A stretch of 64,000 nucleotides of DNA. It comes from an uncultured Balneolaceae bacterium. Its GTDB lineage: Bacteria; Bacteroidota; Rhodothermia; Balneolales; Balneolaceae. The stretch is taken from contig CAZPWQ010000001.1 of NCBI GenBank assembly GCA_964590495.1, positions 13,502 to 77,501 on the forward strand. Reading direction: 5' to 3'. Both the position numbers and the translations under genes were made by a program. Below, piece by piece: positions 1 to 64,000 of the stretch (position 1 is the stretch's first letter; the number at the start of each line of letters is the position of its first letter). The notes beneath the pieces are model-generated. The model saw only the letters and a list, made by a program, of their open reading frames with translations. It ran no database searches and was not told the origin of the DNA.

Positions 1-1820
1 GTAATATCAACATATATTCCAAAAATGGCTATTGTCTGCCCCTCCTCTATAGTCACAGGTACACCGTAAACCAATACATCAACAAGACTGCCATCCTTTC
101 GTTTTCGCTTACCCGATACGTTTATTGTTTCTCCTCCAAATATCCGATTGGATGCTGCCTGGGCCTTAGGCATTTCCTCTTCCGGAACAATAAGTTTATC
201 AATATCCAACCCCTCTATTTCTCCGGATTCATAGCCAAAAATTTCCGTAAAAGCCGTATTGACCGTACGGACATCCTGTCTCTTATCCATCAAAACAATG
301 CCAATGGGAGCATTCTGAAACAGTTGCCTGAACATTTCTTCATTTTTTCGCCCCTGCTCCTCGGCTTCATACCGCTGGCTGATATCCCGGGAGATTGCAA
401 GTACTACATCTTCACCAAAATAACTGGCGGGATTGAGTATCACCTCTTCAGGAAAAACTTCGCCATTTTTCCGTATCCCCCACTGATCAAAATGTTGCGG
501 TTCTCCATGCAAGGCTTTGTAAAAATATCCCCAGGTCTCTTCCAGGTCCACTTTTCCCGGCGCTGCCAGTACATCAGGAGTATTACCAATCAGGAACTCC
601 CGTTCATAACCGTTCAGGGCTACAGCACTCTCATTTACCTCGATAAACTTTCCTTCTTTATCCTGAATGTAAATAGCATCGCTAATGGAATCGAACAGAT
701 CTTCAAAGCTCTCCACACTGGCCCGGTACCGCTCATAAGCCAGCTTGCTATCCGTAATATCTACCAATGTCCCCACTACAGCCGGCTTACCCAAGTAGTT
801 TATTCTCGAACCGTAAACTTTCACATGTATGATTTGTCCATCTTTGGTGACACAGCGGAAATCATACTTCATCGATTTAATTTTCCCTTCCAATCGATCC
901 CTGATATTTTTATCTACTAGCGGTTCATCCTCAGGATGGGCAAGATCTAACGGGCCCAGGTTATACTCAATCTCTTTTTTAGAGTAGCCAAAAATTTGAC
1001 AAAAACGTGGATTAACATATTTAAATACGTAGTCCTGAATCAAATATACTCCTACCAGAGATTCTTCAGAAAGTGCACGAAACAAATTCTCAGTTTGTTT
1101 ACGCCTGCTGATATCCGTTATCAGTGAATGTATAGAAACCAGCTCTTTACTTTTATTGAACAAAACCGAATTATACCACTCACAGACTATCACATCCCCA
1201 GCTTTTGTGCGTGCTTTGCCTTCGGTGCTGTAATGATTACTGCCATTGGCGACAGCCTGATTTATATTCAGGAAAGCGGCATCCAGTTCATCCGCAGGAA
1301 TTAACCTTTCAAAAAAATCTTCTTTGCCCAGTACTTCATTTTCACTCCAACCAAAAAGATCCTCCGCTTTTTCCGACCACTCTAATACCCTCATTTTATC
1401 ATCCCATTTAATCTCTGCCAGAGGAGTATTCGTTTGATGTGTGATCGGCTTTGGAAATTTATAGCGGTCAAATTCCTGCTTGTTAATCAAATCCGAAACA
1501 TCATGTGCCACAACAAGTTTAGCAGATCCGCCTTTATGCATAAAAACATGAGAGGTAAACTGTACATACCGGGTTTCACCGGACTTTGTTTTGTGAATCC
1601 ATATCTTATCTGCTGATTTTTTACTTTCTAATGTGATATTACCCAAGACCGTACGTTTTTCTTTCGAGCCCAGATCATTCACATTCATCGACAGAAATTC
1701 TTCACGGCTATACCCGTAAATTGATATTGCAGACTCGTTGACATCCAATATATCCAGAGTCTGGTGATCTAAAACAAAAATAGCGTTATTCGATAAAAAT
1801 GAATTTTTACTATATCCCAT
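1..1820 (-). CDS. multi-PAS-domain sensor protein, N-terminal ~606 aa (gene continues past the left window edge)
   Basis: Absent from the ORF track because it runs off the edge. My reverse-strand translation from ATG (complement of 1818-1820) stays open to position 1: MGYSKNSFLSNNAIFVLDHQTLDILDVNESAISIYGYSREEF... Several PAS-like modules each end in a DI(T/S)-type boundary (LITDISRRKQ, LVDITDSKLA, AISRDISQRYEAEE, GIYVDIT). The plus-strand ORFs 324..920, 1205..1411 and 1434..1616 are antisense shadows. Confidence 0.8.
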   Translation of the reverse strand, partial: MGYSKNSFLSNNAIFVLDHQTLDILDVNESAISIYGYSREEFLSMNVNDLGSKEKRTVLGNITLESKKSADKIWIHKTKSGETRYVQFTSHVFMHKGGSAKLVVAHDVSDLINKQEFDRYKFPKPITHQTNTPLAEIKWDDKMRVLEWSEKAEDLFGWSENEVLGKEDFFERLIPADELDAAFLNINQAVANGSNHYSTEGKARTKAGDVIVCEWYNSVLFNKSKELVSIHSLITDISRRKQTENLFRALSEESLVGVYLIQDYVFKYVNPRFCQIFGYSKKEIEYNLGPLDLAHPEDEPLVDKNIRDRLEGKIKSMKYDFRCVTKDGQIIHVKVYGSRINYLGKPAVVGTLVDITDSKLAYERYRASVESFEDLFDSISDAIYIQDKEGKFIEVNESAVALNGYEREFLIGNTPDVLAAPGKVDLEETWGYFYKALHGEPQHFDQWGIRKNGEVFPEEVILNPASYFGEDVVLAISRDISQRYEAEEQGRKNEEMFRQLFQNAPIGIVLMDKRQDVRTVNTAFTEIFGYESGEIEGLDIDKLIVPEEEMPKAQAASNRIFGGETINVSGKRKRKDGSLVDVLVYGVPVTIEEGQTIAIFGIYVDI

Positions 1821-1997
1821 AATATCCGGTTAAGACTATTGTGCTATTCCCGTCAAAATTTTTCTCTCATTATCCATTCGTTTGAAATGTAACAAAATTA
1901 AAACAAACCTTATTAATACAAAACGATGCAAAATTAATACATTTTTACGGCTGTGCCTCTTCCCTATTTTTTATATCTTTACAAGCTTATAAAAAGG

Positions 1998-2128
1998 CTT
2001 TGTAAAACCGAAGTGTCACCCTGAATTTATTTCAGGGTCTGTTGCAAAAATTATATTTGAAGCTTCTAAGGAACAATTGCTTACAGATGCTGAAACAAGT
2101 TCAGCATGACATAGGTGGTTTTGCAAAG
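1998..2128. repeat. composite palindromic element upstream of thrS (outer stem plus three internal hairpins)
   Basis: Outer inverted repeat CTTTGTAAAACC (1998-2009) / GGTTTTGCAAAG (2117-2128). Hairpin ACCCTGAA-tttat-TTCAGGGT (2018-2038). Hairpin ATGCTGAA-acaag-TTCAGCAT (2087-2107). Central pairing TCTGTTGCAA (2038-2047) / TTGCTTACAGA (2077-2087). Confidence 0.6.
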
Positions 2129-2176
2129 TCCTCTATAAAAAGATAATTAATTTAAATACAGCAGAGAACTTCCTGC

Positions 2177-4117
2177 ATGGCAGAACAAGTTACGATAATA
2201 TTTCCGGATGGAAGCGAAAAAAAATATCAAAAAGGTGTGACCGGACGTGAGGTAGCCGAATCTATTTCAAAGGGACTTGCACGTGAAGCGCTCAGTATTA
2301 CGCTTGATGATGAAATCATGGAGCTGGATCGCCCTATCGAACACGACGGTCCGATCACCATCAACACATGGGACAGTGAAGACGGCAAGTATACCTTTTG
2401 GCACTCATCGGCCCACCTGCTCGCCGAAGCGGTACAAGAGCTTTATCCGAATGCCAGGTTTGGTATCGGCCCTCCTATTGAAAACGGTTTCTATTACGAT
2501 ATTGATTTCGGTAATCAAACCGTTGGTCAGGATGAGCTTCCTGAACTGGAAGAGAAGATGATTGAACTGGCCCGAAAGAAATCAGAGTTTGATCGAAAAG
2601 AGGTATCCAAACAGGAAGCCCTCGAGTTTTATAAAGAAAAAGGGAATGAATACAAGATTGATCTGATCAAGGACCTTGAGGACGGCAGCATAACCTTTTA
2701 TACACAGGGGGAATTTACCGATCTCTGCCGCGGACCACATATTCCCGATACCGGTCGCGTCAAAGCGGTAAAGCTGACCAATGTTGCAGGTGCCTATTGG
2801 CGCGGAGATGTGAACAGCGAACAGCTTACCCGTATTTACGGGATCTCCTTTCCCAAGCAAAAACTGCTCAAGGAGTATGAGCACCAGATGGAGGAGGCTA
2901 AAAAACGCGATCATAAAAAGCTTGGCAAAGAACTCGGTATCTATATGATTGATTCTATGGTGGGACAGGGTTTGCCCGTTTGGCTGCCGAACGGAACAAC
3001 CATTCGCCGTACGCTGGAAGCCTTTCTCAGGAAAGAACAGAAAAAACGAGGTTATCAGGAAGTTATTACCCCGCACATCGGCAACCTGGAGCTCTATAAA
3101 ACTTCAGGACATTATCCATACTATCGGGAATCGCAGTACGACCCGATACGGATGGAAGATGAAGGCTACCTGCTTAAACCGATGAACTGTCCGCACCACC
3201 ACCGCATTTACTCCAACGAATTGCGCAGCTACAGAGATCTACCGCTGCGACTGGCCGAATTTGGCAGCGTCTACCGCTATGAGCAGTCGGGTGAGCTGAA
3301 CGGCCTTTCAAGAGTCCGTGGTTTTACCCAGGATGATGCCCATATCTACTGCACTCACGGGCAGCTTAAGAATGAGATTAAAAACTGCATCGATCTCACC
3401 GAGTTGGTTTTTGGGACTTTCGATATGCCGGTGGATATCCGCCTTTCCTTCCGTGATGACAACGACGAAAAGTATGGGGGAGAAACCGAATACTGGGAAC
3501 GTGCCGAGCGGGAAATAAAAGAGGTAGCCGACGAAGTAGGCCTTGATTATAAAGTGGCGCGTGGAGAAGCCAGCTTCTATGGTCCCAAAATTGATTTTAT
3601 CATTCGCGATGCTATCGGAAGAAAATGGCAGCTGGGTACGGTTCAGGTTGATTATGTAATGCCGGAACGGTTCGATCTCACTTACATCGGTTCCGACAAC
3701 AACAAGCATCGACCCGTTATCATCCACAGAGCTCCGTTCGGTTCAATGGAACGATTTACCAGTATCCTGATTGAACATTTCGCCGGCGACTTTCCGGTCT
3801 GGCTCGCTCCGGTTCAGGTCCAGGTAATTCCGGTTTCTGATGATTTTAACGACTACGCCTACAAATGTGCCGGAAAACTGAAGGAGTATGATGTACGTGT
3901 TGAAGTTGACACCAGAAGCGAACAAATTGGCGGAAAAATCAGAGATGCGGAAACGAGCAAGATACCTTATATGTTAATCGTAGGTGAAAAGGAAAAAACT
4001 GAAGATACTGTTTCCGTTCGTCGCCATAAAGAAGGCGACATCGGAACTTTTGATTTTAATGAATTTATTTCTAATCTCATTGAAGAAATAGAAAACAAAG
4101 AAATACCGAAGCATTAA
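2177..4117 (+). CDS. thrS: threonine--tRNA ligase
   Basis: 646-aa ORF with a TGS-like N-terminus (IIFPDGSEKKYQKGVTGREVA), class II core motifs (LKPMNCPHHHRIY, FGSVYRYEQSGELNGLSRVRGFTQDDAHIY, IIHRAPFGSMERF) and an anticodon-binding tail. Canonical ThrRS length and canonical thrS-infC-rpmI-rplT context. Confidence 0.97.
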   Translation: MAEQVTIIFPDGSEKKYQKGVTGREVAESISKGLAREALSITLDDEIMELDRPIEHDGPITINTWDSEDGKYTFWHSSAHLLAEAVQELYPNARFGIGPPIENGFYYDIDFGNQTVGQDELPELEEKMIELARKKSEFDRKEVSKQEALEFYKEKGNEYKIDLIKDLEDGSITFYTQGEFTDLCRGPHIPDTGRVKAVKLTNVAGAYWRGDVNSEQLTRIYGISFPKQKLLKEYEHQMEEAKKRDHKKLGKELGIYMIDSMVGQGLPVWLPNGTTIRRTLEAFLRKEQKKRGYQEVITPHIGNLELYKTSGHYPYYRESQYDPIRMEDEGYLLKPMNCPHHHRIYSNELRSYRDLPLRLAEFGSVYRYEQSGELNGLSRVRGFTQDDAHIYCTHGQLKNEIKNCIDLTELVFGTFDMPVDIRLSFRDDNDEKYGGETEYWERAEREIKEVADEVGLDYKVARGEASFYGPKIDFIIRDAIGRKWQLGTVQVDYVMPERFDLTYIGSDNNKHRPVIIHRAPFGSMERFTSILIEHFAGDFPVWLAPVQVQVIPVSDDFNDYAYKCAGKLKEYDVRVEVDTRSEQIGGKIRDAETSKIPYMLIVGEKEKTEDTVSVRRHKEGDIGTFDFNEFISNLIEEIENKEIPKH

Positions 4118-4120
4118 TTA

Positions 4121-4693
4121 ATTTTAAATAAAAAGATAGAGGTTACTATCGGAAGAAGAAGACGACAACGTCCACGGGGAAATGAGGATCGCCCCAACGT
4201 CAATGACGAAATACGATCATCGAAAGTCAGAGTTATCAGACCTGACGAAGAACATGAGATTGTCCCCATTGACCGGGCTATCGAGATTGCCGAGTCATAT
4301 GGGTTGGATCTGGTAGAAGTTGCACCGAAAGCCAAGCCACCGGTTTGCAAGGTGATAGACTTCGGAAAATTTATGTACGAAAAAAAGAAGAAAGAAAAAG
4401 AAGCCAAGAAAAAGCAGCATACGGTTCAGGTTAAGGAGTTGCGTTTCCGCCCAAACACCGATGATCATGACCTTGAATTCAAAACACGGCATGCACGTGA
4501 GTTTCTGGAGGATGGTGATAAAGTTAAAGCTACAGTCCAGTTCCGGGGAAGAGACATGCTTTATACTGAAAAAGGCGAAGAATTGCTGCATAATCTGGCT
4601 GAAGAATTGAGTGATATCAGTGAAATTGAATCGAAGCCGAATATGGAAGGCAGACGTATGATCATGATGCTCTCGCCTACAGGGAAAAGCTAG
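4121..4693 (+). CDS. infC: translation initiation factor IF-3, probable non-canonical ATT start
   Basis: IF-3 core is present ([67 protein letters not shown]). The track ORF begins at an internal TTG (4304). The frame is open back to the thrS stop (TAA 4115-4117) and encodes the expected N-domain ([36 protein letters not shown]). There is no in-frame ATG/GTG/TTG/CTG between 4118 and 4303. ATT at 4121 fits the well-known AUU start of infC. The start is uncertain by a few codons (ATA 4136 is an alternative). Confidence 0.85.
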
Positions 4694-4763
4694 ATACCAG
4701 ATACCGGATGTCAGATACCTGTACACAATTATCTGGTATCCGGGATCTGGCATCTGGTATCTA
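4691..4763 (+). repeat. long imperfect hairpin beginning at the infC stop codon (CAGATACC-type repeat units)
   Basis: Left arm TAGATACCAGATACCGGATGTCAGATACC (4691-4719). Right arm GGTATCCGGGATCTGGCATCTGGTATCTA (4735-4763). About 23 of 29 positions are complementary, including a perfect 12-bp base. The loop is 15 nt. Confidence 0.7.
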
Positions 4764-4820
4764 GTTTTCATATCTTCCAACCCTTTTAATTCTAAGAAAT
4801 TTCTATACAGGTGTATTGTT

Positions 4821-5021
4821 ATGCCAAAGATGAAATCAAACAGTGGAGCAAAGAAACGTTTCAAGGTTACCGGTACCGGTAAAATTAAGCGCAAGAAGGC
4901 TGGTAAAAGCCATATCCTCACGAAAAAGAGTAGTAAGCGAAAACGAAAGTTGGGCAAGGCCACTTTCGTCGATAAGACGCAGAAGAAAGATGTCCAGCAT
5001 ATGATTCCTTACAAAACCTAA
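4821..5021 (+). CDS. rpmI: 50S ribosomal protein L35
   Basis: 66-aa highly basic [39 protein letters not shown], located between infC and rplT. Confidence 0.95.
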
Positions 5022-5051
5022 TTGAACCATTAACTTTTAAACACAGACAAA

Positions 5052-5399
5052 ATGCCACGTTCAAGAAATAAGGTGGCTTCCCGTCGCCGTCGCCGTAAGA
5101 TTTTAGATCAGGCGAAAGGTTACTGGGGCAAGCGAAAAAATGTGTATACCATTGCAAAGAATGCGGTCGAAAAAGGGATGCTGTATCAGTATCGCGACCG
5201 CAAAGTTCGCAAGCGTGAATTCCGGAAACTCTGGATCATCCGCATTAATGCAGCTGCCCGTCAAAACGGTACGACCTATTCGAGACTGATGGGAGCCCTG
5301 AACAAACAGGATGTTGAAATTAATCGCAAGGTCCTGGCTGATCTTGCTGTTAAAGATCCGGATGCTTTCACAGCTATCGTTAACGAAGTTTCTAACTGA
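5052..5399 (+). CDS. rplT: 50S ribosomal protein L20
   Basis: 115 aa: [30 protein letters not shown]...[20 protein letters not shown]. Typical L20 sequence and position. Confidence 0.97.
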
Positions 5400-5420
5400 T
5401 AGCATGCAGTTATTTTAAAA

Positions 5421-5461
5421 CCGATTCTCCCCGATGCATCGGGAAGGGGATCGGTTTTTTT
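5421..5461 (+). terminator. rho-independent terminator after rplT
   Basis: CCGATTCTCCCCGATGCATCGGGAAGGGGATCGG forms a long GC-rich hairpin (5421-5454), followed directly by a run of 7 T. Confidence 0.8.
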
Positions 5462-5661
5462 ATTGACGGCTTTCTGATATTTTAAATGAAAAATACAGGC
5501 CAGTGATATGGAATACAGATGACACAGATGCAACGGATGACCGCCGATAAATAATAAATATCTGTTCCCGAACGCTTTCGGGACGCATCTGTTTAATCCG
5601 CGTTCTATTTAACAAAAGACTATAAGTGACACGGTAGCAACCGATTAATTACGTTTATTCA

Positions 5662-6678
5662 ATGCTTTCTAAAATTGGCGCTCTCAAAAAAGATATTGAG
5701 CAATATACTATAACCGATGAAGATGAACTCGAAGCTTTCAGGCTTGAGTTTCTTTCGCGGAAGGGCAAAATCCAGTCGATGTTCGGGAAAATGGGCGAGG
5801 TGCCGAAAGAAGACCGGGCCGATGTGGGTAAAGCCATGAATGAGGCGAAAAATCTGGCACAGGATAAGTTTGAAGAGACCAAAAAAAAGCTTACCCGGAA
5901 AGATTCTGCATCAGTAAACGCTAAAGATGATATTACTCTTCCGGCACCGCTTTATTCTCCGGGTTCTTTGCATCCGCTGACACAGACGCTGGAGGAAATG
6001 AAAAAGATTTTTTACCGCCTGGGATTTTCAATTGCCCACGGACCGGAGATCGAAGATGATTTTCATAACTTTACGGCATTGAACTTTCCTCCCAATCACC
6101 CGGCGCGGGATGAACAGGATACTTTTTTTATCAGAAAGGATGATGATCCGGACACAGATGATCTGGTTTTACGCACTCACACCTCTCCTGTTCAAATCCG
6201 GTTGATGCAGGAAAAAGAGCCGCCTATTCGTTCCATCATGCCGGGACGTGTGTACCGAAATGAAGCTGTTTCTCCCAAATCATATTTCCTGTTTCACCAG
6301 GTTGAAGCGCTTTATGTGGATACGGATGTAAGCGTAGCGGAGCTTAAGGAAACACTAATCAGCTTTGCCCGACTGATGTTTGGAAGCGATGTCAAATACC
6401 GGCTGCGCCCCGGTTACTTTCCTTTCACGGAACCCAGCCTTGAGATGGATATATGGTGGGAAACGCCCAATTCCGGGGATGACGGAAAGTGGCTGGAAAT
6501 TCTCGGTTCCGGTATGGTTGACCCAAACGTATTTCGCCATGCAGGAATCGACCCGGAAAAATATACGGGATTTGCCTGGGGTATGGGCGTGGAACGCATC
6601 GCACTGCTTCGTCATGAAATCGAAGATATCCGTATCTTTTATGATAATGACATTCGGTTCCTGGAACAATTTCACTAG
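5662..6678 (+). CDS. pheS: phenylalanine--tRNA ligase alpha subunit
   Basis: 338 aa. Class II motifs: HPARDEQDTFF, LRTHTSPVQIR, FPFTEPSLEMDIWW, WLEILGSGMVDPNV, GFAWGMGVERIALL. Confidence 0.97.
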   Translation: MLSKIGALKKDIEQYTITDEDELEAFRLEFLSRKGKIQSMFGKMGEVPKEDRADVGKAMNEAKNLAQDKFEETKKKLTRKDSASVNAKDDITLPAPLYSPGSLHPLTQTLEEMKKIFYRLGFSIAHGPEIEDDFHNFTALNFPPNHPARDEQDTFFIRKDDDPDTDDLVLRTHTSPVQIRLMQEKEPPIRSIMPGRVYRNEAVSPKSYFLFHQVEALYVDTDVSVAELKETLISFARLMFGSDVKYRLRPGYFPFTEPSLEMDIWWETPNSGDDGKWLEILGSGMVDPNVFRHAGIDPEKYTGFAWGMGVERIALLRHEIEDIRIFYDNDIRFLEQFH

Positions 6679-6749
6679 CTTGTTTTCTCACAAAAATATT
6701 ATATATGTAATCACCTGTAGCATAACATGTTGCATAGTTTTAGAACAGA

Positions 6750-6839
6750 GGCGCAAAGGGCAAAGCGCATGGCGCATGGCGTATAGCAGGCGTTGTTCCT
6801 ACGCTATGCGCTCGGCTCTATGCGCTATGCCTTTTCGCC
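6750..6839. repeat. imperfect palindromic intergenic element (GCGCATAGC-type units) between pheS and pheT
   Basis: Left arm GGCGCAAAGGGCAAAGCGCATGGCGCATGGCGTATAGC (6750-6787). Right arm GCTATGCGCTCGGCTCTATGCGCTATGCCTTTTCGCC (6803-6839). Complementary blocks are GCGTATAGC/GCTATGCGC, AGCGCAT/ATGCGCT and GGCG..AAAGG/CCTTTTCGCC. It generates the spurious ORF 6380..6865. Confidence 0.6.
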
Positions 6840-6956
6840 TTACTGAGGAAAAAACTTCTTGGTGAGAAATCCGGGCTAATACATTCAAAGCCACAATTGG
6901 CTGTCAATTAACTATACAACGCGGGATATAGCTGCAGTTAAACTTTATTTTGCTAA

Positions 6957-9365
6957 ATGAAAGTATCATATAACTGGCTCAAAGAATTTATTGATCTTGA
7001 ATTATCTCCTGAAGAAACGGCACATAAGCTTACGCTTATAGGCCTTGAGGTAGAAGAAGTAACGAATTTCGGCAGTAAACTGGAGGGAGTTGTTGTCGGT
7101 GAAGTACTGGAAGTCAAAGAACACCCTAATGCAGACCGGCTTTTGCTTTGTCATGTCGACACGGGCAAAGAAAAGGTGCAAATAATCTGTGGTGCCGACA
7201 ATGTGGCTGAGGGACAGAAGGTACCGGTAGCCACTGTCGGAACGACACTCCCCGTTAAGACTGATAATGGTGAACCGTTTACCATAAGGAAAGCTAATCT
7301 TCGGGGTGAAGAATCTTCCGGTATGATATGTTCGGAAGCCGAACTTGGTTTCAGTGACGACCACAGTGGCATCATGGTTCTTGATGAATCTCTGCAAACC
7401 GGAACGCCATTGTCTGAGGCTATCGATCTTTATACAGATTCCGTTATAGATATTGAAATAACTCCCAATCGTCCCGATGCCACATGTCACACCGGTGTAG
7501 CACGAGATCTTTCCGCAGCTTTGGATCTGGAACTGAAAAAACCGTACCAGACCTGGTATGGTGAGGGAGCACCTCTTCCGGATATTGATATCGAAATCAA
7601 GGCTCCCGAAAAGTGCCATCGATATGTCGGAAAAATGGTAGAAGGAATAACCGTAAAAGAATCCCCCGCATGGCTCAAAAACCGGCTTACGGCATTGGGA
7701 GTTCGTCCGGTTAACAATATTGTGGATGTTACCAACTACGTACTCCTGGAAATGGGTCAACCCCTTCATGCTTTTGATTTGAAGACCCTGAAAGGCAATA
7801 AAATAATCGTCAGGGATTATGATGAACCTGTTGAATTCGAAACACTCGATCATGTAAAACGAACCTGTTCGCCGGGTACATTATTTATTTGTGATGCCGA
7901 GGAACCGGTCGCGATAGCAGGTATCATGGGCGGTGTGGATTCGGAAGTTAGTGACCAAACAGAGGATGTTCTTATTGAAAGTGCCTGGTTCAATCCGGGA
8001 TCCATACGTAAAACTGCAAAAGAGCAAACCCTGCAGACCGATGCCTCCTACCGCTTTGAGCGCGGTGTGGATCCCCGTCTTCAGCGTATAGCAGCCGAGC
8101 GGGCAGCGAAACTGATAGCAGAAACAGCCGGCGGAACTATTGTGGATGGATGTACAGACGTACATCCGGTAAAGACGGAAGAAAAAGAAATTACCCTGCG
8201 CAAATCATATGTAAACCGGTTGCTCGGCACCGAACTACGTGTGGATGAGATCAAGGACATCCTGCATGGGCTGGAATTGAAAGTTCTCGGGGATAATGAG
8301 GAGGGAGTAACCTATTCCATTCCCACTTTTCGTCCCGATCTGACACGGGAGGTGGATCTGATTGAAGAAGTGGGCCGCCTGTATGATTACAACAAAATTC
8401 CGTCTCCAAAACATGCGAAATTCACCTCTCCCGAGCCGATAAGCAACTGGGAAGAACTTGTTACAAAATCAAGATCGATAGCCCAAGGCATGCGTTTCAG
8501 GGAAATTTATACCAATTCCCTGATGCCGGAAGCCGATGCCGGGCTGATGGGAAATCTGGACAATATGATTCATACCCTGAATCCGATATCAAAGGATATG
8601 ACAATCCTGCGTTCATCACTGCTGTACGGATTCCTTCGTTCGGCTGCCTATAACTTTAACCGAAAAGCCAGCCAGATCCGGATGTTTGAGATCGGGAATG
8701 TCTTTCAACAGACTTCGGAAGGAACCTACTACAGCAATATTTTGGAGGAAACCAATATTTTATTTGGTCTCGCAGGATTTAAAACGATTGAACACTGGAA
8801 AACAGAGCCGGAGCCTTATGATTTCTTTGACCTGAAGGCACCTGTCAACAGCTTTCTGCAACAGCTAGGTATTGCCGAATATGTTGATACAGATATTGCA
8901 GACAATAATTCACTGGTTTATTCCTATAAAGATAAGGAGATAGGAGGTTTACAGCGGATACCTGAAAAACTTCTAAGCCATTATGAAATAGAGCATTCCG
9001 CTTTTACAGGAGAATTTTCACTCACCAGCATAGATAAAATACGTGATGAAATCGCGGATCGTGAGTACCAGCCGGTTTCCAAATTTCCTTCATTTGAGTT
9101 TGATTTTGCCGTGGTTGTCGATTCTTCTATAATAGCCGGTACTCTTCTTAAGACTATCAGACATACAGCAGGCGAATCTCTTCAGGATTTGCAGGTATTT
9201 GATGTTTTTGAGGGGGAGTCGCTGGGTAAAAATAAAAAAAGTATCGCATTCCGTTTGTCTTTTGTTGATAAAAATAAAACCTTGACTATCAAGGATGTAG
9301 AACCTATTATCAAAAATGTACTAAAGGTGCTTGACGAAAAATATTCAGCTAAACTTCGTTCTTAA
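6957..9365 (+). CDS. pheT: phenylalanine--tRNA ligase beta subunit
   Basis: 802 aa. N-terminal tRNA-binding domain (VEEVTNFGSKLEGVVVGEVLEVKEHPNADRLLLCHVDTG), B3/B4 and B5 regions and a C-terminal FDX-ACB-like end (KSIAFRLSFVDKNKTLTIKDVE). Directly follows pheS. Confidence 0.97.
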   Translation: MKVSYNWLKEFIDLELSPEETAHKLTLIGLEVEEVTNFGSKLEGVVVGEVLEVKEHPNADRLLLCHVDTGKEKVQIICGADNVAEGQKVPVATVGTTLPVKTDNGEPFTIRKANLRGEESSGMICSEAELGFSDDHSGIMVLDESLQTGTPLSEAIDLYTDSVIDIEITPNRPDATCHTGVARDLSAALDLELKKPYQTWYGEGAPLPDIDIEIKAPEKCHRYVGKMVEGITVKESPAWLKNRLTALGVRPVNNIVDVTNYVLLEMGQPLHAFDLKTLKGNKIIVRDYDEPVEFETLDHVKRTCSPGTLFICDAEEPVAIAGIMGGVDSEVSDQTEDVLIESAWFNPGSIRKTAKEQTLQTDASYRFERGVDPRLQRIAAERAAKLIAETAGGTIVDGCTDVHPVKTEEKEITLRKSYVNRLLGTELRVDEIKDILHGLELKVLGDNEEGVTYSIPTFRPDLTREVDLIEEVGRLYDYNKIPSPKHAKFTSPEPISNWEELVTKSRSIAQGMRFREIYTNSLMPEADAGLMGNLDNMIHTLNPISKDMTILRSSLLYGFLRSAAYNFNRKASQIRMFEIGNVFQQTSEGTYYSNILEETNILFGLAGFKTIEHWKTEPEPYDFFDLKAPVNSFLQQLGIAEYVDTDIADNNSLVYSYKDKEIGGLQRIPEKLLSHYEIEHSAFTGEFSLTSIDKIRDEIADREYQPVSKFPSFEFDFAVVVDSSIIAGTLLKTIRHTAGESLQDLQVFDVFEGESLGKNKKSIAFRLSFVDKNKTLTIKDVEPIIKNVLKVLDEKYSAKLRS

Positions 9366-9376
9366 CTATTGCAGCT

Positions 9377-9634
9377 TTGCTTACGAATGAAAGCCCATAT
9401 CACGAGCAGTTTCACGAGTTACTCGATCATATTCGTGACGAGGTAACTGACTTGCATCAGCAGATAAAAGAGCTGAAAAAAGAGAATGAGCAGTTAAAAA
9501 CGAAGCTGGAAGAAATACAGGAGGGGCAGACAGATATTTTTTCTGCCATGACGGAATCTGAACGACTTGCATTACGCCATCAGGTATTGGGACTTATATC
9601 GAAAATCGATCACCATCTGGAGGATGAAGCATGA
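9377..9634 (+). CDS. small coiled-coil protein (ZapB-like architecture), function unknown
   Basis: 85-aa ORF with a TTG start. Heptad-rich segment VTDLHQQIKELKKENEQLKTKLEEIQEG. 4-nt ATGA overlap with the zapA start suggests translational coupling. Start codon uncertain. Confidence 0.55.
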   Translation: MLTNESPYHEQFHELLDHIRDEVTDLHQQIKELKKENEQLKTKLEEIQEGQTDIFSAMTESERLALRHQVLGLISKIDHHLEDEA

Positions 9635-9924
9635 AATCACTTAAAGTCACTATTCTCGGCAAACAGTATCCGCTTAAGGTTGAAGATTCGGAAGTTGAAG
9701 CGATGATGCGGATTTCCCAGTATGTCGATGAAAAATTCCGGCAGTATAAGAAGGAATTGAATAAACAGCCTGATACTACCGTTATGGTTCTCGCCGCTCT
9801 CAGTATCGCCGAAGAGCTTTTTGAAGAACGCAAACGAAACCGGGAACTAAGTCAGCAGGAAGATAAAGTACTCCAGAACGTGAATAAATCGCTCGAAAAA
9901 TTTGTAGACGAAATTCGTTCCTGA
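9631..9924 (+). CDS. zapA: cell division protein ZapA
   Basis: 97 aa. VTILGKQYPLKVEDSE...MVLAALSIAEELFEERKRNRE followed by a coiled-coil tail, which is the typical ZapA layout and size. Confidence 0.85.
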   Translation: MKSLKVTILGKQYPLKVEDSEVEAMMRISQYVDEKFRQYKKELNKQPDTTVMVLAALSIAEELFEERKRNRELSQQEDKVLQNVNKSLEKFVDEIRS

Positions 9925-9954
9925 CTATTAAACCCACATTAACAATTGTAGTGT

Positions 9955-10190
9955 CGAATAACGCTTTGATTTATTGAGGAGCAACTATATTGTCATCCCG
10001 AGTGGAATCCGCCGGCTGGAATGTATATTCATAGCTGGTTCTTTAACGGCGGTGGAACCGAGGGGTCTCATCCGTTGAATAATGGCATCTAATTTTACTA
10101 AAAAGGTTCGATAGTTGCCTTTGCTGAAATTGAAAGCAGGTAATGATGTAAAAGCCAACGGAAATCTGATTCCGAGAATGATTTTTTATT
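9955..10190 (+). ncRNA. candidate structured RNA (6S-like sRNA or cis-leader of ymdB-lolD); boundaries approximate
   Basis: 312-bp gap without an ORF. Long-range imperfect helix with cores GCTTT 9963-9967 / AAAGC 10133-10137 and GCAACTAT 9981-9988 / ATAGTTGC 10111-10118. Inner helix CCGCCG 10009-10014 / CGGCGG 10047-10052, flanked on both sides by TGGAA. Apical hairpin GAAT-GTAT-ATTC 10019-10030. Hairpin CGGAA/TTCCG 10159-10174, then a T-run at 10182-10187. No covariation evidence is available. Confidence 0.3.
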
Positions 10191-10201
10191 CCTTACCTTA
10201 C

Positions 10202-10224
10202 GCCTCTCTTTAAGAGGCTTTTTT
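10202..10224 (+). terminator. rho-independent terminator 19 nt upstream of the ymdB-like ATG
   Basis: GCCTCT (10202-10207) / AGAGGC (10213-10218) stem, 5-nt loop, then TTTTTT (10219-10224). Confidence 0.7.
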
Positions 10225-10242
10225 ATTTAACAGATTTTGAGA

Positions 10243-11064
10243 ATGTCAAAAACCGAAATAAATATACTTTTCATCGGCGATATTGTGGGCGATCCGGGAT
10301 TGAGCCTGTTGTCGACTATACTACCCGGCCTGATCAAGAAGCATGATGCCGATTTTGTTATTGCAAACGGTGAAAACTCTCATGAAGGCAAAGGGATCAA
10401 CCGTACGATTATTAAAGCACTGTACGATCTGGGGGTTCACGTTATTACCGGCGGCAACCATTCATTCGCCAAATGGAAAGTGTTTGATTACATGAAAGAA
10501 GATGGCAACATCCTTCGCCCGATGAATTATCCGAAAGGTAATCCCGGCTATGGATATGGCGTTTACGACATTCCGGAACTAGATCAGAAAATCGGTGTCC
10601 TCAATCTACAGGGACGAACTTTTATGCAGGCTATAGATGATCCGTTTACCACGGCCGACTGGGTACTGGATCGCATTAATGAACAAACTGATATAGTTTT
10701 TATAGATTTTCATGCAGAAGCTACAGCCGAAAAACTGGCCCTGGCATGGCATCTGGACGGCAGGGCATCGGTTTTTGTTGGTACACATACACATGTACCG
10801 ACCAATGATGCGCGTATATTTCCCAAAGGCACCGGTTATATAAGTGACGCAGGTATGACAGGATCATTTGATTCTGTATTGGGAATGGATAAAAACACCT
10901 CTATGAAGCGATTTATGCTGGGCACTCCGCACCGTTATAAGCTGGCTAACGGCAATAACCACCTCTGTGGAATTTTTGCCAAAGTAGACCTGGATACGGC
11001 CAACTGTACCCATATAGAACCAATCATTTATCCCTCGTTTAAAAACAGCAACAGATCAGAATAA
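10243..11064 (+). CDS. ymdB: YmdB-family metallophosphoesterase (2',3'-cyclic-nucleotide phosphodiesterase-like)
   Basis: MSKTEINILFIGDIVGDPG...DFVIANGENSHEGKGI...ITGGNHSF...FIDFHAEATAEK...VGTHTHVPTND...YISDAGMTG, the diagnostic calcineurin-like motif series of the YmdB family. The track ORF starts at TTG 10237; ATG 10243 is preferred. Confidence 0.85.
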   Translation: MSKTEINILFIGDIVGDPGLSLLSTILPGLIKKHDADFVIANGENSHEGKGINRTIIKALYDLGVHVITGGNHSFAKWKVFDYMKEDGNILRPMNYPKGNPGYGYGVYDIPELDQKIGVLNLQGRTFMQAIDDPFTTADWVLDRINEQTDIVFIDFHAEATAEKLALAWHLDGRASVFVGTHTHVPTNDARIFPKGTGYISDAGMTGSFDSVLGMDKNTSMKRFMLGTPHRYKLANGNNHLCGIFAKVDLDTANCTHIEPIIYPSFKNSNRSE

Positions 11065-11756
11065 TGGCGGAAGCTAATTCGATTTTAACGGGCAGGAATA
11101 TCCGTAAAACATACAAACACGAATTTAAAGAAGGGCATTTAACCGTTCTTGACGATGTTTCAATTTCCATAGAAAGAGGATCGGTTGTGACCGTTGCGGG
11201 TGCCAGCGGATGCGGTAAAAGTACCCTGTTGCATATTCTCGGCGGTCTGGATCGCCCGGATTCCGGTGCCATCGAATGGAAAGGGAAATCGATTTACAGT
11301 ATGGATGCAGAAGCACTGGCTCAATTCAGGAACAGGCAGCTGGGGTTTGTATTTCAGTTTCACCACCTTCTGCCGGAATTCACCGCTCTTGAAAATGTTA
11401 TGATGCCTGCACTGATTGCGGATCAGTCGCTGGAAGAAGCGCAGCAGCGTGCCACTTCCCTGTTGGAGGAATTCGGTATTCCCGACAGGGCTGAGCATCG
11501 TCCCGCCCAACTTTCGGGCGGCGAACAACAGCGGGTTGCCATGGCCCGTGCTCTAATGAATAAACCCAGGCTGCTGCTGGCGGATGAACCTACCGGCAAT
11601 CTTGATGAAAAAAATACGGAGATATTGCTCGATCTTCTATTCAGCCTGAGCGAAAAGGAAGATGTCAGTATTTTACTAATAACTCATGAGAAGGACATTG
11701 CCAGGCGCTCTGACGTTGTGTATGAGCTTTCGAAAGGAAAGTTGCACCCGCTTTAG
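11064..11756 (+). CDS. lolD: ABC transporter ATP-binding protein, LolD/MacB-type
   Basis: Walker [28 protein letters not shown], signature [15 protein letters not shown], Walker [13 protein letters not shown]. The start overlaps the ymdB stop (TAATG). The gene symbol rests on family resemblance only. Confidence 0.75.
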
Positions 11757-12079
11757 TGCGATTTGTAAGCCCTGTCCCATCTTCTAATCATTTCCCTTAC
11801 CACAGATTACCGGCGCCACAACCTGTCATCCTGAGACCACAGAATATAACCGGGGCAACCAACGCACCAGTCGAAGGATCTCGTTTACATGGCAACCAGC
11901 CAAGACAAAGGCCTCTGCCCCACCCACGAGATTCTTCGGCAGCGGACCGGAAAAACCACCGGTCCTTACTCAGAATGACAATGCTTATAATAGTTGGTAA
12001 AAAATGAATCTTATATTTTGGTATGATCTAAAACAATGATAATTTTGACCCCTAAAACAAACAGAACAGATACAGGAAA

Positions 12080-12772
12080 ATGGCAAAAAAGAAATTATCA
12101 AAAGAAGAACTTGAACAGGATCCGTTACTGGATGCCTATATTTCAACCCAGACCTTTTACCAGGCAAACAAGTCCATGGTAATAGGGGCGACAATCGCTA
12201 TTATTTTAATTGTAGGCGGAGGTTTGGGATACTACTATTATTCCCAAAGCCAGGAAGGACAGGCACAACAGTTGATGGTGTTTGCAGAACAAAAATATAT
12301 GAACGGGAATTATGAAGAGGCTTTATACGGATCAGAGGCAGACTTCACCGTTGGTTTTGAACAGATTATCAACAACTATTCGATAACTAATGCAGCCAAC
12401 CTTGCTCAATACTATGCAGCTGTCTGTGAGTTCAATCTTGGTAATCCTGATCAAGCGCTGAATTATATTCAAAATTATTCTGCACCCGATGGCATACTGG
12501 GAGTCGGACCTATCTCTTTCCATGGAGTAATCCTCTCCGAGCTCGGCCGGTTTGAAGAGGCAGCAGCCATCTTTGTAAAAGCTGCCAATTGGAACAGGAA
12601 TGAATCCACCACACCATATAATCTGCTGAAAGCAGCCAATGCCTATCTGGATTCCGATATTCCTGAGGAAGCTGAACAATATGCCGAACAAATTGTCAGT
12701 GAATATCCCGACAGTCAGCAGGCGACAGAAGCACAGCGAATACTTGGCATGGTTGCTGTAGCTGACAACTGA
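12080..12772 (+). CDS. membrane-anchored TPR-like protein (YfgM-like architecture)
   Basis: 230 aa. Charged N-terminus, single TM (MVIGATIAIILIVGGGLGYYYY), then helical-repeat segments (GNYEEALYG, GNPDQALNYIQ, GRFEEAAAIFVKAA, EEAEQYAEQIVSEYPDSQQATEAQ). Confidence 0.7.
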   Translation: MAKKKLSKEELEQDPLLDAYISTQTFYQANKSMVIGATIAIILIVGGGLGYYYYSQSQEGQAQQLMVFAEQKYMNGNYEEALYGSEADFTVGFEQIINNYSITNAANLAQYYAAVCEFNLGNPDQALNYIQNYSAPDGILGVGPISFHGVILSELGRFEEAAAIFVKAANWNRNESTTPYNLLKAANAYLDSDIPEEAEQYAEQIVSEYPDSQQATEAQRILGMVAVADN

Positions 12773-13102
12773 CTATCTCTGTTTCCGAATAAAAAAGACA
12801 TTTCCAGCTCGGGATTTTACGACTAAGGCACTTAGCTTTGTGTTCTTAATGCCTTGGTGGTATTCCCAATCCGTCTCATCCCTCCCCCTCTCACATAACG
12901 CCTCCCTACTCAGAAATTAATCCCTATAATCTTATAAAAGAGCCTGTTTTTAATAATTATTTTTATTAAATATGGGATAAATATTTTCATAATCATGCAA
13001 AAAGATTGAACTGACCCAGAAATTTTATATAATTAAATATTATAACAAACGTATCCCCACCCCGTGGGTGCAGATAAATTTTATAATCTCGAACATACTG
13101 TT

Positions 13103-14821
13103 ATGGCAAAAAAGGATATTAACATAAACCAGTCTCCGGAAGAATATGACGCTATTGTAGTAGGATCCGGTATCACCGGTGGTTGGGCTGCAAAAGAATT
13201 GACTGAAAAAGGATTAAAAACACTGGTACTGGAGCGGGGCCGGGATGTCGTTCACGGTCAAGATTATGAAACTGAGCATCAACCGCCGTGGGAAGCACAA
13301 TTCAGAGGGATGGGCGACCGAAAACTATTTAATGAAGAATATCCTTTTCAGCTTCGGTCGGATGTCATCAATGAATATAATTATCATTTCTTTGTTAATG
13401 ACAAGGAGAATCCTTACCAGACTGATGAAGAAGATCCTTTCCTGTGGGTACGGGGATACCATGTTGGCGGACGATCACTTACCTGGGGCCGACAGTGTTA
13501 CCGGTGGAGTGATATTGATTTTGAGGCTAATGCCAAAGAGGGAATTGCCATCGACTGGCCCATCAGGTACAAAGATGTCGCTCCGTGGTATGATTACGTA
13601 GAAGAGTTTGTAGGTGTCAGCGGACAGGAAGAAGGACTCCCCCAGCTTCCCGATGGAAAGTTCCTCCCTCCCATGGATATGAATTGTGTTGAGCGGGACA
13701 TCAAGAAGCAAGTGGAAAATAATTTTCCGGAGCGCGTAATAACTATCGGGCGTTCTGCGGTATTGACACAGCCCCACAAAGGACGGGGAGCCTGTCATTA
13801 TTGCGGTCCGTGTTCGCGGGGATGCAGTGTGGGAGCTTATTTCTCCAGTCAGAGCAGTACCTTGCCGGCAGCACGTAAAACAGAAAATATGACACTCCGG
13901 CCCAACAGTATTGTCCACAGCATTATTTATGATAAAGAAACACAGCGTGCAAAAGGTGTTCGTGTCATTGATCGTGTTTCAAAAGAGTCAATGGAATTTT
14001 ATGGCAAAGTAGTATTTATGTGTGCTTCTACCCTTGGTACTACTCAAATAATGCTGAATTCAACATCAGATGTTTTCCCTGATGGTATTGCGAATTCCAG
14101 TGGTGTACTCGGACATTACCTGATGGATCATCATTTCCGCGTTGGTGCCTCCGGACAGTTTGAGGGCTATGAAGATCAATATTACCATGGAAATCGACCT
14201 AACGGCATATATATTCCACGTTTCCGGAATATCAGCGAAGATACAAATATGGATTCCTTTACCCGTGGTTATGGTTTTCAGGGCGGGGCATCCAGATCTA
14301 GCTGGCAGCGTGGTATCGAAATGGATGGATTCGGTGAAGATTTAAAAAACAAGCTCAAGGATCCGGGACAGTGGAATTTCGGAATGACAGCTTTTGGTGA
14401 GGTTCTGCCGGATTATGACAATCATGCAAAACTGCATCCCGATAAAACCGACCAGTGGGGAATTCCTCAACTCGAAATTCATGCATCAATCGGAGAAAAT
14501 GAAGAAAATATGCGTAAAGATATGGCTGATACCGCTGTCGAAATGCTGGAAGCAGCCGGCGGAAAAAACGTCAATCCCTATTTTGATGAATATTTGATGG
14601 GAGAAGGAATTCATGAGATGGGGACAGCGCGTATGGGAGATGATCCTAATACTTCGGTGCTGAATAAATACAACCAGGCTCATGATGTACCCAACCTGTT
14701 TGTTACAGACGGTGCATGTATGACCTCAGCTGCCTGTCAAAACCCGTCGATTACCTATATGGCGCTCACCGCCCGCGCAGTTGATTACGCTGTTGATGAA
14801 ATGAAAAAAGGAAATATTTAA
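13103..14821 (+). CDS. GMC-family FAD-dependent oxidoreductase, large subunit (no signal peptide of its own)
   Basis: FAD fold YDAIVVGSGITGGWAAKELTEKGLKTLVLERG. C-terminal GMC block HEMGTARMGDDPNTSVLNKYNQAHDVPNLFVTDGACMTSAACQNPSITYMALTARA. The track ORF starts at GTG 13064; ATG 13103 (MAKKDIN) is preferred. Confidence 0.9.
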   Translation: MAKKDININQSPEEYDAIVVGSGITGGWAAKELTEKGLKTLVLERGRDVVHGQDYETEHQPPWEAQFRGMGDRKLFNEEYPFQLRSDVINEYNYHFFVNDKENPYQTDEEDPFLWVRGYHVGGRSLTWGRQCYRWSDIDFEANAKEGIAIDWPIRYKDVAPWYDYVEEFVGVSGQEEGLPQLPDGKFLPPMDMNCVERDIKKQVENNFPERVITIGRSAVLTQPHKGRGACHYCGPCSRGCSVGAYFSSQSSTLPAARKTENMTLRPNSIVHSIIYDKETQRAKGVRVIDRVSKESMEFYGKVVFMCASTLGTTQIMLNSTSDVFPDGIANSSGVLGHYLMDHHFRVGASGQFEGYEDQYYHGNRPNGIYIPRFRNISEDTNMDSFTRGYGFQGGASRSSWQRGIEMDGFGEDLKNKLKDPGQWNFGMTAFGEVLPDYDNHAKLHPDKTDQWGIPQLEIHASIGENEENMRKDMADTAVEMLEAAGGKNVNPYFDEYLMGEGIHEMGTARMGDDPNTSVLNKYNQAHDVPNLFVTDGACMTSAACQNPSITYMALTARAVDYAVDEMKKGNI

Positions 14822-14831
14822 GGAGGATATT

Positions 14832-15395
14832 ATGAACAGACGAGAAGCACTTAAACGACTGGCGCTGCTTTCGGGCGGAGCCCTCTCACTTTCAACGGTA
14901 AGCGGTATTCTGGGAGGCTGCCGCGCAAACGGAGACGGTGGCTCACTGCAAACTTTATCTCAGGATCAGTTCGAACTTGTTGCGCAAATGGCTGATTTGA
15001 TTATCCCGCCAACCGAAACCCCGGGTGCCAAAGCAGCGGGCGTACAGAATTTCGTAGATCATATGCTCACCAACTGGAATACAGAAGAAGAGAAGGAGCA
15101 TTTTCTCGAGGGACTGGATTATGTTGATGAAGTAAGTGAAGACAATTACGACTCCGGATTCATGGAACTTAATGATCAGCAGCAAACAGAGGTTCTGAAA
15201 CTACTGGAACAGGAAGCCAACGATAATCCCACGAGCGGAGAACTTAAACCTTTCTTTAAGATGATGAAAGAGTATACTATTGTAGGCTACTATACGTCAG
15301 AGATTGGAGCAGATGAGGAGCTTCAGGACGATACCGTTCCCGGTTATTACGATGCCTGTTTGCCTTATTCAGAGGTTGGCACCGCCTGGTCATAG
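14832..15395 (+). CDS. gluconate 2-dehydrogenase subunit 3-like small subunit with twin-arginine signal
   Basis: MNRREALKRLALLSGGALSLS is a Tat-type signal. 187 aa, starting 10 nt after the GMC stop. This is the usual partner that carries GMC flavoproteins to the periplasm. Confidence 0.85.
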   Translation: MNRREALKRLALLSGGALSLSTVSGILGGCRANGDGGSLQTLSQDQFELVAQMADLIIPPTETPGAKAAGVQNFVDHMLTNWNTEEEKEHFLEGLDYVDEVSEDNYDSGFMELNDQQQTEVLKLLEQEANDNPTSGELKPFFKMMKEYTIVGYYTSEIGADEELQDDTVPGYYDACLPYSEVGTAWS

Positions 15396-15422
15396 AATTA
15401 CCATCTGGTGTTATGTTATCAT

Positions 15423-15487
15423 AAACCTGTCAGGTTTAATTGTATATTATGCAACCCATAAAAACTGCTCCAAAACCTGACAGGTTT
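15423..15487. repeat. pair of 15-nt palindromes AAACCTG(T/A)CAGGTTT
   Basis: AAACCTGTCAGGTTT at 15423-15437 and AAACCTGACAGGTTT at 15473-15487, between convergent genes. Followed at 15521-15553 by CTAAGACACTTAGTGCACTAAGTGCCTTAGTGG, which is related to 12815-12865. Confidence 0.6.
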
Positions 15488-15552
15488 CACCCGACATTTT
15501 CCTGTTGACACTACCTAAGACACTTAGTGCACTAAGTGCCTTAGTGGTAAAA

Positions 15553-16275
15553 TCACTCTAAAGGCCTAATCTTAATATTGCGGAAGCTGATTTTATCCCC
15601 GTGATCCTGTAATCCGATATATCCTTCACGTGCATCGCCGAATTCAGGATGTTCCCTGAATTTACTGTTTCGTATCATCTCATACCATTCCGGCGTCCAT
15701 AATTCAAACTCCAATACTTTTGTCCCATTCTGCCAATGTTCCACCCTGGCTCCGTCTACTACTATTCTGGCTGAATTCCATTCTCCGTATGGTTTGGCAT
15801 TTTGCGGTTCGGCCGGGAGTAAATCATAGAGGGAAGCCGCCTTACGATTTCCGTTTTCACCGCGTTCCGCATCCGGGTGATTTTCATTATCCAGTAACTG
15901 GAATTCCGGTGCCGACCAGTAAATAGCCTGACTGGGTTGCTCCATTACTTTATAAAAAATTCCGCTGTTTCCGTCTTCAGAAATTTTCCATTCCAGCTTC
16001 AGGTCAAAGTTCTCATACTTCTCTTTCGTAATGATATCCTTTCCTCCCTCCCCTCCGGGTTTAAAAGTTAATGCCTCGTCTTCAATAACCCAACTGGATT
16101 CGGGAAAGTCATCTCCATTGTAAACCCGCCATTCACCAGTTGTTTCTCCATCGAATAAAAGTTTCCAGCCTTCATCCCTTTCCTGATCCGTTAGTGTATT
16201 TTGAGCCTGCGTCATAGATAACAAACATGTAAAGATTAATAAAAAACCGATTTCGAATATTATAAATTTTCTCAT
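15553..16275 (-). CDS. DUF1080 (3-keto-disaccharide hydrolase family) protein, secreted
   Basis: Sec signal MRKFIIFEIGFLLIFTCLLSMTQAQ. Family hallmarks: GWKLLFDG...W, FDLKLEWKISEDGNSGIFY, VEHWQNG, IGLQDHGDKISFRNIKIRPL. Confidence 0.9.
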   Translation of the reverse strand: MRKFIIFEIGFLLIFTCLLSMTQAQNTLTDQERDEGWKLLFDGETTGEWRVYNGDDFPESSWVIEDEALTFKPGGEGGKDIITKEKYENFDLKLEWKISEDGNSGIFYKVMEQPSQAIYWSAPEFQLLDNENHPDAERGENGNRKAASLYDLLPAEPQNAKPYGEWNSARIVVDGARVEHWQNGTKVLEFELWTPEWYEMIRNSKFREHPEFGDAREGYIGLQDHGDKISFRNIKIRPLE

Positions 16276-16405
16276 ATTCCAGTCTAATTATTTTATTTGT
16301 ATTGATTAAAAAATTTCATGACAGGTTACCACTAACTAATACGGAAAGAATCTTTTCAATCCGACGGCTGGCGGACTGTGGCTTCCTAAATATCCACTGC
16401 AATAA

Positions 16406-17410
16406 TTAGTATTCTGTTAACTCTTTTCCGACTTTCACCAGAAGCTCTTTTGAGGCCTTTATTCCTTCCGGCTCGCTAAGATTATTTCCCTCATACTCAA
16501 TTCCGATGTACCCGGTATATCCTGCATCTTTAACAATTTGAAGCATTTTTTTATAGTCGGTACCGGTTTCATAACCGTCGGAATCAAAATCGTGTGTTTT
16601 AGCACTTACCCCTTTGGCGTACGGCATCATTTCCCGAACTCCCTTATACCTGTCGTATACCCTGTTTTCTGAAATCTGAAAATTTCCAAAGTCAGGCAGG
16701 GTACCGCAATTATCCTTATTGACCTTTTCAATTACACCGACCAGCCAGGAAGCATCAGACGAATAGCCTCCATGGTTTTCTACAATCACATTTAAATTCT
16801 TTTTTCCGGCATAATCAGAAAGCATTGAAAGTCCTGAAGCAGCTGCTTCAGCCACCTCTTCTTCGGATCCGTTACCAGCAGCATTCACCCGTATAGAGTG
16901 ACAACCCAAAAATTCAGCGGCATCAACCCATTTATAGTGGTTTTCTACCGCCTGTTTCCGCTGACTGGCATCTGTGTCTCCCAAATTGCCTTCCTGGTCG
17001 CACATGATAATCAGATTTTCAACACCCGCTTCATCCGAACGTGATTTTAGCTCCCGCAGAAAAGACTGGTCTTCGGCTTTACCCATATAAAAAGTATTTA
17101 CGTACTCTACAGCTGTTATGCCAAATTGCTCTTTAGCTATAGTTGGAAATTCGATGGGGTCGATATCTCCTTTTAATAATTCACCGTAATTCTTATTACG
17201 GATGGTACGGCCAAAATACTCCCAACCTTTCTGCATGGTCTCTTCCCCGAAAATTGACCGGTGCAACGACCACTGCGCAAGGGAAATATCAAAGAACAGA
17301 TCCGGATTTCCGGCACCACCTTTAAGAAACTTTGCCAGGCCCGGAGTTATAATAGATGCAGCTGATAAATAACCTGTTTTTTTTAAAAAATCTCTTCTAT
17401 TTATAATCAT
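16406..17410 (-). CDS. xylose-isomerase-like TIM-barrel protein (sugar phosphate isomerase/epimerase family), Tat-exported
   Basis: Twin-arginine signal MIINRRDFLKKTGYLSAASIITPGLA. Core segments GITAVEYVN, LGCHSIRVNAAG, LNVIVENHGG, GYTGYIGIEYEG. Confidence 0.9.
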   Translation of the reverse strand: MIINRRDFLKKTGYLSAASIITPGLAKFLKGGAGNPDLFFDISLAQWSLHRSIFGEETMQKGWEYFGRTIRNKNYGELLKGDIDPIEFPTIAKEQFGITAVEYVNTFYMGKAEDQSFLRELKSRSDEAGVENLIIMCDQEGNLGDTDASQRKQAVENHYKWVDAAEFLGCHSIRVNAAGNGSEEEVAEAAASGLSMLSDYAGKKNLNVIVENHGGYSSDASWLVGVIEKVNKDNCGTLPDFGNFQISENRVYDRYKGVREMMPYAKGVSAKTHDFDSDGYETGTDYKKMLQIVKDAGYTGYIGIEYEGNNLSEPEGIKASKELLVKVGKELTEY

Positions 17411-17618
17411 AAATTAATCCCTTCGCTATTCTTTAAATCTTTAGTTAAGTAATTACAGATTGTAGCAACAGATCTTAGGTCGTCTGTTCTAGAGATAAAT
17501 ATTTTTAATAAAAATTCAAATTTTAAAGCTATTTTTTTTATTGTAAAACAGAAATAGGTTCTGTCAGGGAAAATGGCTGATAAAGCGTTAAACTAATTTT
17601 AATATAAGGGATATTAGC

Positions 17619-18878
17619 ATGAATAAATTGATTCAAGCGAAACTAAGCGCGATGATGTTTCTGGAATTCTTTATCTGGGGTGCCTGGTATACTGCAGTAG
17701 CTGTTTATATGACGGCAAATGGTATGGAAAACCTGACGCACTGGCCGTTTACGGTAAATCCTATTGCGGCTATAGCGGCGCCTTTTTTTGTGGGGCTGAT
17801 TGCCGACCGTTATTTCGCTACTGAAAAAGTTCTGGGTGTACTTCATATGCTGGGAGCTGTCTTTATGTTTTTAACGCCCTTCGCTGTTGGTTTTCCCACT
17901 GTATTCATTTTACTTCTTTTGGCTTATAATTTATGCTATATGCCAACCATAAGTCTGACCAATACACTGGCTTTTCATAATATGGAAGATCAGGAAAAAC
18001 AATTCCCGATCATCCGGGTATTCGGCACTGTCGGCTGGATTGTCGCCGGCTTAATGGTAAGTTTCGTGCTCGGTTATTTTCTTACTGAAAATCTTAAACC
18101 GGAAGAAACAGCCCTCCCGCTTTACCTGACATCCGCAGCCAGCCTTTTATTGGGTGTGTACAGCTTTTTCCTCCCACACACCCCACCCCCGGCAAAGGGA
18201 GAAGAAGTATCCATTCGCAGTATTGTCGGAGCGGATGCACTCAAACAATTGGGAAGCAAATCATTTTATGTATTCTTAGCCAGCTCTCTTTTAATTTCAA
18301 TTCCACTGGCAGCTTATTATAATTTTACGCAGTTATTTTTGGGGGCGACCGGGTTTGAAAATATAGCTGCAACACAAACGATCGGCCAGGTCTCCGAGGT
18401 GATTTTTATGGTCCTGATACCGTTCTTCTTCATTCGCCTGGGCGTTAAATGGATGCTTGCAGCGGGTATGTTTGCCTGGGTAGCACGTTATGCCTTGTTT
18501 GCGCTCGGAGCCCCTACAGAGGCTGCCTGGATGATCCTTGCAGGTATTGCCTTACATGGTATCTGTTATGACTTCTTCTTTGTTACAGGCCAAATTTACG
18601 TAGATAAAAAAGCGACGGCCGCAGTACGGGGACAGGCGCAGGGTCTGATTGTACTTATTACTTACGGTGTAGGTATGCTTATCGGTGCCCAGCTGGCCGG
18701 CCTTCTCTATAATGCTTTCCTTGACGATGCAGTTGCCCTGACGCTGAATCAATGGCACGATTTCTGGTGGGTGCCCGCTGCCTTTGCCTTTATTGTCATG
18801 ATCATATTTATTGTACTGTTTGATGACAAAGTCATCGAAGAAAAGGAGGAGGCCGATCTCGAGGATTTTCGGGTTTAA
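17619..18878 (+). CDS. MFS transporter of the nucleoside:H+ symporter (NupG/XapB-like) family
   Basis: 419 aa, about 12 predicted TM segments. N-terminal LSAMMFLEFFIWGAWYTAVAVYM and GLIADRYF are typical of this family. The substrate is not inferable. Confidence 0.85.
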   Translation: MNKLIQAKLSAMMFLEFFIWGAWYTAVAVYMTANGMENLTHWPFTVNPIAAIAAPFFVGLIADRYFATEKVLGVLHMLGAVFMFLTPFAVGFPTVFILLLLAYNLCYMPTISLTNTLAFHNMEDQEKQFPIIRVFGTVGWIVAGLMVSFVLGYFLTENLKPEETALPLYLTSAASLLLGVYSFFLPHTPPPAKGEEVSIRSIVGADALKQLGSKSFYVFLASSLLISIPLAAYYNFTQLFLGATGFENIAATQTIGQVSEVIFMVLIPFFFIRLGVKWMLAAGMFAWVARYALFALGAPTEAAWMILAGIALHGICYDFFFVTGQIYVDKKATAAVRGQAQGLIVLITYGVGMLIGAQLAGLLYNAFLDDAVALTLNQWHDFWWVPAAFAFIVMIIFIVLFDDKVIEEKEEADLEDFRV

Positions 18879-18935
18879 TTTTATACAATCTGTTGTTAAA
18901 AAAGAAAAGACCCTCGTGTTGGAGTCTTGTCGTAT

Positions 18936-19011
18936 CTGGTACGAGCGGACGCTCGCACCAAAGTTTTAATAGAAATATAACTCACACTGGCGCAAGCGTC
19001 CGCTTGTGCGC
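18936..19011 (+). repeat. double-hairpin repeat element, copy L (inverted partner at 35136..35201)
   Basis: GGTACGAGCGGACGCTCGCACCA (hairpin CGAGCG/CGCTCG), an AT-rich spacer, then ACTGGCGCAAGCGTCCGCTTGTGC (hairpin GCAAGCG/CGCTTGT). Both end modules are identical to the reverse complement of 35136-35201. Confidence 0.85.
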
Positions 19012-19044
19012 TGAAGGGTTGGGGTGGGTCGTTTGTTGCACGAT

Positions 19045-22000
19045 TCAAAATCTTCTCGCATTATCACCCCTAATTTCAAAAAACTTAAGACTATCATCAT
19101 TTCGTGCGACAATTAAAATTGAAACACCATTCTGAAGTTCCACTTTTTTAACAGCTCTGATCTCACCCTGTACATGAAAACCACTTTCCCGGCTCATTAT
19201 ACTTTTATAGAAGTTATTTTCCCGGGTTAATACTATACCATAACCTGCGTCATACCGACCAACTTCCGGTTTTACATTATGCAGGTTACCACCCATCACA
19301 ATTTCGCTTTCTCCATTTCCTGTTAAATCAATTGATAAGTTCCCATATACAGGTGACAGCTGAGCCTGAAACGGCAATTCTTCAATTCGAAATTCTTTAT
19401 TACCATTATTCCATGCAACGATGCTTGCCAACTGGTTCACCCGGCTATAATGTGTTTCTTCAAGTTGACTATCAGTAAAAATATCATCTATAGTTTCGCC
19501 CGTAAATGACTTGAAGGATGGATATTTTGTATTCAAATACGGAATTTCGTCCATAAGATTATGGCGCAGAGCCATGGGATAACGCTTCTGGTTGTTAAAT
19601 GCTGATATTACCTGCTCTACTGTTCCGTTTTTGTTCAAATCTCCCGTCCACATTTCTATTGGTTTTGAACCTGATGCCCGAAAACGGGAATTCATTCCAT
19701 GATTTCCTGCCACTATATCGAAATATCCATCTCCATCCAGATCATCAACAGCCAGCGAATGCCACCATCCACTTGTGGTGTCCAGTCCGGGAAATTTTCC
19801 CTGTTCCAAAGCCCCTTCCTTGTTATCAAAAAACGTCAGCGGCATCCATTCGCCCGCCACCCATAAATCAGGGTAGCCGTCTCCTTCCATATCTGTCCAA
19901 ACTGCATCAGTTGTCATCCCCATTTCCATCATACCGGGAGCGATTTCTTCAGTTACATCTTTAAAAATTCCTTGTCCGTCATTTTCGAGAAGGTAACCTC
20001 TGGCAGGGAAACCAACGGCAAACGGTTTAAGTCGTACCCCAACAAACAGATCACTATCACCATCATTGTCATAATCGGCTGTTCTGACAACACTGGTGCT
20101 TTCATAACTCCAGCTCGGCAAGGGTTGCTTAGATCTTTCAAATGACAGCTGGCCCTGATTTATATATAACCTGTCTGCCAATGATGAACTGCTGGAAGGA
20201 AATTCGTTGCCCCCGCTTGCTACATACAAATCCATCAACCCGTCACCATCGGCATCAAAAAAAACACAATCCACATCCTCAGCAGATGCATCCTCTTCTA
20301 AAACTTCAACTTTTTTTGGAGTAAATTTGCTATTATCGTTCTGCAAAAAAAGAGCTCCCGCCTGATCTTTTGCCCCGCCAACATAAAAATCCTCCAATCC
20401 GTCTCCGTCAGCATCACCCACACATAATGCAGGTCCTTCGGTTGAGCGCATATGAAAAAGCAACCGGTCTCTTTTAAAATCTATAAACTCATTCTCCCGG
20501 TGCTTCCAGTTAATATCAAATTGATTGGTTACCTCTTTCAGGAGAGTATTTTCAACCTGTTGATTGTCAGACGGAGACAAAACGGAACTTCCACCATCTT
20601 CTTTAGAAGATTTATTTTGATCAACTGTCAACATCTGATTTGTTTCTAAATTTTCAAATTTTGAAACCGATTCGTCAGGCCACGTGATTACCAGTGAATC
20701 CAAACCTGCAATCTCGCCAAGCCCCAGATGCAACCGGTGATCCATGGTTGATTGAAAACCTCTGACAGGCATCTGTTCAGCGAACCATCGTCTGTCCCCT
20801 GCCCAAGCCGTTACCTGGGCCCCGAAGGCAAACTTGTTTTCGTTTGCACCTTTAAAGGATATTTGTAACCAACCGTTGTCGGGATTTACCTCGGTAGCCC
20901 TGTTTTCATAGACTGAGGCTTCGCTTTCAATATTATTGATAACCAGGTCCAGGTCTCCGTCATTATCCAGGTCACCATACGCAGAACCGTTTGAAAAACC
21001 GGGTTCATCCAGTCCCCATACAGCTGAAGAATCGGCAAACTGCATATTTCCCAGATTATGAAATGCATAATTCGATATCGGGGTTTGGGGTATTAAGTCA
21101 ACAAGCTGTTTAAAATCGACATCGTTGTCCCTTACAATTTTTCTTTGTACTTCTTCTTTTGAGATTTCATCCAGGTAATCGAGATTCGTAAGATCCCTGT
21201 AAATGCCGTTGGCCACGAAAATATCACGCCGCCCGTCGAGATCGAAATCGGCGATATTAGCCCCCCAACTCCAGTCTGTTGCCTCGACACCGGCCCATCT
21301 GCCAATCTCGCTGAAGGTTCCGTCTGTATTGTTATATTGAAGGGTATTGCGGGTAAACTGGTGATGAAATCCATTCTCTACATACTCTCTGTATCCTTCC
21401 CAGTCATCGAAGGTTGTAACAAGCTTTAACCGTGTTTCCGATTCCGGCAACATATCAGTTACAAATATTTCGGGATAGCCGTCATCATTCAAATCCGCAA
21501 TATCCGCCCCCATCGATGCGGCGCTGATACTGTTCATCGCTTCTTCAAGCACTTCATTGAAGGAACCGTCCCGGTTATTTATATACAGATAATCGCGTTC
21601 GAAAAAATCATTGGAAATGTAAACATCGGGCCAACCGTCCCTGTTTACATCTCCGACCGAAGCTCCCAGAGCAAATCCGAATTCGCTGCTGTATATACCT
21701 GCTTCACTGCTCACTTCGGTGAAATGTCCGCCGTCGTTCCGGTACAGCTTATCCCCGCCCTGCTCGTCTCTTATATTTCTGTCGGTTTTTTGCAGATCAA
21801 AGCTTCCTATAGCCCGATAGGAATTATTAGCAAGATATAAATCCAGGTCTCCATCTTTATCATAATCAAAAAATGTACCGTGAATTGACAAGGCATCATC
21901 AGCAATACCGTATTCTTCTGCCATTTCTGTGAAGGTAAGATCCCCGTTGTTGATGTAAAGCTCATTTTTCCTGTCATCTCCCTCAACTATTCCCGAATTA

Positions 22001-22410
22001 CAAACATAAATATCCACCAGGCCATCGCCGTTGACATCAGCTATGCTTACACCGGTCGACCAGGCCCGCTCACCTGCCACAGCGGCCTTTGCTGTAATAT
22101 CTTCAAACTTCATATCTCCATTGTTCAGATACAGCTTGTTACCTCCCATATTCGAAGTGAAGAAAATATCCAGAAGACCATCATTATTGATATCCCCGAG
22201 AGCCACACCACCTCCGTTATAAAAATTTCTGTAGCGATAGATATTAAATTCCTGCTTAAAAACCAGTTCATTGCGGAAATCTATATTTGTTTCCGAAGCA
22301 GGAAGGTTCCTGAAAAGAGTGGATTCACCGTTACCTTCATTTTTATTCGCCGTACATTCGAGTAAAAACAAGGCAGATGCAAAAAGAAAAAATAAATTGA
22401 TCAGCTTCAT
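19045..22410 (-). CDS. FG-GAP/VCBS repeat + UnbV/ASPIC (CRTAC1-like) lipoprotein A
   Basis: About 1121 aa from MKLINLFFLFASALFLLEC (the track ORF extends to 22449 and would overlap the upstream gene). Seven Ca-loop repeats (DINNDGLLDIF, DVNGDGLVDIY, DYDKDGDLDLY, DVNRDGWPDVY, DLNDDGYPEIF, DFDLDGRRDIF, DLDNDGDLDLV). UnbV-like block RGFQSTMDHRLHLGLGE. Second set of repeats (DADGDGLEDFY, DADGDGLMDLY, DYDNDGDSDLF, DMEGDGYPDLW, DLDGDGYFDIV...). Confidence 0.9.
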   Translation of the reverse strand: MKLINLFFLFASALFLLECTANKNEGNGESTLFRNLPASETNIDFRNELVFKQEFNIYRYRNFYNGGGVALGDINNDGLLDIFFTSNMGGNKLYLNNGDMKFEDITAKAAVAGERAWSTGVSIADVNGDGLVDIYVCNSGIVEGDDRKNELYINNGDLTFTEMAEEYGIADDALSIHGTFFDYDKDGDLDLYLANNSYRAIGSFDLQKTDRNIRDEQGGDKLYRNDGGHFTEVSSEAGIYSSEFGFALGASVGDVNRDGWPDVYISNDFFERDYLYINNRDGSFNEVLEEAMNSISAASMGADIADLNDDGYPEIFVTDMLPESETRLKLVTTFDDWEGYREYVENGFHHQFTRNTLQYNNTDGTFSEIGRWAGVEATDWSWGANIADFDLDGRRDIFVANGIYRDLTNLDYLDEISKEEVQRKIVRDNDVDFKQLVDLIPQTPISNYAFHNLGNMQFADSSAVWGLDEPGFSNGSAYGDLDNDGDLDLVINNIESEASVYENRATEVNPDNGWLQISFKGANENKFAFGAQVTAWAGDRRWFAEQMPVRGFQSTMDHRLHLGLGEIAGLDSLVITWPDESVSKFENLETNQMLTVDQNKSSKEDGGSSVLSPSDNQQVENTLLKEVTNQFDINWKHRENEFIDFKRDRLLFHMRSTEGPALCVGDADGDGLEDFYVGGAKDQAGALFLQNDNSKFTPKKVEVLEEDASAEDVDCVFFDADGDGLMDLYVASGGNEFPSSSSSLADRLYINQGQLSFERSKQPLPSWSYESTSVVRTADYDNDGDSDLFVGVRLKPFAVGFPARGYLLENDGQGIFKDVTEEIAPGMMEMGMTTDAVWTDMEGDGYPDLWVAGEWMPLTFFDNKEGALEQGKFPGLDTTSGWWHSLAVDDLDGDGYFDIVAGNHGMNSRFRASGSKPIEMWTGDLNKNGTVEQVISAFNNQKRYPMALRHNLMDEIPYLNTKYPSFKSFTGETIDDIFTDSQLEETHYSRVNQLASIVAWNNGNKEFRIEELPFQAQLSPVYGNLSIDLTGNGESEIVMGGNLHNVKPEVGRYDAGYGIVLTRENNFYKSIMSRESGFHVQGEIRAVKKVELQNGVSILIVARNDDSLKFFEIRGDNARRF

Positions 22411-22417
22411 AAATTTG

Positions 22418-25400
22418 TTAATTCTTAATAAACCAAAGGGGCGTATCATTATTCCTGGTAACCAGATACAATGTATCCGATTGGGTTTTCAGCGAATAGA
22501 TACCCCGTACTTCTCCGTGTAGTTCAAATCCGGTATCGGATAATTCCAGGTATTTCATCTTTTGATCCTTATCTATTTTATAAACTGTACCATAACTGGC
22601 ATCATACCTGCCAACTTCCGGTTTTACGCCAAACAGATTGCCCGCCAGTAACAAGTAGCGATTTTCTTCATCGCTGTTTACTGAATGAATTCCAAAAACA
22701 GGGGAAAATTGGCCATATTCATCCATCTTTTGTTGCTTGAAGTCACCCTTGCCGTTATTCCATAATATCATACTTTCCAACGAACGAATCTCCTTTACTA
22801 CCGAAGACTCAAGAATCTCATTGGGAAATATTTGAACTATAGATTTGTCCGCATAAGATGCATAAGTAGGAAATTGTGCCTGCAGAGATGGAATTTGATC
22901 CAACAGGTCGTCTCTTAGTGTTAATGGATAATCATCCTGCTGTTTGGAACGGGTAATGATTTGTTCAATACTGCCATTTTTATCATAATCATTAATCCAC
23001 ATTTTCAGAGGCTTATTCTCATCGGCCTTCAGCCGTGAATTTAATCCATAATTTCCAAGAATTATATCTTTAGATCCATCTCCATCCAGATCTGATATTT
23101 CAATCGATTGCCATAAACCTTCTGTTAAGGACAAATCCTTTTCAGAGGTGACTTCGGAAAATGAAGCCTGCCCTGTCTCTATAAAATCATTTTCAAATAC
23201 CCGCACCGGCATCCACTCTCCGACAATAAAAAGATCCATATCCCCGTCATCATCATAATCAAACCACTCTGCATCGGTAATCAGTCCTGTTTCAATTAAC
23301 CCCGGAGCGATCTCATCTGTTATGTTCTTGAAAATACCATCTCCGTCATTTACCAGCAGATTGCCATTAACTGGCAGCCCATATGCAAACGGCTTCAAAC
23401 GGGTACCGGTGAATAAATCGATATGACCGTCCTGGTTGAAGTCAACAGCTTTAACCACGGAAGTTACTTCGTATTTACTCACAGGAAGCGCGGCCTCAGA
23501 TTTTTCCCACGTCTCATCTCCATTATTAAGATAAAGTCGATCGCCCAGGGTGGTAGAACTGGCCGGAAATTCAGAACTCCCGCTTGCCACATATAAATCC
23601 AAGCTACCATTTCCGTTCGCATCAAACCATATACAAGAAGTATCCTCGGAATCCCGGTCTTCTGCAAATTGATGTTCATTTTTTTTGAGAAAGGTATGGT
23701 CCTGTCGTTGTATGAATACAGCTCCGGACTGCCCTTTGGCTCCCCCGATATAAAAATCATCCAGCCCGTCCTTGTTTACATCTGCGACACATGTCGGCGG
23801 CCCTTCGGCAGATCGTTTATGAAACAGCAGTTTATTCCGCTGAAAATCCTCAAAATCATTTTCCCTGTGTATAAAATCTATGGAGACCTTATCTGTTACC
23901 TCCTGGAAAAGAAGATTTCTCTTTTGTGAGTTGTTGTTAAGACGATTTCGCCTCGAAAGCGCTGTATCTTCCTGGTTAATCAGAAGTATTTGATTCGGCT
24001 GGATATCTGTTTGAAAACTGTTACTGCCATCAGGCCATTTGACCAGTAAAGAATCAACATTGCTGTTCTCACCCAATCCAAAATGTAGGCGATGATCAAC
24101 TGATGATTGGAAGCCTCGTCCCGGCATCTGTTCCCGGTAAAATAATCTGCCATTCGTCCATAGTTTGACAGTAGTTCCGATTGCCGAAGTATTCGGACTT
24201 TTACCTTTAAGCTCTACCATCAGCCAGTTATTTTCAGATGTATTGCTATTTGTACGATTGTGATATATATCAGCCTCCTGATTGGCATTATTAACAATTA
24301 AATCCAGAGTGCCATCATTATTAAGATCTGCGTAAGCAGCTCCGTTCGAAAAACCGGGTTCATCAAGTCCCCACGCTTTTGCTCTGTTTATAAAGCCCAG
24401 ACCGGCGGTACCGGAAAAGGCATAATTACTCACCGGAGTAGACGGCATCTCATCAAATAAAATTGAAATCGGCTTATCCTCCTCAACGACAGTTCTCAGC
24501 CTCTCCAGATTCATCCTGTCATTCACATAGTCCAGATCAGTGAGATCTTTTACTATTCCGTTAGTTACAAAAATATCATTATGACTATCATTGTTCAGAT
24601 CGGCTATTAATGTCGTCCAGCTCCAATCGGTAGCCTCGACACCTGCAAGCCGGCTTATCTCACTGAATGTATTCAACTGCAGTGTATCCGGTATGCCGCT
24701 TATGTCTGCAGTTAATTGTGACGATCCGTTATTCAACTGGAGCGTATTCCTTACAAATTGATAATGATAATCCTCTTTCACTTTATTCCTGTATTCGGTC
24801 CAACTGTCAAAAACCGTATTTGATTTTATTCTCTCATCCGATTCCGGAAGCATATCGGTAACATAGATATCCGGTCTTCCGTCATGGTTTACATCAGCTA
24901 TGTCGGCTCCCATCGAGCTTTGACTTATAGAAGGCATCAACGGTGGAAGTATTTCAGTAAATGTACCGTCACCATTATTCAAATAAAGATAATCTCTTTC
25001 AAAAAAATCATTGGATATATACATATCCGGCCAGCCGTCGTTATTTACATCACTAACTGCAACATCCAGCCCGAAACCTATCTTGCTGCTGTAGATCCCG
25101 GCCTGTTTGGTTACTTCCACAAATTTTGCCGGCCCACCGGATGTTTCTGACTCCCTGCTTCCTTTACTTTGCTTTGGGTTAATCAGTTCATTTCTAAATA
25201 GCCGGTCACCTCCTTTTTCATCATACACTTCCCGCAGTCCTTTTTTAACATCTATCCCCCGGAGTGCCTCGAATGAATTGTTGAGAAGATACATATCCAG
25301 ATCACCGTCACGATCATAATCAAAAAAAATGGCATCGGTGGCAAGTCCTGTGATATCCAGGCCGTATTCTCTTGACTTTTCAGTAAATGTGGGACTGTCT

Positions 25401-25918
25401 CCGCCTTCCGGCTGATTGCCATTATTGATGAATAGTTCATTGTGCCTGTTTTCACCACCCGGACTTCCGGATTTAACCACATAAATATCCAACAGGCCAT
25501 CCCCGTTAATATCCACCATAGTAACACCGGTCGACCATACATCATCTGCCGCAACACCCGCACTTTCTGTAATATCTTCAAACTCCAGATTTCCCCTATT
25601 GAGATACAACTTGTTAGCGACCTGATTACCGCTGAAATAGATATCCACCAGTCCATCATTATTTATATCACCGACTGCAACTCCGCCGCCATTGAAAAAA
25701 TTGCGATAGGTATAGGGATTAAGTTCTTTTGTAAATGTCAGTTCATTAATAAATTCAATTCCGCTGTGGTGTGACGGAAGTCTCTCAAACATCGTATTGG
25801 AAGGCATGTCATTTTTCTTTCCGCAACTAAACAATCCTATTAAAACGGCTATGAAAATAATAAAAGAAAAAAATAAATGGGGGATGCTTTTGATAGATCC
25901 CCTTTCCAGGTTTGTCAT
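22418..25918 (-). CDS. FG-GAP/VCBS repeat + UnbV/ASPIC (CRTAC1-like) lipoprotein B
   Basis: 1166 aa. Lipobox LIGLFSCGKKND. Same architecture as A (DINNDGLVDIY, DINGDGLLDIY, DYDRDGDLDMY, DVNNDGWPDMY, DVNHDGRPDIY..., RGFQSSVDHRLHFGLGE, DVNKDGLDDFY, DANGNGSLDLY, DFNQDGHIDLF, DYDDDGDMDLF, DLDGDGSKDII). Confidence 0.9.
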   Translation of the reverse strand: MTNLERGSIKSIPHLFFSFIIFIAVLIGLFSCGKKNDMPSNTMFERLPSHHSGIEFINELTFTKELNPYTYRNFFNGGGVAVGDINNDGLVDIYFSGNQVANKLYLNRGNLEFEDITESAGVAADDVWSTGVTMVDINGDGLLDIYVVKSGSPGGENRHNELFINNGNQPEGGDSPTFTEKSREYGLDITGLATDAIFFDYDRDGDLDMYLLNNSFEALRGIDVKKGLREVYDEKGGDRLFRNELINPKQSKGSRESETSGGPAKFVEVTKQAGIYSSKIGFGLDVAVSDVNNDGWPDMYISNDFFERDYLYLNNGDGTFTEILPPLMPSISQSSMGADIADVNHDGRPDIYVTDMLPESDERIKSNTVFDSWTEYRNKVKEDYHYQFVRNTLQLNNGSSQLTADISGIPDTLQLNTFSEISRLAGVEATDWSWTTLIADLNNDSHNDIFVTNGIVKDLTDLDYVNDRMNLERLRTVVEEDKPISILFDEMPSTPVSNYAFSGTAGLGFINRAKAWGLDEPGFSNGAAYADLNNDGTLDLIVNNANQEADIYHNRTNSNTSENNWLMVELKGKSPNTSAIGTTVKLWTNGRLFYREQMPGRGFQSSVDHRLHFGLGENSNVDSLLVKWPDGSNSFQTDIQPNQILLINQEDTALSRRNRLNNNSQKRNLLFQEVTDKVSIDFIHRENDFEDFQRNKLLFHKRSAEGPPTCVADVNKDGLDDFYIGGAKGQSGAVFIQRQDHTFLKKNEHQFAEDRDSEDTSCIWFDANGNGSLDLYVASGSSEFPASSTTLGDRLYLNNGDETWEKSEAALPVSKYEVTSVVKAVDFNQDGHIDLFTGTRLKPFAYGLPVNGNLLVNDGDGIFKNITDEIAPGLIETGLITDAEWFDYDDDGDMDLFIVGEWMPVRVFENDFIETGQASFSEVTSEKDLSLTEGLWQSIEISDLDGDGSKDIILGNYGLNSRLKADENKPLKMWINDYDKNGSIEQIITRSKQQDDYPLTLRDDLLDQIPSLQAQFPTYASYADKSIVQIFPNEILESSVVKEIRSLESMILWNNGKGDFKQQKMDEYGQFSPVFGIHSVNSDEENRYLLLAGNLFGVKPEVGRYDASYGTVYKIDKDQKMKYLELSDTGFELHGEVRGIYSLKTQSDTLYLVTRNNDTPLWFIKN

Positions 25919-26070
25919 TTAGCAATAGGTTCTTTCTGAACTTCCTCTTCGACTGTAAGATCAGTATATATAATATTTACCGACTGATCATTTTCAGTAA
26001 AGACTTTTTATACCGGTAAGAGATATAGTATCTTTCTCACAAATATAGTCTTCTTTCTGTGAATTATTAA

Positions 26071-26106
26071 AATAAATAAAAGGAGCATGTGACTTTCACA
26101 TACCCC
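26071..26106 (-). terminator. probable intrinsic terminator after susD-1
   Basis: On the minus strand, GGGGTATGTGA-aag-TCACATGCTCC hairpin followed by TTTTATTTATT. Confidence 0.55.
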
Positions 26107-26135
26107 TTTTAACTTACATACTATTATTAACTATA

Positions 26136-27791
26136 TCAGCCCTGACGTCCCTGGTAACCCGGATTTTGAACCAGGTTATCATTTGCTTCCAGCTGCTCCC
26201 GTGGAATGGGGAAAACGTTTCTGGTTGGGTCAGATACATCCTTCTCCCACCAAGGATCATTGAAGCGGGTTTCACCTTCGTTTCCCTGGAATCTGATAAG
26301 GTCCTGTCGTCTTAACAGTTCATAAAAGAATTCCCTGCCTCTCTCCTCAAGAATTAAATCCTCATCGAGAGAAGTGAAACTATCTACACCGGCACGTTCT
26401 CTGACCAGGTTTACCAGGCGAAGTGCTTCCGGATCATTGTTATTCAGTCTCCAGCGTGCTTCAGCCTGTGTCAATAATACGTCAGCATATCGAAAAACGA
26501 CGAAATCATTATCAAGGTTTGATGTTGAACCCGGTTCTATTTCATATTTTCCTACCCTGACTCCACACTGCCTGCAAGCATTCGGTTCCAGACTATTTAT
26601 TTCCGGTGTAAATGTCAATGGAGCTCCGTCCTGATCGAAATCAGAAAATACGGCATCGTCTTCTATGCGATTGCCCTGGGTATCAAATTGAGGTCCGGCC
26701 AGGAAATTTGACAGTCGATCATCAGTGGTACCAGTCGTTTCTTCACCCATTGATCCAATAACAGGACCCTGCGGTCCCGGATTCCCTTCTTCATCAATGT
26801 AAGAGCGATAGAATTCCTCAACCGTAGCATATCCGTTCCACGGTTGTTCCTGCAATCTAAAGGTAGATTGACTTCCGTAGTGAAGCGACATGTGATGAAT
26901 GTTGAAACCCTGCAGGAATACCCGGTCATAAGGTACTGCAAAGATTATTTCGGGAGATCCCGAATTATCTGTAACAAAATTATCCCGATAAACGGCACTC
27001 AGATTATAGTTACCCGAATTAATGATCTCATCCGTATGAGTGATAGCATCCTCCCATCGTGGTGTGCCTGTATAGACTTCGGAATTCAGATATAATTTAG
27101 CCAGTACAAAATGGACAACCCACCTGTTCATCCGTCCATAGGTTCCGCCGACATCCTCATCCACTTCGTCGAGTGCATTTAACAGTTCCTGCTCTACACA
27201 TTCGAAGAGCTGGGTACGCCCTTCCTGAAAATCAGAGCTGGGCTGGGAAGGTTCTTCCGGGGCATCCTCGAAGCTGGTGATAATCGGCACATTTCCGAAT
27301 GTGTCGAGCAACCAGTAATAGTAAAGAGCCCGCAGAGCTCTCAACTCGGCAATGAAAGCTTCGGCCAGTTCAGGATCGGCATTTCCGGCCTCCACTGCAG
27401 ATTCAAACTGGAAGATAAGACGGTTCGTGTTATTCACACCTGAAAACAAAAATTGCCAGGTGTTGTTAAAGTATCCTTCTTCGTAGGTAAAACTATGGCG
27501 ATGCATCCGAAGCCATATTCCACCGTCAAACCAGTCCTGGCCTCTCTGGGGAATGACAAACTCGTCGGTAGATACCTCCTGAATGGAAGAGAAACCATTA
27601 TGTCCGCCCAGCCCCTCGGGGCCGAGAACGGTATAGGCATCGCCCATGGCCGAAACAAATTCCGTTTCATTCTGAAAGAAATTCTCTCCGGTTACTTCAG
27701 AAGATACAGGTACCTCTGCATCGGTACAAGAGACAATAACCATCGTTACGGTTAGCAACACACCTACAATGATTTTTCGGTAAAGTTTCAT
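26136..27791 (-). CDS. susD: RagB/SusD-family nutrient-binding outer membrane lipoprotein (pair 1)
   Basis: Lipobox MVIVSCTDAEV. SusD-like helical core (ELRALRALYYYWLLDTFGNVPIITSFE, LAKLYLNSEVYTGTP, FRYADVLLTQAEARWRL, REFFYELLRRQDLIRF). Lies immediately downstream of susC-1. The track ORF extends to 27803. Confidence 0.93.
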   Translation of the reverse strand: MKLYRKIIVGVLLTVTMVIVSCTDAEVPVSSEVTGENFFQNETEFVSAMGDAYTVLGPEGLGGHNGFSSIQEVSTDEFVIPQRGQDWFDGGIWLRMHRHSFTYEEGYFNNTWQFLFSGVNNTNRLIFQFESAVEAGNADPELAEAFIAELRALRALYYYWLLDTFGNVPIITSFEDAPEEPSQPSSDFQEGRTQLFECVEQELLNALDEVDEDVGGTYGRMNRWVVHFVLAKLYLNSEVYTGTPRWEDAITHTDEIINSGNYNLSAVYRDNFVTDNSGSPEIIFAVPYDRVFLQGFNIHHMSLHYGSQSTFRLQEQPWNGYATVEEFYRSYIDEEGNPGPQGPVIGSMGEETTGTTDDRLSNFLAGPQFDTQGNRIEDDAVFSDFDQDGAPLTFTPEINSLEPNACRQCGVRVGKYEIEPGSTSNLDNDFVVFRYADVLLTQAEARWRLNNNDPEALRLVNLVRERAGVDSFTSLDEDLILEERGREFFYELLRRQDLIRFQGNEGETRFNDPWWEKDVSDPTRNVFPIPREQLEANDNLVQNPGYQGRQG

Positions 27792-27833
27792 TTGTGTAAA
27801 CATAGCTTTGATAATTTTGTATTAGAACAATTT

Positions 27834-30800
27834 CTAGAAATCCAGATTTATTCCGACTGAAACAGACCGGGCAGTGAACCACTGATTCCTGCGTTCGATT
27901 CCGGGAGCCAATGGATTATCATCATCAATCGGATCTGTAAAACGGACTTCAGGATCTATACCGTCGTAACCTGTAATAGTGAACAGATTATTGGCAGAAA
28001 CATACAGCCGCAATCTTCGGATAGAAGTGGCTTCAGAGAACGGAATTGTATATCCGAGTGAAGCATTCTGAAGCCGTACGAAAGAAGCATCCTCAACCTG
28101 GAAACTGGAAAACTGGGGAGCTTCTCTCAATTCCGTGAGATCAAGAGCCGATGACAACACATTGTAAGCGGTAATCTGGTTCGGCGCTTCGTAGAAGAGC
28201 CGGAAAGTATTGACCAGATCATGGCCGAAAGCGCCACGGAAGAATGTGTTAAAATCCCAATTCCTCCAGTTTACAGAATTGTTCCATCCCAGCTCGAAAT
28301 CGGGAAGGCCATTGCCAATTACCCGTTCGTCTTCGCGAGTAATTTCGTCAGGAGATACTTTATTACCGTTCCTGTCAAAGAACAGCCATCCCCCGTCAGG
28401 GCCAATTTCAGCAAATTCCGGTCCAAAAATCTCTCCGATCGGACGACCTTCCTGGACACGAATCAACGGGCGATCATTCTGTCCCGGCGAACCGGCATTA
28501 GAAATGAATTGTGTTTCATCTGTTACGAACTCCTCCAAAATTGTCTCGAAAGTGGAGAAGGTAAATCCGCTCGACCATGTCAAATTATTCTGACGGATTA
28601 CCTCCAGATCGAGGGCAGCTTCAAAGCCGTTGGTTTCGAGTTCTCCGACATTTCTCCAGGTCGTCGGAAAAAGGTTCGGCGGAACGGGAACCGCTACCTG
28701 GAATAGCAAATCATCGGTAACCTTGTTGAAATATTCAAAAGTTCCTGTAAGCCGGGAGTCGACTGCTTCAAAATCAAAACCCAGGTTCAACTCTCTCTTT
28801 TCTTCCCATTTCAGGTCGGGATTTGGATTACTGGCAGGTGAAAAACTCTGCACAAATTCTCCATTAACGAAAAAGTTACCGCTGGGCTCAAAACGCTGAA
28901 CAGCAAGCCCGTTTTCCGGTGCGTCCTGTCCGGTTACACCAAAACTGCCACGTAGTCTGAATCGCTCGAAGAATGGTAATTCGACCAAATTGGTGACTTC
29001 AACACCGGCTCCGGCTGCCCAAAAATCACCCCATCGGTTATCTGCTCCAAAACGGGATGATGCCTCGCGGCGGTAACTACCATTTATGAAATAGGTATCG
29101 TCCCAATTCAAATTGGCCCTTCCGAAAAAACCGATTAAACGGTTTTCTCCTTTAAAACTCCCGACCGTTCCTTCACCCTGGCTGAAATCCTGGGCAAAGC
29201 TTAAATTGTTAAAACCAACAACATCAGTAATAAAATCGCCTCCTGAGGCTACTGTGGTTTCATCAATGAAATTCTGCCACGAATAGCCGGCGATGGTCTC
29301 AATCCGCAATTGATCGACATCCGCTAAATAATTTACAGTGGCCTCAAACAATTCACTGCTGCTTCTGTTATCCACGCGCTGTGCCTGACCGGGACCTAAA
29401 TCTGTTTCAGTGGCTCCTCCACCAAACTTGCTCGTTTTGGCGAAAAACTCTCTAAACAGAGAGTTGGTAGTCTCCAGTGAATAGAATGCGGATGCACTGA
29501 GATTGGGGATCAATTGTTCGAATTCATAATCTGCACGAAGAGATCCGTTAAAATTATCACGTTCAAACGTACGATCACCAGTCTCAATTATAGCCACAGG
29601 ATTCAGGAATCTGAAAAGCGGTTGTTCAAAAAATCCCCCTGTGGTCTCAAAGCCATCCGCCCGTACGGGAAGCGTCGGGTTAAATGTAGTCGCAAATTCG
29701 AAAGGTCCCTCTTCCCCGATAGCCAAACCCTGATCTTCCTGACGGTTGGTAGCTCCCAGGTTAAGGGTAAATTTGAGACGATTATCAAGTGCCCACTGCT
29801 GGAGATTTACACGCCCGCTCAACTGCTCGAATCCCGTTTGTTTTTGTATACCGGTACGATCCCGGTAGTTTCCGGAAACACGATAAACGGAATTCTCTCC
29901 TCCACCCGATAGTGACAGGTTGTGCACATTATTTGAACCGGTCTGGGTGATCAAATCATACCAGTTAGTACTTGTCTGCCCGTCGAAAATATCGAATTCA
30001 TTTTCTTCAAGATCATGAACCTCTCTGAAATCTACGGCGAGCTGCCTGAATTCGTTGGCATTTAGCACGTCAAGCTGGTTCTCGATTCCTTCAATAGTAA
30101 CAAAGCCGTTATAATTTACTGAAACACTTTGGCCTTCGGGCCCGCGTTCTCCTGACTTCGTTGTAACCAGGATCACACCGGCTGAACCCCTTGTTCCGTA
30201 AATAGCCGAGGCTGAAGCATCTTTGAGCACTTCAATGGAAGCAATATCATTGGGATCAATATTATCCAGACTGCCTCCAAGTACCCCGTCTACTACCACC
30301 AGGGGTTCCTGGTTGGCACCAAAGGATGAGATACCCCGAAGGCGTACTGTCGGATCGCTGTTGGGGTCACCTCCACCCTGGTTAGTCACGGTCAGTCCGG
30401 GTACTTTACCCTGAATCAGTTCAGTAGCAGTATTGACATTGCCGCTGACAAAGTCTTCCGCTCTAACACTGGAAACTGAACCGGTAATCTGCTTTCGCTG
30501 CTGGGTACCATATCCAACGACGACCACATCTTCCAGCATTCGCACATCAGGTTGCAAAGAGATATTAATTTCAGTGCGACCATCTATCGGCTCCGTTATG
30601 CTTAAATAGCCGACAAATGAATACACCAGTGAGTCAGCATCAGCCGGTACTTCCAGACTGTATTGTCCATTAAGATCGGTTGAAGTACCGATAGTTGTTC
30701 CCTGAACAGTAATATTTACGCTCGGTAACGGTGATCCATCCTCAGCATCGGTAACTGTACCACTTATTTCGGTCTGCTGTGCCTGTGCTTCATTAAAACT

Positions 30801-30905
30801 GAAGCCTAAAACCAATAAAGCCGCAAAACTATACAGCACTATTCTTTTGATTAGTTCTGTATAAGATGGCAGCTCTTTTCGTATTAACTGTATCGATCTA
30901 ATCAT
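27834..30905 (-). CDS. susC: SusC/RagA-family TonB-linked outer membrane protein (pair 1)
   Basis: Signal ...LVLGFSFNEAQAQQ. CarboxypepD_reg-like ISGTVTDAEDGSPLPSVNITVQGT...GQYSLEV. Plug VVVGYGTQQRKQITGSVSSV...IQGKVPGLTV...IEVLKDASASAIYGTRGSAGVILVTTK. C-terminal ...ARSVSVGINLDF. No N-terminal STN/anti-sigma signalling extension. The track ORF extends to 30956. Confidence 0.93.
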   Translation of the reverse strand: MIRSIQLIRKELPSYTELIKRIVLYSFAALLVLGFSFNEAQAQQTEISGTVTDAEDGSPLPSVNITVQGTTIGTSTDLNGQYSLEVPADADSLVYSFVGYLSITEPIDGRTEINISLQPDVRMLEDVVVVGYGTQQRKQITGSVSSVRAEDFVSGNVNTATELIQGKVPGLTVTNQGGGDPNSDPTVRLRGISSFGANQEPLVVVDGVLGGSLDNIDPNDIASIEVLKDASASAIYGTRGSAGVILVTTKSGERGPEGQSVSVNYNGFVTIEGIENQLDVLNANEFRQLAVDFREVHDLEENEFDIFDGQTSTNWYDLITQTGSNNVHNLSLSGGGENSVYRVSGNYRDRTGIQKQTGFEQLSGRVNLQQWALDNRLKFTLNLGATNRQEDQGLAIGEEGPFEFATTFNPTLPVRADGFETTGGFFEQPLFRFLNPVAIIETGDRTFERDNFNGSLRADYEFEQLIPNLSASAFYSLETTNSLFREFFAKTSKFGGGATETDLGPGQAQRVDNRSSSELFEATVNYLADVDQLRIETIAGYSWQNFIDETTVASGGDFITDVVGFNNLSFAQDFSQGEGTVGSFKGENRLIGFFGRANLNWDDTYFINGSYRREASSRFGADNRWGDFWAAGAGVEVTNLVELPFFERFRLRGSFGVTGQDAPENGLAVQRFEPSGNFFVNGEFVQSFSPASNPNPDLKWEEKRELNLGFDFEAVDSRLTGTFEYFNKVTDDLLFQVAVPVPPNLFPTTWRNVGELETNGFEAALDLEVIRQNNLTWSSGFTFSTFETILEEFVTDETQFISNAGSPGQNDRPLIRVQEGRPIGEIFGPEFAEIGPDGGWLFFDRNGNKVSPDEITREDERVIGNGLPDFELGWNNSVNWRNWDFNTFFRGAFGHDLVNTFRLFYEAPNQITAYNVLSSALDLTELREAPQFSSFQVEDASFVRLQNASLGYTIPFSEATSIRRLRLYVSANNLFTITGYDGIDPEVRFTDPIDDDNPLAPGIERRNQWFTARSVSVGINLDF

Positions 30906-31105
30906 AAATGTTTCCCCTCGATTTTTAGTTTTATTGTAAAAGAAACATTTCAACAACTGTTGAGGTCTCTTCTTCTTTTAGATAGTTCCGGGCGGCAAGC
31001 CACCCGGAAAAAAACCAGTTAGATACTTTTTTACTTGATGATCAATAAATTTTAAAAACTTAATAAAAACCCAAAAAGCAATATACCATCAGTATTTGAT
31101 GATAT

Positions 31106-31125
31106 TGTGTTATGTGATTAACACA
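31106..31125. promoter_or_regulatory. palindrome TGTGTTA-n6-TAACACA upstream of susC-1 (candidate operator)
   Basis: Perfect 7-bp inverted arms (31106-31112 / 31119-31125), about 150-220 nt upstream of the susC-1 start in an AT-rich region. Only a weak echo (ATGTGATT) lies upstream of susC-2. Confidence 0.2.
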
Positions 31126-31314
31126 AATTAACATATAAACGTTTATTTTTTCAATCATAAAATTTAATTAATAATGCTTTTTATAATGCACATTTTGACA
31201 GGGCAAAGTTCTTGCTCCAAGTTCGTTCGTAGAGAATTTGTGCAGAGAAATTAATGATAGGTACGCCTGCCTGCGCTACGCAGAGGCAACTAACCATAAT
31301 CATATGCGTACTCT

Positions 31315-31425
31315 GCAAGGGCAATTATCCAAACCTTTTGTTAAAGTGGCTGCTATTTCAGAACGGATGAGATCCCTCCACTCTAGTCCCGATAAAAAGC
31401 ATCGGAACTTCCGGTCGGGATGACA
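31315..31425 (+). repeat. ~111-nt dispersed repeat, copy 1 (copy 2 at 46518..46629)
   Basis: GCAAGGGCAAtTAtCcAaaCCTTTTGTTAAAgTgGctGCTATTTcAgaaCGGATGAGATCCCTCCACTcTAGtCCCGATAAAAAgCATCGGaACTTCCGGTCGGGATGACA. It aligns end to end with the second copy in the same orientation, with long identical runs (CGGATGAGATCCCTCCACT, ACTTCCGGTCGGGATGACA). Confidence 0.85.
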
Positions 31426-31581
31426 CTATAGATAGTTTTTTATTAACTGCCACAACCCCACCCCCGGCGTCATTTCGAGCATAGTTTCGGTGGGTTTTCC
31501 GAAACGGAGTCGAGAAATCTTGTGGGTTTGATGATGTAGCCCTAAAAATGCTTTAATGACAAAAAATTATTAAGAAAGGCA

Positions 31582-34500
31582 TTATTCTTTGTTTCCGGGG
31601 CTTTTTTTATCAATAAATAATTTAAGAGCTTTATCATTTATTGCTGTCAGAATTAAAGATGTGCTATCAGATTTAGAAATTATGCCGATATCCCGGACCT
31701 GTCCTTTTACTATAAAGCCGCTCTTTCCGGGTTCAACAGTAGTAAAGTCACCGTCCCCAATTCCTTTCAGAAACCACCCGTAGCTGGCATCATAACGTCC
31801 ACCAAATGCCGGTTTGACGGGATGAAAATTTCCGGCAACTAACAGATCCAAGTTTCCATCACTGTTAAAGTCAGCTGCTTCAATTGCCCGGATCGGTGCA
31901 AATTGGGCTTTATCCGGCAAGGGTTCAACGCTGAAATTGCCATCTCCCAGATTATTCAGAAGAACACTCCGCATCATGTAGATTTCTTTTTTCTCAGCAT
32001 CATCGAGATTATTACCGAAAATCTCCTGTATAGTAGATCCGGCATAATCCCGGTAGGCAGGAAACTTTGATCGTAAAAATTTGAACGGCAGTAAAAACTC
32101 ATCCCTGGCTGCTACAGGATATTCGCCATCTATTTTAGTATAACCGATGACAGGATCAAGTTTGCCATCCTCATTAAAATCCTTCAAATACATTACCAGC
32201 GGTTGATCTTCGGAAGCATGAAAAAAGGTATTTAATCCCACATTGCCTGCAATAAAATCTGTATCACCGTCACCATCAAAATCACCGGATTTAAGCCTGT
32301 TCCACCAGCCATCGGTTGCTTTCAGTCCTGGTTTTGCAGATCTTTTCAGTTTTCCGCCCCCATTCTCAAATATCGTGATCGGCATCCACTCACCTACCAC
32401 AATTAAATCAGAATATCCGTTGCCGTTGATATCTTCCCAAACAGCATCTGTGACCATACCAATATCAGTGAGATCAGGAGCATCCCTTCCGGTAACTTCA
32501 CGGAATTGCCCCTCCCCTGTATTTTCCAGTAAATAACTATATGGTGTTACTCCATACTGCTGAGGCACCGATCTGTTGCCAATGAAAAGATCTGTAGAAC
32601 CATCGTTATTATAATCAGCAGCGGTAACTGTTGATCCATTTTCAAATATTTGAGGCAGAGCATTATAAATGCGTGCAAAATTACCATCCCCGTCGTTAAA
32701 ATAGATTCGATCCTCAAATCTCCCGGATCCCGAAGTATACTCGTTGCCACCACTTACCACATAAAGGTCCTGAGCTCCGTTGCCATTCGCATCAAAAAAT
32801 ATGGCATCTACATCCTCATATTCTGCATCCTGCCTGAAGGTCAGGTCATTCGTTTTCGTGAATGATCCATCCTTTTGCTGAACAAATAAATTGCCACTCT
32901 GGTATTTTGCGCCGCCTATATAAAAATCATCCATTCCGTCTCCATTCACGTCGCCTGTGGCTATCCGCGGACCTTCGGCAGATAACATATGCGGCATTAA
33001 AATCTGCCGGTCAAAGTCTGTAAAACTATTTTCCTGATGTCGAAAGCTTATATCTTCCTCACCGGTAACATCCGTGAAATAGGTTTCGGAATAATTCGCA
33101 CCTGACATATCATCAAAAGAGAACCGACCGGTTGCATCTTGCTGATCAATGATCAGCGTTTGATTTGCCTGAACCTTTGTTAATGTCTGGTAACTTTTAT
33201 CCGGCCATACAACAGTAAGAGAATCTGCTGTATTTAATGTATCCAGACCTACAATGACAGCAGGTTCCACAGATGAGAGAAAACCGCGTGTCAGGAACTG
33301 TTCATAGATCTGGGAATGATCATCGGTCCAGACCAAGATTTTACTGCCTATACCGGCTGTATTTTTTCCTTTTCCCTGCAGGTTAATTTTCAGGTAATTT
33401 CCCTCGTTTCTTTCGCGGGTCATATTTCTGTAAACTGAAGCAGGAGAATTAACGTTATTGATAACAAGATCAAGATCTCCGTCGTTATTGAGATCAGCAT
33501 AAGCCATTCCGCTGGAATAGCTCTCTTCTGAGAATCCCCACCTGGAATTCATTTTTGAGAAGGTTAAATCCCCGTTGTTGGAGAAAACAAAGTTCGGGAT
33601 CTTTACATGAGGCATCAGTTCGACCAGCGACATGTTTTCGGAATTAATACCCCTGTTTAGGGATTCCTGTACATTGTCGGAACCAACCCGGGCCAGGTAG
33701 CCCAGATCATTAGGACGCCTGTAGATGCCATTTGTGATTACCAGATCTTTCAACCCGTTGTTATTTATATCCAGTAACAGGGAAGCCCAGCTCCAATCGG
33801 TAGCATGTACACCGGCATACTGACCAATTTCGGAAAAAAGAGAATTTCCATCCTGGCCGGACCCCATGTTCAGCTGCAGTGTGTTTCGGGTATACTGTGG
33901 ATGGTATCCCATATCGCGCTGAATTTTAAATACCTGGTAAGTCTCAATGCTGCTGGACGTCTTCAGGATATTCTCATCATACGGTAACATGTCGAGAACA
34001 AAAATATCCGGACGCAGATCATTGTTGATATCCGCAATATCATTGCCCATACTGGCCCGGCTTGTATGTCCTGTAGCATCCTCAAGTACTTCATTAAACG
34101 TGCCGTCACAGTTGTTACGATACAGATAATCATTCTCGTGGAAATCATTGGATACATAAATATCAGGACAGCCGTCGAGGTTTATATCGCCGACAGTTAC
34201 AGCCAGACCATAACCCATCGGACTGCTGTAGATACCGGCCTCCTGTGAGACATTAATAAACCGGCCGTTGTCATTTTTATATAACCGGTCTCCCGCAAGA
34301 GAATCAATCCTGGTCCTGTTTTCGGCTCTGGTATACGTATTTTCTGAATGTATGGCATGATTCAGCAGGTATAAATCCAGGTCCCCGTCGTCGTCATAAT
34401 CGAAAAATGTTGCATGTTTGGAATACCCTTTGAAATCAAGTCCGTATTCAGAAGCCTGTTCAGTGAAAGTAGAGTCCCCATTGTTTATGAACAGCTGGTT

Positions 34501-34980
34501 ACGTCCTTCTTTAGAAAGATAATTAACGTTGGAGACATAGATGTCCAGCAGCCCGTCACCATTGACGTCAGCCATGGTGGCCCCGCTTGTATAGTCACCA
34601 TCCCCGCCCACACCGGCCGATTCAGTGATATCTGAGAACTCAAAATTGCCCTTATTCAGATACAGACGGTTTGGCAACATATTTGCCGTAAAATACAGAT
34701 CTGGAAAACCGTCGTTGTTGATATCACCAATCGAAACTCCTCCTCCATCATAAAAGTACAGGTAATTTAGAAAGTTAAAATCGGCAGTTTCCTGAAGATC
34801 ATTAGAGAAGTCAATTCCACTCTGTTTTGGTGATATCAGCTGAAATCTTTTAGAAGAATCTTCCGATTGGCATCCAAAAATCGAAATAGAGAATATAATT
34901 GCCAGAAAAATGTAAAACTGATCTGAAAGGTATTTTTTCAAAAATTTCCAACCCCCGCGGGTGTTCATTATGTGTAACAT
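31582..34980 (-). CDS. FG-GAP/VCBS repeat + UnbV/ASPIC (CRTAC1-like) lipoprotein C
   Basis: 1132 aa. Lipobox SISIFGCQSEDS. Repeats DINNDGFPDLY, DVNGDGLLDIY, DYDDDGDLDLY, DINLDGCPDIY, DINNDLRPDIF, DINNNGLKDLV, DLNNDGDLDLV. UnbV-like RGFLSSVEPAVIVGLD. Second propeller DVNGDGMDDFY, DANGNGAQDLY, DYNNDGSTDLF, DINGNGYSDLI, DFDGDGDTDFI, DFNSDGNLDLL. Confidence 0.9.
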   Translation of the reverse strand: MLHIMNTRGGWKFLKKYLSDQFYIFLAIIFSISIFGCQSEDSSKRFQLISPKQSGIDFSNDLQETADFNFLNYLYFYDGGGVSIGDINNDGFPDLYFTANMLPNRLYLNKGNFEFSDITESAGVGGDGDYTSGATMADVNGDGLLDIYVSNVNYLSKEGRNQLFINNGDSTFTEQASEYGLDFKGYSKHATFFDYDDDGDLDLYLLNHAIHSENTYTRAENRTRIDSLAGDRLYKNDNGRFINVSQEAGIYSSPMGYGLAVTVGDINLDGCPDIYVSNDFHENDYLYRNNCDGTFNEVLEDATGHTSRASMGNDIADINNDLRPDIFVLDMLPYDENILKTSSSIETYQVFKIQRDMGYHPQYTRNTLQLNMGSGQDGNSLFSEIGQYAGVHATDWSWASLLLDINNNGLKDLVITNGIYRRPNDLGYLARVGSDNVQESLNRGINSENMSLVELMPHVKIPNFVFSNNGDLTFSKMNSRWGFSEESYSSGMAYADLNNDGDLDLVINNVNSPASVYRNMTRERNEGNYLKINLQGKGKNTAGIGSKILVWTDDHSQIYEQFLTRGFLSSVEPAVIVGLDTLNTADSLTVVWPDKSYQTLTKVQANQTLIIDQQDATGRFSFDDMSGANYSETYFTDVTGEEDISFRHQENSFTDFDRQILMPHMLSAEGPRIATGDVNGDGMDDFYIGGAKYQSGNLFVQQKDGSFTKTNDLTFRQDAEYEDVDAIFFDANGNGAQDLYVVSGGNEYTSGSGRFEDRIYFNDGDGNFARIYNALPQIFENGSTVTAADYNNDGSTDLFIGNRSVPQQYGVTPYSYLLENTGEGQFREVTGRDAPDLTDIGMVTDAVWEDINGNGYSDLIVVGEWMPITIFENGGGKLKRSAKPGLKATDGWWNRLKSGDFDGDGDTDFIAGNVGLNTFFHASEDQPLVMYLKDFNEDGKLDPVIGYTKIDGEYPVAARDEFLLPFKFLRSKFPAYRDYAGSTIQEIFGNNLDDAEKKEIYMMRSVLLNNLGDGNFSVEPLPDKAQFAPIRAIEAADFNSDGNLDLLVAGNFHPVKPAFGGRYDASYGWFLKGIGDGDFTTVEPGKSGFIVKGQVRDIGIISKSDSTSLILTAINDKALKLFIDKKSPGNKE

Positions 34981-35022
34981 CTGCTATTAATTATTCCAAC
35001 CTATTTCGCTGTTCTCTGCAAA

Positions 35023-35112
35023 TCCCGACTGCTGTCAGGAGGTGCTCTGCTCCACATTTACCGGTAGCAGAGTGGCCCGCACCAACGCCCCGGGGCAGAG
35101 CACCGGGACGAG
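35023..35112. repeat. repeat element related to the MITE-like element at 49125..49333
   Basis: TCCCGACTGCTGTCAGgagGTGCTCTGCTCC (35023-35053) matches 49144-49170. GCAGAGCACCGGGACGAG (35095-35112) contains the reverse complement of CTCGTCCCGGTG (49128-49139). GGTGCTCTGC / GCAGAGCACC form a 10-bp inverted repeat. Confidence 0.7.
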
Positions 35113-35135
35113 GAAGGGAGCGGTCCGCAGTTAAC

Positions 35136-35201
35136 GGCACAAGCGGACGCTTGCGCCAGTATTAAAAATTTTACCACCTGGTGCGAGCGTCCGCTCGTAC
35201 C
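35136..35201 (-). repeat. double-hairpin repeat element, copy R (inverted partner of 18936..19011)
   Basis: GGCACAAGCGGACGCTTGCGCCAGT, an AT-rich spacer, then TGGTGCGAGCGTCCGCTCGTACC. Its reverse complement shares both end modules with copy L exactly; only the spacer differs. Confidence 0.85.
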
Positions 35202-35324
35202 GAAACTCTACCCCTTCGTATGGCCTCTTCCATTGACAATGCCTTTTATATAAGAGCTTCAACTTTTATAATCTACTTATCATTTTATTAACAAGCCTCA
35301 TGTATCAAATCCCCATTAGAGGAT

Positions 35325-35897
35325 TTACGGGTCGCGTTTTACCGATAAATCCATAAATTCAACACGGGCTTTCATTACATCTTGCCGATAAATTGAAATT
35401 CTCCTGTTGCCGTCAATTTTAATCCATGCCTCTTTACCTGTTTCCGGATGGGAAGTTTTAATAAAACCCGGTCCGTATATATCACTGTACAAATCCACCA
35501 GTTCTTTAACAAGACTGTCAGAATGCAGTTCACGATTCCACGGTGCCCAGGATTTAAATGAAATTTCAACAGGCATCCGGTAGATACGTTTCTCATAAAA
35601 GTCAGGGTAGAAAACCATTTTGGCCGGAGCAGATAAATCATCCATTTCGTATTCAACCTGGGATCCCCCCGTTACTATTTTCTGCTGGTTCAATTCCCAG
35701 CTATGCTCTAAAAACTCTTCATCTTTCATCCCAAATTCATATCCCAAAAAAAGGCTGTCATGCCTTTCCCCCTTATTCAACTCCCTTTCAACCAGCTGTT
35801 CATATTCTGATTTGGTTTCGCAAGAAAGCAATGCAAGAAAGATCATCATTAAAGAAAGCGGGTAAGCGCTTTTTGAAAAAAAAGAGCTTTTTATCAT
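35325..35897 (-). CDS. hypothetical lipoprotein
   Basis: 190 aa. Lipobox FLALLSCETKSE. No recognisable family motif. Lies co-directionally between CRTAC1-like C and susD-2. Confidence 0.6.
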   Translation of the reverse strand: MIKSSFFSKSAYPLSLMMIFLALLSCETKSEYEQLVERELNKGERHDSLFLGYEFGMKDEEFLEHSWELNQQKIVTGGSQVEYEMDDLSAPAKMVFYPDFYEKRIYRMPVEISFKSWAPWNRELHSDSLVKELVDLYSDIYGPGFIKTSHPETGKEAWIKIDGNRRISIYRQDVMKARVEFMDLSVKRDP

Positions 35898-36115
35898 TCC
35901 GGAGCTATGTATTTAAATTTTTAATATTTCGACGAAAATCTGCGGTTTAATTCCTGAAACAGTTGAATCGTTATGAATATGATTCAGGTTTTTCTAAAAC
36001 TTATCATGAAAAGATAAAGAACTCGATATATTTGTAAAAAAATCAATTCATTTTCATCCAAAATTATATTGACAAAACCAGTCACCGGGCGAGGAAAATT
36101 GCCATAATTATCAGA

Positions 36116-36152
36116 TATAAAAAAAGGGAAGCATATGTTGCCATATACTTCC
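36116..36152 (-). terminator. rho-independent terminator after susD-2
   Basis: On the minus strand, GGGAAGtATATG-gcaa-CATATgCTTCCC followed by TTTTTTTAT. Confidence 0.75.
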
Positions 36153-36175
36153 CTTTATAACTTTATGCTGTTTTA

Positions 36176-37819
36176 TCAGTATCCCGGATTTTGCACCAGA
36201 TTTGTATTTGATTCCAACTGATTATCGGGTACAGGAAAGACATTTCTGTGGGTACCTGATACGTCTTTTTCCCACCACTCATCATTAAAACGTGTTTCTT
36301 CAGTTTCACCCGCGAAACGGATCTGATCCTGACGGCGTGTAATTTCCCAGAATAGTTCACGTCCGCGTTCGTCAAACAGTTTATCCGCATCGAGAGTGGC
36401 AAAAGCATCAACCCCGGCACGTTCTCTTATCTGGTTAACCAGCATTAATGCGGTCGCATCTCCGGGATTCAGTCTCCAGAGGGCTTCTGCCTTCATAAGA
36501 AGGACATCTGCGTATCTGTATATGACAAAGTCATTATTCATATCACCACCGCTCAGGCCTATTTCCATGGCGTACTTGGCAATACGAGCACCTGACTGTC
36601 TCCAGTTACCCGGCGTGAGTTCATTCAAGTATGGTGTATGCGTAATCGGTGGTCCGTTTGGATCACTGGATTCAGCACCCTCATCTTCAATCTGGTTACC
36701 CTGCAGGTCCAGTAGCGGCCCGGCAAGGAAATTGCCCAGACGTTCATCCTGGGTTCCTGTTACAGTAGAACCTTCGGGATCCAATCCTACGACATCACCC
36801 TGCGGACCCGGATTTGAATCCGGATCGATATATGAGCCATAAAACTCGGTTACGGTTTGGAATCCGTTCCAGGGTTGCTCGCCAAAATTGAAAGCCGGCT
36901 GACTCAGGATATGATTCGTCATCATATGCAGATTAAAGCCGGGGAGAAATACCTCATCAAAGGGAATAGTAAAGATATGCTCAGGTGAACCTGTGTTATC
37001 AACAGAGAAATTATCAAAGTAATTACCGGTTAAACTGAAATTACCAGAATCGATAATCGCATTAGTATGTGTAACTACCTCATCCCAGTGTGGAGTGCCG
37101 GTATAGACTTCGGCATTCAGATACAACTTGGCGAGCGTCATATGAACAACCCACTTGTTCACACGTCCGACCGTTGCCCCTACATCTTCATCCACAAGAT
37201 CAAGAACTTCCAACAGCTCGCTTTCTACAAAATCGAATACCTGCTGACGTCCATCATCAAAGTCACTGCTGGGTTGAGCAGTTTCATCAGGACTTTGCTC
37301 AAAGCTGGTTACAATAGGTACATTACCGAAATTGTCCAGTAACATATAGTAGTAAAAAGCCCTGAGTGCTTTTAATTCAGCAATAAATGCAGCTGCATTT
37401 TCTTCACTCACATCGCCCGATTCAACAACCGATTCGAATTGAAAAATCAGCCTGTTGGCATTGGCAACACCTCTGAAAAACTCGTTCCATGTGTTATTTA
37501 TAACATCATCAGAAGGTGTAAATGTATGCCGGTGCAGGCGAATCCAAACACCGCCATCTTCCCAGTCAGCACCTTTATGGCCAACTACGATTTCATCGGA
37601 GGTCACCTCATTTATAGCTGTTACCGCCCAGTTACCACCATATTGACCGAGAGCACCGTAGGCATCACCCAGTGCGGAGATAAATTCTTCATCTGTCTGG
37701 AAGAACTGGTCAGCCGTTGCCTCATTATTAATGCTTTCGGTTAAATCAGTGCAGGACCCGATCAACAGGGCAGGCACCAACAGAATCCATGTCAGAATGC
37801 GTTTATTATATATTTTCAT
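36176..37819 (-). CDS. susD: RagB/SusD-family nutrient-binding outer membrane lipoprotein (pair 2)
   Basis: Lipobox ALLIGSCTDLTES. Collinear with susD-1 with long shared runs (NRLIFQFES, FGNVPI(I/V)TSFE, QPSSDF, LAKLYLN(S/A)EVYTGTP, RFND.WWEKDVS, NLVQNPGY). The track ORF extends to 37831. Confidence 0.93.
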   Translation of the reverse strand: MKIYNKRILTWILLVPALLIGSCTDLTESINNEATADQFFQTDEEFISALGDAYGALGQYGGNWAVTAINEVTSDEIVVGHKGADWEDGGVWIRLHRHTFTPSDDVINNTWNEFFRGVANANRLIFQFESVVESGDVSEENAAAFIAELKALRAFYYYMLLDNFGNVPIVTSFEQSPDETAQPSSDFDDGRQQVFDFVESELLEVLDLVDEDVGATVGRVNKWVVHMTLAKLYLNAEVYTGTPHWDEVVTHTNAIIDSGNFSLTGNYFDNFSVDNTGSPEHIFTIPFDEVFLPGFNLHMMTNHILSQPAFNFGEQPWNGFQTVTEFYGSYIDPDSNPGPQGDVVGLDPEGSTVTGTQDERLGNFLAGPLLDLQGNQIEDEGAESSDPNGPPITHTPYLNELTPGNWRQSGARIAKYAMEIGLSGGDMNNDFVIYRYADVLLMKAEALWRLNPGDATALMLVNQIRERAGVDAFATLDADKLFDERGRELFWEITRRQDQIRFAGETEETRFNDEWWEKDVSGTHRNVFPVPDNQLESNTNLVQNPGY

Positions 37820-37850
37820 TTGTCTGTCCATGATAATTTTAAAAATTATT

Positions 37851-40814
37851 TTAGAAATCGAGATTTACTCCGAATGTGATAGAACGAGCTGTATACCAGG
37901 TATCACGTCGTTCGATGCCCGGAGACAAGGGATTATCAAAATCCCCTGAATCGACCCATCTCACCTCCGGATCAATTCCTTCATAGCCCGTGAGAGTAAA
38001 CAGGTTTCGCCCGGTTACAGATAACCTGAGCCTGTTAACAGGACTTTCGGCCGGTAATGAAACATTATAGCCAATTGACAGATTTTCTAACCTCAGGAAA
38101 GTAGCATCTTCTACATGGAAGCTTGAATATGCCGGGGTAGATTCCAGATTGGCCACATCAAAAGCTGAAGTAGTTACATTATATGTAGTGATATTGGCCG
38201 GATTTTCAAAGAATACCCGGGCACTGTTAACCAGGTCGTGCCCATAGACACCACGTAAGAAAACGCTGGCATCCCAGTTCTTGTAGTTAACTGAGTTTGT
38301 CCATCCCAATTCAAAATCAGGAATACCGTTGCCGATTACCGCTTCATCTTCCCTGGAAATCTCATCACTTGTAATTAAACTTCCGTCAGAATCAAAAAAC
38401 AACCATCGACCGTCATTGCCTATTTCAGCAAATCTCGGCCCCCAGATCTGTCCCAGCGGTTCTCCCGCTTTTACACGAACCTGCTGAGTGTTATTTTGCC
38501 CCGGAGAACCGACATTGGCCAAAAAGCGGGCATTTTCAGATTCAAATTCAACCAACCGTATATCAAAGGTTGAAAACGTAAACCCGGTATTCCAGGCAAC
38601 ATCGGCACTGCGAACTACATCATATTGCAGGGTAGCTTCAAATCCTTTACTCTCAATCTCACCAACATTTAACCATGAGGTGGGGAAAAGATTCGGTGGA
38701 ACCGGAACTTCCATCTCAAGGATGAGATCGTCTGTATTTTTCTGGTAGTATTCGACGGTACCGGTAAGTCGTTCATCAAGTAATGCAAAATCCAGACCAA
38801 TATTGGACTCGCTGGTTTCCTGCCATTTTAAATCCGGATTATCATTACTGATCGGGCCGAAGCTCTGTACAAATCTTCCGCCTACAAAGAAGTTTCCTCT
38901 GGGAGCAAATCGCAGACGGGAGATTCCGTCAAACGGAGCATCCTGTCCGGTTATGCCAAAACTGCCGCGCAGTCTCAAGCGGTCCAAAAAGTCAACTTCT
39001 ACAAGATTCAGTACCTCAAGGCCTGCACCTGTTGACCAAAATGTTCCCCACCGGTTATTTGCACCAAATCTTGAAGAACCTTCCCTGCGAATCGTTCCAT
39101 TCAGGAAGAATGTATCATCCCAGTTCAGATTAGCTCGTCCGAAGCCTGCTATCAGCTTGTTCTCATTTCTAAAGCTGGAGAGATCACCAAGACCATTGTC
39201 AAAATCCTGGATAAAACCAAGGTTATGCGGGCCGGTGGCGTCTGATATAAAATCACCGCCGCCGACAAATGTTCTTTCTTCCTCAAAATCTGAATAGGAA
39301 TATCCGCCCAGAACTTCAAGATTTAAGTTTTCCGAAACAGTGGTCAGATAGTTCAACGTAATATCAAACTGTTCTGCCCTGTTATCATTTGCCTCCCGCT
39401 CTGCACGTCCGCGTCCCAATGAGGAGTTCGTTGCTCCTCCGGTAAACTTATTCGTTCTGGCCCAAAAAGCATTTCGGGTACCGGAGAACGTTTGCAGCGA
39501 ATAAAAAGCTGAGGCACTTAACCCGGGAACGAAATCATCAAATGCATAATCTGCTTTTAAAGCAGTGTTCAATCTTTTATTCTCCCTGACATCCTCTGCT
39601 GTTTCAAGAATTGCAACGGGATTAAACATATCAAAGGCATCTATTTCTCTAAAGCCACCTGTAGTTTCAAATCCGGAAGCTGTTACAGGAGCTGTAGGGT
39701 TAAATGTTACCGCATATTGAAATGCATTATTAAACCCGCGATCTTCTTCACGGTCCGTGATGCCCAGATCAAAGGTCAACGTAAGTTTATCGTTAAGTGC
39801 CTGGTGACTGAGATTTAACCGCCCGCTGGTCTGATTGAATCCCGTTGTTCGCAACAGCCCCTGATTATCTCTGAAATTACCTGAGACCCGGTAGGTGGTG
39901 GTTTCATTTCCACCGGCGATCGACAGATTGTGAATTTGTGTATAACTATTCTGGGTGATTTCGTCGAACCAATCAGTATCATCTCCAAAATCATTTATTT
40001 CAAAATTGGTAATATTTCCCAACTCCCTGAATTGATCAGCACTCAATACATCAATTTTATTTTCAACACCGGTAGTACTGAAAGAACCTGAATAATTCAC
40101 TGAAGTTTGTCCTGATTGACCTGTTTTTGTGGTAATGGCAATAACACCGGCCCCTCCCCGGGTACCGTAGATAGCTGCCGCAGATGCATCTTTCAAAACA
40201 TCAATCGATTCAATGTCATTGGGATCGATATTCTGCATGCTGGCTCCTACTATACCATCCACAACTACCAATGGTTGCGTATTTCCGAAGCTGGAAATGC
40301 CCCGCAAACGGAGTGTAGGAGTCTCATTAGGATTGGAGCCCGGACTTGATATATTCAGACCCGGTACTTTTCCCTGTATAAGTTCCGCCGGGTTATTCAC
40401 ATCCCCTTTATTAAAATCTTCCGAATTTACACTGGAGATCGAACCGGTTACCTGTTTTCTTTCCTGGGTACCATATCCAACCACAACAACATCATCCAAT
40501 GCCTGGACATCAGAGGCCATTTCAACATCAATAGTTGATCGGCCATCTACCGGAACTTCCTGAGTCAGATATCCGACAAAGGAAAATACCAGTGTATCCT
40601 GTTCCGGCACTGTTAAAGAATATGCACCGTTACTGTTTGTGGAAGTACCGGTTGTAGGTGAGCTTTTTACAATAACATTCACGCCTGGCAATGCCTGCCC
40701 GTCGGCGGCATCTGTCACCTGACCTGTTACTTCTATACTGCTCTGAGCGTATGTCTCAGTTATTAATCCAAGTCCTAAAACTAAAAAAGCTACAATATTC
40801 AGGCGGATAATCAT
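37851..40814 (-). CDS. susC: SusC/RagA-family TonB-linked outer membrane protein (pair 2)
   Basis: Signal MIIRLNIVAFLVLGLGLITETYAQ. VTGQVTDAADGQALPGVNVIV. VVVGYGTQERKQVTGSISSV. IDVLKDASAAAIYGTRGGAGVIAITTK. C-terminal ARSITFGVNLDF. Paralogous to susC-1 over the full length. The track ORF extends to 40907. Confidence 0.93.
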   Translation of the reverse strand: MIIRLNIVAFLVLGLGLITETYAQSSIEVTGQVTDAADGQALPGVNVIVKSSPTTGTSTNSNGAYSLTVPEQDTLVFSFVGYLTQEVPVDGRSTIDVEMASDVQALDDVVVVGYGTQERKQVTGSISSVNSEDFNKGDVNNPAELIQGKVPGLNISSPGSNPNETPTLRLRGISSFGNTQPLVVVDGIVGASMQNIDPNDIESIDVLKDASAAAIYGTRGGAGVIAITTKTGQSGQTSVNYSGSFSTTGVENKIDVLSADQFRELGNITNFEINDFGDDTDWFDEITQNSYTQIHNLSIAGGNETTTYRVSGNFRDNQGLLRTTGFNQTSGRLNLSHQALNDKLTLTFDLGITDREEDRGFNNAFQYAVTFNPTAPVTASGFETTGGFREIDAFDMFNPVAILETAEDVRENKRLNTALKADYAFDDFVPGLSASAFYSLQTFSGTRNAFWARTNKFTGGATNSSLGRGRAEREANDNRAEQFDITLNYLTTVSENLNLEVLGGYSYSDFEEERTFVGGGDFISDATGPHNLGFIQDFDNGLGDLSSFRNENKLIAGFGRANLNWDDTFFLNGTIRREGSSRFGANNRWGTFWSTGAGLEVLNLVEVDFLDRLRLRGSFGITGQDAPFDGISRLRFAPRGNFFVGGRFVQSFGPISNDNPDLKWQETSESNIGLDFALLDERLTGTVEYYQKNTDDLILEMEVPVPPNLFPTSWLNVGEIESKGFEATLQYDVVRSADVAWNTGFTFSTFDIRLVEFESENARFLANVGSPGQNNTQQVRVKAGEPLGQIWGPRFAEIGNDGRWLFFDSDGSLITSDEISREDEAVIGNGIPDFELGWTNSVNYKNWDASVFLRGVYGHDLVNSARVFFENPANITTYNVTTSAFDVANLESTPAYSSFHVEDATFLRLENLSIGYNVSLPAESPVNRLRLSVTGRNLFTLTGYEGIDPEVRWVDSGDFDNPLSPGIERRDTWYTARSITFGVNLDF

Positions 40815-41229
40815 TGAAGATATTCCACTGCTGATATATTGCAATTTTCTTTTAGAAGGGCCGGAATTAAGCAGAAAGCTAAATCTCCGTATCGCATTCG
40901 TAATCATAGTATTCCCCTTTGGTTATTATTTACTTATAAAGTCAAATCGCTCGAATTATCGACGGGCTCTATTACTTCAACAAAATGTGATTCTGTTGCA
41001 TCAATTGAGTTATCCCTATCGCCAGTCACTACCTAAAAAAGGCATTAACAAATACAAGCTATTTCCAGCTTTATAATTGCCCCTTTTTTTCAAAGAAGCA
41101 AATTTTTTTAACAAGTATGAAATTTTTTTTTCTCTTTATACAAGGAGATGAAAATGTTGCTAAAATTTATTTAATACAGGTTAGACCGACCAGTCTAAAC
41201 CAATTAAATTCCTCCCATTCGTCATTTGC

Positions 41230-43284
41230 CTAATCCATCACTCTCATCGTCCCCTGCATTGTTCGCCAGTGTCCCGGGAAGGTACATACGTAGGGATAAT
41301 CATCCGGTTGCTCAGGAGCAGTAAAATAGATCGATTCTGATTCACCGACTTCGAGCAGACTTGTATAGAACAGCACATTGTCGGATTGCGGGACGTAATC
41401 GAGCTTGGGTCCGTCCAGACCCATGTTCAGTGCATTTTGTGCGACTGTTTCCAGCCTCCCCGGTTCTACAATCAGCAGGTTATGCAAAAGATCGGTGGGA
41501 TTATTAAAAACAATTCTCACCCTGCTGCCGGCTTTCACTTCAAAATCGGTCACATCAAAAGTCATCGCCGCGGCGGCATTTATAGTAATTACAGTGTCGG
41601 GTCCGTTGCTCCATGAAGCGGGCTGCTCAGTCTGATGTTTCCTGTTTTCAGTACCGGCTGCTCCTTCCTCCCCGGTGGTTTCAGATGGTGAAATGGTACC
41701 CTGGACATTCAGCTTGTCGCCTTCGGGTATATTTTTCATGGTGTAATATCCGACAGAATGGAGCAGCGGATAATTTGTTTCAGCCTGTCTTACACCCTCA
41801 GCTTTTATTTCGTGAACATATCCTTCACGAATATTATTGACTACAAGCCGGGCAGAGAGGCCGTCTTCTCTTATCTCGACATGGGTTACCGGTACATCTT
41901 CCTGGTTGAGAATATCGCTGCCATAGGTAGAGTGATAGTGATAAGTGAAACCGGAAATTTCATAAGAAGAGGGATCGGCTGCAGATTCCCTGTCGACCGG
42001 CTTTGTAAAGGTAAGTTCGAAACCATCGGGTTTGGCATAAATCTCCCGGATCTCAAAAGGTGTTTCTCCGCTCCAGACAACCTGTTCCAGACCATAGGGT
42101 TCACCCCCCATAGCAGACCAGCCGCGGGCGGTCTGACCCACAAACATGGAATTATCACTGCCCCAGCTCATGCGAAGTACTCCCGATTCAAAACCCTCAA
42201 CGAAAGGAAACACCACACCCTGGTATTCACCTTTTACCTTTTCCTGGAAAACTCTCATTATTTTACTTTGTCCCTGGTCGCCGACAAAAAGCTGGTTTTC
42301 GAAAGGTCCGAATTCTCCCCCGGTATCGTCCAGCAGAATGCCGGATGTTGAGATACCCATCACCCCGTGCGGAAACCATACAGAAGGTGTTTTAAGTTCC
42401 GGAATATTTTTTGCCACCTCATGCATCGGCTCTCCGGAATCAGGAATATCATCAAGTTTCAGTGAAACAGGCGATCCGGTCATATGAGACCAGCGCAAAC
42501 CCTCCGGATTACCAGCGAAATCACCTTGTTCCAAATGAGTTATATTGCCCGATCCAACCCAGTCGCCCTGGTTTTCAGCATAAAAAAGATCACCATCGGC
42601 GTTAAAGCCGAACGCGGCGGGTGAGCGCAATCCTGTTGCCACCGGTTCAACTTCACCATCAGGAGAAACCTGCAACAGCCATCCATCCCATTCAGACAAA
42701 CTTGCTCCGTGTCCGATCCAGGCCAGATTTACGGTAACCAGCATATCGCCGTTCGGCAGGAAAAGCGGCCCGTAAAAATATTCATGATAATTCCCTGAAA
42801 GAGGGCGATTCCATATCGTTTTATACTCGTCTGCCAATCCATCTCCATCGGAATCCCTCAGACGGGTTATTTCTGGTCGCTGTGTAACATATACGGCCTC
42901 ATCACTGTAAGTGAGACCGAGTGGTTCATGCAATCCCTCGGCAAAAAGCCGGTATTCCGGAGGATTACCATTACTCTGGTAAGGATTTTCAATTATCCAG
43001 ACTTCCCCACGGCGGGTACATACGGCTAAACTTCCGTCCGGCAACAGATCCATTCCCCCAACTTCCAGAATAATATCATCAGGTACAGGAATGTCAACTA
43101 TTTCGTAATAATCTGATTCAGTCGGAATATTCGTCTGAGCAAAACTGATAACAGGCAGCAACATAAGCAGGATTATTACTCCTCCCGGCAGAGAAAAACG
43201 GAAACCTGCGATCGCGGGTTTACTCAGTTGGCAAAGCTTAGATATACAGTATTTCATATTCTTTATCATTTTGGGAAAATCCAT
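41230..43284 (-). CDS. beta-propeller (glucose/sorbosone-dehydrogenase-like or membrane-bound-dehydrogenase-domain-like) protein with C-terminal azurin-type cupredoxin domain
   Basis: 684 aa with a signal peptide ending ...LLPVISFAQT. Propeller-like N-terminal region (GGMDLLPDGSLAVCTRRGEVWII, HEPLGLTY, DSDGDGLADEY, GLRSPAAFGFNADGDLFYAENQGDW). C-terminal ~125 aa carries type-1 copper ligands (see domain feature). Confidence 0.8.
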   Translation of the reverse strand: MDFPKMIKNMKYCISKLCQLSKPAIAGFRFSLPGGVIILLMLLPVISFAQTNIPTESDYYEIVDIPVPDDIILEVGGMDLLPDGSLAVCTRRGEVWIIENPYQSNGNPPEYRLFAEGLHEPLGLTYSDEAVYVTQRPEITRLRDSDGDGLADEYKTIWNRPLSGNYHEYFYGPLFLPNGDMLVTVNLAWIGHGASLSEWDGWLLQVSPDGEVEPVATGLRSPAAFGFNADGDLFYAENQGDWVGSGNITHLEQGDFAGNPEGLRWSHMTGSPVSLKLDDIPDSGEPMHEVAKNIPELKTPSVWFPHGVMGISTSGILLDDTGGEFGPFENQLFVGDQGQSKIMRVFQEKVKGEYQGVVFPFVEGFESGVLRMSWGSDNSMFVGQTARGWSAMGGEPYGLEQVVWSGETPFEIREIYAKPDGFELTFTKPVDRESAADPSSYEISGFTYHYHSTYGSDILNQEDVPVTHVEIREDGLSARLVVNNIREGYVHEIKAEGVRQAETNYPLLHSVGYYTMKNIPEGDKLNVQGTISPSETTGEEGAAGTENRKHQTEQPASWSNGPDTVITINAAAAMTFDVTDFEVKAGSRVRIVFNNPTDLLHNLLIVEPGRLETVAQNALNMGLDGPKLDYVPQSDNVLFYTSLLEVGESESIYFTAPEQPDDYPYVCTFPGHWRTMQGTMRVMD
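41233..41616 (-). other. azurin-like blue-copper (cupredoxin) domain of the 684-aa protein
   Basis: FEVKAGSRVRIVFNNPTDLLHNLLIV ... YPYVCTFPGHWRTMQGTMRV. The C-T-F-P-G-H-x3-M spacing (codons at 41257-41286) is the azurin ligand loop (compare CTFPGHSALM of classical azurin), with an upstream His in LLHNLLI. No CxxCH haem motif seen. Confidence 0.8.
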
Positions 43285-43290
43285 TAATGC

Positions 43291-45180
43291 TTACCAGATA
43301 ATTTCATATTGTAAAACTATTTCTTCATCGCCGTTTGCAATCGGAATGCGAAGGTCGTGCCTGCCTGCGGTAATAACTATTTGGGGATCAATTCCACCCG
43401 TATCAACAACCCTCAGATAATATGCTCTGTCATCTATAGCATATTCATCATCGTTTTTGACAATCTTATTACCGGAAGCCAGCTTAACCCAGATATCATC
43501 CCGGCTATCGGGCGTTTTAAAGGTAAGGGTTCGCAATAACCGTCTGTTCTTCGGATATCCCTCAAAGGTATCTTCAATACTTATATCCTCCAGTGTATAT
43601 TTGAATGCCGGCCAACCATCTTCCGTTATATTATACCCCTCCACCTCTAATTGGTCACGGGCTATAGAATCCGGCCAGACTGCGTTACTGTTGTTTAATT
43701 TTGCCAGTACAGGTTTTCCGTCAAAGCTTACCGGGGGACCTGCCGGTTTTGCTATCTGGGGTTCTCCCCTGTCAATCCACATTTCATTTGCATTAATATA
43801 AGGCCCCTCCCAGGCGTGTAAAAGAGCTGCCTGACCCAAATCGTAACTGTAGTTGATTCCGTCAGGCGAACCTACATTCACCACATGTGTTCGTTTTGAA
43901 TCCTTGTGATTTGCAAAAGAACGAAGAACTTTTACTCTGTCGTCAACTTCCACCAGCAAGTCTGGCAATTCTCTTCCGCCTCCCGGTACCGAAGAGGAAG
44001 CATGAAGTTTTTGAAGCCGGAGTTGCGGACCTTCTGCAAAAAGTGAAAGGCCGCGGTACCAGTTATTGGGATGGTTAAGATATTCCAGTCTGAAGCTGTG
44101 TTCGCCGCTTTCCAGATCAAGGGTTTCCGACTCAAGCTCATGCATCCTAAAGGGACGATCCTGATCAAATACAACTTCATCATCGATAAGCAAGCGAACT
44201 GTACCGGCATTTTGAAGCTTGAACAGATATGTTCCGCTGTTCGGCGCCTCGAGTGTACCTGTATATAGGAGTGCGTAACGGTCGTCGCGGTTTACTACAT
44301 TTCCAGCGAGCGAGTCGGTTGAACCGGCCTCATCGGCTTCCGATGAACTGAAGTCTGGAAACTCTTCAAACTCCCCGGCGTAATAACCGTACCTCAGACC
44401 ATTGAGGCCTATCTGTTTTTTGTCGTATCTTTTATAGGTGATATTCCGGATCGCCACAGGGCCGTGATCACCCTGGATCATCAGCGGACCTTCCGGTTGT
44501 TCGTCCTGAAAATGTGACTCTATAGTCGGGCCGGTAACTTCCACATCCTCCTGGATCAGCGCGCCGTTTAACCAGACCTCTTCGAATCTGGCATTGGCAA
44601 CTTTTTCGCCCGCCTGATTGAATTCCGGGGCTTTAAACAAAATTTTATAATGCTGCCACAATCCCGGTGCCCTGGCTGCATTCAGCCGGGGAGCACTGCC
44701 TTCAATCTCTTCATCTCCGACACTGCGCCGGTAAATTCCTCCCACATCACTGTACTGGGGATTTTCTACACCCCAGCTGTCAAATAACTGCAGTTCATAA
44801 CGCCCCATCAGGTAAATTCCGGAATTCGAACCTTTTGGCATCAGGAAGTCCAGCTCGAGTTCAAGATCTCCATGTGACCATGCCGTAAAGAGATGATCGC
44901 TGTTTTCACCGGAGGGTTGATTAACCAAAATTCCCGTACCATCCAAACCACTCAGATCGTGTTCTTCCTTACGGTTGCTTTCCACATCCCCGGCTATACT
45001 CCAGTTCTCGGCAACCGGCTGAAAAGCCTCTAAATTATTCAGATTCAACTGCTGCATCGGCAGGGTTTCAAGCGGCTCTTCTTCTGCTTTATTACAGCCT
45101 TGAAAAAAGAAGAGACTTATTACTAAACCAAACAGAAGTGCCGGCTTTAAATACGAATTTCTGAAAAGTTGCTTTTGCAT
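43291..45180 (-). CDS. DUF1080 - PA14 - unknown C-terminal domain lipoprotein
   Basis: Lipobox LFFFQGCNKAEEE (start taken at MQKQLF; the track ORF extends to 45225). DUF1080 part (FTAWSHGDLELELDFLMPKGSNSGIYLMGRYELQLFDSWG ... LMIQGDHGPVAIRNITYKR). PA14-like part about 44011-44403 (GLRYGYYAGEFEEFPDF...GTYLFKLQNAGTVRLLIDDEVVFD...HSFRLEY). About 235 C-terminal residues are unassigned. Confidence 0.8.
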   Translation of the reverse strand: MQKQLFRNSYLKPALLFGLVISLFFFQGCNKAEEEPLETLPMQQLNLNNLEAFQPVAENWSIAGDVESNRKEEHDLSGLDGTGILVNQPSGENSDHLFTAWSHGDLELELDFLMPKGSNSGIYLMGRYELQLFDSWGVENPQYSDVGGIYRRSVGDEEIEGSAPRLNAARAPGLWQHYKILFKAPEFNQAGEKVANARFEEVWLNGALIQEDVEVTGPTIESHFQDEQPEGPLMIQGDHGPVAIRNITYKRYDKKQIGLNGLRYGYYAGEFEEFPDFSSSEADEAGSTDSLAGNVVNRDDRYALLYTGTLEAPNSGTYLFKLQNAGTVRLLIDDEVVFDQDRPFRMHELESETLDLESGEHSFRLEYLNHPNNWYRGLSLFAEGPQLRLQKLHASSSVPGGGRELPDLLVEVDDRVKVLRSFANHKDSKRTHVVNVGSPDGINYSYDLGQAALLHAWEGPYINANEMWIDRGEPQIAKPAGPPVSFDGKPVLAKLNNSNAVWPDSIARDQLEVEGYNITEDGWPAFKYTLEDISIEDTFEGYPKNRRLLRTLTFKTPDSRDDIWVKLASGNKIVKNDDEYAIDDRAYYLRVVDTGGIDPQIVITAGRHDLRIPIANGDEEIVLQYEIIW

Positions 45181-45214
45181 ATAAATTCTCTGATATCCCT
45201 GATAGAAATTTATG

Positions 45215-46054
45215 TTAATTATCACCTAACGGACGAATCCAGATATTGCGAAACCTGACGAGATCGCCATGATCCTGCAATCTCAACGGCATCTTATCGG
45301 GATGAGCCACATAGCGTGGTTTATCGATATAAACTGTGGGGCCTTTTAACTCCACATTATTCAAAATCAGGACTCCATTGTGAAATGCAGTCACACGGGC
45401 GGATGATTGCAGATTACCCGCTTCATCAAATTCCGGCGCTGAAAACACAATATCATAAGCCTGCCACTCTCCCGGTGGTCTGCTTGCATTAACAAGCGGT
45501 ATGTACTGTTTATAAATACTTCCGGCCTGACCATTGGAATAGGTTTCATTTTCAAACGAATTAAGAATCTGGATTTCATACAAGCTCATTAGAAATACGC
45601 CACTATTACTGTATCCCTGCCCGCTTTTGCCTTCATCAACCGGTGCCAGCCACTCAATATGAAGCTGAAAATTATCGAACTTCTGCCTGGTTTCAATAGC
45701 CCCGGTGCCCGGATTCACGACTAAATCACCGTCGGAAATATTCCATTGGGCTTCTTCATGGTCATAATTGTCGTCCCACTTTTCAAACATCTTCTCAACT
45801 CCGTCTGCTGTTGTAGGCTCACCCCGGAATTGCGGTTTTTGCCATTCGGACAAATCCTCTCCGTCAAATAATACGATGGCATCGGAAGGCGGATGATCAA
45901 GTCCGAGCAAATCGCCGGGAGTAACTACCGGAGGCACAGGTTCCCAGACCTCGCTTTCTTCAGGCTTGACATCCTGTGCCTGAACGGTCATAAAGCACAG
46001 AGTAAAGATACTTAACAGCACCATCAATTTGGGAGAATTGTCTGATTGAGTCAT
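45215..46054 (-). CDS. DUF1080 (3-keto-disaccharide hydrolase family) protein, secreted
   Basis: Signal LSIFTLCFMTVQAQ. FQLHIEWLAPVDEGKSGQGYSNSGVFLMSLYEIQILNS; VTAFHNGVLILNNVEL; LRLQDHGDLVRFRNIWIRPL. Confidence 0.9.
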   Translation of the reverse strand: MTQSDNSPKLMVLLSIFTLCFMTVQAQDVKPEESEVWEPVPPVVTPGDLLGLDHPPSDAIVLFDGEDLSEWQKPQFRGEPTTADGVEKMFEKWDDNYDHEEAQWNISDGDLVVNPGTGAIETRQKFDNFQLHIEWLAPVDEGKSGQGYSNSGVFLMSLYEIQILNSFENETYSNGQAGSIYKQYIPLVNASRPPGEWQAYDIVFSAPEFDEAGNLQSSARVTAFHNGVLILNNVELKGPTVYIDKPRYVAHPDKMPLRLQDHGDLVRFRNIWIRPLGDN

Positions 46055-46517
46055 GTTATTGAAAAGGCTTTAATAAGATTAACGCACTTTGATTGAAGAC
46101 TTCTTATTCAAGATAAACCTGTAGTTTAGGTATGGATTTATAAGCACCACTTGTTTAGATAAAACTAATTTAATCCTTAGCAGAAAGGCACCATTATATA
46201 TTTTATATCCGCCAGAAAATACCTATCAAAATAACAGATTATTTCTAAAATTATAGTTTATTTTTTATCCCGTTTATGCAAAAAATGCAAAAAATTTGTC
46301 CGATCCTTCTGACCCCCTTTTTGCCCCTAAATCCCCTAAAGGGGACTTGTAATGAGTGGCTTTTGAAGAAAAGTAGCTTTTTATTTAAATGCAGAGACAT
46401 ATCTTAAATATGATTTCGTATTCTGTAGCCAACTCATACTCAAAAAATTACGGGACGTTTCAGTCCGCAAAACCCCGGACTTCCAGTTTTGTTAACAGCC
46501 CACTGGCGTCATTATCA

Positions 46518-46629
46518 GCAAGGGCAACTAATCATGCCTTTTGTTAAAATTGACAGCTATTTTACAGCGGATGAGATCCCTCCACTACAGCCCCGATAAA
46601 AAACATCGGGACTTCCGGTCGGGATGACA
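46518..46629 (+). repeat. ~111-nt dispersed repeat, copy 2 (copy 1 at 31315..31425)
   Basis: Same orientation and full-length alignment with copy 1. Ends 16 nt from the stop codon of the TIM-barrel gene (46646). Confidence 0.85.
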
Positions 46630-46645
46630 ATGCAAGTGTGCATTT

Positions 46646-47692
46646 TCAATCCAATCCGAGCACCTTCCGGTTAAGTTCATCATCAGCACCGGCACCGGCA
46701 AAATCGTCGAACGCTTTTTCTGTTTTTTGAATAATATGTTCGGCAATAAAGGGTGCCCCTTCAGCGGCTCCCTGCTCGGGATGTTTCAGGCAGCACTCCC
46801 ATTCCAGCACGGGCCAGCCTTCGAAATCGTACTGAGCCAGCTTGCTGAAAATAGCTTTGAAATCTACGTCACCATCACCCAGCGACCGGAAACGTCCGGG
46901 ACGATCTACCCAGCTTTGATAGCCGCCATACACGCCGGAACGGCCGGTAGGATTGAATTCGGCATCCTTTACATGGAACATGCGAATGCGTTCGTGATAG
47001 ATATCGATAAATTGAATGTAATCAAGCTGCTGCAATACAAAGTGGCTGGGGTCGTACAGAATATTCGCACGGGGATGGTTATCGGTCACCTCAAGAAACT
47101 TTTCAAATGTAACTCCATCGTGCAGATCTTCTCCGGGATGTAATTCGTAACATACATCCACGCCGTTTTCATCAAAGACATCCAGGATCGGCTTCCATCG
47201 TTTTGCCAGCTCTTCAAATCCGGCTTCCACGAGTCCCGCCGGACGCTGAGGCCATGGATACATCGTATGCCACAAAAGTGCGCCGGAAAAACTAACATGT
47301 TCGGTAATGCCGAGATTCTGACTGGCTTTGGCTGCCAATTCCAGCTGGTTTATTGCCCATTCGGTACGTTCATCGGGCTTACCGTGTAACTCCTCCGGGG
47401 CAAAACCATCGAACAATTTGTCATAGGCTGGATGTACGGCCACAAGCTGGCCCTGAAGGTGTGTCGACAACTCCGTGATTTCCACACCGGCTTCGTTTAC
47501 AACACCCTTGATCTCATCAGCATAGGTCTGGCTTTCAGCCAGTTTTTCGAGATCAACACATCGCGGATCCCAGGTGGGAATCTGAACTCCTTCGTACCCC
47601 AGGCCGGCTGCCCATTCGCAGATTGATTTTAAATTATTAAACGGTTCTTCATCGCCCATAAACTGGGCCAAAAATATTGCTGGACCTTTCAT
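46646..47692 (-). CDS. xylose-isomerase-like TIM-barrel protein (sugar phosphate isomerase/epimerase family), cytoplasmic
   Basis: 348 aa with no signal peptide. AAGLGYEGVQIPTWD, VCYELHPGEDLHD, ILYDPSHFVLQQLDY, MFHVKDAEF, PVLEWECCLKHPEQGAAEG. Confidence 0.9.
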   Translation of the reverse strand: MKGPAIFLAQFMGDEEPFNNLKSICEWAAGLGYEGVQIPTWDPRCVDLEKLAESQTYADEIKGVVNEAGVEITELSTHLQGQLVAVHPAYDKLFDGFAPEELHGKPDERTEWAINQLELAAKASQNLGITEHVSFSGALLWHTMYPWPQRPAGLVEAGFEELAKRWKPILDVFDENGVDVCYELHPGEDLHDGVTFEKFLEVTDNHPRANILYDPSHFVLQQLDYIQFIDIYHERIRMFHVKDAEFNPTGRSGVYGGYQSWVDRPGRFRSLGDGDVDFKAIFSKLAQYDFEGWPVLEWECCLKHPEQGAAEGAPFIAEHIIQKTEKAFDDFAGAGADDELNRKVLGLD

Positions 47693-47868
47693 AAGAATAG
47701 ATATTTTAAATTAAGATTGGTTAAATAGAACACGGATAATGCGATTTTTATGGATTTGCACGGATAAATATATCATTCTTTAATATTCACTTCTGGAATA
47801 TTATCCGGGATAGCCTGATCACTAGAGCGGGGGTTAATTCCCGCGGCTAGAAATTACTTACCATCAAT

Positions 47869-49026
47869 CTATTGTTTAAATTTTGTCCACTTCTTATCGC
47901 TTTTATTGGATTCAATCAGCGTATCGATAAAGGCGATGCCGCGCACACCGTCGTGTACTGTTGGGAAATCCAGATGCTCAGGGGCGGGTTTCTCTCCGCT
48001 TAACCGGCTGCCCAGTGCCTGTGCAAAGTTTCTGTAAACATTTGCAAAGGCTTCTATGAAACCCTCGGGATGACCTGCGGGAAGCCTGGTGTTTAGTGTC
48101 GCATTTTCACCGATATAAGGATTTCCTGTTCGATATTTTTCTTCAGGTTGTCCCTGGTGTTTGACGTACAACGTATTTGGCTCTTCCTGATGCCATTCCA
48201 ACCCGCCTTTTTCTCCATAGACATAAATTTTGAGCGAGTTCTCTTCACCCACGCTTATCTGGCTAGCATGAAGCACACCTTTTGCACCGTTTTCAAAACG
48301 CAATAATACGTTTCCGTCGTCATCCAATGGACGGCCTTCTACAAAGGTACTCAGGTCGGCACACAGCTCGGAAATTTGCAAACCGGTTACATATTCAGCC
48401 AGGTTCTCGGCATGCGTTCCGATATCTCCCATGGCTCCTGCCGGACCTGCTTTCTCAGGATCGGTACGCCACGAGGCCTGTTTATTCCCTTCCTCCTCCA
48501 GTTTGGTGGCGAGCCATCCCTGCGGATACTCTACTACAATCTTCCGGATTTCTCCCAGGTCGCCCTCTTCAACCATCTGGCGCGCCTGTTTTACCATCGG
48601 ATACCCGGTATAATTGTGCGTCAGTGCAAACAGCAATCCGGTATCCTCAACCAGTGACTGCAGCTCCCTGGCTTCCTTCAGATTTACCGTCATTGGCTTG
48701 TCACATACAACGTGGAATCCATTTTCCAAAGCCAGTTTGGCCGGTGGAAAATGCAAATGATTCGGAGTGACGATAGATACAAAATCCATCCTTTCCCCTT
48801 CCGGAAATTCTTTCTCCTTCTTGATCATCTCCTCAAACGAACCGTATGCACGATCTTCGTCGAGAAACAGCTCTTTGCCGGTAGCCTTTGATTTTTCAGG
48901 ACTGCTGCTGAAAGCTCCACACACCAGTTCGATATACCCGTCGAGTGCGGCAGCTTTACGATGGACTTCTCCGATAAAAGCCCCTTTGCCACCGCCGACC
49001 ATTCCCATTCTCACTTTTCTTTCCAT
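47869..49026 (-). CDS. Gfo/Idh/MocA-family NAD(P)-dependent oxidoreductase, cytoplasmic
   Basis: 385 aa. Rossmann start VRMGMVGGGKGAFIGEVHRKAA; DFVSIVTPNHLHFPPAKLALENGFHVVCDKPM. No signal peptide. Confidence 0.92.
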   Translation of the reverse strand: MERKVRMGMVGGGKGAFIGEVHRKAAALDGYIELVCGAFSSSPEKSKATGKELFLDEDRAYGSFEEMIKKEKEFPEGERMDFVSIVTPNHLHFPPAKLALENGFHVVCDKPMTVNLKEARELQSLVEDTGLLFALTHNYTGYPMVKQARQMVEEGDLGEIRKIVVEYPQGWLATKLEEEGNKQASWRTDPEKAGPAGAMGDIGTHAENLAEYVTGLQISELCADLSTFVEGRPLDDDGNVLLRFENGAKGVLHASQISVGEENSLKIYVYGEKGGLEWHQEEPNTLYVKHQGQPEEKYRTGNPYIGENATLNTRLPAGHPEGFIEAFANVYRNFAQALGSRLSGEKPAPEHLDFPTVHDGVRGIAFIDTLIESNKSDKKWTKFKQ

Positions 49027-49124
49027 AATAATTTTAGAAGTTAGATTAAAAAATTTTATTCCTGCATGTGGAATTAAAAAAGAATATTGATAAAAATCAT
49101 TTGTAATGCAGTAATTTCGATTCC

Positions 49125-49333
49125 TATCTCGTCCCGGTGTCTTTCCCGACTGCTGTCAGTGCTCTGCTCCGTGACGGAAAAACCAACCGCCCTGCTGCCG
49201 TTAGCTGCGCTATTTTTAAAATGTTGGGACAACTTTTCAACTAAACTGCATGTTGCGGAGCAAAGCTCCGCGTATAATCAATTGCCTTTTCATAATTCAT
49301 CGACGTCCCGCAGCAGAGCTACGGGACGAGATA
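49125..49333. repeat. MITE-like 209-bp element with perfect 12-bp terminal inverted repeats
   Basis: TATCTCGTCCCG (49125-49136) and CGGGACGAGATA (49322-49333) are exact reverse complements. The right end also forms the hairpin CGTCCCG (49304-49310) / CGGGACG (49322-49328). Internal segment TCCCGACTGCTGTCAGTGCTCTGCTCC recurs at 35023-35053. No coding capacity except the spurious ORF 49087..49350. Confidence 0.6.
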
Positions 49334-49382
49334 AAAAAAGGGTGAGATAGATTATATCTGTAACCTGTTATATAAATGCAGG

Positions 49383-52300
49383 TTAGTCAGATGCTAAATC
49401 CCCGGAAAAGGAAACTGTTCTTGTATTCCGCCTGAAGTCGGTAATATCTATTGATTGCACATTATCATTTATCAGTATAAAACGGCCGGAGGAGGATAAA
49501 AAAGAGGAACCATAGTAAAATTCAACTTTGCGGCTGCTTCCATCTTCATAATGTATGACTGCAGATTGATCCATGTCATCAGCCTGGAAAATTTTCGAGG
49601 TCTGTGTCGTTTGGAAAAGTTTTAAAGGTCCCCGGTTTTGAGCCGTTGCAACCAGCGGTGAATCATTTACTCCTTTCAATTTTACCAATGCCTTGGCATC
49701 CCCCGGCACAAAAAAGCCGCTCTCTTCAAAACTCTTCACATCAAAACCACCCGTTCCGTCTCCGGTCAGCACCAGCCCGTTCAGAGCATCCGCTCTGCTC
49801 ACCGACAATTCCATGCCATGGTCATTACCGGTTAACACCACATCAAGATTCCCATCTCCATTCACATCTTCTGCTAAACAGCCATAAACAGGCGCCCACT
49901 GTGCTTCATCAGGCAACGGAGTGATGACAAATTTCCCGTTCCCCCTATTTTCTATGAAAGAAGTTTCCATATGGTTAGCCTGGTAATTCAATATGCTATT
50001 GGTTTCAAATAGTGAAAGAATTTCATCCATCGTAACCCGGGCAAAGGCATGATTGGTTTCATACTTTTCCCCGATAGCAGGTAACTGTTTAGTCAGGTCT
50101 CCAAGTCCGTGATATGGAACTTCAACCCTGTAGCCATCACGTTCCATTTTGCTGTATATGGATGGAATCGCATCGAACATGCCGTTATTATCAAAATCGG
50201 AAGCATATATATTTACCGGATACTTCTCATCTGCCTGGAAATAGGTATTTGTTCCAATGTTACCGGCTATATAATCAATATCACCATCATTATCGAAATC
50301 CCCACCGCACAGACTGTTCCACCAGCCCTTATAATCAGCCAGACCTGTGCTGTCAGTTACATCAACAAAGCTGCCGGAATCATTTTTTAAAAACCTGAGC
50401 GACATCCATTCGCCCGCCAATATCAGATCGACCCATCCGTCGTTATTAAAATCGGTCCATAGTGCATCAGAAACCATCCCAAATTCATCAAGCAGAGGAG
50501 CTACTTCCTTATTGGCAATTTGAAAACGTATCTCCCCGTGGTCTGAGACATTCTCAAGGATATAGCTGTCCACCGGTTCCGGATACCGTTGAGGGCTTAC
50601 CCGTCCTGCTACAAACAAGTCCAGGTCTCCGTCCCTGTCAAAATCTGCTGCCCGTACCACCGAACCGCTTGAGAGAAAAGACGGAAGAGCATCATTCACC
50701 AGGCGGAATCTACCCTCCTCATTTATAAACAGCCGGTCTTGGTACGCCTTGTCTCCACGGGGATGCTCATAGCTCCCGCTTACTATAAAGAGATCGTCGT
50801 CGCCATCACCATCGGCATCAAAAAAAAGGCTGCTCAGTTCCTCTTCCCGGTTTTCCCGGTCATCCCCCAAAAGAAGATCTTCTTCTGAAAACGTTCCATC
50901 CTGTTGCTGAATAAGGAATACTCCTCTATGATCGAATGATCCGGATATATAAATATCGTTTAATCCGTTGCTGTTTACGTCGCCAACCGCCAGCCCCGGT
51001 CCGTATTGGGACAGTTTATGTGGCAGCAGCGGCTGAACATTGAAATCATTGTAATCCCATTCTTCATGCACATAATCGATAGAAAGCTCATCTGTAATAT
51101 TCTGAAACAAACTCTTTTGCCGGTCGGGGGGATTCGATTCCTCGTTCGCCTTTTCTGATGCGTTCTTTTGATACACCGTAAGTTCCTGGTTGGATTCGAC
51201 ATTCCGGATCACCTGGCTCTTGCCGCCGGGCCAGTTCACTGTCAGTTTATCTGCTATTGTATTGTTACCCAGACCAAAATGGACAACCGGTTCCACGCTG
51301 GATATATACCCTCTGTATGTGGTATATTCCTGATATTGCTTTTCTCCATCACCATACTCAATTTCGACATGTGCTCCCAGTCCCATGGTATTATCTCCCG
51401 TTCCCTCGAACCTGATTCTCAAATAATTATTTTCTTCGGGATGTATTTCAGACAGGCGATTTCGAAAAATAAATACGGGATCATTAATATTGTTTACCAC
51501 CAGATCCAGACTGCCGTCATTATTGAAGTCGGCCTGAGCGGCCCCATAGGAAAAGGAGGGTATTTTCATACCCCACTTCTCGGTTACATCCTCAAAACGC
51601 AAGCTGTGGTTATCCCCCTCCCCTTTATTTCGGTAGATGTAATTACTGACTTTTTCAGAAGGTAACTGCTCCAACAAGTCTTGTATGGATAAATAGCGGG
51701 GATACATCTGAAACAAATCTTCAAAATCATTATCTGTCATATCCTTTGGAAAACCGTTCGTAATAAGGATATCCCGCCATCCGTCATTGTCAAAATCCAT
51801 CAGCAGGGGAGCCCAGCTCCAGTCTGTTTCTGCTATACCTGAATGGATAGCTACATCACTGTAAAACGGCTGACCGGTTTCAGGATTCTTACCCTGATAA
51901 ACCTGTAAGACATTTCTTACGAACTGGGAATCATAATTATTTTTTTTGTTTTTCAGATAAGCCGAATAATCATTAGCCCGGATCATTTTTTTCTTTCTCT
52001 CATTATCCTCGGGACGCATATCCACCACCACTACTTCCGGGAAACCATCGTTATTAAGATCAGCCACGTCGTTACCCATGGCGGCATAAGCCGTATGTTT
52101 AAAAATCTGTCCGGATTGATCCGTAAAATTGCCGTTCCCATCATTTAGATAAAGTAAGTCATTGGTAAAAAAATCATTAGCAATGATAATATCTTTCGAT
52201 CCGTCGCGGTTTATATCGGCAATATTCAACCCCAGGCCATAACCTGGTTCTGAAATTCCAGCTTCTTCGCTGACTTCCCGGAACCATGGATGTCCCAGAG

Positions 52301-53003
52301 AATCAACTCCCTCATTTCTGTAAAGTATGTCTTTTGTTACACCTATATCCGGAATTCTTTGGGGGCCATCCCGGCGCATTGAATTATTTCTGTTGAACTG
52401 GTTCACCATCAAAAACAGATCCAGATCTCCATCATTATCATAATCAAAAAAAGTAGCCATAGTGGTGTGGGCTGTATCCGCAACATTGTACTCGGCGGCC
52501 ATCTCCCTGAATACCGGTACGTCATTCTCATTTACGCCCTGGTTAATGTAAAAAAGATTGGTGCGGTGTTTCGATTCGTCATTAGTTGTGGCACAAACAT
52601 AAATATCCATAAGACCGTCATTATTAATATCCACTACAGCCACCCCCGAGCTCCAAGTTCCCTCAGCAGCTACATTCGCTTCTTCCGAAACATTATCGAA
52701 TTTAAAGTCCCCCATGTTCAGGTAAAGCTCGTTATCCACCATAAGACCGGTAAAATAGATATCCTGCAGGCCATTATTATTAAAATCAGCAATGGCTACT
52801 CCCCCACCATTATATATATTTGTATAATTGATAATATTCAGCGTGTCATTCTCCGCCATCTCATTCGAAAACGTCACCCCCGTCTCTTCGGCAGATAATC
52901 GTTCAAATAGCGGCTCATTTTTAGTACAGGCTGCTGTCAGGAGAGCTAACACCAGTCCCATTAGCCATAGTATCTGCCTGTCCCTGTCATGTTCTTTCAT
53001 CAA
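49383..53003 (-). CDS. FG-GAP/VCBS repeat + UnbV/ASPIC (CRTAC1-like) lipoprotein D
   Basis: 1206 aa. Lipobox LALLTAACTKNE. Repeats DFNNNGLQDIY, DINNDGLMDIY, DYDNDGDLDLF, DINRDGSKDII, DLNNDGFPEVV, DFDNDGWRDIL, DFNNDGSLDLV. UnbV-like RGYISSVEPVVHFGLGN. Second propeller DVNSNGLNDIY, DADGDGDDDLF, DFDRDGDLDLF, DFNNDGWVDLI, DFDNDGDIDYI, DVNGDGNLDVV. Confidence 0.9.
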   Translation of the reverse strand: MMKEHDRDRQILWLMGLVLALLTAACTKNEPLFERLSAEETGVTFSNEMAENDTLNIINYTNIYNGGGVAIADFNNNGLQDIYFTGLMVDNELYLNMGDFKFDNVSEEANVAAEGTWSSGVAVVDINNDGLMDIYVCATTNDESKHRTNLFYINQGVNENDVPVFREMAAEYNVADTAHTTMATFFDYDNDGDLDLFLMVNQFNRNNSMRRDGPQRIPDIGVTKDILYRNEGVDSLGHPWFREVSEEAGISEPGYGLGLNIADINRDGSKDIIIANDFFTNDLLYLNDGNGNFTDQSGQIFKHTAYAAMGNDVADLNNDGFPEVVVVDMRPEDNERKKKMIRANDYSAYLKNKKNNYDSQFVRNVLQVYQGKNPETGQPFYSDVAIHSGIAETDWSWAPLLMDFDNDGWRDILITNGFPKDMTDNDFEDLFQMYPRYLSIQDLLEQLPSEKVSNYIYRNKGEGDNHSLRFEDVTEKWGMKIPSFSYGAAQADFNNDGSLDLVVNNINDPVFIFRNRLSEIHPEENNYLRIRFEGTGDNTMGLGAHVEIEYGDGEKQYQEYTTYRGYISSVEPVVHFGLGNNTIADKLTVNWPGGKSQVIRNVESNQELTVYQKNASEKANEESNPPDRQKSLFQNITDELSIDYVHEEWDYNDFNVQPLLPHKLSQYGPGLAVGDVNSNGLNDIYISGSFDHRGVFLIQQQDGTFSEEDLLLGDDRENREEELSSLFFDADGDGDDDLFIVSGSYEHPRGDKAYQDRLFINEEGRFRLVNDALPSFLSSGSVVRAADFDRDGDLDLFVAGRVSPQRYPEPVDSYILENVSDHGEIRFQIANKEVAPLLDEFGMVSDALWTDFNNDGWVDLILAGEWMSLRFLKNDSGSFVDVTDSTGLADYKGWWNSLCGGDFDNDGDIDYIAGNIGTNTYFQADEKYPVNIYASDFDNNGMFDAIPSIYSKMERDGYRVEVPYHGLGDLTKQLPAIGEKYETNHAFARVTMDEILSLFETNSILNYQANHMETSFIENRGNGKFVITPLPDEAQWAPVYGCLAEDVNGDGNLDVVLTGNDHGMELSVSRADALNGLVLTGDGTGGFDVKSFEESGFFVPGDAKALVKLKGVNDSPLVATAQNRGPLKLFQTTQTSKIFQADDMDQSAVIHYEDGSSRKVEFYYGSSFLSSSGRFILINDNVQSIDITDFRRNTRTVSFSGDLASD

Positions 53004-53168
53004 AATGTTTTTTATTGCAAACGGTAATATTGAGATATTTTAACAACTAGTAAAAGTGCAAAGTGAAACTTTTCTTTGCAACTATTATTTATCAGGATTT
53101 TAATTACGTTTTGTTTGGGCTTATAGCCTTACTATTATTAAACGTTTAGCTGAACCAGAGCCAACGGT

Positions 53169-54677
53169 ATGGGAAAAGGAAAAATAATATTCGCTGCGGG
53201 GGTAGTAATAATCCTTGTTTGTATTGTTGCCTTATTCGAGAATGATCTGTTCTTCATCCCTGATAATTGGGAACAAAAAATACCGGATATAGGATCTTCA
53301 TCCTCTCCGGGGACCGCCGACCTGAACAGTGACGGAATACTCGATATTGTGATGGGCGGCGGAGGACCTGAATTCGCATCAACCGAGCATGGAGTATTTG
53401 CCCTGGACGGAAAGGATGGCTCCCTCTTATGGTCGGTGCCGGCCAGAAATCAAGTGGTGGGTTCTCCCGTGTTCAAGGATCTGAACAACGACGAAACGCC
53501 TGACGTCATCATCGGAGGACGGACGGGAATATTATATGCCATCAATGGAAAATCAGGAGAACTTTTCTGGGAATTCATGCCTGATCATGAATCCATGGAT
53601 ATTGTTAACGACCGCTCCATTCTAAACTTTTACAATCCCCAGTTTATTCCCGATCAGGACGGAGATGGTATTGAAGATATTCTTATTGCGTATGGGGGCT
53701 TTATAAAAGCTCCACCCGAAGAAACAGATCGTCCCGCCGGCAGTCTCATGGTGATCAGCTCCAAAGCGGGTATGGAACTGGCTAAAGCTGAAGTGCCTGA
53801 TGGCAGAGAGACATATATGTCACCGCTCGTTCATGATTTTGAGGGAAATGGAGAGTTGTCCGTTCTTTTTGGTTCGGGAGGTGAAACCATAAACGGCCAT
53901 TTTTACAAGACCAGTCTGGAAAGTGTGCTTCAGGAAAATCTGTCTAAAGCAACGGTGCTTGCTGACGGGAGAGGAAAAGGTTTTATTTCCCCACCGGTAT
54001 TAACTGACATTACAGGAGATGGAATCAAAGATATCATAGTAAACTCTGTAAACGGAAAGATTCTTTCATTTGACGGTTCCACCGAAAAACTTCTGTGGGA
54101 GTCCGATATCGGCGATGAATTCGAAGGATATACAACACCATCTCCGGGAAACTTTAACAGCGACAATACAATCGATTTTTTCGTCAGCTACGGACATGGC
54201 ATCTGGCCGGATATAGACTTTGCCTACCAGGTTATCCTGGACGGTAAAGACGGATCCGTTATATCGAAAGATACCGCCGGGACATTTCAGTATGCCTCTC
54301 CCCTAACCTTTGATTTTAACGAAGACGGCCGTGATGAAGTCCTTGTTGTAATCAATAAAAAAGAAGAACAGGAAACCGGTCTTTCTTCCCTGGAGATCTA
54401 TGTTAATGAAATGATGGTTTACGATCCCCACAACCGGGATATATACCGGCTACATGAGAAAAAACCAGGATCGAACCTGGGATCAACGCCCCTGCTGACT
54501 GATCTGGACGGTGATGGATACCTCGATATCATTTACAGCTATATGGATGACGCTTTTAATTTTTACTCTTTCAAATCTTTTACGATTGAACGTATTGAAA
54601 CAAGCATTAAAGTTGACCTACCTGTAAAATGGGGGGAATACATGGGGCCGGAACATGACGGTGTTTATCAGAAGTGA
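53169..54677 (+). CDS. membrane-anchored FG-GAP / PQQ-like beta-propeller repeat protein
   Basis: 502 aa. N-terminal TM IIFAAGVVIILVCIVALF. Eight D-x-(N/D)-x-D-G-type loops (DLNSDGILDIV, DLNNDETPDVI, DQDGDGIEDIL, DFEGNGELSVL, DITGDGIKDII, NFNSDNTIDFF, DFNEDGRDEVL, DLDGDGYLDII). Interleaved BamB/PQQ-like strands (LYAINGKSGELFWEF, ILSFDGSTEKLLWES). Confidence 0.8.
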   Translation: MGKGKIIFAAGVVIILVCIVALFENDLFFIPDNWEQKIPDIGSSSSPGTADLNSDGILDIVMGGGGPEFASTEHGVFALDGKDGSLLWSVPARNQVVGSPVFKDLNNDETPDVIIGGRTGILYAINGKSGELFWEFMPDHESMDIVNDRSILNFYNPQFIPDQDGDGIEDILIAYGGFIKAPPEETDRPAGSLMVISSKAGMELAKAEVPDGRETYMSPLVHDFEGNGELSVLFGSGGETINGHFYKTSLESVLQENLSKATVLADGRGKGFISPPVLTDITGDGIKDIIVNSVNGKILSFDGSTEKLLWESDIGDEFEGYTTPSPGNFNSDNTIDFFVSYGHGIWPDIDFAYQVILDGKDGSVISKDTAGTFQYASPLTFDFNEDGRDEVLVVINKKEEQETGLSSLEIYVNEMMVYDPHNRDIYRLHEKKPGSNLGSTPLLTDLDGDGYLDIIYSYMDDAFNFYSFKSFTIERIETSIKVDLPVKWGEYMGPEHDGVYQK

Positions 54678-54700
54678 AAAAAAATTTCATTGTGCCAAAA

Positions 54701-54733
54701 AGACCTCCAGGGCTTTCAAAACCTTGGAGGTCT
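54701..54733. terminator. hairpin between convergent genes (likely bidirectional terminator)
   Basis: AGACCTCCA (54701-54709) / TGGAGGTCT (54725-54733) 9-bp stem. An A-run lies upstream on the plus strand, which is a T-run downstream on the minus strand. Confidence 0.6.
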
Positions 54734-54763
54734 CATTACTTATACAAGGTCGCAACATTTACC

Positions 54764-55714
54764 CTACCAGAAAGCCTCTTCTTCGGGACATGAGATAAGT
54801 TCAGCCTGATCGTCACGACAGCTTTCAAATGGAATTATCTTACTGTCTATACCAATCATATAACCGAGTCCGTCTTCCACATTCGAGAAACCATCCGGAA
54901 TTGCATAAAGAAAATCGTCCATTGAAGCAATCTCTTCATTCCATTCCGGCCCTGCCGAAGCCACATAGATCTGCCGGTGCAATACCTCAATCTCTCCACT
55001 CCCATCCTGTGGAAGAAATTCCTGACTTTCAGCTATTATCCGTTGCATCTCCAAATGGGGCTGGATGAAAAAGCTGTATACTCCGCCATAGGTAGGTATT
55101 CGTTCTGCATTGTTTCTGTGGTAAAATGAAAATACCTTCCTCTCTTCGAAGTCCGGTGAATAAATACGGACATACCATATTGTTTGCACATCGGCCACAT
55201 GATCCACACTATCATCAATAAATAATGAATATGTAGTGGGTTGTGTAGGGGATGTTTCTCTCCGCAGGCGCGGGGTCGGCAACTCCTCCGGGACAGTAAC
55301 GGTAACGCGGCTTGCAGCCCCGTCCGGACTCTCTACTTTCAGCAGATAGGCTTCATCCAGTTCAATGTCCATTGTTGTCCGGAAATTGAGATATATAAAA
55401 GCACTGTCCGAAGCAAAAAGGGAATCATCCATAGTCACAGTTTCGCCGCTTTTCAGGTGTTTAAGTGTAACTTCGATATCCGGGGCAACAGCCGCTGTAT
55501 TAAACTCCTGCCGGGCCGGAGAAATACGCACCCATTGTGTGTCGGCCGAGGCGTCAAGATAGCCAAAGATTGAAAATGGATACCTGTCGTTTTCCTGGAA
55601 AGGCTGGAAGGACTCGCCGCAACCGGAAATAATGAGAATCAAACATGTAAAAATACCTAAATGAAATCCAATACGTGAATACTGAAAGCTGACCGCTGAA
55701 AGCTTTTTTTCCAT
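54764..55714 (-). CDS. DUF4249-like lipoprotein, paralogue P1 (directly downstream of the TonB-dependent receptor)
   Basis: 316 aa. Lipobox LILIISGCGES. Shares with P2/P4 the N-terminal block C-x-E-(S/T)-F-Q-P-(F/L)-Q-(E/D)-N...F-(S/A)-I-(F/Y)-GYLDA-x-ADTQW(V/I)R and the C-terminal block FSNVEDGLGYMIGI. The receptor-adjacent position is the usual DUF4249 context (family call from memory, unverified). Confidence 0.75.
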   Translation of the reverse strand: MEKKLSAVSFQYSRIGFHLGIFTCLILIISGCGESFQPFQENDRYPFSIFGYLDASADTQWVRISPARQEFNTAAVAPDIEVTLKHLKSGETVTMDDSLFASDSAFIYLNFRTTMDIELDEAYLLKVESPDGAASRVTVTVPEELPTPRLRRETSPTQPTTYSLFIDDSVDHVADVQTIWYVRIYSPDFEERKVFSFYHRNNAERIPTYGGVYSFFIQPHLEMQRIIAESQEFLPQDGSGEIEVLHRQIYVASAGPEWNEEIASMDDFLYAIPDGFSNVEDGLGYMIGIDSKIIPFESCRDDQAELISCPEEEAFW

Positions 55715-55724
55715 CTTACCCTCA

Positions 55725-58004
55725 TCAATTTATCTCCATTTTAACAGTAAGATAAGGCAAAAGAGGCAATTGATCGATACGCCGTTGCGTAAAAACATCG
55801 AAATAGAAGATGTTGGTTTGATCATACGAGTTTATGGCACCCGCCTGCAGGTTTATGTTTGTCCCCGATTGAGTAATTTGAAATGAGCGTTCCAGTGACA
55901 CGTCGAGACGGTGTGTTGTCGGCATGCGACCCTGAAAAGGTTTATCGAGAATCACGCGCCGGATACCCCTGTCCGACTTCACCTCGGGCAGGCGTTCCCG
56001 GAAATCAAGCAAATCGTCAAATCCCATCGGACGTGTAAAGGGCGTACCGGAACCGAGCTGCCATCTCACTCCTGCCGTAAAGGAACCTATATCCAGGCTA
56101 AAGAGTGCATTAACCTGGTGCCTTCTGTCATGTGGCGGATTGTATTCCTGGATGGGTTCTCCGAACCAGATATTGAAATGATCCTGTGCCGATTCGTATA
56201 GGGTTTGACTGTACCCGTACCCTATCAGCCCGTAAAAACGGCCGCGATTATATTCAAAACGAAGATCACTGCCGTACACATCTCCGTCTGCCAGTGCCAA
56301 ATCGGTGGTAAACCGGGCTATGGTATTCCACACCGGTACCGGGAGGTTACTCATACGCTTATAAAAACCTTCCACGGACCATGTAATCCCTTGTCCAAGA
56401 GTCTGCTGCCAGCCGAGTGAGGCATGCATCGACTCCATCTGGGAATTGCCGATCGGAGTGGTCGTCCAGGCTACAAACACTGCGCTGAGGTCACGCATAT
56501 CACTTATTCCCACCAGCGACTGCCGGTAGATCCCAATGGCACCGGTTACTTCTTCCGTTTCATTTCCGAAGGGCTGCCATGAAAAACGTAAGCGCGGTTC
56601 AAAACTCAGTCCGAAACCACCCACACCACTCGAACTCAGTGACAATGCCGTACCCGGCTGAAAATTAAGTCGCTCCCCGGCCGGAATGGTAGTTTCAACA
56701 TAAGCACCTGCAATAAAATGTGAGGATTCTTCCCGATCCAGGCCAACGAATTTCTCACCCAGTTCATACCTAAAATAATTGAGCCTGGTATATATTCCGT
56801 AATCGAACCGTATTTGTTTTGCGTATTGCCGCAGGTTCAGATCCAGGTTAAGACGAGTAGTACCGGAAGAAAAACCGAACGGCCCTCCATCGCTTATCGA
56901 ATTCGAAAAATGGGAAAGGCTGACATTCGTATCCATCAGAACTCTTGATCCTTCGGGAAGCGCCACACAATTTCCACCAAGCACAAAATTTCTCCATTGT
57001 ATGCTTTCATCCGCCTGGAAATCCATTCGCCCCCTGTCATAGGTATTCATGATCATACCAGAGCAACGGGTATCATTATCCACATAGCTTCCCTTTAAAA
57101 AAAGGCTCTGAAATTTAAGCGGCTGTTCTTCAATGGGATACCAGGTGCTGGTCTGTTCGATAAGTGAATTTCTTACAGATAAGATCCATGAAGATTCACC
57201 GGTATCGATCGGTCCTTCGGCCATGATCTCGGCTGCGAAGGGACTTATGGCTGCCGACCCGGAATAGTTGTTCCGGTTGCCATGCCGCATCTGAATATCC
57301 AGTACCGATGAAAGCCGGCCGGTGTACCTGGGGCTGAAGCCCCCGGCATAAAAATCGGCTCCGGCTACAAGGTTTTCCGGGAAAGGCGAATAAAAACCAA
57401 CGATATGCGCAGGCTGGAAAATAAGTGCCCCATCTACCAAAGTCATATTCTGGGACGGTGTCCCTCCCCGGATAAAAAACTGTCCTCCACGGTCTCCCGC
57501 CGATACAACTCCCGGCAGCGTCTGAAGGTATGTTACAAGATCGCCCGCCGCCGGACTGGGAATCCGGTCTAATTCAGCAGGAGAAATTCTCTGCGCTCCT
57601 TCTATTCTGATGGCGGCCCCTCCGCTCTGTTCAACAACCAACTCGTCCAGTATGGCTTCGTCCCTTTCAAGAGCTACACTGACTGTACGACTGTCACCTT
57701 CATTGAAATCCAGAGTATCTACATAAGCATTATAGCCGATATAACTGATTCGCAGACTCCAGGTACCAGATTCGATTGAACCGATATGATAAAAACCTTC
57801 ACCGTCGGCAGCCGCACCGAGAATGATTTTCTCATCATCTATGGATTGTAAAACCGCATTTGCCCCCTCAAGCGGCTGCCCGGTAGTGTGATCTGTTACA
57901 ATGCCCTGCAGGGAAGCTTGTTGAGCCGTTGCTCCGGCGGGAGTAAAACAGATCCAGATCAGAATGATTAAAAGCGTGTGTATTAGCAATCTTTTATGGG
58001 ACAT
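55725..58004 (-). CDS. TonB-dependent receptor with N-terminal carboxypeptidase-regulatory-like domain
   Basis: 759 aa. Signal ...FTPAGATAQQ. LQGIVTDHTTGQPLEGANAVL...GFYHIGSIESGTWSLRISYIGY. Plug DLVTYLQTLPGVVSAGDRGGQFFIRGGTPSQNMTLVDGALIF. Beta-barrel remainder with an aromatic-rich C-terminal strand. Confidence 0.9.
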   Translation of the reverse strand: MSHKRLLIHTLLIILIWICFTPAGATAQQASLQGIVTDHTTGQPLEGANAVLQSIDDEKIILGAAADGEGFYHIGSIESGTWSLRISYIGYNAYVDTLDFNEGDSRTVSVALERDEAILDELVVEQSGGAAIRIEGAQRISPAELDRIPSPAAGDLVTYLQTLPGVVSAGDRGGQFFIRGGTPSQNMTLVDGALIFQPAHIVGFYSPFPENLVAGADFYAGGFSPRYTGRLSSVLDIQMRHGNRNNYSGSAAISPFAAEIMAEGPIDTGESSWILSVRNSLIEQTSTWYPIEEQPLKFQSLFLKGSYVDNDTRCSGMIMNTYDRGRMDFQADESIQWRNFVLGGNCVALPEGSRVLMDTNVSLSHFSNSISDGGPFGFSSGTTRLNLDLNLRQYAKQIRFDYGIYTRLNYFRYELGEKFVGLDREESSHFIAGAYVETTIPAGERLNFQPGTALSLSSSGVGGFGLSFEPRLRFSWQPFGNETEEVTGAIGIYRQSLVGISDMRDLSAVFVAWTTTPIGNSQMESMHASLGWQQTLGQGITWSVEGFYKRMSNLPVPVWNTIARFTTDLALADGDVYGSDLRFEYNRGRFYGLIGYGYSQTLYESAQDHFNIWFGEPIQEYNPPHDRRHQVNALFSLDIGSFTAGVRWQLGSGTPFTRPMGFDDLLDFRERLPEVKSDRGIRRVILDKPFQGRMPTTHRLDVSLERSFQITQSGTNINLQAGAINSYDQTNIFYFDVFTQRRIDQLPLLPYLTVKMEIN

Positions 58005-58011
58005 ATGTATT

Positions 58012-58069
58012 GTTGCGGGTTGCGGGTTACGTAGTCAATGAACAGTGAACAGTGAGCAATGAGCAATTG
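58012..58069. repeat. low-complexity repeat flank (GTTGCGG x2, then CAATGA/CAGTGA units) abutting the four-helix-bundle gene stop codon
   Basis: GTTGCGGGTTGCGGGTTACG (58012-58031). CAATGAACAGTGAACAGTGAGCAATGAGCAATTG (58036-58069). 58036-58057 is complementary at 20 of 22 positions to 58563-58584. Confidence 0.8.
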
Positions 58070-58429
58070 TTATTGATTATTTATGCGCGTTGTCTTGAGG
58101 ATTGAAAAGCAGATTTTTGATAATTCATCTGCCTCTCTATAAATATCAGTAAAGGTTTTACAGTCAATAAAATCTGTGTCTTTTAGTAATTTCAACCAGA
58201 ATTTTGTCTCCAGGCTTTCTTTATATGAAATGGAAATTTTTGCCGAAAAATCTGTTTTTGAAATTGCTCCTTTAGCTTCTGCTGCGTTAGCGCCAATTGA
58301 GGTCCCGCTTTTCAGAAGTTGCTTAGATAAAATAAATTCCTTCTTTTCTTTGCTTAAATATTTATACGCATTAACAATTCGAATAGCAAAGTTATAAGAT
58401 TTATTGTAAAGTACATTATCCTTACTCAT
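58070..58429 (-). CDS. four-helix-bundle protein (23S rRNA intervening-sequence protein family)
   Basis: 119 aa. YNFAIRIVNAYKYL...LSKQLLKSGTSIGANAAEAKGAISKTDFSAKISISYKESLETKFWLKLL, the characteristic S-I-G-A-N-x-x-E ... F ... K-E-x-x-E-T-x-x-W-L pattern of this family. The gene and its flanks are visibly more AT-rich than the neighbours. Confidence 0.88.
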   Translation of the reverse strand: MSKDNVLYNKSYNFAIRIVNAYKYLSKEKKEFILSKQLLKSGTSIGANAAEAKGAISKTDFSAKISISYKESLETKFWLKLLKDTDFIDCKTFTDIYREADELSKICFSILKTTRINNQ

Positions 58430-58555
58430 AGTATGAAACTTTATTTAAAGTTATTCTTCACTAGTAAGTCTCCCTTTAACTCAATTCCTTACAGCTTTTT
58501 CTTAACAAATAAGAATTACAGGAATCGTTGAATAATTTCAGCATAATCTATATTA

Positions 58556-58587
58556 GCTCACTGCTCATTGTTCACTGCTCATTGTTA
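58556..58587. repeat. low-complexity repeat flank, inverted partner of 58036..58069
   Basis: GCTCACTGCTCATTGTTCACTGCTCATTGTTA. Its reverse complement TAACAATGAGCAGTGAACAATGAGCAGTGAGC aligns with the left flank. Confidence 0.8.
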
Positions 58588-58640
58588 CTATCTAAATAAT
58601 AACTTTTCTGGAGGGTATGCAATAAGTTAAAATTTATTAA

Positions 58641-59552
58641 TCAAGGACACTGATCGTCCGGAATGGTTTTACTTACAATTCCAACTACGAATCCGGTACC
58701 GCCCTCGACATTTGAAAAAATTTCCGGCAGGGCATACTCCAGGTCATCAAGCGATTCAATCTCCTCGTTACCGATCCATTCCGGTCCGGCAGCCGCCACA
58801 AAAATATGACTATCCAGCACCTGAACCGTGATATTGTCAGAAAACGTCTCCAACCGTTCCGCCACCCGGTCCCGAGCCAACGGAATGCTTATCCACACAC
58901 TGAATTCGCCGGAAGAATCCCGGCTTATCCTGTCTCTGAAGGGAACCGTCCAAAGTGTTTCAAATACCAATCCGGGCCTGCTGATCCTGACATGCCACCT
59001 GTATTGAACATCCACCAAACGCTCCACTCCTTCTATTACCAGTTTGACATTGCATCTGCTCCCCTCCATGCGCGGCATAGGAAAATCATCTGGTGTAGTA
59101 ACCGTTACACTGCTTGCCCCACCGTCCGGCCGCTCTGCCTGCAGCCGGTAGGTTTGGCCGGGTTCGATATCTGTTGTAGTCCAGGCATTGAGTATGTGAA
59201 ATCCATCGGGGAACTGGAAAAGCGAGTCATTCATTACCGTAGTGCCTTCGTTTTGCAGATGGTTGAGGGTAACCTCCATCTGCGGTTTGATGGTCGATTG
59301 CTCAAGCTGCTCCCGTACAGGGGTCACCCGCACCCATTGCGTATCGGCCGAAGCATCAAGGTAACCATAGATAGAAAAGGAATGCCTCTCATTGTCCTGG
59401 AGGGGCTGGAATGTTTCATCGCAGGCGGACAGAGCCAGAAACAGGCAAGCGAGAAAGCAAAAATGAAATATGCAAAATGAGTGCTTATTGTTGACCGTTG
59501 GCTGTGGACAGCTACTTTTACTTTTTGGCAATTTACTTTTCAATACCGACAT
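58641..59552 (-). CDS. DUF4249-like lipoprotein, paralogue P2
   Basis: 303 aa. Lipobox FLALSACDETFQPLQDNERHSFSIYGYLDASADTQWVRV. C-terminal FSNVEGGTGFVVGIVSK. The N-terminal extension before the signal peptide is encoded by repeat-like DNA, so the real start is uncertain. Confidence 0.75.
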   Translation of the reverse strand: MSVLKSKLPKSKSSCPQPTVNNKHSFCIFHFCFLACLFLALSACDETFQPLQDNERHSFSIYGYLDASADTQWVRVTPVREQLEQSTIKPQMEVTLNHLQNEGTTVMNDSLFQFPDGFHILNAWTTTDIEPGQTYRLQAERPDGGASSVTVTTPDDFPMPRMEGSRCNVKLVIEGVERLVDVQYRWHVRISRPGLVFETLWTVPFRDRISRDSSGEFSVWISIPLARDRVAERLETFSDNITVQVLDSHIFVAAAGPEWIGNEEIESLDDLEYALPEIFSNVEGGTGFVVGIVSKTIPDDQCP

Positions 59553-59781
59553 CCGTTTTATATATAATTATAAAAGCTTAACCAAAACTTCAGCCAAAGG
59601 CTTCCCTGGAAACTTCGTTTCGGCTCCACTGCGCTCATCCTGACGTGTGTGGGTCTCTGTCATGCCTGTCAGACAACCTGATGTTCCTTCAACGGGGCCA
59701 ACAATTCCTCTTTCACCAGAGGTATCCCATGGATATCTTCTTGTAAAGGCCCACATAGCAATGGCCAAATGAATATACTAC

Positions 59782-60171
59782 TTACTCCTTAATCCTCAAA
59801 ACAACTGATATAGGGAATATTGCATTTAGTACCAAGGTATTGCCGCTCTCCGGGTGGTCCAGGGTTACATGCATCTCCGGTTTGACGGGAGGCTGGTTAA
59901 GCTGCATCCGCACAGGCGTTACCCGCACCCATTGCGTATTGGCCGAGGCATCAAGGTAACCATAGATAAAAAAGGAATGCCTCTCATTGTCCTGGAGGGA
60001 CTGGAATGTTTCGTCGCAGCCGGTTAATGTCAGCAGAAAATATACAATAAGACAAATATATAATATGAAGTGCGGAAACTGAACTCTGATAACTGACTGC
60101 TGACAACTATCTTCCCAACTTGTAATATGCCATATTTCAATTGTACTGATCAACTCTGAGATTATTTCCAA
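59782..60171 (-). pseudogene. truncated DUF4249-like paralogue P3 (N-terminal ~115 residues only)
   Basis: LLTLTGCDETFQSLQDNERHSFFIYGYLDASANTQWVRVTPVRMQLNQPPVKPEMHVTLDHPESGNTLV, then divergence and a stop. About 110 nt (about 59905-60015) are nearly identical to P2 DNA (about 59328-59438; 8 substitutions by my alignment). The central and C-terminal parts of the family are missing. Confidence 0.6.
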
Positions 60172-61130
60172 TAAGGCTCTTCCGGTTCACAGGGAGCAAT
60201 ATTTGAACTTTCATGCGTGAGGCATTCCCTTTGCCGAAACCATTTGGTGTCGATCCCCACCACATAACCTAGTCCATCCTCAACATTCGAGGCTGTTTCA
60301 TTCAGAAAATACTCGAAGTCATTAAGGGAAGAGAGACTGTCATCCCACTCCGGCCCGCCGGCAGCTACAAAAAATTGCCTGGCTGCTACTAATATTTCTG
60401 CATCTCCAACACTCTGTCCAATCGTAGCCCGTTCTTTCGCATGATTTGCAAATGTAGAATAAGCACCAGAAAAAGAAAAAGTAGGCATAAGATTGTTCCG
60501 TAACGGAAACCTAAAGATTCTCCTTCGATTTTCGGTCTCAGGATTCAAAATGACATACCATACGGACTGTACATCGGCAATATGTTCAACAGCACCATCG
60601 ATATATATTCTGGCTCCCGGAGGATCGTTAAAGATAGGATTTTCTTCGGTTAAAGTTATATTAGGTATTGTGGGTAATTCCGTTGGAGTCGTCACAGTTA
60701 CCCAACTTGTTTTTCCATCGCTATGTTCCGCTGTGATTTTGTAGGTTTGTTCATGTTTGATATCCATCGTGGTCCAGTAATTGAGAACATTTCGGGAGGT
60801 AAAAAGTGAATCGTTCATAACCACGGTTTCGCTGCTTTGCAGTTCTTCCAGTGTTACCCGGATTCCATTTGGGTCAGGAGGCTCATTAATTCTCTGCCGA
60901 ACGGTTCCCACACGAATCCACTGAGTATCCGCATCGGCATCCAGGTAGCCATAGATGGCAAAATGAAATTTATTATTTTCCTGCAGTGGTTGAAAAGTTT
61001 CATTGCAGGCGGACAAAGCGAGCAGGAAGTAAGTAAGAAAGCAAAAATGAAATGCAAAATGTAAAAACTGAGAGCTTAAAACTGACACCTGACAGCTTCT
61101 TTTACATTTTGAATTTTTAAATTGCATCAC
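60162..61130 (-). CDS. DUF4249-like lipoprotein, paralogue P4
   Basis: 322 aa. Lipobox LLALSACNETFQPLQENNKFHFAIYGYLDADADTQWIRV. C-terminal ASNVEDGLGYVVGIDTK ... CEPEEPYWK (compare P1 CPEEEAFW). The signal-peptide DNA closely resembles that of P2. Confidence 0.75.
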   Translation of the reverse strand: MMQFKNSKCKRSCQVSVLSSQFLHFAFHFCFLTYFLLALSACNETFQPLQENNKFHFAIYGYLDADADTQWIRVGTVRQRINEPPDPNGIRVTLEELQSSETVVMNDSLFTSRNVLNYWTTMDIKHEQTYKITAEHSDGKTSWVTVTTPTELPTIPNITLTEENPIFNDPPGARIYIDGAVEHIADVQSVWYVILNPETENRRRIFRFPLRNNLMPTFSFSGAYSTFANHAKERATIGQSVGDAEILVAARQFFVAAGGPEWDDSLSSLNDFEYFLNETASNVEDGLGYVVGIDTKWFRQRECLTHESSNIAPCEPEEPYWK

Positions 61131-61170
61131 AAAATATTCCGCAGTTTACTTTTTTCTGTAACATCTATTT

Positions 61171-61223
61171 AAAATTAAAAATCCCGAAAAGCAAACCTTG
61201 TGAAAAGATTCGCCTTCCGGGAT
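61171..61223 (-). terminator. probable intrinsic terminator after susD-3
   Basis: On the minus strand, ATCCCGGAAGGCGAATCTT...AAGGTTTGCTTTTCGGGAT forms a long imperfect hairpin followed by TTTTAATTTT. Confidence 0.55.
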
Positions 61224-61254
61224 GTATTTGATTAGCTAAAACAGAATTACCTGC

Positions 61255-63060
61255 TTACCAACCGTCATTCTGCTCTAATCTGCTTTCATCTTCAACTTCG
61301 CTCAATTCGATTTGATCGGTTGGAATCGGGTAGCGAAGATATCTTGCTGTAACTTCTGCGGCTGCGTTGAGGAAATTCCTTCTATCCTGTTCAACCTGAA
61401 TATAAGGGTTGAGAACATCCATAAAAATTCCCCAGCGCTTTAAATCGAAGAACCGCTGACCTTCCATGGCCAATTCAAGCCGGCGTTCGGTACGAACAGC
61501 CTGCCGCGCAAAATCTTGATCGACCCACGGAATATCATAGGTACCGATTTCATAGTCGGCCCATGTAATAGAAGGATCCTCGGGATCTACGGCGATCGTA
61601 CTTCGTTCATCTCCAGGACCCTGTGCGGCAACCCCTGCACGTTCCCGTATTTCATTGACGATCTCCCTGGCATTTTCCAGATCACCGGCTTCCACTTCCG
61701 CTTCGGCTAATAACAGGAGCGCGTCAGCGTAACGATAGATATGAGTGTTCACCGAGTTAAGCTGGGTAGGTACCCATCCTACATTACTCTCGGCATCGCT
61801 TGCAGCCTCATGGGTATTTTTCTTCCCGCTGTAAGGCCCGCCGAACGACTCCTGCCTGATCCAGCCCGCTTCATGCAGGCCCCTGTCTTTAAATGGTACT
61901 CCGTCTCTGCCGACGGTCCAGTCGAGTCTCGGATCTACCGGTACATCATTTAGAGAGGCATCGAACTCATCGTCTCTGGAATTCCACGAAGCAGTAGCGT
62001 CAAATGCTTCTGACGGATTTGCCATAGCAAGCGGCAATCCACTTCCATCGACCTGGAAAAAATTGACCAGGTTTTGAGTACCCTGGTGAAATCCACAACA
62101 GCCATAAGGACTACCGGAATGAGGGAAATTCAGGCGGTTGCCATAATTCGCATTATTCCCGTCGGGCTGCCCGTCATTGGCAGATGCCTGGTAGGCTAGT
62201 ATAGTTTCCGGCCCGTTGTAAAATTCACTGAAACCGGTCCATACCTGGTGGAAATTGTCTTGCAGTTCAAATTCGCCGCTGTTTCTGACTTCACGTAAAG
62301 TTGCCAGTCCCGCAGCATAGTCGCCGGAATGAACCTCGACTCTTCCCTTGTACGCGCGGGCATCCCATGAATCCACTCTTCCGTTTTCTCCTCTTCTTGG
62401 CGAATCCGGCAGCAGTGAAATAGCTTCATCGAGATCATTTAATATATTCCCGATTACTGTAGCACCGTCTACATTCGGTTTCCGGAAATCCTCATCCTCT
62501 TCTGTGTAATAGGGAACATTTTCCCACATCTGCCAGGCTTCAAAGTGATAATGAGCACGAAGAAACAAGGCTTCACCCCGTATACTTTCAGCATCGGGAG
62601 CAGGTATTTCATCCGGATTTGTCTCCTGCAGGGTGGTCAGAAGCGATATGGTTGAATTGGCACGGTTGACACCTTCATACACGGCTCTCCACTTATCGTT
62701 TATATAGTCGTCGGCCTGTCCGGTAGTCCAATTGTACAGTTCGACATCTGTTACCGGAGGCTGGTCGTCGGCTTCAGATCCTTTGTAGGCATCATCGCTG
62801 GTTACGCTGCCCCAGACCCAATTACTGGCGGAGGCACCCCAGTCACCGCCCACACCTTCATTCCAGTCCAGGTTTCTGTAAGCGGCAATAAGAGAGCCTT
62901 CTACTCCATTCTGATTTGCCAGTGTGTTCTCATCCAATGACCCTTGTGGTGGTGACGTCAAAAAATCATCACAACTGTATATTGTGACCGCCACAAGAAG
63001 GATCAAAGCCATACCAAACAAAAATCTATACTTCTTAAATAAAGTTTTCATAATCTTCAA
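61255..63060 (-). CDS. susD: RagB/SusD-family nutrient-binding outer membrane lipoprotein (pair 3)
   Basis: 601 aa. Lipobox VTIYSCDDFLTS. IRGEALFLRAHYHFEAWQMWENVPYY, YRYADALLLLAEAEVEAGDLENAREIVNEIRERAG, RRLELAMEGQRFFDLKRWG. Follows a SusC C-terminus. Confidence 0.92.
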   Translation of the reverse strand: MKIMKTLFKKYRFLFGMALILLVAVTIYSCDDFLTSPPQGSLDENTLANQNGVEGSLIAAYRNLDWNEGVGGDWGASASNWVWGSVTSDDAYKGSEADDQPPVTDVELYNWTTGQADDYINDKWRAVYEGVNRANSTISLLTTLQETNPDEIPAPDAESIRGEALFLRAHYHFEAWQMWENVPYYTEEDEDFRKPNVDGATVIGNILNDLDEAISLLPDSPRRGENGRVDSWDARAYKGRVEVHSGDYAAGLATLREVRNSGEFELQDNFHQVWTGFSEFYNGPETILAYQASANDGQPDGNNANYGNRLNFPHSGSPYGCCGFHQGTQNLVNFFQVDGSGLPLAMANPSEAFDATASWNSRDDEFDASLNDVPVDPRLDWTVGRDGVPFKDRGLHEAGWIRQESFGGPYSGKKNTHEAASDAESNVGWVPTQLNSVNTHIYRYADALLLLAEAEVEAGDLENAREIVNEIRERAGVAAQGPGDERSTIAVDPEDPSITWADYEIGTYDIPWVDQDFARQAVRTERRLELAMEGQRFFDLKRWGIFMDVLNPYIQVEQDRRNFLNAAAEVTARYLRYPIPTDQIELSEVEDESRLEQNDGW

Positions 63061-63078
63061 TTCCTTTTAAAATTAATA

Positions 63079-64000
63079 TTAAAACGTGGCGTTAATGCCC
63101 AGACTAACTGTTCTGCTACTGGGATAAGAACCCCGGTCGATGCCCCTGTACTGATCATTCGCAGCAGGCAGTGAGGGATCCAGTCCATCATAACCTGTAA
63201 TAGTAAACAGGTTTTCACCCTGGGCAAAGATTTTCATATTCCTGAATCCCGGTAACCATTCTGTAGGAACATTAAACCCGATTTGAAGATTTTGCATCCT
63301 GAGATAGGACCCGTCCTCCACATAAAAATCGCTGAGCTGTTGTCCGCTAAAGGTATCACTCTCGTTTATCTGTGGATATTTGGCATTCGGGTTGTCAGGT
63401 GTCCATGAATCGGTCAGCAAGTCCCTCCGTACATTGGTACTGAAATTACGGAAGACGTAAAATTCTTTCTGGGCATCCCATATATCGTTCCCGATCGAAG
63501 CGAACAGGGTGGTGTTGAAACTCCAGTTTCTCCACCGGACTCCAAGATCCAGCCCGCCAGTGAAATCCGGATGAGGAGATCCGATTATCGTCCGGTCAGA
63601 TGAATTAATTATTCCGTCTCCATTCAGATCCTGGAATCGAATTCGTCCCGGTGCGGCACCATCCTGTTCGGCATGTTGATTGACTTCAGTGTCATTCTGA
63701 AAATAACCATCCGTGACTAATCCGAAGAAAGCACTGATAGGATGACCAACCTGATTACGGACCTGGTTACCGAATCGTGTTGATATCGGACCGGAGAAGA
63801 ATTCCTGTTCCCCGTCTATCCGTACGATTTCATTCCGGTAGTGAGTACCGTTGAAATTTACACTCCAAAGGAGATCCTCGCCGATGGTTCCCCGCGTTCC
63901 GAGCTGCAGATCAAAACCGGTGTTTGTCATTTTGCCGATATTGACCGTCGGTGGCTGGGCTACTCCGGCCGTTGCGGGAATATTGGGAGCAAACAGCAGG
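63079..64000 (-). CDS. susC: SusC/RagA-family TonB-linked outer membrane protein, C-terminal part (5' end beyond the right window edge)
   Basis: The frame is open from the window edge (…NIGKMTNTGFDLQLGTRG…). It ends with ...ENLFTITGYDGLDPS...YPSSRTVSLGINATF, the typical SusC C-terminal strand. The track lists only the part from an internal Met (63079..63930). Confidence 0.9.
   Translation of the reverse strand, partial: LLFAPNIPATAGVAQPPTVNIGKMTNTGFDLQLGTRGTIGEDLLWSVNFNGTHYRNEIVRIDGEQEFFSGPISTRFGNQVRNQVGHPISAFFGLVTDGYFQNDTEVNQHAEQDGAAPGRIRFQDLNGDGIINSSDRTIIGSPHPDFTGGLDLGVRWRNWSFNTTLFASIGNDIWDAQKEFYVFRNFSTNVRRDLLTDSWTPDNPNAKYPQINESDTFSGQQLSDFYVEDGSYLRMQNLQIGFNVPTEWLPGFRNMKIFAQGENLFTITGYDGLDPSLPAANDQYRGIDRGSYPSSRTVSLGINATF

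Follow-up and report, generated by a model that had tools for sequence, protein, structure and literature searches.

The 64,000-nucleotide stretch of Balneolaceae DNA analysed here (the window) carries two SusC/SusD pairs together with large lipoproteins that we call CRT. In our best explanation, which we hold with moderate confidence, a PUL-type cassette that is widespread but uncharacterised, SusC-SusD-CRT-(190-aa lipoprotein)-CRT-CRT, is present here in a form specific to the lineage; the CRT proteins would be partners of SusCD and the imported glycoside would be cleaved via a 3-keto route.

Gene content and organisation of the locus

The ORF list shows 14 successive minus-strand genes between positions 19045 and 53003, the same one-strand array with the same ends as in the first-pass annotation. 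The four paralogous 1132-1206-aa lipoproteins and two paralogous SusC/SusD pairs reported there were recovered by Pfam and alignment. The features of the array and its flanks are:

13064-15395, plus: GMC flavoprotein dehydrogenase and Tat-signal small subunit (Gluconate_2-dh3) (Pfam; Tat motif MNRREALKRL)
15553-17410, minus: secreted DUF1080 protein (240 aa) and Tat-exported xylose-isomerase-like TIM barrel (334 aa) (Pfam, signal sequences)
17619-18878, plus: NupG/LacY-type MFS transporter (PF03825, 341 bits)
19045-22449, minus: CRT1, 1134-aa lipoprotein (FG-GAP propeller, UnbV/ASPIC, second FG-GAP propeller) (Pfam, AF2, Foldseek)
22418-25918, minus: CRT2, 1166-aa paralogue, lipobox LFSC (Pfam, alignment, orthogroup comparison)
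26077-26111, minus: terminator-like hairpin, 16-bp stem then T run, ~25 nt past the SusD1 stop (folding)
26136-27803, minus: SusD1, 555 aa (PF07980 + PF14322)
27834-30956, minus: SusC1, 1040 aa as longest ORF (TIGR04056, 695 bits; Pfam CarbopepD_reg_2, Plug, barrel)
31582-34980, minus: CRT3, 1132-aa paralogue, cassette position 'c' orthologue (Pfam; 43.5% mean identity to position-c proteins)
35325-35897, minus: orf190, small conserved cassette lipoprotein, lipobox LLSC (conserved position in related loci)
36123-36156, minus: terminator-like hairpin, 15-bp stem then T run, ~20 nt past the SusD2 stop (folding)
36176-37831, minus: SusD2, 551 aa (Pfam)
37851-40907, minus: SusC2, 1018 aa, without STN (Pfam)
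41230-43284, minus: secreted fusion of a DUF7133 propeller (PVC-type dehydrogenase-like) and an auracyanin/azurin-type blue-copper domain (Pfam, NCBIfam, PDB)
43291-45225, minus: lipoprotein with DUF1080 (PF06439) and PA14 carbohydrate-binding domain (Pfam; N-terminus FFFQGC-NKAEEE)
45215-46054, minus: secreted DUF1080 protein (PF06439, 148 bits; PDB 4QHZ, E 4e-62)
46646-47692, minus: cytoplasmic TIM barrel, predicted 2-hydroxy-3-keto-glucal hydratase orthologue (PDB 8RO4, E 1e-183)
47869-49026, minus: cytoplasmic Gfo/Idh/MocA oxidoreductase (GFO) (Pfam, NCBIfam; PDB 3V5N, E 4e-124)
49383-53003, minus: CRT4, divergent 1206-aa paralogue, ~70-aa C-terminal tail (Pfam, alignment)
53169-54677, plus: membrane-anchored single FG-GAP propeller, 502 aa, divergent from CRT4 (Pfam)

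Pfam was run on all 14 products and on 17 further ORFs of 150 aa or more, which covered every ORF of that size between 13 and 58 kb; the leftover small ORFs of the window were judged by eye only. GH, PL, CE, sulfatase and peptidase families gave no match in the 14 products or in the flanking ORFs scanned, and tblastn with GH13/37/65/97/100-like representatives of related loci found nothing in the window. Regulator families were likewise absent from these products and flanking ORFs, no regulator-like small ORF was seen by eye, and STN (PF07660) matched neither SusC1 nor SusC2 in Pfam, in agreement with the earlier report of a locus lacking both a regulator and a SusC signalling extension. That report had also found no degradative enzyme. 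This stands for classical CAZyme and peptidase domains but not for predicted 3-keto glycoside-cleaving enzymes: the array encodes two DUF1080 proteins, a TIM barrel resembling PDB 8RO4 and a GFO, to which the 13-19 kb region adds a GMC protein with its Tat subunit, a third DUF1080 protein, a Tat-exported TIM barrel and an MFS transporter. Since DUF1080, putative hydratase and GFO genes are present in the array, the locus is best described as non-Koshland rather than enzyme-less.

In NCBIfam the SusC/SusD pairs show the TIGR04057 signature alongside TIGR04056. The true start of SusC1 probably lies further inside the longest ORF. Both SusDs match PF07980 and PF14322 (Pfam). The two SusCs are 56% identical and the two SusDs 58%. 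Of the features that define a PUL, adjacent susC and susD genes are present as two pairs; linked classical CAZymes and a dedicated regulator are both absent from the window.

The single array of the first-pass annotation must be subdivided. Strong terminator-like hairpins follow each susD and, as far as can be read from the DNA, the array is therefore several transcription units and not one simple operon; gaps of 300-600 nt between array genes also count against a single operon. Equivalent hairpins sit after susD in all six relatives folded. The window cassette itself is in two units, SusC2-SusD2-orf190-CRT3 and SusC1-SusD1-CRT2-CRT1, with the divergent CRT4 upstream.

The CRT proteins are double-propeller lipoproteins

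In the CRT lipoproteins, two Ca-loop beta-propellers flank a UnbV/ASPIC domain. PF13517 (FG-GAP_3/FG-GAP) and a single PF07593 (UnbV_ASPIC, residues ~540-610) score above Pfam cut-offs in CRT1-4. Per protein we count 12-14 D-x-D/N-x-D/N-G loops, of which the N-terminal half holds 6 or 7 and the C-terminal half 5-7. All four have a lipobox cysteine, which is conserved across the family in 154 of 157 members. The order lipobox, Ca-loop propeller, UnbV and second propeller, originally read from the translations, is thus confirmed in all four by Pfam, loop count and lipobox. CRT2-4 are 38-49% identical to CRT1 in alignments (CRT4 is 35-38% identical to CRT1-3), and the CRT2 and CRT1 ORFs share 32 nt at the annotated start of CRT1. 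Positions +2 to +6, counted from the lipid cysteine, are K/D/E-rich and resemble Bacteroidota surface-export signals; from this we infer export of the CRT proteins to the cell surface, by a signal known from Bacteroidota and not established for Balneolota.

The AF2 model of CRT1 (pLDDT 89) contains the second propeller. Its best Foldseek match is murine CRTAC1 (9ETN; E 3e-27, TM 0.70 on the target), to which CRT1 is also related by sequence (phmmer, E 4e-15). This is the sole specific structural match, the others being generic multi-propeller scaffolds with TM ~0.15, and the best 50 Foldseek PDB matches of the whole CRT1 model include no CAZyme and no enzyme relative. Vertebrate CRTAC1 has a single propeller, ~600 aa and a C-terminal EGF-like domain. 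Its Ca-loop FG-GAP propeller followed by UnbV/ASPIC matches the N-terminal half of the CRT proteins, but the latter depart from this layout: they are bacterial lipoproteins of 1132-1206 aa with an extra full C-terminal propeller of ~470 aa, they are tied genomically to SusCD, and no EGF-like domain was matched by Pfam in CRT1-4.

A SusCD/CRT cassette conserved across phyla

The first-pass annotation had singled out the adjacency of CRTAC1-like and susCD genes for checking across genomes, and it proved to be conserved well beyond this one. We compared 80 related loci; these are the closest CRT1 relatives and do not sample the superfamily at random. Of the 80, 57-62 have SusC, 57-61 have SusD and 65 have at least two CRT genes. 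Among the 57 loci with enough upstream DNA, 47 have SusD immediately upstream of the first CRT gene; CRT genes thus almost always directly follow susD, and the adjacency is not chance. The order SusC-SusD-CRT-orf190-CRT-CRT recurs in Cytophagales, Flavobacteriales, Saprospiraceae/Chitinophagales and Bacteroidales, with shorter SusC-SusD-CRT(-CRT) forms in Gemmatimonadota and Calditrichota. The CRT proteins sort into three position-specific orthogroups whose order is fixed, CRT1 being the position 'b' orthologue (~50% identity to position-b proteins). CRT4 belongs to a separate large subfamily, which is present in the SusCD cassettes of two loci, L085 and L087; in both, FG-GAP genes of ~515 aa adjoin the CRT4-type genes, as does the 502-aa neighbour in the window. 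The small lipoprotein orf190 has 125 homologues and occupies a fixed position in 30-33 of the 80 loci. Its AF2 model is of high quality (pLDDT 92.6) and matches no Pfam family and no PDB fold (best Foldseek E 4e-3, TM 0.34-0.41).

As in Sus-paradigm PULs, tandem susC/susD genes with TIGR04056 are followed directly by lipoprotein genes, the usual place of surface glycan-binding proteins or enzymes. Here, however, these lipoproteins are 1100-1200-aa double beta-propellers, as opposed to SusE/F-type beta-sandwiches, the window contains no GH/PL/CE and no regulator, and breakdown is predicted to proceed via oxidation and elimination. The host is a member of the Balneolaceae, termed outside Bacteroidota proper, and the cassette extends to Gemmatimonadota and Calditrichota. 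The non-canonical PUL scheme proposed at first therefore fits the window, without classical GH or regulator, but not the cassette as a whole, which in other lineages follows the ordinary scheme: a LacI gene is divergent from susC in 11 of the 80 loci, and GH13/GH37/GH65/GH97/GH100-like genes occur in 19. Elsewhere, a GH65 or GH13 gene stands between the last CRT gene and a PAP2 gene, trehalase, sugar kinase (including fructokinase-type PfkB) and MFS genes lie near the cassette, and partners outside Balneolaceae also include a vanadium-iodoperoxidase orthologue. The LacI, GH and PfkB partners hint at an alpha-glucoside-type substrate, perhaps trehalose, sucrose or an alpha-glucan; this guess is a weak one because neighbour genes elsewhere are heterogeneous, some of them being glycerol, xylose, amidase or glyoxalase genes.

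The same conservation could be read differently, with the CRT proteins as carbohydrate-active surface enzymes of a new family, such as Ca-dependent lyases or hydrolases acting in the inter-propeller cleft, which would pass polymer pieces to SusCD and leave the oxidative genes only to finish the job. We consider this somewhat unlikely. Cross-phylum CRT identity is 41-54%, unusually high for surface binding proteins, and many polar residues off the Ca loops are near-invariant (SNDFFERDYLY 279-289, DMLP 332-335, Q364/N368, WSW 393-395, H650, E724, Q1030); these features, the ordered orthogroups and, by Pfam, the lack of any other candidate polymer-cleaving enzyme in the array would all suit an enzyme, and beta-propeller lyases and hydrolases are known (PL11, PL24/25, PL42, GH74, GH145). 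Against it, no GH or PL family was matched in CRT1-4, including those beta-propeller types at E <= 0.01 in Pfam, and the only specific Foldseek match, CRTAC1, is a protein-binding, non-enzymatic extracellular matrix protein.

Oxidative genes linked to the cassette

A glycoside route of oxidation, elimination, hydration and reduction has been described (bioRxiv 10.1101/2024.03.25.586180; PMC8121099; PMC10628242), in which DUF1080 (PF06439, '3-keto-disaccharide hydrolase') proteins are 3-keto-glycoside lyases/hydratases (bioRxiv 10.1101/2024.03.25.586180; PMC8121099). By homology, the 'oxidative module' of the window is recognisable as this 3-keto-glycoside pathway. The TIM barrel at 46646-47692 aligns over residues 1-347 of 348 with 8RO4, a 2-hydroxy-3-keto-glucal hydratase (~75% identity), has no signal peptide, and is predicted to be the pathway hydratase. 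Candidates for the exported 3-keto-glycoside lyase are assigned at family level only (DUF1080 or TIM barrel): PF06439 is found in 43291-45225, 45215-46054 and 15553-16275, and the Tat-signal TIM barrel at 16406-17410 matches PDB 4OVX (E 9e-105) and, weakly, C-glycoside deglycosidases. The nearest solved relatives of the GMC protein are fructose/glucose dehydrogenase large subunits (PDB), and with its Tat Gluconate_2-dh3 partner it is a candidate of glycoside 3-dehydrogenase type. The GFO, which scores 36 bits on the BT_2158 model (NCBIfam; cut-off 750), is a candidate 3-keto-sugar reductase or dehydrogenase, a role taken from the A. tumefaciens operon (PMC10628242). The blue-copper domain of 41230-43284 has C-x4-H-x4-M ligands and matches PDB auracyanin (E 1e-14), and the MFS protein is a candidate inner-membrane importer. 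Inspection of signal sequences showed export signals that fit the compartments proposed below.

The suggested connection between the SusCD/CRT array and the oxidative genes recurs, as gene linkage, in each of the four Balneolaceae relatives that we examined (L081-L084). In each, an AP_endonuc_2 TIM barrel and DUF1080 flank the cassette, accompanied by either GMC+Gluconate_2-dh3 with GFO or a DUF7133 dehydrogenase; the GMC pair adjoins the cassette in L081 and L083, and an MFS gene follows it in L081, L082 and L084. Outside Balneolaceae, oxidative genes seldom lie 10 kb or less from the cassette: of the 80 loci, 4 have DUF1080 and 2-3 have GFO at that distance. This last observation, that most non-Balneolaceae loci are without oxidative genes, would be expected if cassette and oxidative genes were independent neighbours, the former importing an unrelated and possibly non-glycan ligand. 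RagAB-type SusCD homologues import protein or peptide, CRTAC1 binds protein, amidase, glyoxalase or haloperoxidase genes adjoin the cassette at some loci, and terminators and long gaps part the units in the window. We nevertheless regard independence as improbable: the window and the four relatives have retained the linkage at ~60% protein identity despite rearrangements, and elsewhere sugar-specific partners (GH65/GH13, divergent LacI, trehalase, sugar kinases, MFS) are interleaved with the cassette.

In the preferred reading, CRT lipoproteins would work with SusCD as a substrate-capturing or substrate-processing partner, and the imported glycoside or oligosaccharide would be cut by the 3-keto-glycoside route and not by Koshland glycosidases. 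The GMC/Tat-subunit dehydrogenase, the propeller-cupredoxin protein or both would first oxidise the substrate in the periplasm, after which the secreted DUF1080 proteins and the Tat-exported TIM barrel would carry out the elimination. The product would be taken up by the MFS carrier, the cytoplasmic hydratase would hydrate 2-hydroxy-3-keto-glucal, and the GFO enzyme would reduce the hydration product. More tentatively, the CRT proteins and orf190 may form an obligate new class of SusCD partners, either surface enzymes or a heteromeric capture device, that defines a PUL type. If so, this type would be present in thousands of genomes from at least four phyla, and in Balneolaceae it would tie import across the outer membrane directly to glycoside cleavage of the non-hydrolytic (3-keto) kind.

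The oxidative genes resemble Bacteroides BT2156-2160, Alistipes AL1-5 and the Agrobacterium tumefaciens GlycDH-OGE-HYD-Gfo cluster in combining GMC with a Tat subunit, Gfo/Idh/MocA, sugar-phosphate-isomerase-like TIM barrels and DUF1080. They differ in that the window has no DUF6377-type regulator, its GFO lacks the Tat signal of BT2158, and its genes are split into two blocks with the SusCD/CRT cassette between them, a SusCD linkage that is not among the features in the descriptions compared. The window also has two additional proteins, the DUF1080-PA14 lipoprotein, whose architecture recurs in L054, and the propeller-cupredoxin fusion; a DUF7133-cupredoxin gene of the same kind stands just ahead of SusC in L082.

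A SusCD array organised around propeller lipoproteins

SusCD loci are the main route of complex-nutrient uptake in Bacteroidota and their relatives, and their function is usually inferred from the CAZymes attached to them. The locus analysed here represents a widespread, unstudied type of PUL with propeller lipoproteins, which in this genome is coupled to predicted non-hydrolytic cleavage of glycosides. It is an uninterrupted run of 14 minus-strand genes between 19045 and 53003, the main ones being listed below together with genes beyond its upper end.

Genes of the array and of the adjoining uptake region
19045-22449, minus strand: CRT1, CRTAC1-like lipoprotein
22418-25918, minus strand: CRT2, CRTAC1-like lipoprotein
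26136-27803, minus strand: SusD1
27834-30956, minus strand: SusC1
31582-34980, minus strand: CRT3, CRTAC1-like lipoprotein
35325-35897, minus strand: o190, 190-aa ORF
36176-37831, minus strand: SusD2
37851-40907, minus strand: SusC2
49383-53003, minus strand: CRT4, CRTAC1-like lipoprotein
53169-54677: FG-GAP protein of the type neighbouring CRT4
55725-58004, minus strand: TonB-dependent receptor, 759 aa, followed by a 316-aa lipoprotein gene
58641-59552 and 60162-61130, minus strand: two DUF4249 proteins
61255-63060, minus strand: third SusD, at the window edge

CRT1 to CRT4 (1134, 1166, 1132 and 1206 aa, respectively) each combine FG-GAP_3/FG-GAP repeats with one central UnbV_ASPIC domain in Pfam, carry a lipobox cysteine and contain 12-14 D-x-D/N-x-D/N-G loops; CRT2-CRT4 align with CRT1 at 38-49% identity. 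The two SusC/SusD pairs are 56% (SusC) and 58% (SusD) identical to each other, SusC1 scores 695 bits on TIGR04056, and Pfam detects an STN domain on neither SusC. Besides the 190-aa ORF, the other genes encode a DUF7133-plus-cupredoxin protein, two DUF1080 proteins, one of them with PA14, a xylose-isomerase-like TIM barrel and a Gfo/Idh/MocA (GFO) oxidoreductase. Best named matches are from Fodinibius, Aliifodinibius and Balneolaceae, at 60-66% identity. The ORF list and Pfam thus bear out the first-pass description of a 14-gene minus-strand array with four paralogues, two SusC/SusD pairs and no STN domain. That description also held the array to be devoid of CAZymes and regulators, and Pfam indeed returned no GH, PL, CE, sulfatase, peptidase or regulator family for the 14 products or the scanned flanking ORFs; inspecting the leftover small ORFs of the window by eye adds nothing. 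In this genome, the locus has the susC/susD pair of the minimal PUL definition, and no Pfam-recognised CAZyme or regulator family.

Taken at their longest, the ORFs of CRT2 and CRT1 share 32 nt (22418-22449). An alternative start of CRT1 at Met14 (MKLINLFF...) is possible and would leave a gap of a few nt to CRT2; the two genes are tightly coupled under either start. Minus-strand positions 54764-64000 hold the further outer-membrane uptake genes that close the list.

Fold and family of the CRT proteins

An AlphaFold2 model of CRT1, computed from an alignment of 62 sequences, is confident (pLDDT 89, pTM 0.89). In it, a propeller at the N-terminus is followed by a beta-sandwich (about residues 525-610) and, after a short disordered linker, by a second propeller. 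Its sole specific match in the PDB is murine CRTAC1 (9ETN; Foldseek E 3e-27, TM 0.70 on the target), which phmmer also detects over the N-terminal half (E 4e-15); everything else that Foldseek retrieved is a generic multi-propeller scaffold, DDB1 for example (TM ~0.15). Over their N-terminal half, the CRT proteins are therefore like the CRTAC1/UnbV family in both sequence and fold, but unlike that family they are lipoproteins with a second propeller and are tied to SusCD.

The family is very large. All 8000 candidates scored reached E <= 1e-10, and 6,056 clusters at the 50% identity level lie at E <= 1e-30. Among the best 150 clusters, alignments over nearly the whole length, at 38-54% identity, are obtained for most. 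Relatives are named "VCBS repeat-containing", "CRTAC1 family" or "enediyne biosynthesis protein E4" in databases, and NCBIfam has no model for these proteins. Among 157 full-length members from several phyla, the lipobox cysteine is retained in 154, and K, D and E are enriched just after it, a stretch that we take to be comparable to the surface-export signals of Bacteroidota lipoproteins. Besides the calcium loops, polar motifs conserved in at least 95% of these members are SNDFFERDYLY, DMLP, Q364/N368, WSW, H650, E724 and Q1030. Such motifs could be read as belonging to new surface enzymes, a reading we consider rather doubtful, the one specific structural match being CRTAC1. We favour a model in which the CRT lipoproteins, with o190, would be surface partners of SusCD, capturing or processing its substrate. 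Should they indeed be the surface component, they would constitute a new class of PUL accessory protein and give an initial clue to what bacterial CRTAC1/UnbV proteins do. The C-terminal ~70 aa of CRT4 (window 49383-49600) form an additional tail with a motif, YYGSSFLSSSGRF, that is similar to the core motif of UnbV/ASPIC.

A cassette conserved across phyla

A scan with one genome per species yielded 583 confirmed relatives, of which the best 80 loci were kept and compared by tblastn with the window proteins and by all-against-all clustering of locus ORFs. These 80 loci span Cytophagales, Flavobacteriales, Saprospiraceae/Chitinophagales, Bacteroidales, Balneolaceae, Rhodothermales/Salinivenus, Gemmatimonadota and Calditrichota. 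Their gene order is stereotyped: SusC-SusD-CRT-o190-CRT-CRT. Each of SusC and SusD occurs in about 57-62 of the 80, and 65 contain at least two CRT genes. Of the 57 loci that extend far enough upstream, 47 have SusD immediately before the first CRT gene. The CRT/susCD adjacency is thus conserved beyond this genome.

Since o190 recurs in 30-33 of the 80 loci, it is a genuine cassette gene. It encodes a lipoprotein for which 125 homologues were detected but no family in Pfam or NCBIfam; its predicted alpha/beta model is confident (pLDDT 92.6) and has no meaningful fold match in the PDB. The CRT positions of the cassette are orthogroups: CRT1 belongs with position b (50% identity) and CRT3 with position c (43.5%), and there is a weak correspondence of position a to CRT2 or CRT1. 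At 35-38% identity to all others, CRT4 stands apart and has its own large subfamily, likewise found in SusCD cassettes and beside a ~515-aa FG-GAP protein. The window therefore contains a split cassette, SusC2-SusD2-o190-CRT3 and SusC1-SusD1-CRT2-CRT1, plus CRT4. CRT4-type genes adjoin a membrane-anchored single FG-GAP propeller (~500-520 aa) in the window and in the related loci L085 and L087.

This cassette is very common and keeps its gene order in several phyla, but the proteins that mark it go by generic names only. Our search of open-access papers and preprints found none treating UnbV, ASPIC, VCBS, CRTAC1 or FG-GAP proteins with SusC/SusD or PULs.

Partner genes differ between lineages

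Cassette partners are lineage-specific. Those recurring outside Balneolaceae are given below; sought in the window, none is present.

Neighbours of the cassette in non-Balneolaceae loci, out of the best 80 loci
PAP2 protein (451 aa) immediately following the last CRT gene: 26/80
GH37, GH65, GH13, GH97 or GH100-like, combined: 19/80
Divergent LacI: 11/80
SSF transporter: 9/80
GyrI-like protein: 8/80
MFS transporter: 7/80
FGGY kinase: 6/80
PfkB kinase: 3/80

The GH genes are frequently interleaved with cassette genes and, together with the trehalose phenotype of the Bacteroides 3-keto operon, weakly hint at alpha-glucoside-type substrates. A single substrate (trehalose, sucrose, glucosylglycerol or another compatible solute) was considered from the GH37, GH65, GH13, GH100-like, fructokinase-type kinase and glycerol genes of other loci, and was not retained as more than a weak hint because the neighbours are heterogeneous (glycerol, xylose, amidase, glyoxalase). 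Glycerol-utilisation-like genes (FGGY, DAO/GlpD, MIP) adjoin the cassette in L011 and L027, and xylose-utilisation-like genes (FGGY, a 441-aa AP_endonuc_2/xylose-isomerase-like protein, SSF) in L019, L063 and L066.

The PAP2 protein is orthologous to the vanadium-dependent iodoperoxidase of Zobellia galactanivorans (4CIT, E 8e-168). Examples are L015:19794-21149 and those in L003, L006, L019, L041, L056 and L062, with none in the window.

Proposed coupling to a predicted 3-keto-glycoside pathway

In the four Balneolaceae relatives examined, oxidative genes come directly after the cassette: an AP_endonuc_2 TIM barrel and DUF1080 in all four, a NupG/LacY-type MFS transporter in three, GMC plus Gluconate_2-dh3 and GFO in two, and DUF7133 dehydrogenase-like genes in the other two. 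The window cassette is surrounded by the same set, at 13-19 kb and 41-49 kb.

Oxidative genes of the window and their export signals
13064-14821: GMC partner, no signal
14832-15395: Gluconate_2-dh3 subunit, Tat signal
15553-16275: DUF1080, Sec signal
16406-17410: TIM barrel, Tat signal
41230-43284, minus strand: propeller-cupredoxin protein, Sec signal, intact C-x4-H-x4-M copper site
43291-45225, minus strand: DUF1080-PA14, lipobox
45215-46054, minus strand: DUF1080, Sec signal
46646-47692, minus strand: hydratase, no signal (cytoplasmic)
47869-49026, minus strand: GFO, no signal (cytoplasmic)

The TIM barrel at 46646-47692 matches PDB 8RO4, "2-hydroxy-3-keto-glucal hydratase", over its whole length (~75% identity, E 1e-183) and is by sequence its orthologue, with the activity predicted; a literature search under that enzyme name found no paper. 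Published 3-keto-beta-glucoside lyases are sugar-phosphate-isomerase-like TIM barrels and the 3-dehydrogenases GFO enzymes (bioRxiv 10.1101/2024.03.25.586180), and the A. tumefaciens operon reads GlycDH (GMC plus Tat protein)-OGE-HYD-Gfo (PMC10628242). By family, the window has candidate counterparts for each step of this pathway, which three lines of published work define, so the claim of "no recognisable degradative enzyme" stands only for Koshland-type enzymes and fails for the array's 3-keto-glycoside-cleaving families.

Export signals agree with the proposed compartments: after import, the substrate would undergo periplasmic C3 oxidation and then elimination, followed by MFS uptake and, lastly, cytoplasmic hydration and reduction. 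That cassette and oxidative genes are independent neighbours, as the different partners of other lineages might suggest, seems quite improbable beside their direct succession in all four relatives. Their coupling suggests that a SusCD importer can pair with recently described oxidative glycoside cleavage rather than with hydrolases, and such loci would escape CAZyme-based PUL prediction.

The 41230-43284 protein is a fusion of a DUF7133 (PVC-type dehydrogenase-like) propeller with an auracyanin/azurin-type blue-copper domain whose copper ligands are intact. HEAT repeats and cytochrome c replace this domain in L082 and L084, which suggests that electron-transfer modules may be interchangeable on a periplasmic dehydrogenase.

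Transcriptional organisation

No RNA family passed the Rfam gathering thresholds anywhere in the window, and a sigma-70 promoter scan gave no excess over shuffled expectation. The Bacteroidota -7 motif TAnnTTTG occurs 14 times on the minus strand of the array, twice in intergenic DNA against ~1.3 expected, a count that is uninformative. Strong, terminator-like, GC-rich hairpins, their 15-16-bp stems accompanied by T runs, are located on the minus strand at 26077-26111 and 36123-36156, 20-25 nt past each susD stop codon. Equivalent hairpins follow susD in all six relatives folded (L081-L085 and L087), differing in sequence and keeping the structure, and the distance to the stop codon is 20-40 nt across both window units and these relatives. 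The hairpin probably serves as a conserved terminator or attenuator that separates susCD from the propeller genes. Elsewhere in the array, intergenic gaps measure 300-600 nt. A single 34-kb operon is therefore unlikely, and hairpins and gaps together suggest that transcript levels would be higher for SusCD than for the genes downstream of it.

Follow-up and report, generated by a model that had tools for sequence, protein, structure and literature searches.

In the nutrient-uptake island examined here, which comes from a salt-loving Balneolaceae-type bacterium, there are genes for an oxidative way of splitting glycosides that was described only recently, and we consider it rather probable that they represent the known non-hydrolytic 3-keto glycoside route, with its parts in at least two separate units and with the roles proposed below. 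A preliminary description of the window (the whole stretch of DNA analysed, 64,000 nucleotides) had pointed to five genes at 41230-49026 and had linked them to an oxidation-elimination-hydration-reduction route using three protein families. That route, carried out by Gfo, TIM-barrel and DUF1080 proteins, does exist in the literature (Nasseri et al., bioRxiv 10.1101/2024.03.25.586180; Bitter et al., PMC10628242). The five genes, their domains, the presence or absence of signal peptides and their common direction upstream of susC-2/susD-2 were likewise found as described (ORFs, Pfam, N-termini), with minus-strand ORFs confirmed for all five (Table 1); the DUF1080-PA14 ORF spans 43291-45225, and its database version starts at 45180. 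The expected hydrolases are indeed missing from the SusC/D array, since none of the about 40 ORFs scanned across the window belongs to a glycoside hydrolase or lyase Pfam family (GH, PL); no other glycan-cleaving candidate enzyme was found in the island by Pfam, and no regulator gene was seen in the window.

Table 1. Features of the window, beginning with those of 41230-49026.
Feature	Position	Strand	Evidence
Gfo/Idh/MocA oxidoreductase (Gfo), 385 aa, cytoplasmic	47869..49026	-	Pfam, no signal peptide
Xylose-isomerase-like TIM barrel (TIM_b), 348 aa, cytoplasmic	46646..47692	-	Pfam, PDB 8RO4
Intergenic gap, 591 bp, dispersed-repeat copy inside	46055..46645	.	Sequence
DUF1080_b, exported, 279 aa	45215..46054	-	PF06439, Sec signal
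DUF1080-PA14 lipoprotein, 629 aa	43291..45180	-	Pfam, lipobox
Propeller-azurin, exported, 684 aa	41230..43284	-	Pfam, NCBIfam, AF2, Foldseek
susC-2; susD-2	37851-40907; 36176-37831	-	TonB_dep_Rec, Plug, CarboxypepD_reg; SusD_RagB (Pfam)
GMC flavoprotein (585 aa) and Gluconate_2-dh3 small subunit (187 aa)	13064..15395	+	Pfam
DUF1080_a, exported	15553-16275	-	BT2/AL2-type by PDB match
TIM_a, Tat-signal periplasmic TIM barrel	16406-17410	-	RR signal, PDB 4ovx
NupG-like MFS permease	17619..18878	+	PF03825 at 1e-101
ASPIC/UnbV FG-GAP lipoproteins (four)	19045-22449, 22418-25918, 31582-34980, 49383-53003	-	Pfam, lipoboxes
susC-1/susD-1	26136-30956	-	Pfam

By homology, TIM_b is assigned as an orthologue of 2-hydroxy-3-keto-glucal hydratase, of the AtHYD type. 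It has an AP_endonuc_2 domain (xylose-isomerase-like TIM; Pfam, 4e-42), lacks a signal peptide and matches the 2-hydroxy-3-keto-glucal hydratase of PDB 8RO4 over residues 1-347 (E 1e-183, 613 bits), with 73.5% identity over the full length (BLASTP). We take 8RO4 to be the hydratase of Kastner et al. 2024; 8RO4 shares 84% identity with an orthologue from Rhizobium, as would be expected of an Agrobacterium protein. TIM_b is present as one copy in the genome and has relatives in at least 596 loci of Bacteroidota and Proteobacteria, at 71-81% identity. Set beside the characterised 3-keto pathway enzymes, it is thus a close orthologue of one of them, of the hydratase type, and the proposal that the barrel is a 3-keto-glycoside lyase is not supported, since AtHYD of A. 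tumefaciens is inactive on 3-keto-phlorizin, a 3-keto-glycoside (Bitter et al., PMC10628242).

Gfo is most likely the partner enzyme of the hydratase, an NAD(P)H-dependent 3-keto-glucose reductase performing the final step, as its conserved gene neighbourhood suggests. Among 73 loci of other species, 51 have Gfo directly upstream of their TIM_b orthologue, so that the clustering of the pair is not due to chance, and on a Rhizobium plasmid a Gfo 49% identical to that of the window stands beside the hydratase orthologue. The Gfo enzyme of the A. tumefaciens operon converts 3-keto-glucose to glucose with NADH (Bitter et al., PMC10628242). The window protein has the N- and C-terminal GFO_IDH_MocA domains (Pfam, 1e-18 to 4e-30), neither a signal peptide nor a Tat signal, and belongs to the structural clade of scyllo-inositol/L-glucose dehydrogenase; its best PDB match, 3v5n (418 bits), and the near structure 3dty are both uncharacterised. 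All its NCBIfam scores are below cut-off, namely 128 against 650 bits for levoglucosan dehydrogenase (LGDH, the best curated family), 60 against 355 for IolG and 36 against 750 for BT_2158_fam. The last of these, together with the missing Tat signal and the conserved hydratase partner, speaks against the glycoside C3-dehydrogenase role first attributed to it. With TIM_b as hydratase and Gfo as likely final reductase, the cytoplasmic pair would end the pathway and not begin it. The proposed division of oxidative cleavage between periplasm and cytoplasm is still plausible, but with Gfo most likely not the oxidant and TIM_b not the lyase; no oxidant was securely identified inside 41230-49026.

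Outside that region, the GMC flavoprotein and its Tat-signal small subunit probably form a GlycDH-type periplasmic dehydrogenase for the first oxidising step. In the PDB, the large subunit matches its counterparts from FAD fructose and glucose dehydrogenases (128-142 bits), and the small subunit (Gluconate_2-dh3) carries the Tat RR signal MNRREALKRLALL. A GMC gene lies within 10 kb of the TIM_b orthologue in 19/40 loci, and presence/absence of TIM_b and GMC across 41 genomes (14/4/4/19) gives a Fisher p = 1.4e-4, phylogeny not being corrected for. In Pseudoalteromonas the genes form one operon (TIM_b-MFS-DUF1080-GMC-small subunit), whose GMC is only 31% identical to that of the window, and two Balneolales genomes (L023, G034) have the order GMC-small subunit-MFS-Gfo-TIM_b. 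The NupG-like MFS permease recurs beside the Gfo-TIM_b pair in many loci, and is probably the inner-membrane importer of the keto-sugar intermediate. This conserved neighbourhood suggests that both halves, the GMC block and the Gfo-TIM_b block, belong to one pathway; they are separated here by about 27 kb of SusC/D and ASPIC genes, which puts the GMC genes some 30 kb away, and form one operon in other bacteria. An AtOGE-type cytoplasmic eliminase was not found: at E <= 0.01, the PDB search with TIM_a does not retrieve AtOGE, and besides 4ovx (354 bits) it matches only weakly C-glycoside deglycosidase and AL1/BT1-like chains.

The same half contains DUF1080_a, which on its sequence is a 3-keto-glycoside lyase/hydratase of the BT2/AL2 type, 56% identical to AL2 (8v31, 209 bits; 198 bits for BT2, as 8rr2, 3osd and 8tda). 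AL2 and BT2 are α-lyases and hydratases (Nasseri et al., bioRxiv 10.1101/2024.03.25.586180), so that the label of DUF1080 as 3-keto-disaccharide hydrolase is right as the family name of PF06439, but not as an activity. The two DUF1080 proteins of 41230-49026 are both in uncharacterised subfamilies, and their roles, like that of the propeller-azurin protein, are drawn from fold and gene pairing only. DUF1080_b (PF06439, 3keto-disac_hyd, at 3e-43; Sec signal, ...FMTVQAQD) belongs to the BDI_3914 subfamily, with 4qhz as best PDB match (213 bits); it is 33% identical to AL2, gave no match to BT2 or AL2 by phmmer against the PDB, and is a candidate 3-keto-glycoside lyase/hydratase. DUF1080-PA14 (PF06439 at 2e-24, PA14 at 2e-10; lipoprotein signal, ...FFFQGC) consists of a DUF1080 jelly roll, a PA14 carbohydrate-binding module and a domain of ~235 aa without assignment, an architecture shared by more than 3600 homologues. 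Its AF2 model (pLDDT 88) matches 4qhz, BT2/AL2 and the PA14 modules of GH3/GH31 enzymes and flocculins; it is only 26% identical to AL2, and in PA14-type DUF1080 proteins, on an inferred mapping onto BT2 numbering, the His is shifted and the putative Lys missing.

The propeller-azurin protein (Sec signal, ...PVISFAQT) combines a six-bladed propeller like that of soluble sugar dehydrogenases (DUF7133), an Ig-like domain and a type-1 copper domain of the azurin/auracyanin kind (Copper-bind at 7e-9 in Pfam; PDB auracyanin at 1e-14). In its AF2 model (pLDDT 83), Foldseek aligns the propeller with PQQ sugar dehydrogenases (2ism, 3a9g, 3das, 7cdy and CcPDH 6jt5; target TM 0.57-0.71, at only 14-16% identity) and the copper domain with auracyanin (target TM 0.89). 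All 26 homologues compared, from a family of more than 5000, retain the copper ligands H601, C667, H672 and M676. The gene follows that of DUF1080-PA14 in 7/8 full-length loci examined and in the Balneolaceae genome G008, which argues that the pairing is not chance, and the pair is kept in three orders (Balneolales, Cytophagales, Rhodothermales). On fold and pairing, the protein is a candidate dehydrogenase of sugars or glycosides in the periplasm that would carry its own electron acceptor.

The link of the oxidative genes to SusC/D is lineage-specific, found in some Balneolaceae only. Of the coupling to SusC/D import proposed beforehand, what stands is the arrangement ASPIC-DUF1080-PA14/propeller-azurin-SusC, shared by the window, G008 and Aliifodinibius L099; the well-flanked distant TIM_b loci of other taxa go against it (SusD near 0/40, ASPIC near 0/40, SusC near 3/40), as does the closest sampled relative, G017, where Gfo-TIM_b stands alone in another context. 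In G008, one strand reads Gfo-TIM_b-DUF1080PA14-propeller-azurin-ASPIC-ECF sigma-FecR-SusC, without a GMC match at E <= 1e-120; ECF sigma and FecR genes also adjoin SusC in L099. Since the genome holds about 17 ASPIC and 23 SusC genes (22 ASPIC domain hits, an expanded family), the neighbourhood could have arisen by chance or descent. An alternative, which we regard as unlikely but worth weighing, is that Gfo, TIM_b and GMC serve general keto-sugar salvage from small free glycosides or disaccharides, that the DUF1080-PA14/propeller-azurin pair does something else, that the SusC/D-ASPIC substrate never enters the 3-keto route, and that rearrangement brought these genes together. Besides the scarcity of SusC/D and ASPIC in the distant loci, it draws on SusC/D and ASPIC modules free of oxidative genes on contigs C45, C56 and C83 of the same genome, on Gfo-TIM_b in unrelated contexts (G017, G005), on the pair lacking SusC/D within 10 kb in Pontibacter and Salinibacter, and on the repeats, with a perfect 24-nt inverted repeat, as signs of rearrangement. 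However, three genomes place the pair between ASPIC and SusC despite protein divergence of 48-64%, G008 also retains the attached Gfo-TIM_b, PA14 is a carbohydrate-binding module, and the island holds no other glycan-cleaving candidate.

It is not evident that the five genes form a single operon, and their layout suggests at least two units. A gap of 591 bp separates TIM_b from DUF1080_b, and one of 322 bp precedes susC-2; the former probably marks a boundary between transcription units, as it contains a dispersed, roughly 120-nt REP/MITE-like repeat (46515-46640; families D12 and D18; second copy in the window at 31312-31436; at least 22 copies, spread over more than 20 contigs), and Gfo-TIM_b occurs alone in G017. 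These gaps weigh on the reading of a single PUL operon in which cytoplasmic Gfo as C3-dehydrogenase and TIM_b as lyase act on glycosides delivered by SusC-2/SusD-2 and an inner-membrane carrier. The contiguity and shared direction with susC-2/susD-2 favour it, as do the C3 oxidation by LGDH, the overlap of lyase and hydratase activities in AL/BT enzymes, whereby a hydratase-type barrel might eliminate too (Nasseri et al.), and the same order in G008, with SusC further downstream; but the hydratase identity of TIM_b, the inactivity of the A. tumefaciens form, the low curated scores of Gfo and partners elsewhere that place cleavage in the periplasm (periplasmic GMC, exported DUF1080) make it improbable. 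Inositol, cyclitol, monosaccharide (IolG/IolE-like, scyllo-inositol or L-glucose dehydrogenase-like) or levoglucosan catabolism without glycosides is very improbable, for although Gfo sits in that structural clade and weak IolG, LGDH and IolE matches exist (the last to TIM_b, at 69 bits where the cut-off is 290), all are far under their cut-offs, so that neither protein groups with inositol enzymes, TIM_b matches the hydratase ten times more strongly, and the neighbours are DUF1080, GMC and MFS with no iol genes.

The favoured two-unit route resembles known systems in part. As in the A. tumefaciens glycoside degradation operon (GlycDH, a GMC protein, with its Tat partner, AtOGE, AtHYD and a Gfo reductase; PMC10628242), the window has the hydratase orthologue with adjoining Gfo, a GMC flavoprotein with Tat-signal small subunit and the same underlying scheme, in which oxidation would take place in the periplasm before hydration and reduction in the cytoplasm. 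On the other hand, its genes lie in two distant blocks amid SusC/D and ASPIC genes, exported DUF1080 proteins stand where the lyase would be, and an MFS permease replaces the ABC transporter. With the BT2156-2160 cluster of B. thetaiotaomicron and the Alistipes AL1-5 cluster (Nasseri et al., bioRxiv 10.1101/2024.03.25.586180; Liu et al. 2021, PMC8121099), it shares the three protein families, the Bacteroidota-type cell envelope, exported lyases (DUF1080_a being close to AL2) and one cytosolic Gfo enzyme. It differs in lacking a Tat-exported BT2158-type Gfo dehydrogenase (the best such gene of the genome, on contig C22, scores 522 bits, short of the 750-bit cut-off), in a cytoplasmic barrel of AtHYD type instead of a BT1/AL1 β-lyase, in the other subfamilies of DUF1080_b and DUF1080-PA14, and in a GMC flavoprotein and/or copper-linked propeller in the oxidant's place. 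The propeller-azurin protein has the fold of PQQ soluble sugar dehydrogenases (A. calcoaceticus sGDH, T. thermophilus 2ISM, P. aerophilum 3A9G, S. coelicolor 3DAS), from which its low identity and its pairing with a DUF1080-PA14 lipoprotein gene set it apart; it has an electron-transfer domain fused to the propeller like Coprinopsis cinerea CcPDH (6JT5, the PQQ domain) and the PVC-type heme-binding CxxCH proteins (TIGR02604), although this domain is type-1 copper (auracyanin-like) and not a cytochrome. Tandem susC/susD pairs flanked by surface lipoproteins recall canonical polysaccharide utilisation loci, in which, unlike here, GH or PL genes stand in the place of the ASPIC/UnbV FG-GAP lipoproteins and a regulator would be seen.

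Broadly, the first oxidation would fall to the Tat-exported GMC complex, to the propeller-azurin protein or to both. The second unit (DUF1080_b, DUF1080-PA14 and propeller-azurin), all of it exported, would work outside the cytoplasm: its DUF1080 domains are candidate eliminases/hydratases of oxidised glycosides, PA14 would bind sugar, and the propeller-azurin protein, a candidate sugar dehydrogenase, would hand electrons on via its own copper centre. In the first unit, TIM_b would hydrate 2-hydroxy-3-keto-glucal to 3-keto-glucose in the cytoplasm and Gfo would reduce this with NAD(P)H to glucose, so that neither would cut the glycosidic bond; the DUF1080_a lyase and the NupG-like permease would complete the pathway. 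The chances are about equal that the route acts on what the neighbouring SusC/D pairs import. DUF1080-PA14 and propeller-azurin may represent an uncharacterised, copper-linked candidate dehydrogenase pair, placed next to hydratase and Gfo genes of a known type.

The five reading frames of the preliminary description are all present on the minus strand, and susC-2/susD-2 follow the propeller-azurin gene on the same strand. Neither the Gfo/Idh/MocA oxidoreductase (Gfo) nor the TIM barrel carries an N-terminal signal; DUF1080_b and the propeller-azurin protein begin with Sec signals, and DUF1080-PA14 with a lipobox. The intergenic gaps measure 176 bp between Gfo and the TIM barrel, 591 bp between the TIM barrel and DUF1080_b, about 34 bp (or an overlap) and then 6 bp from DUF1080_b through propeller-azurin, and 322 bp between propeller-azurin and susC-2.

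Features of the window referred to in the text
Feature	Coordinates	Strand	Basis or remark
Gfo/Idh/MocA oxidoreductase (Gfo)	47869-49026	minus	Pfam
Xylose-isomerase-like TIM barrel	46646-47692	minus	Pfam
DUF1080_b, DUF1080/PF06439 protein	45215-46054	minus	Pfam
DUF1080+PA14 protein (DUF1080-PA14)	43291-45225	minus	Pfam; database form from 45180, 629 aa
C-terminal domain of DUF1080-PA14, ~235 aa	43291-44040
DUF7133 propeller + azurin-type copper domain protein (propeller-azurin)	41230-43284	minus	Pfam
GMC, DUF1080_a, TIM_a and MFS block	13064-18878
TIM_a	16406-17410
Third SusD	61255-63060
190-aa lipoprotein between susD-2 and ASPIC-3	35325-35897		no Pfam family
~120-nt repeat, copy upstream of susC-1	31312-31436
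~120-nt repeat, copy after the TIM barrel	46515-46640
24-nt inverted repeat	18986-19009 and 35137-35160

The 591-bp gap accommodates one copy of an intergenic, hairpin-containing repeat of ~120 nt, 82-84% identical to the copy upstream of susC-1. At least 22 copies occur on more than 20 contigs of the host genome (4.0 Mb, 290 contigs), which rules the repeat out as a shared cis-element of co-regulation and makes it a dispersed REP/MITE-like element carrying no locus-specific signal. Scanning 34900-53300 for promoters and terminators, with Bacteroidota-type promoters outside the scan, returned 31 and 20 sites against 36.3 and 17.5 in shuffled sequence; as these counts are taken to be no higher than those of shuffled sequence, the scan cannot define operons. 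Rfam gave no match in 34000-54000. Several of the encoded proteins have their best relatives in Balneolaceae (Aliifodinibius, Fodinibius, Halalkalibaculum).

The firmest assignment concerns the TIM barrel, which close homology identifies as a hydratase orthologue. Its residues 1-347 align with residues 4-349 of the 2-hydroxy-3-keto-glucal hydratase of PDB entry 8RO4 (613 bits, E 1e-183), with a full-length identity of 73.5%. The 84% identity between 8RO4 and an orthologue on a Rhizobium plasmid is consistent with 8RO4 being AtHYD of Agrobacterium tumefaciens, an enzyme inactive on a 3-keto-glycoside that hydrates the elimination product (Bitter et al., PMC10628242). As should be the case for an AtHYD-type hydratase, the TIM barrel gene adjoins a Gfo/Idh/MocA partner gene. 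It is single-copy in the genome, and its relatives in Bacteroidota, Alphaproteobacteria and Gammaproteobacteria number at least 596, with identities of 71-81%. Assignment of the pair to inositol catabolism, which the preliminary description had set against its own oxidative interpretation, was rejected, as the TIM barrel (68.9 bits against IolE, TIGR04379, cut-off 290) and Gfo (59.7 bits against myo-inositol 2-dehydrogenase IolG, TIGR04380, cut-off 355) both score far under the curated cut-offs.

Gfo itself is best classified, from profile scores and gene order, as the partner of this hydratase and not as a dehydrogenase of the BT2158 type. It reaches 35.9 bits against the BT_2158-type glycoside 3-dehydrogenase profile (NCBIfam NF058561, cut-off 750) and 127.6 bits against levoglucosan dehydrogenase (NF052479, cut-off 650), and its nearest structures (3v5n, 3dty, 7d5m) are all uncharacterised. 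The N-terminus, MERKVRMGMVGGGKGAF, contains no twin-arginine export signal and leads directly into the Rossmann fold. Of 73 loci with sufficient flank, 51 have a Gfo gene of 40% identity or more directly upstream of the hydratase orthologue, and the Gfo encoded beside the orthologue on the Rhizobium plasmid is 49% identical to that of the window. The Gfo that A. tumefaciens encodes in the AtHYD operon (WP_038490970.1) has been used with NADH to reduce 3-keto-glucose to glucose (Bitter et al., PMC10628242). From the synteny we infer that Gfo is probably a 3-keto-glucose reductase; with the hydratase, it would carry out the last two, cytoplasmic steps of the pathway. The oxidative-cleavage interpretation advanced in the preliminary description is partly supported, the core being a probable new member of a known pathway. 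The best BT2158-like Gfo gene of the genome lies elsewhere (contig C22, 33598-34890; 522 bits, cut-off 750), and its product is possibly a periplasmic glycoside 3-dehydrogenase.

Candidates for the other half of the pathway are located in an outlying block, which encodes a GMC flavoprotein with its Tat-signal Gluconate_2-dh3 small subunit, an exported DUF1080 protein (DUF1080_a), a Tat-exported TIM barrel (TIM_a) and a NupG-like MFS permease. With 209 bits to AL2 (56% identity) and 198 bits to BT2, the characterised lyase/hydratases of Alistipes and Bacteroides, DUF1080_a is by sequence a true BT2/AL2-type protein. Genes of both blocks are clustered elsewhere: a Pseudoalteromonas gene row reads hydratase-MFS-DUF1080-GMC-small subunit, and two Balneolales genomes (L023 and G034) show GMC-small subunit-MFS-Gfo-hydratase. 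Of 40 hydratase loci flanked by 8 kb or more in both directions, 19 have GMC nearby, 26 a DUF1080 and 9 the MFS; the co-occurrence of hydratase and GMC in 41 Balneolales genomes (14/4/4/19) gives a Fisher p of 1.4e-4, not corrected for phylogeny. This conserved clustering suggests that the window holds one pathway like that of A. tumefaciens but, unlike the latter, interrupted by ~27 kb of SusC/D and ASPIC genes, so that its genes form two blocks. A 16-kb stretch with ASPIC-1/2, susD-1, susC-1 and ASPIC-3 is flanked by a perfect 24-nt inverted repeat, possibly the trace of a rearrangement or inversion by which the two halves were parted. As regards TIM_a, its nearest structure is the uncharacterised 4ovx (354 bits), and it is rare near hydratase orthologues (1/40 loci). 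Its candidacy as an equivalent of AtOGE or BT1 was rejected, since its PDB matches to chains of C-glycoside deglycosidase and sugar-phosphate isomerase are weak (20-32 bits) and it does not resemble the third TIM gene in the operon of Pseudoalteromonas.

The intervening genes belong to an island at 13-55 kb with two susC/susD pairs, a third SusD lying further along the window; these pairs, together with four ASPIC/UnbV FG-GAP lipoproteins of ~1150 aa, fill 19-53 kb. A scan of the window's ORFs found neither GH or PL Pfam families nor a dedicated regulator (HTCS, ECF sigma, LacI). A polysaccharide utilisation locus (PUL) would combine an adjacent susC/susD pair with CAZyme genes (GH, PL or CE) and a regulator; of these the island shows the susC/susD pair, and relatives do possess ECF sigma and FecR. 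A short lipoprotein is also encoded between susD-2 and ASPIC-3.

The chances that the oxidative genes are functionally linked to SusC/D seem to us about evenly balanced. Against such a link, SusD and ASPIC were each found near 0/40 of the distant hydratase loci, and SusC near 3/40. In the closest sampled relative (G017, hydratase 88% identical), Gfo-hydratase stands alone between MscS and M90 peptidase genes, with a Tat-Gfo gene near the pair; in another genome, G005, the pair adjoins xylose genes. Furthermore, SusC/D and ASPIC modules devoid of oxidative genes occur elsewhere in the host genome, which has about 23 SusC genes. Arrangements in other genomes speak for the link. In G008, of a different genus of the same family, one strand carries DUF7133-HEAT-cytochrome c, Gfo, hydratase, DUF1080-PA14, propeller-azurin, ASPIC, ECF sigma, FecR and SusC, and no GMC match was obtained at E <= 1e-120; in Aliifodinibius, LacI, two ASPIC genes, DUF1080-PA14 and propeller-azurin precede ECF sigma, FecR, SusC and SusD. 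The ASPIC/UnbV FG-GAP family is strongly expanded in the host genome (22 domain hits, about 17 genes), where its genes usually adjoin SusC/D (contigs C45, C56 and C83); a literature search on such proteins in SusC/D loci found nothing relevant.

Both DUF1080 proteins encoded beside the core contain PF06439 (DUF1080_b, 148 bits; DUF1080-PA14, 87 bits) and an export signal. DUF1080_b groups with BDI_3914 (4qhz, 213 bits) and had no BT2 or AL2 match in phmmer at E <= 0.01. Close kinship with BT2/AL2 was rejected for the two proteins, whose identities to AL2 (33% for DUF1080_b, 26% for DUF1080-PA14) are unlike that of DUF1080_a. The conserved channel residues of BT2 are E103, N134, E164, Q166, Y190, K245, Q273 and H275 (Nasseri et al., bioRxiv 10.1101/2024.03.25.586180). 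In an alignment to AL2, from which we infer the correspondence with BT2 numbering, DUF1080_b retains E, N, E-x-Q, Y and Q-x-H and has Arg in place of Lys, and DUF1080-PA14 retains D, N, E-x-Q, Y and Q, with His shifted by one (QGDH) and Lys absent. Given this distance from AL2 and these changes in the channel, a lyase role for either protein is put forward as a hypothesis. The AF2 model of DUF1080-PA14 (pLDDT 88) shows a 4qhz-like jelly roll and a PA14 module like those of GH3/GH31 enzymes and flocculins. Its C-terminal domain is beta-rich and well folded (pLDDT about 90), with W457, W468, R471 and G472 invariant in the family, and gave neither a Pfam match nor a clear PDB fold match.

DUF1080-PA14 is followed by propeller-azurin at a distance of 5-100 bp in Aliifodinibius, Pontibacter, Salinibacter, four further Balneolales genomes and G008. 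Each family is large, with over 3600 and over 5000 members, respectively. The host genome also contains a diverged paralogous pair (contig C40, 25353-28105), in which a gene resembling DUF1080-PA14 (28% identity) precedes a propeller gene with 48% identity across the propeller. Propeller-azurin, in its AF2 model (pLDDT 83), combines a six-bladed propeller with an auracyanin-like domain. Foldseek matches of the propeller (2ism, 3a9g, 3das, 7cdy, 1c9u, 6jt5; E 1e-9 to 6e-13, target TM 0.55-0.71) are best to PQQ-dependent soluble sugar dehydrogenases and the PQQ domain of pyranose dehydrogenase, at 14-16% identity. The azurin domain matches auracyanin in fold (target TM 0.89) and auracyanin A in sequence (1e-14), and its type-1 copper ligands H601, C667, H672 and M676 (LLHNLLIV ... 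YVCTFPGHWRTMQG) have the spacing of azurin and are invariant in 26 homologues. A search with the pqqC profile TIGR02111 was uninformative, with no match here or in control genomes. In G008, a 1178-aa DUF7133 propeller-HEAT repeat-cytochrome c protein (contig C131; L082 13164-16700) is encoded directly upstream of Gfo, as a haem-wired counterpart of propeller-azurin in the same locus; in the window this place is held by ASPIC-4.

The natural reading of these models is that propeller-azurin may be a sugar dehydrogenase that carries its own electron acceptor, and DUF1080-PA14 its sugar-binding, lyase-type partner. Taken as a whole, the further-reaching proposal that the two form a new kind of glycoside-cleaving machine working without Gfo or a flavoprotein appears to us rather unlikely. 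According to it, a cell-envelope sugar dehydrogenase, using PQQ or another cofactor, would oxidise the glycoside, electrons would pass via its own blue-copper domain into the respiratory chain, and the paired DUF1080 domain would eliminate either the aglycone or the sugar that comes next; in the SusC/D-ASPIC uptake loci of Balneolaceae, the pair and the cytoplasmic hydratase/reductase would take the place of glycoside hydrolases. Were this true, glycan breakdown would provide respiratory electrons at the cleavage step itself.

To our knowledge, descriptions of glycoside cleavage by the 3-keto route all date from 2021-2024 and cover only gut Bacteroides/Alistipes and Agrobacterium. Its hydratase/reductase core is extremely conserved, at above 70% identity across phyla, and in this locus it is accompanied by different candidate oxidants and by genes for SusC/D import across the outer membrane, in an apparently variant arrangement: a split pathway, a predicted copper-linked dehydrogenase pair and SusC/D-ASPIC surroundings without glycosidases. 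A word of caution applies to annotation, as neither the Pfam name "3-keto-disaccharide hydrolase" nor the label "Gfo dehydrogenase" tells the pathway step of a given copy. Should the copper-linked dehydrogenase and DUF1080-PA14 not form an oxidant-lyase couple, a known pathway would still have been annotated correctly in a new lineage; if they do, a function would be gained for a pair present in thousands of genomes of aerobic Bacteroidota, Rhodothermota and Gemmatimonadota, together with an explanation for "CAZyme-free" PULs.
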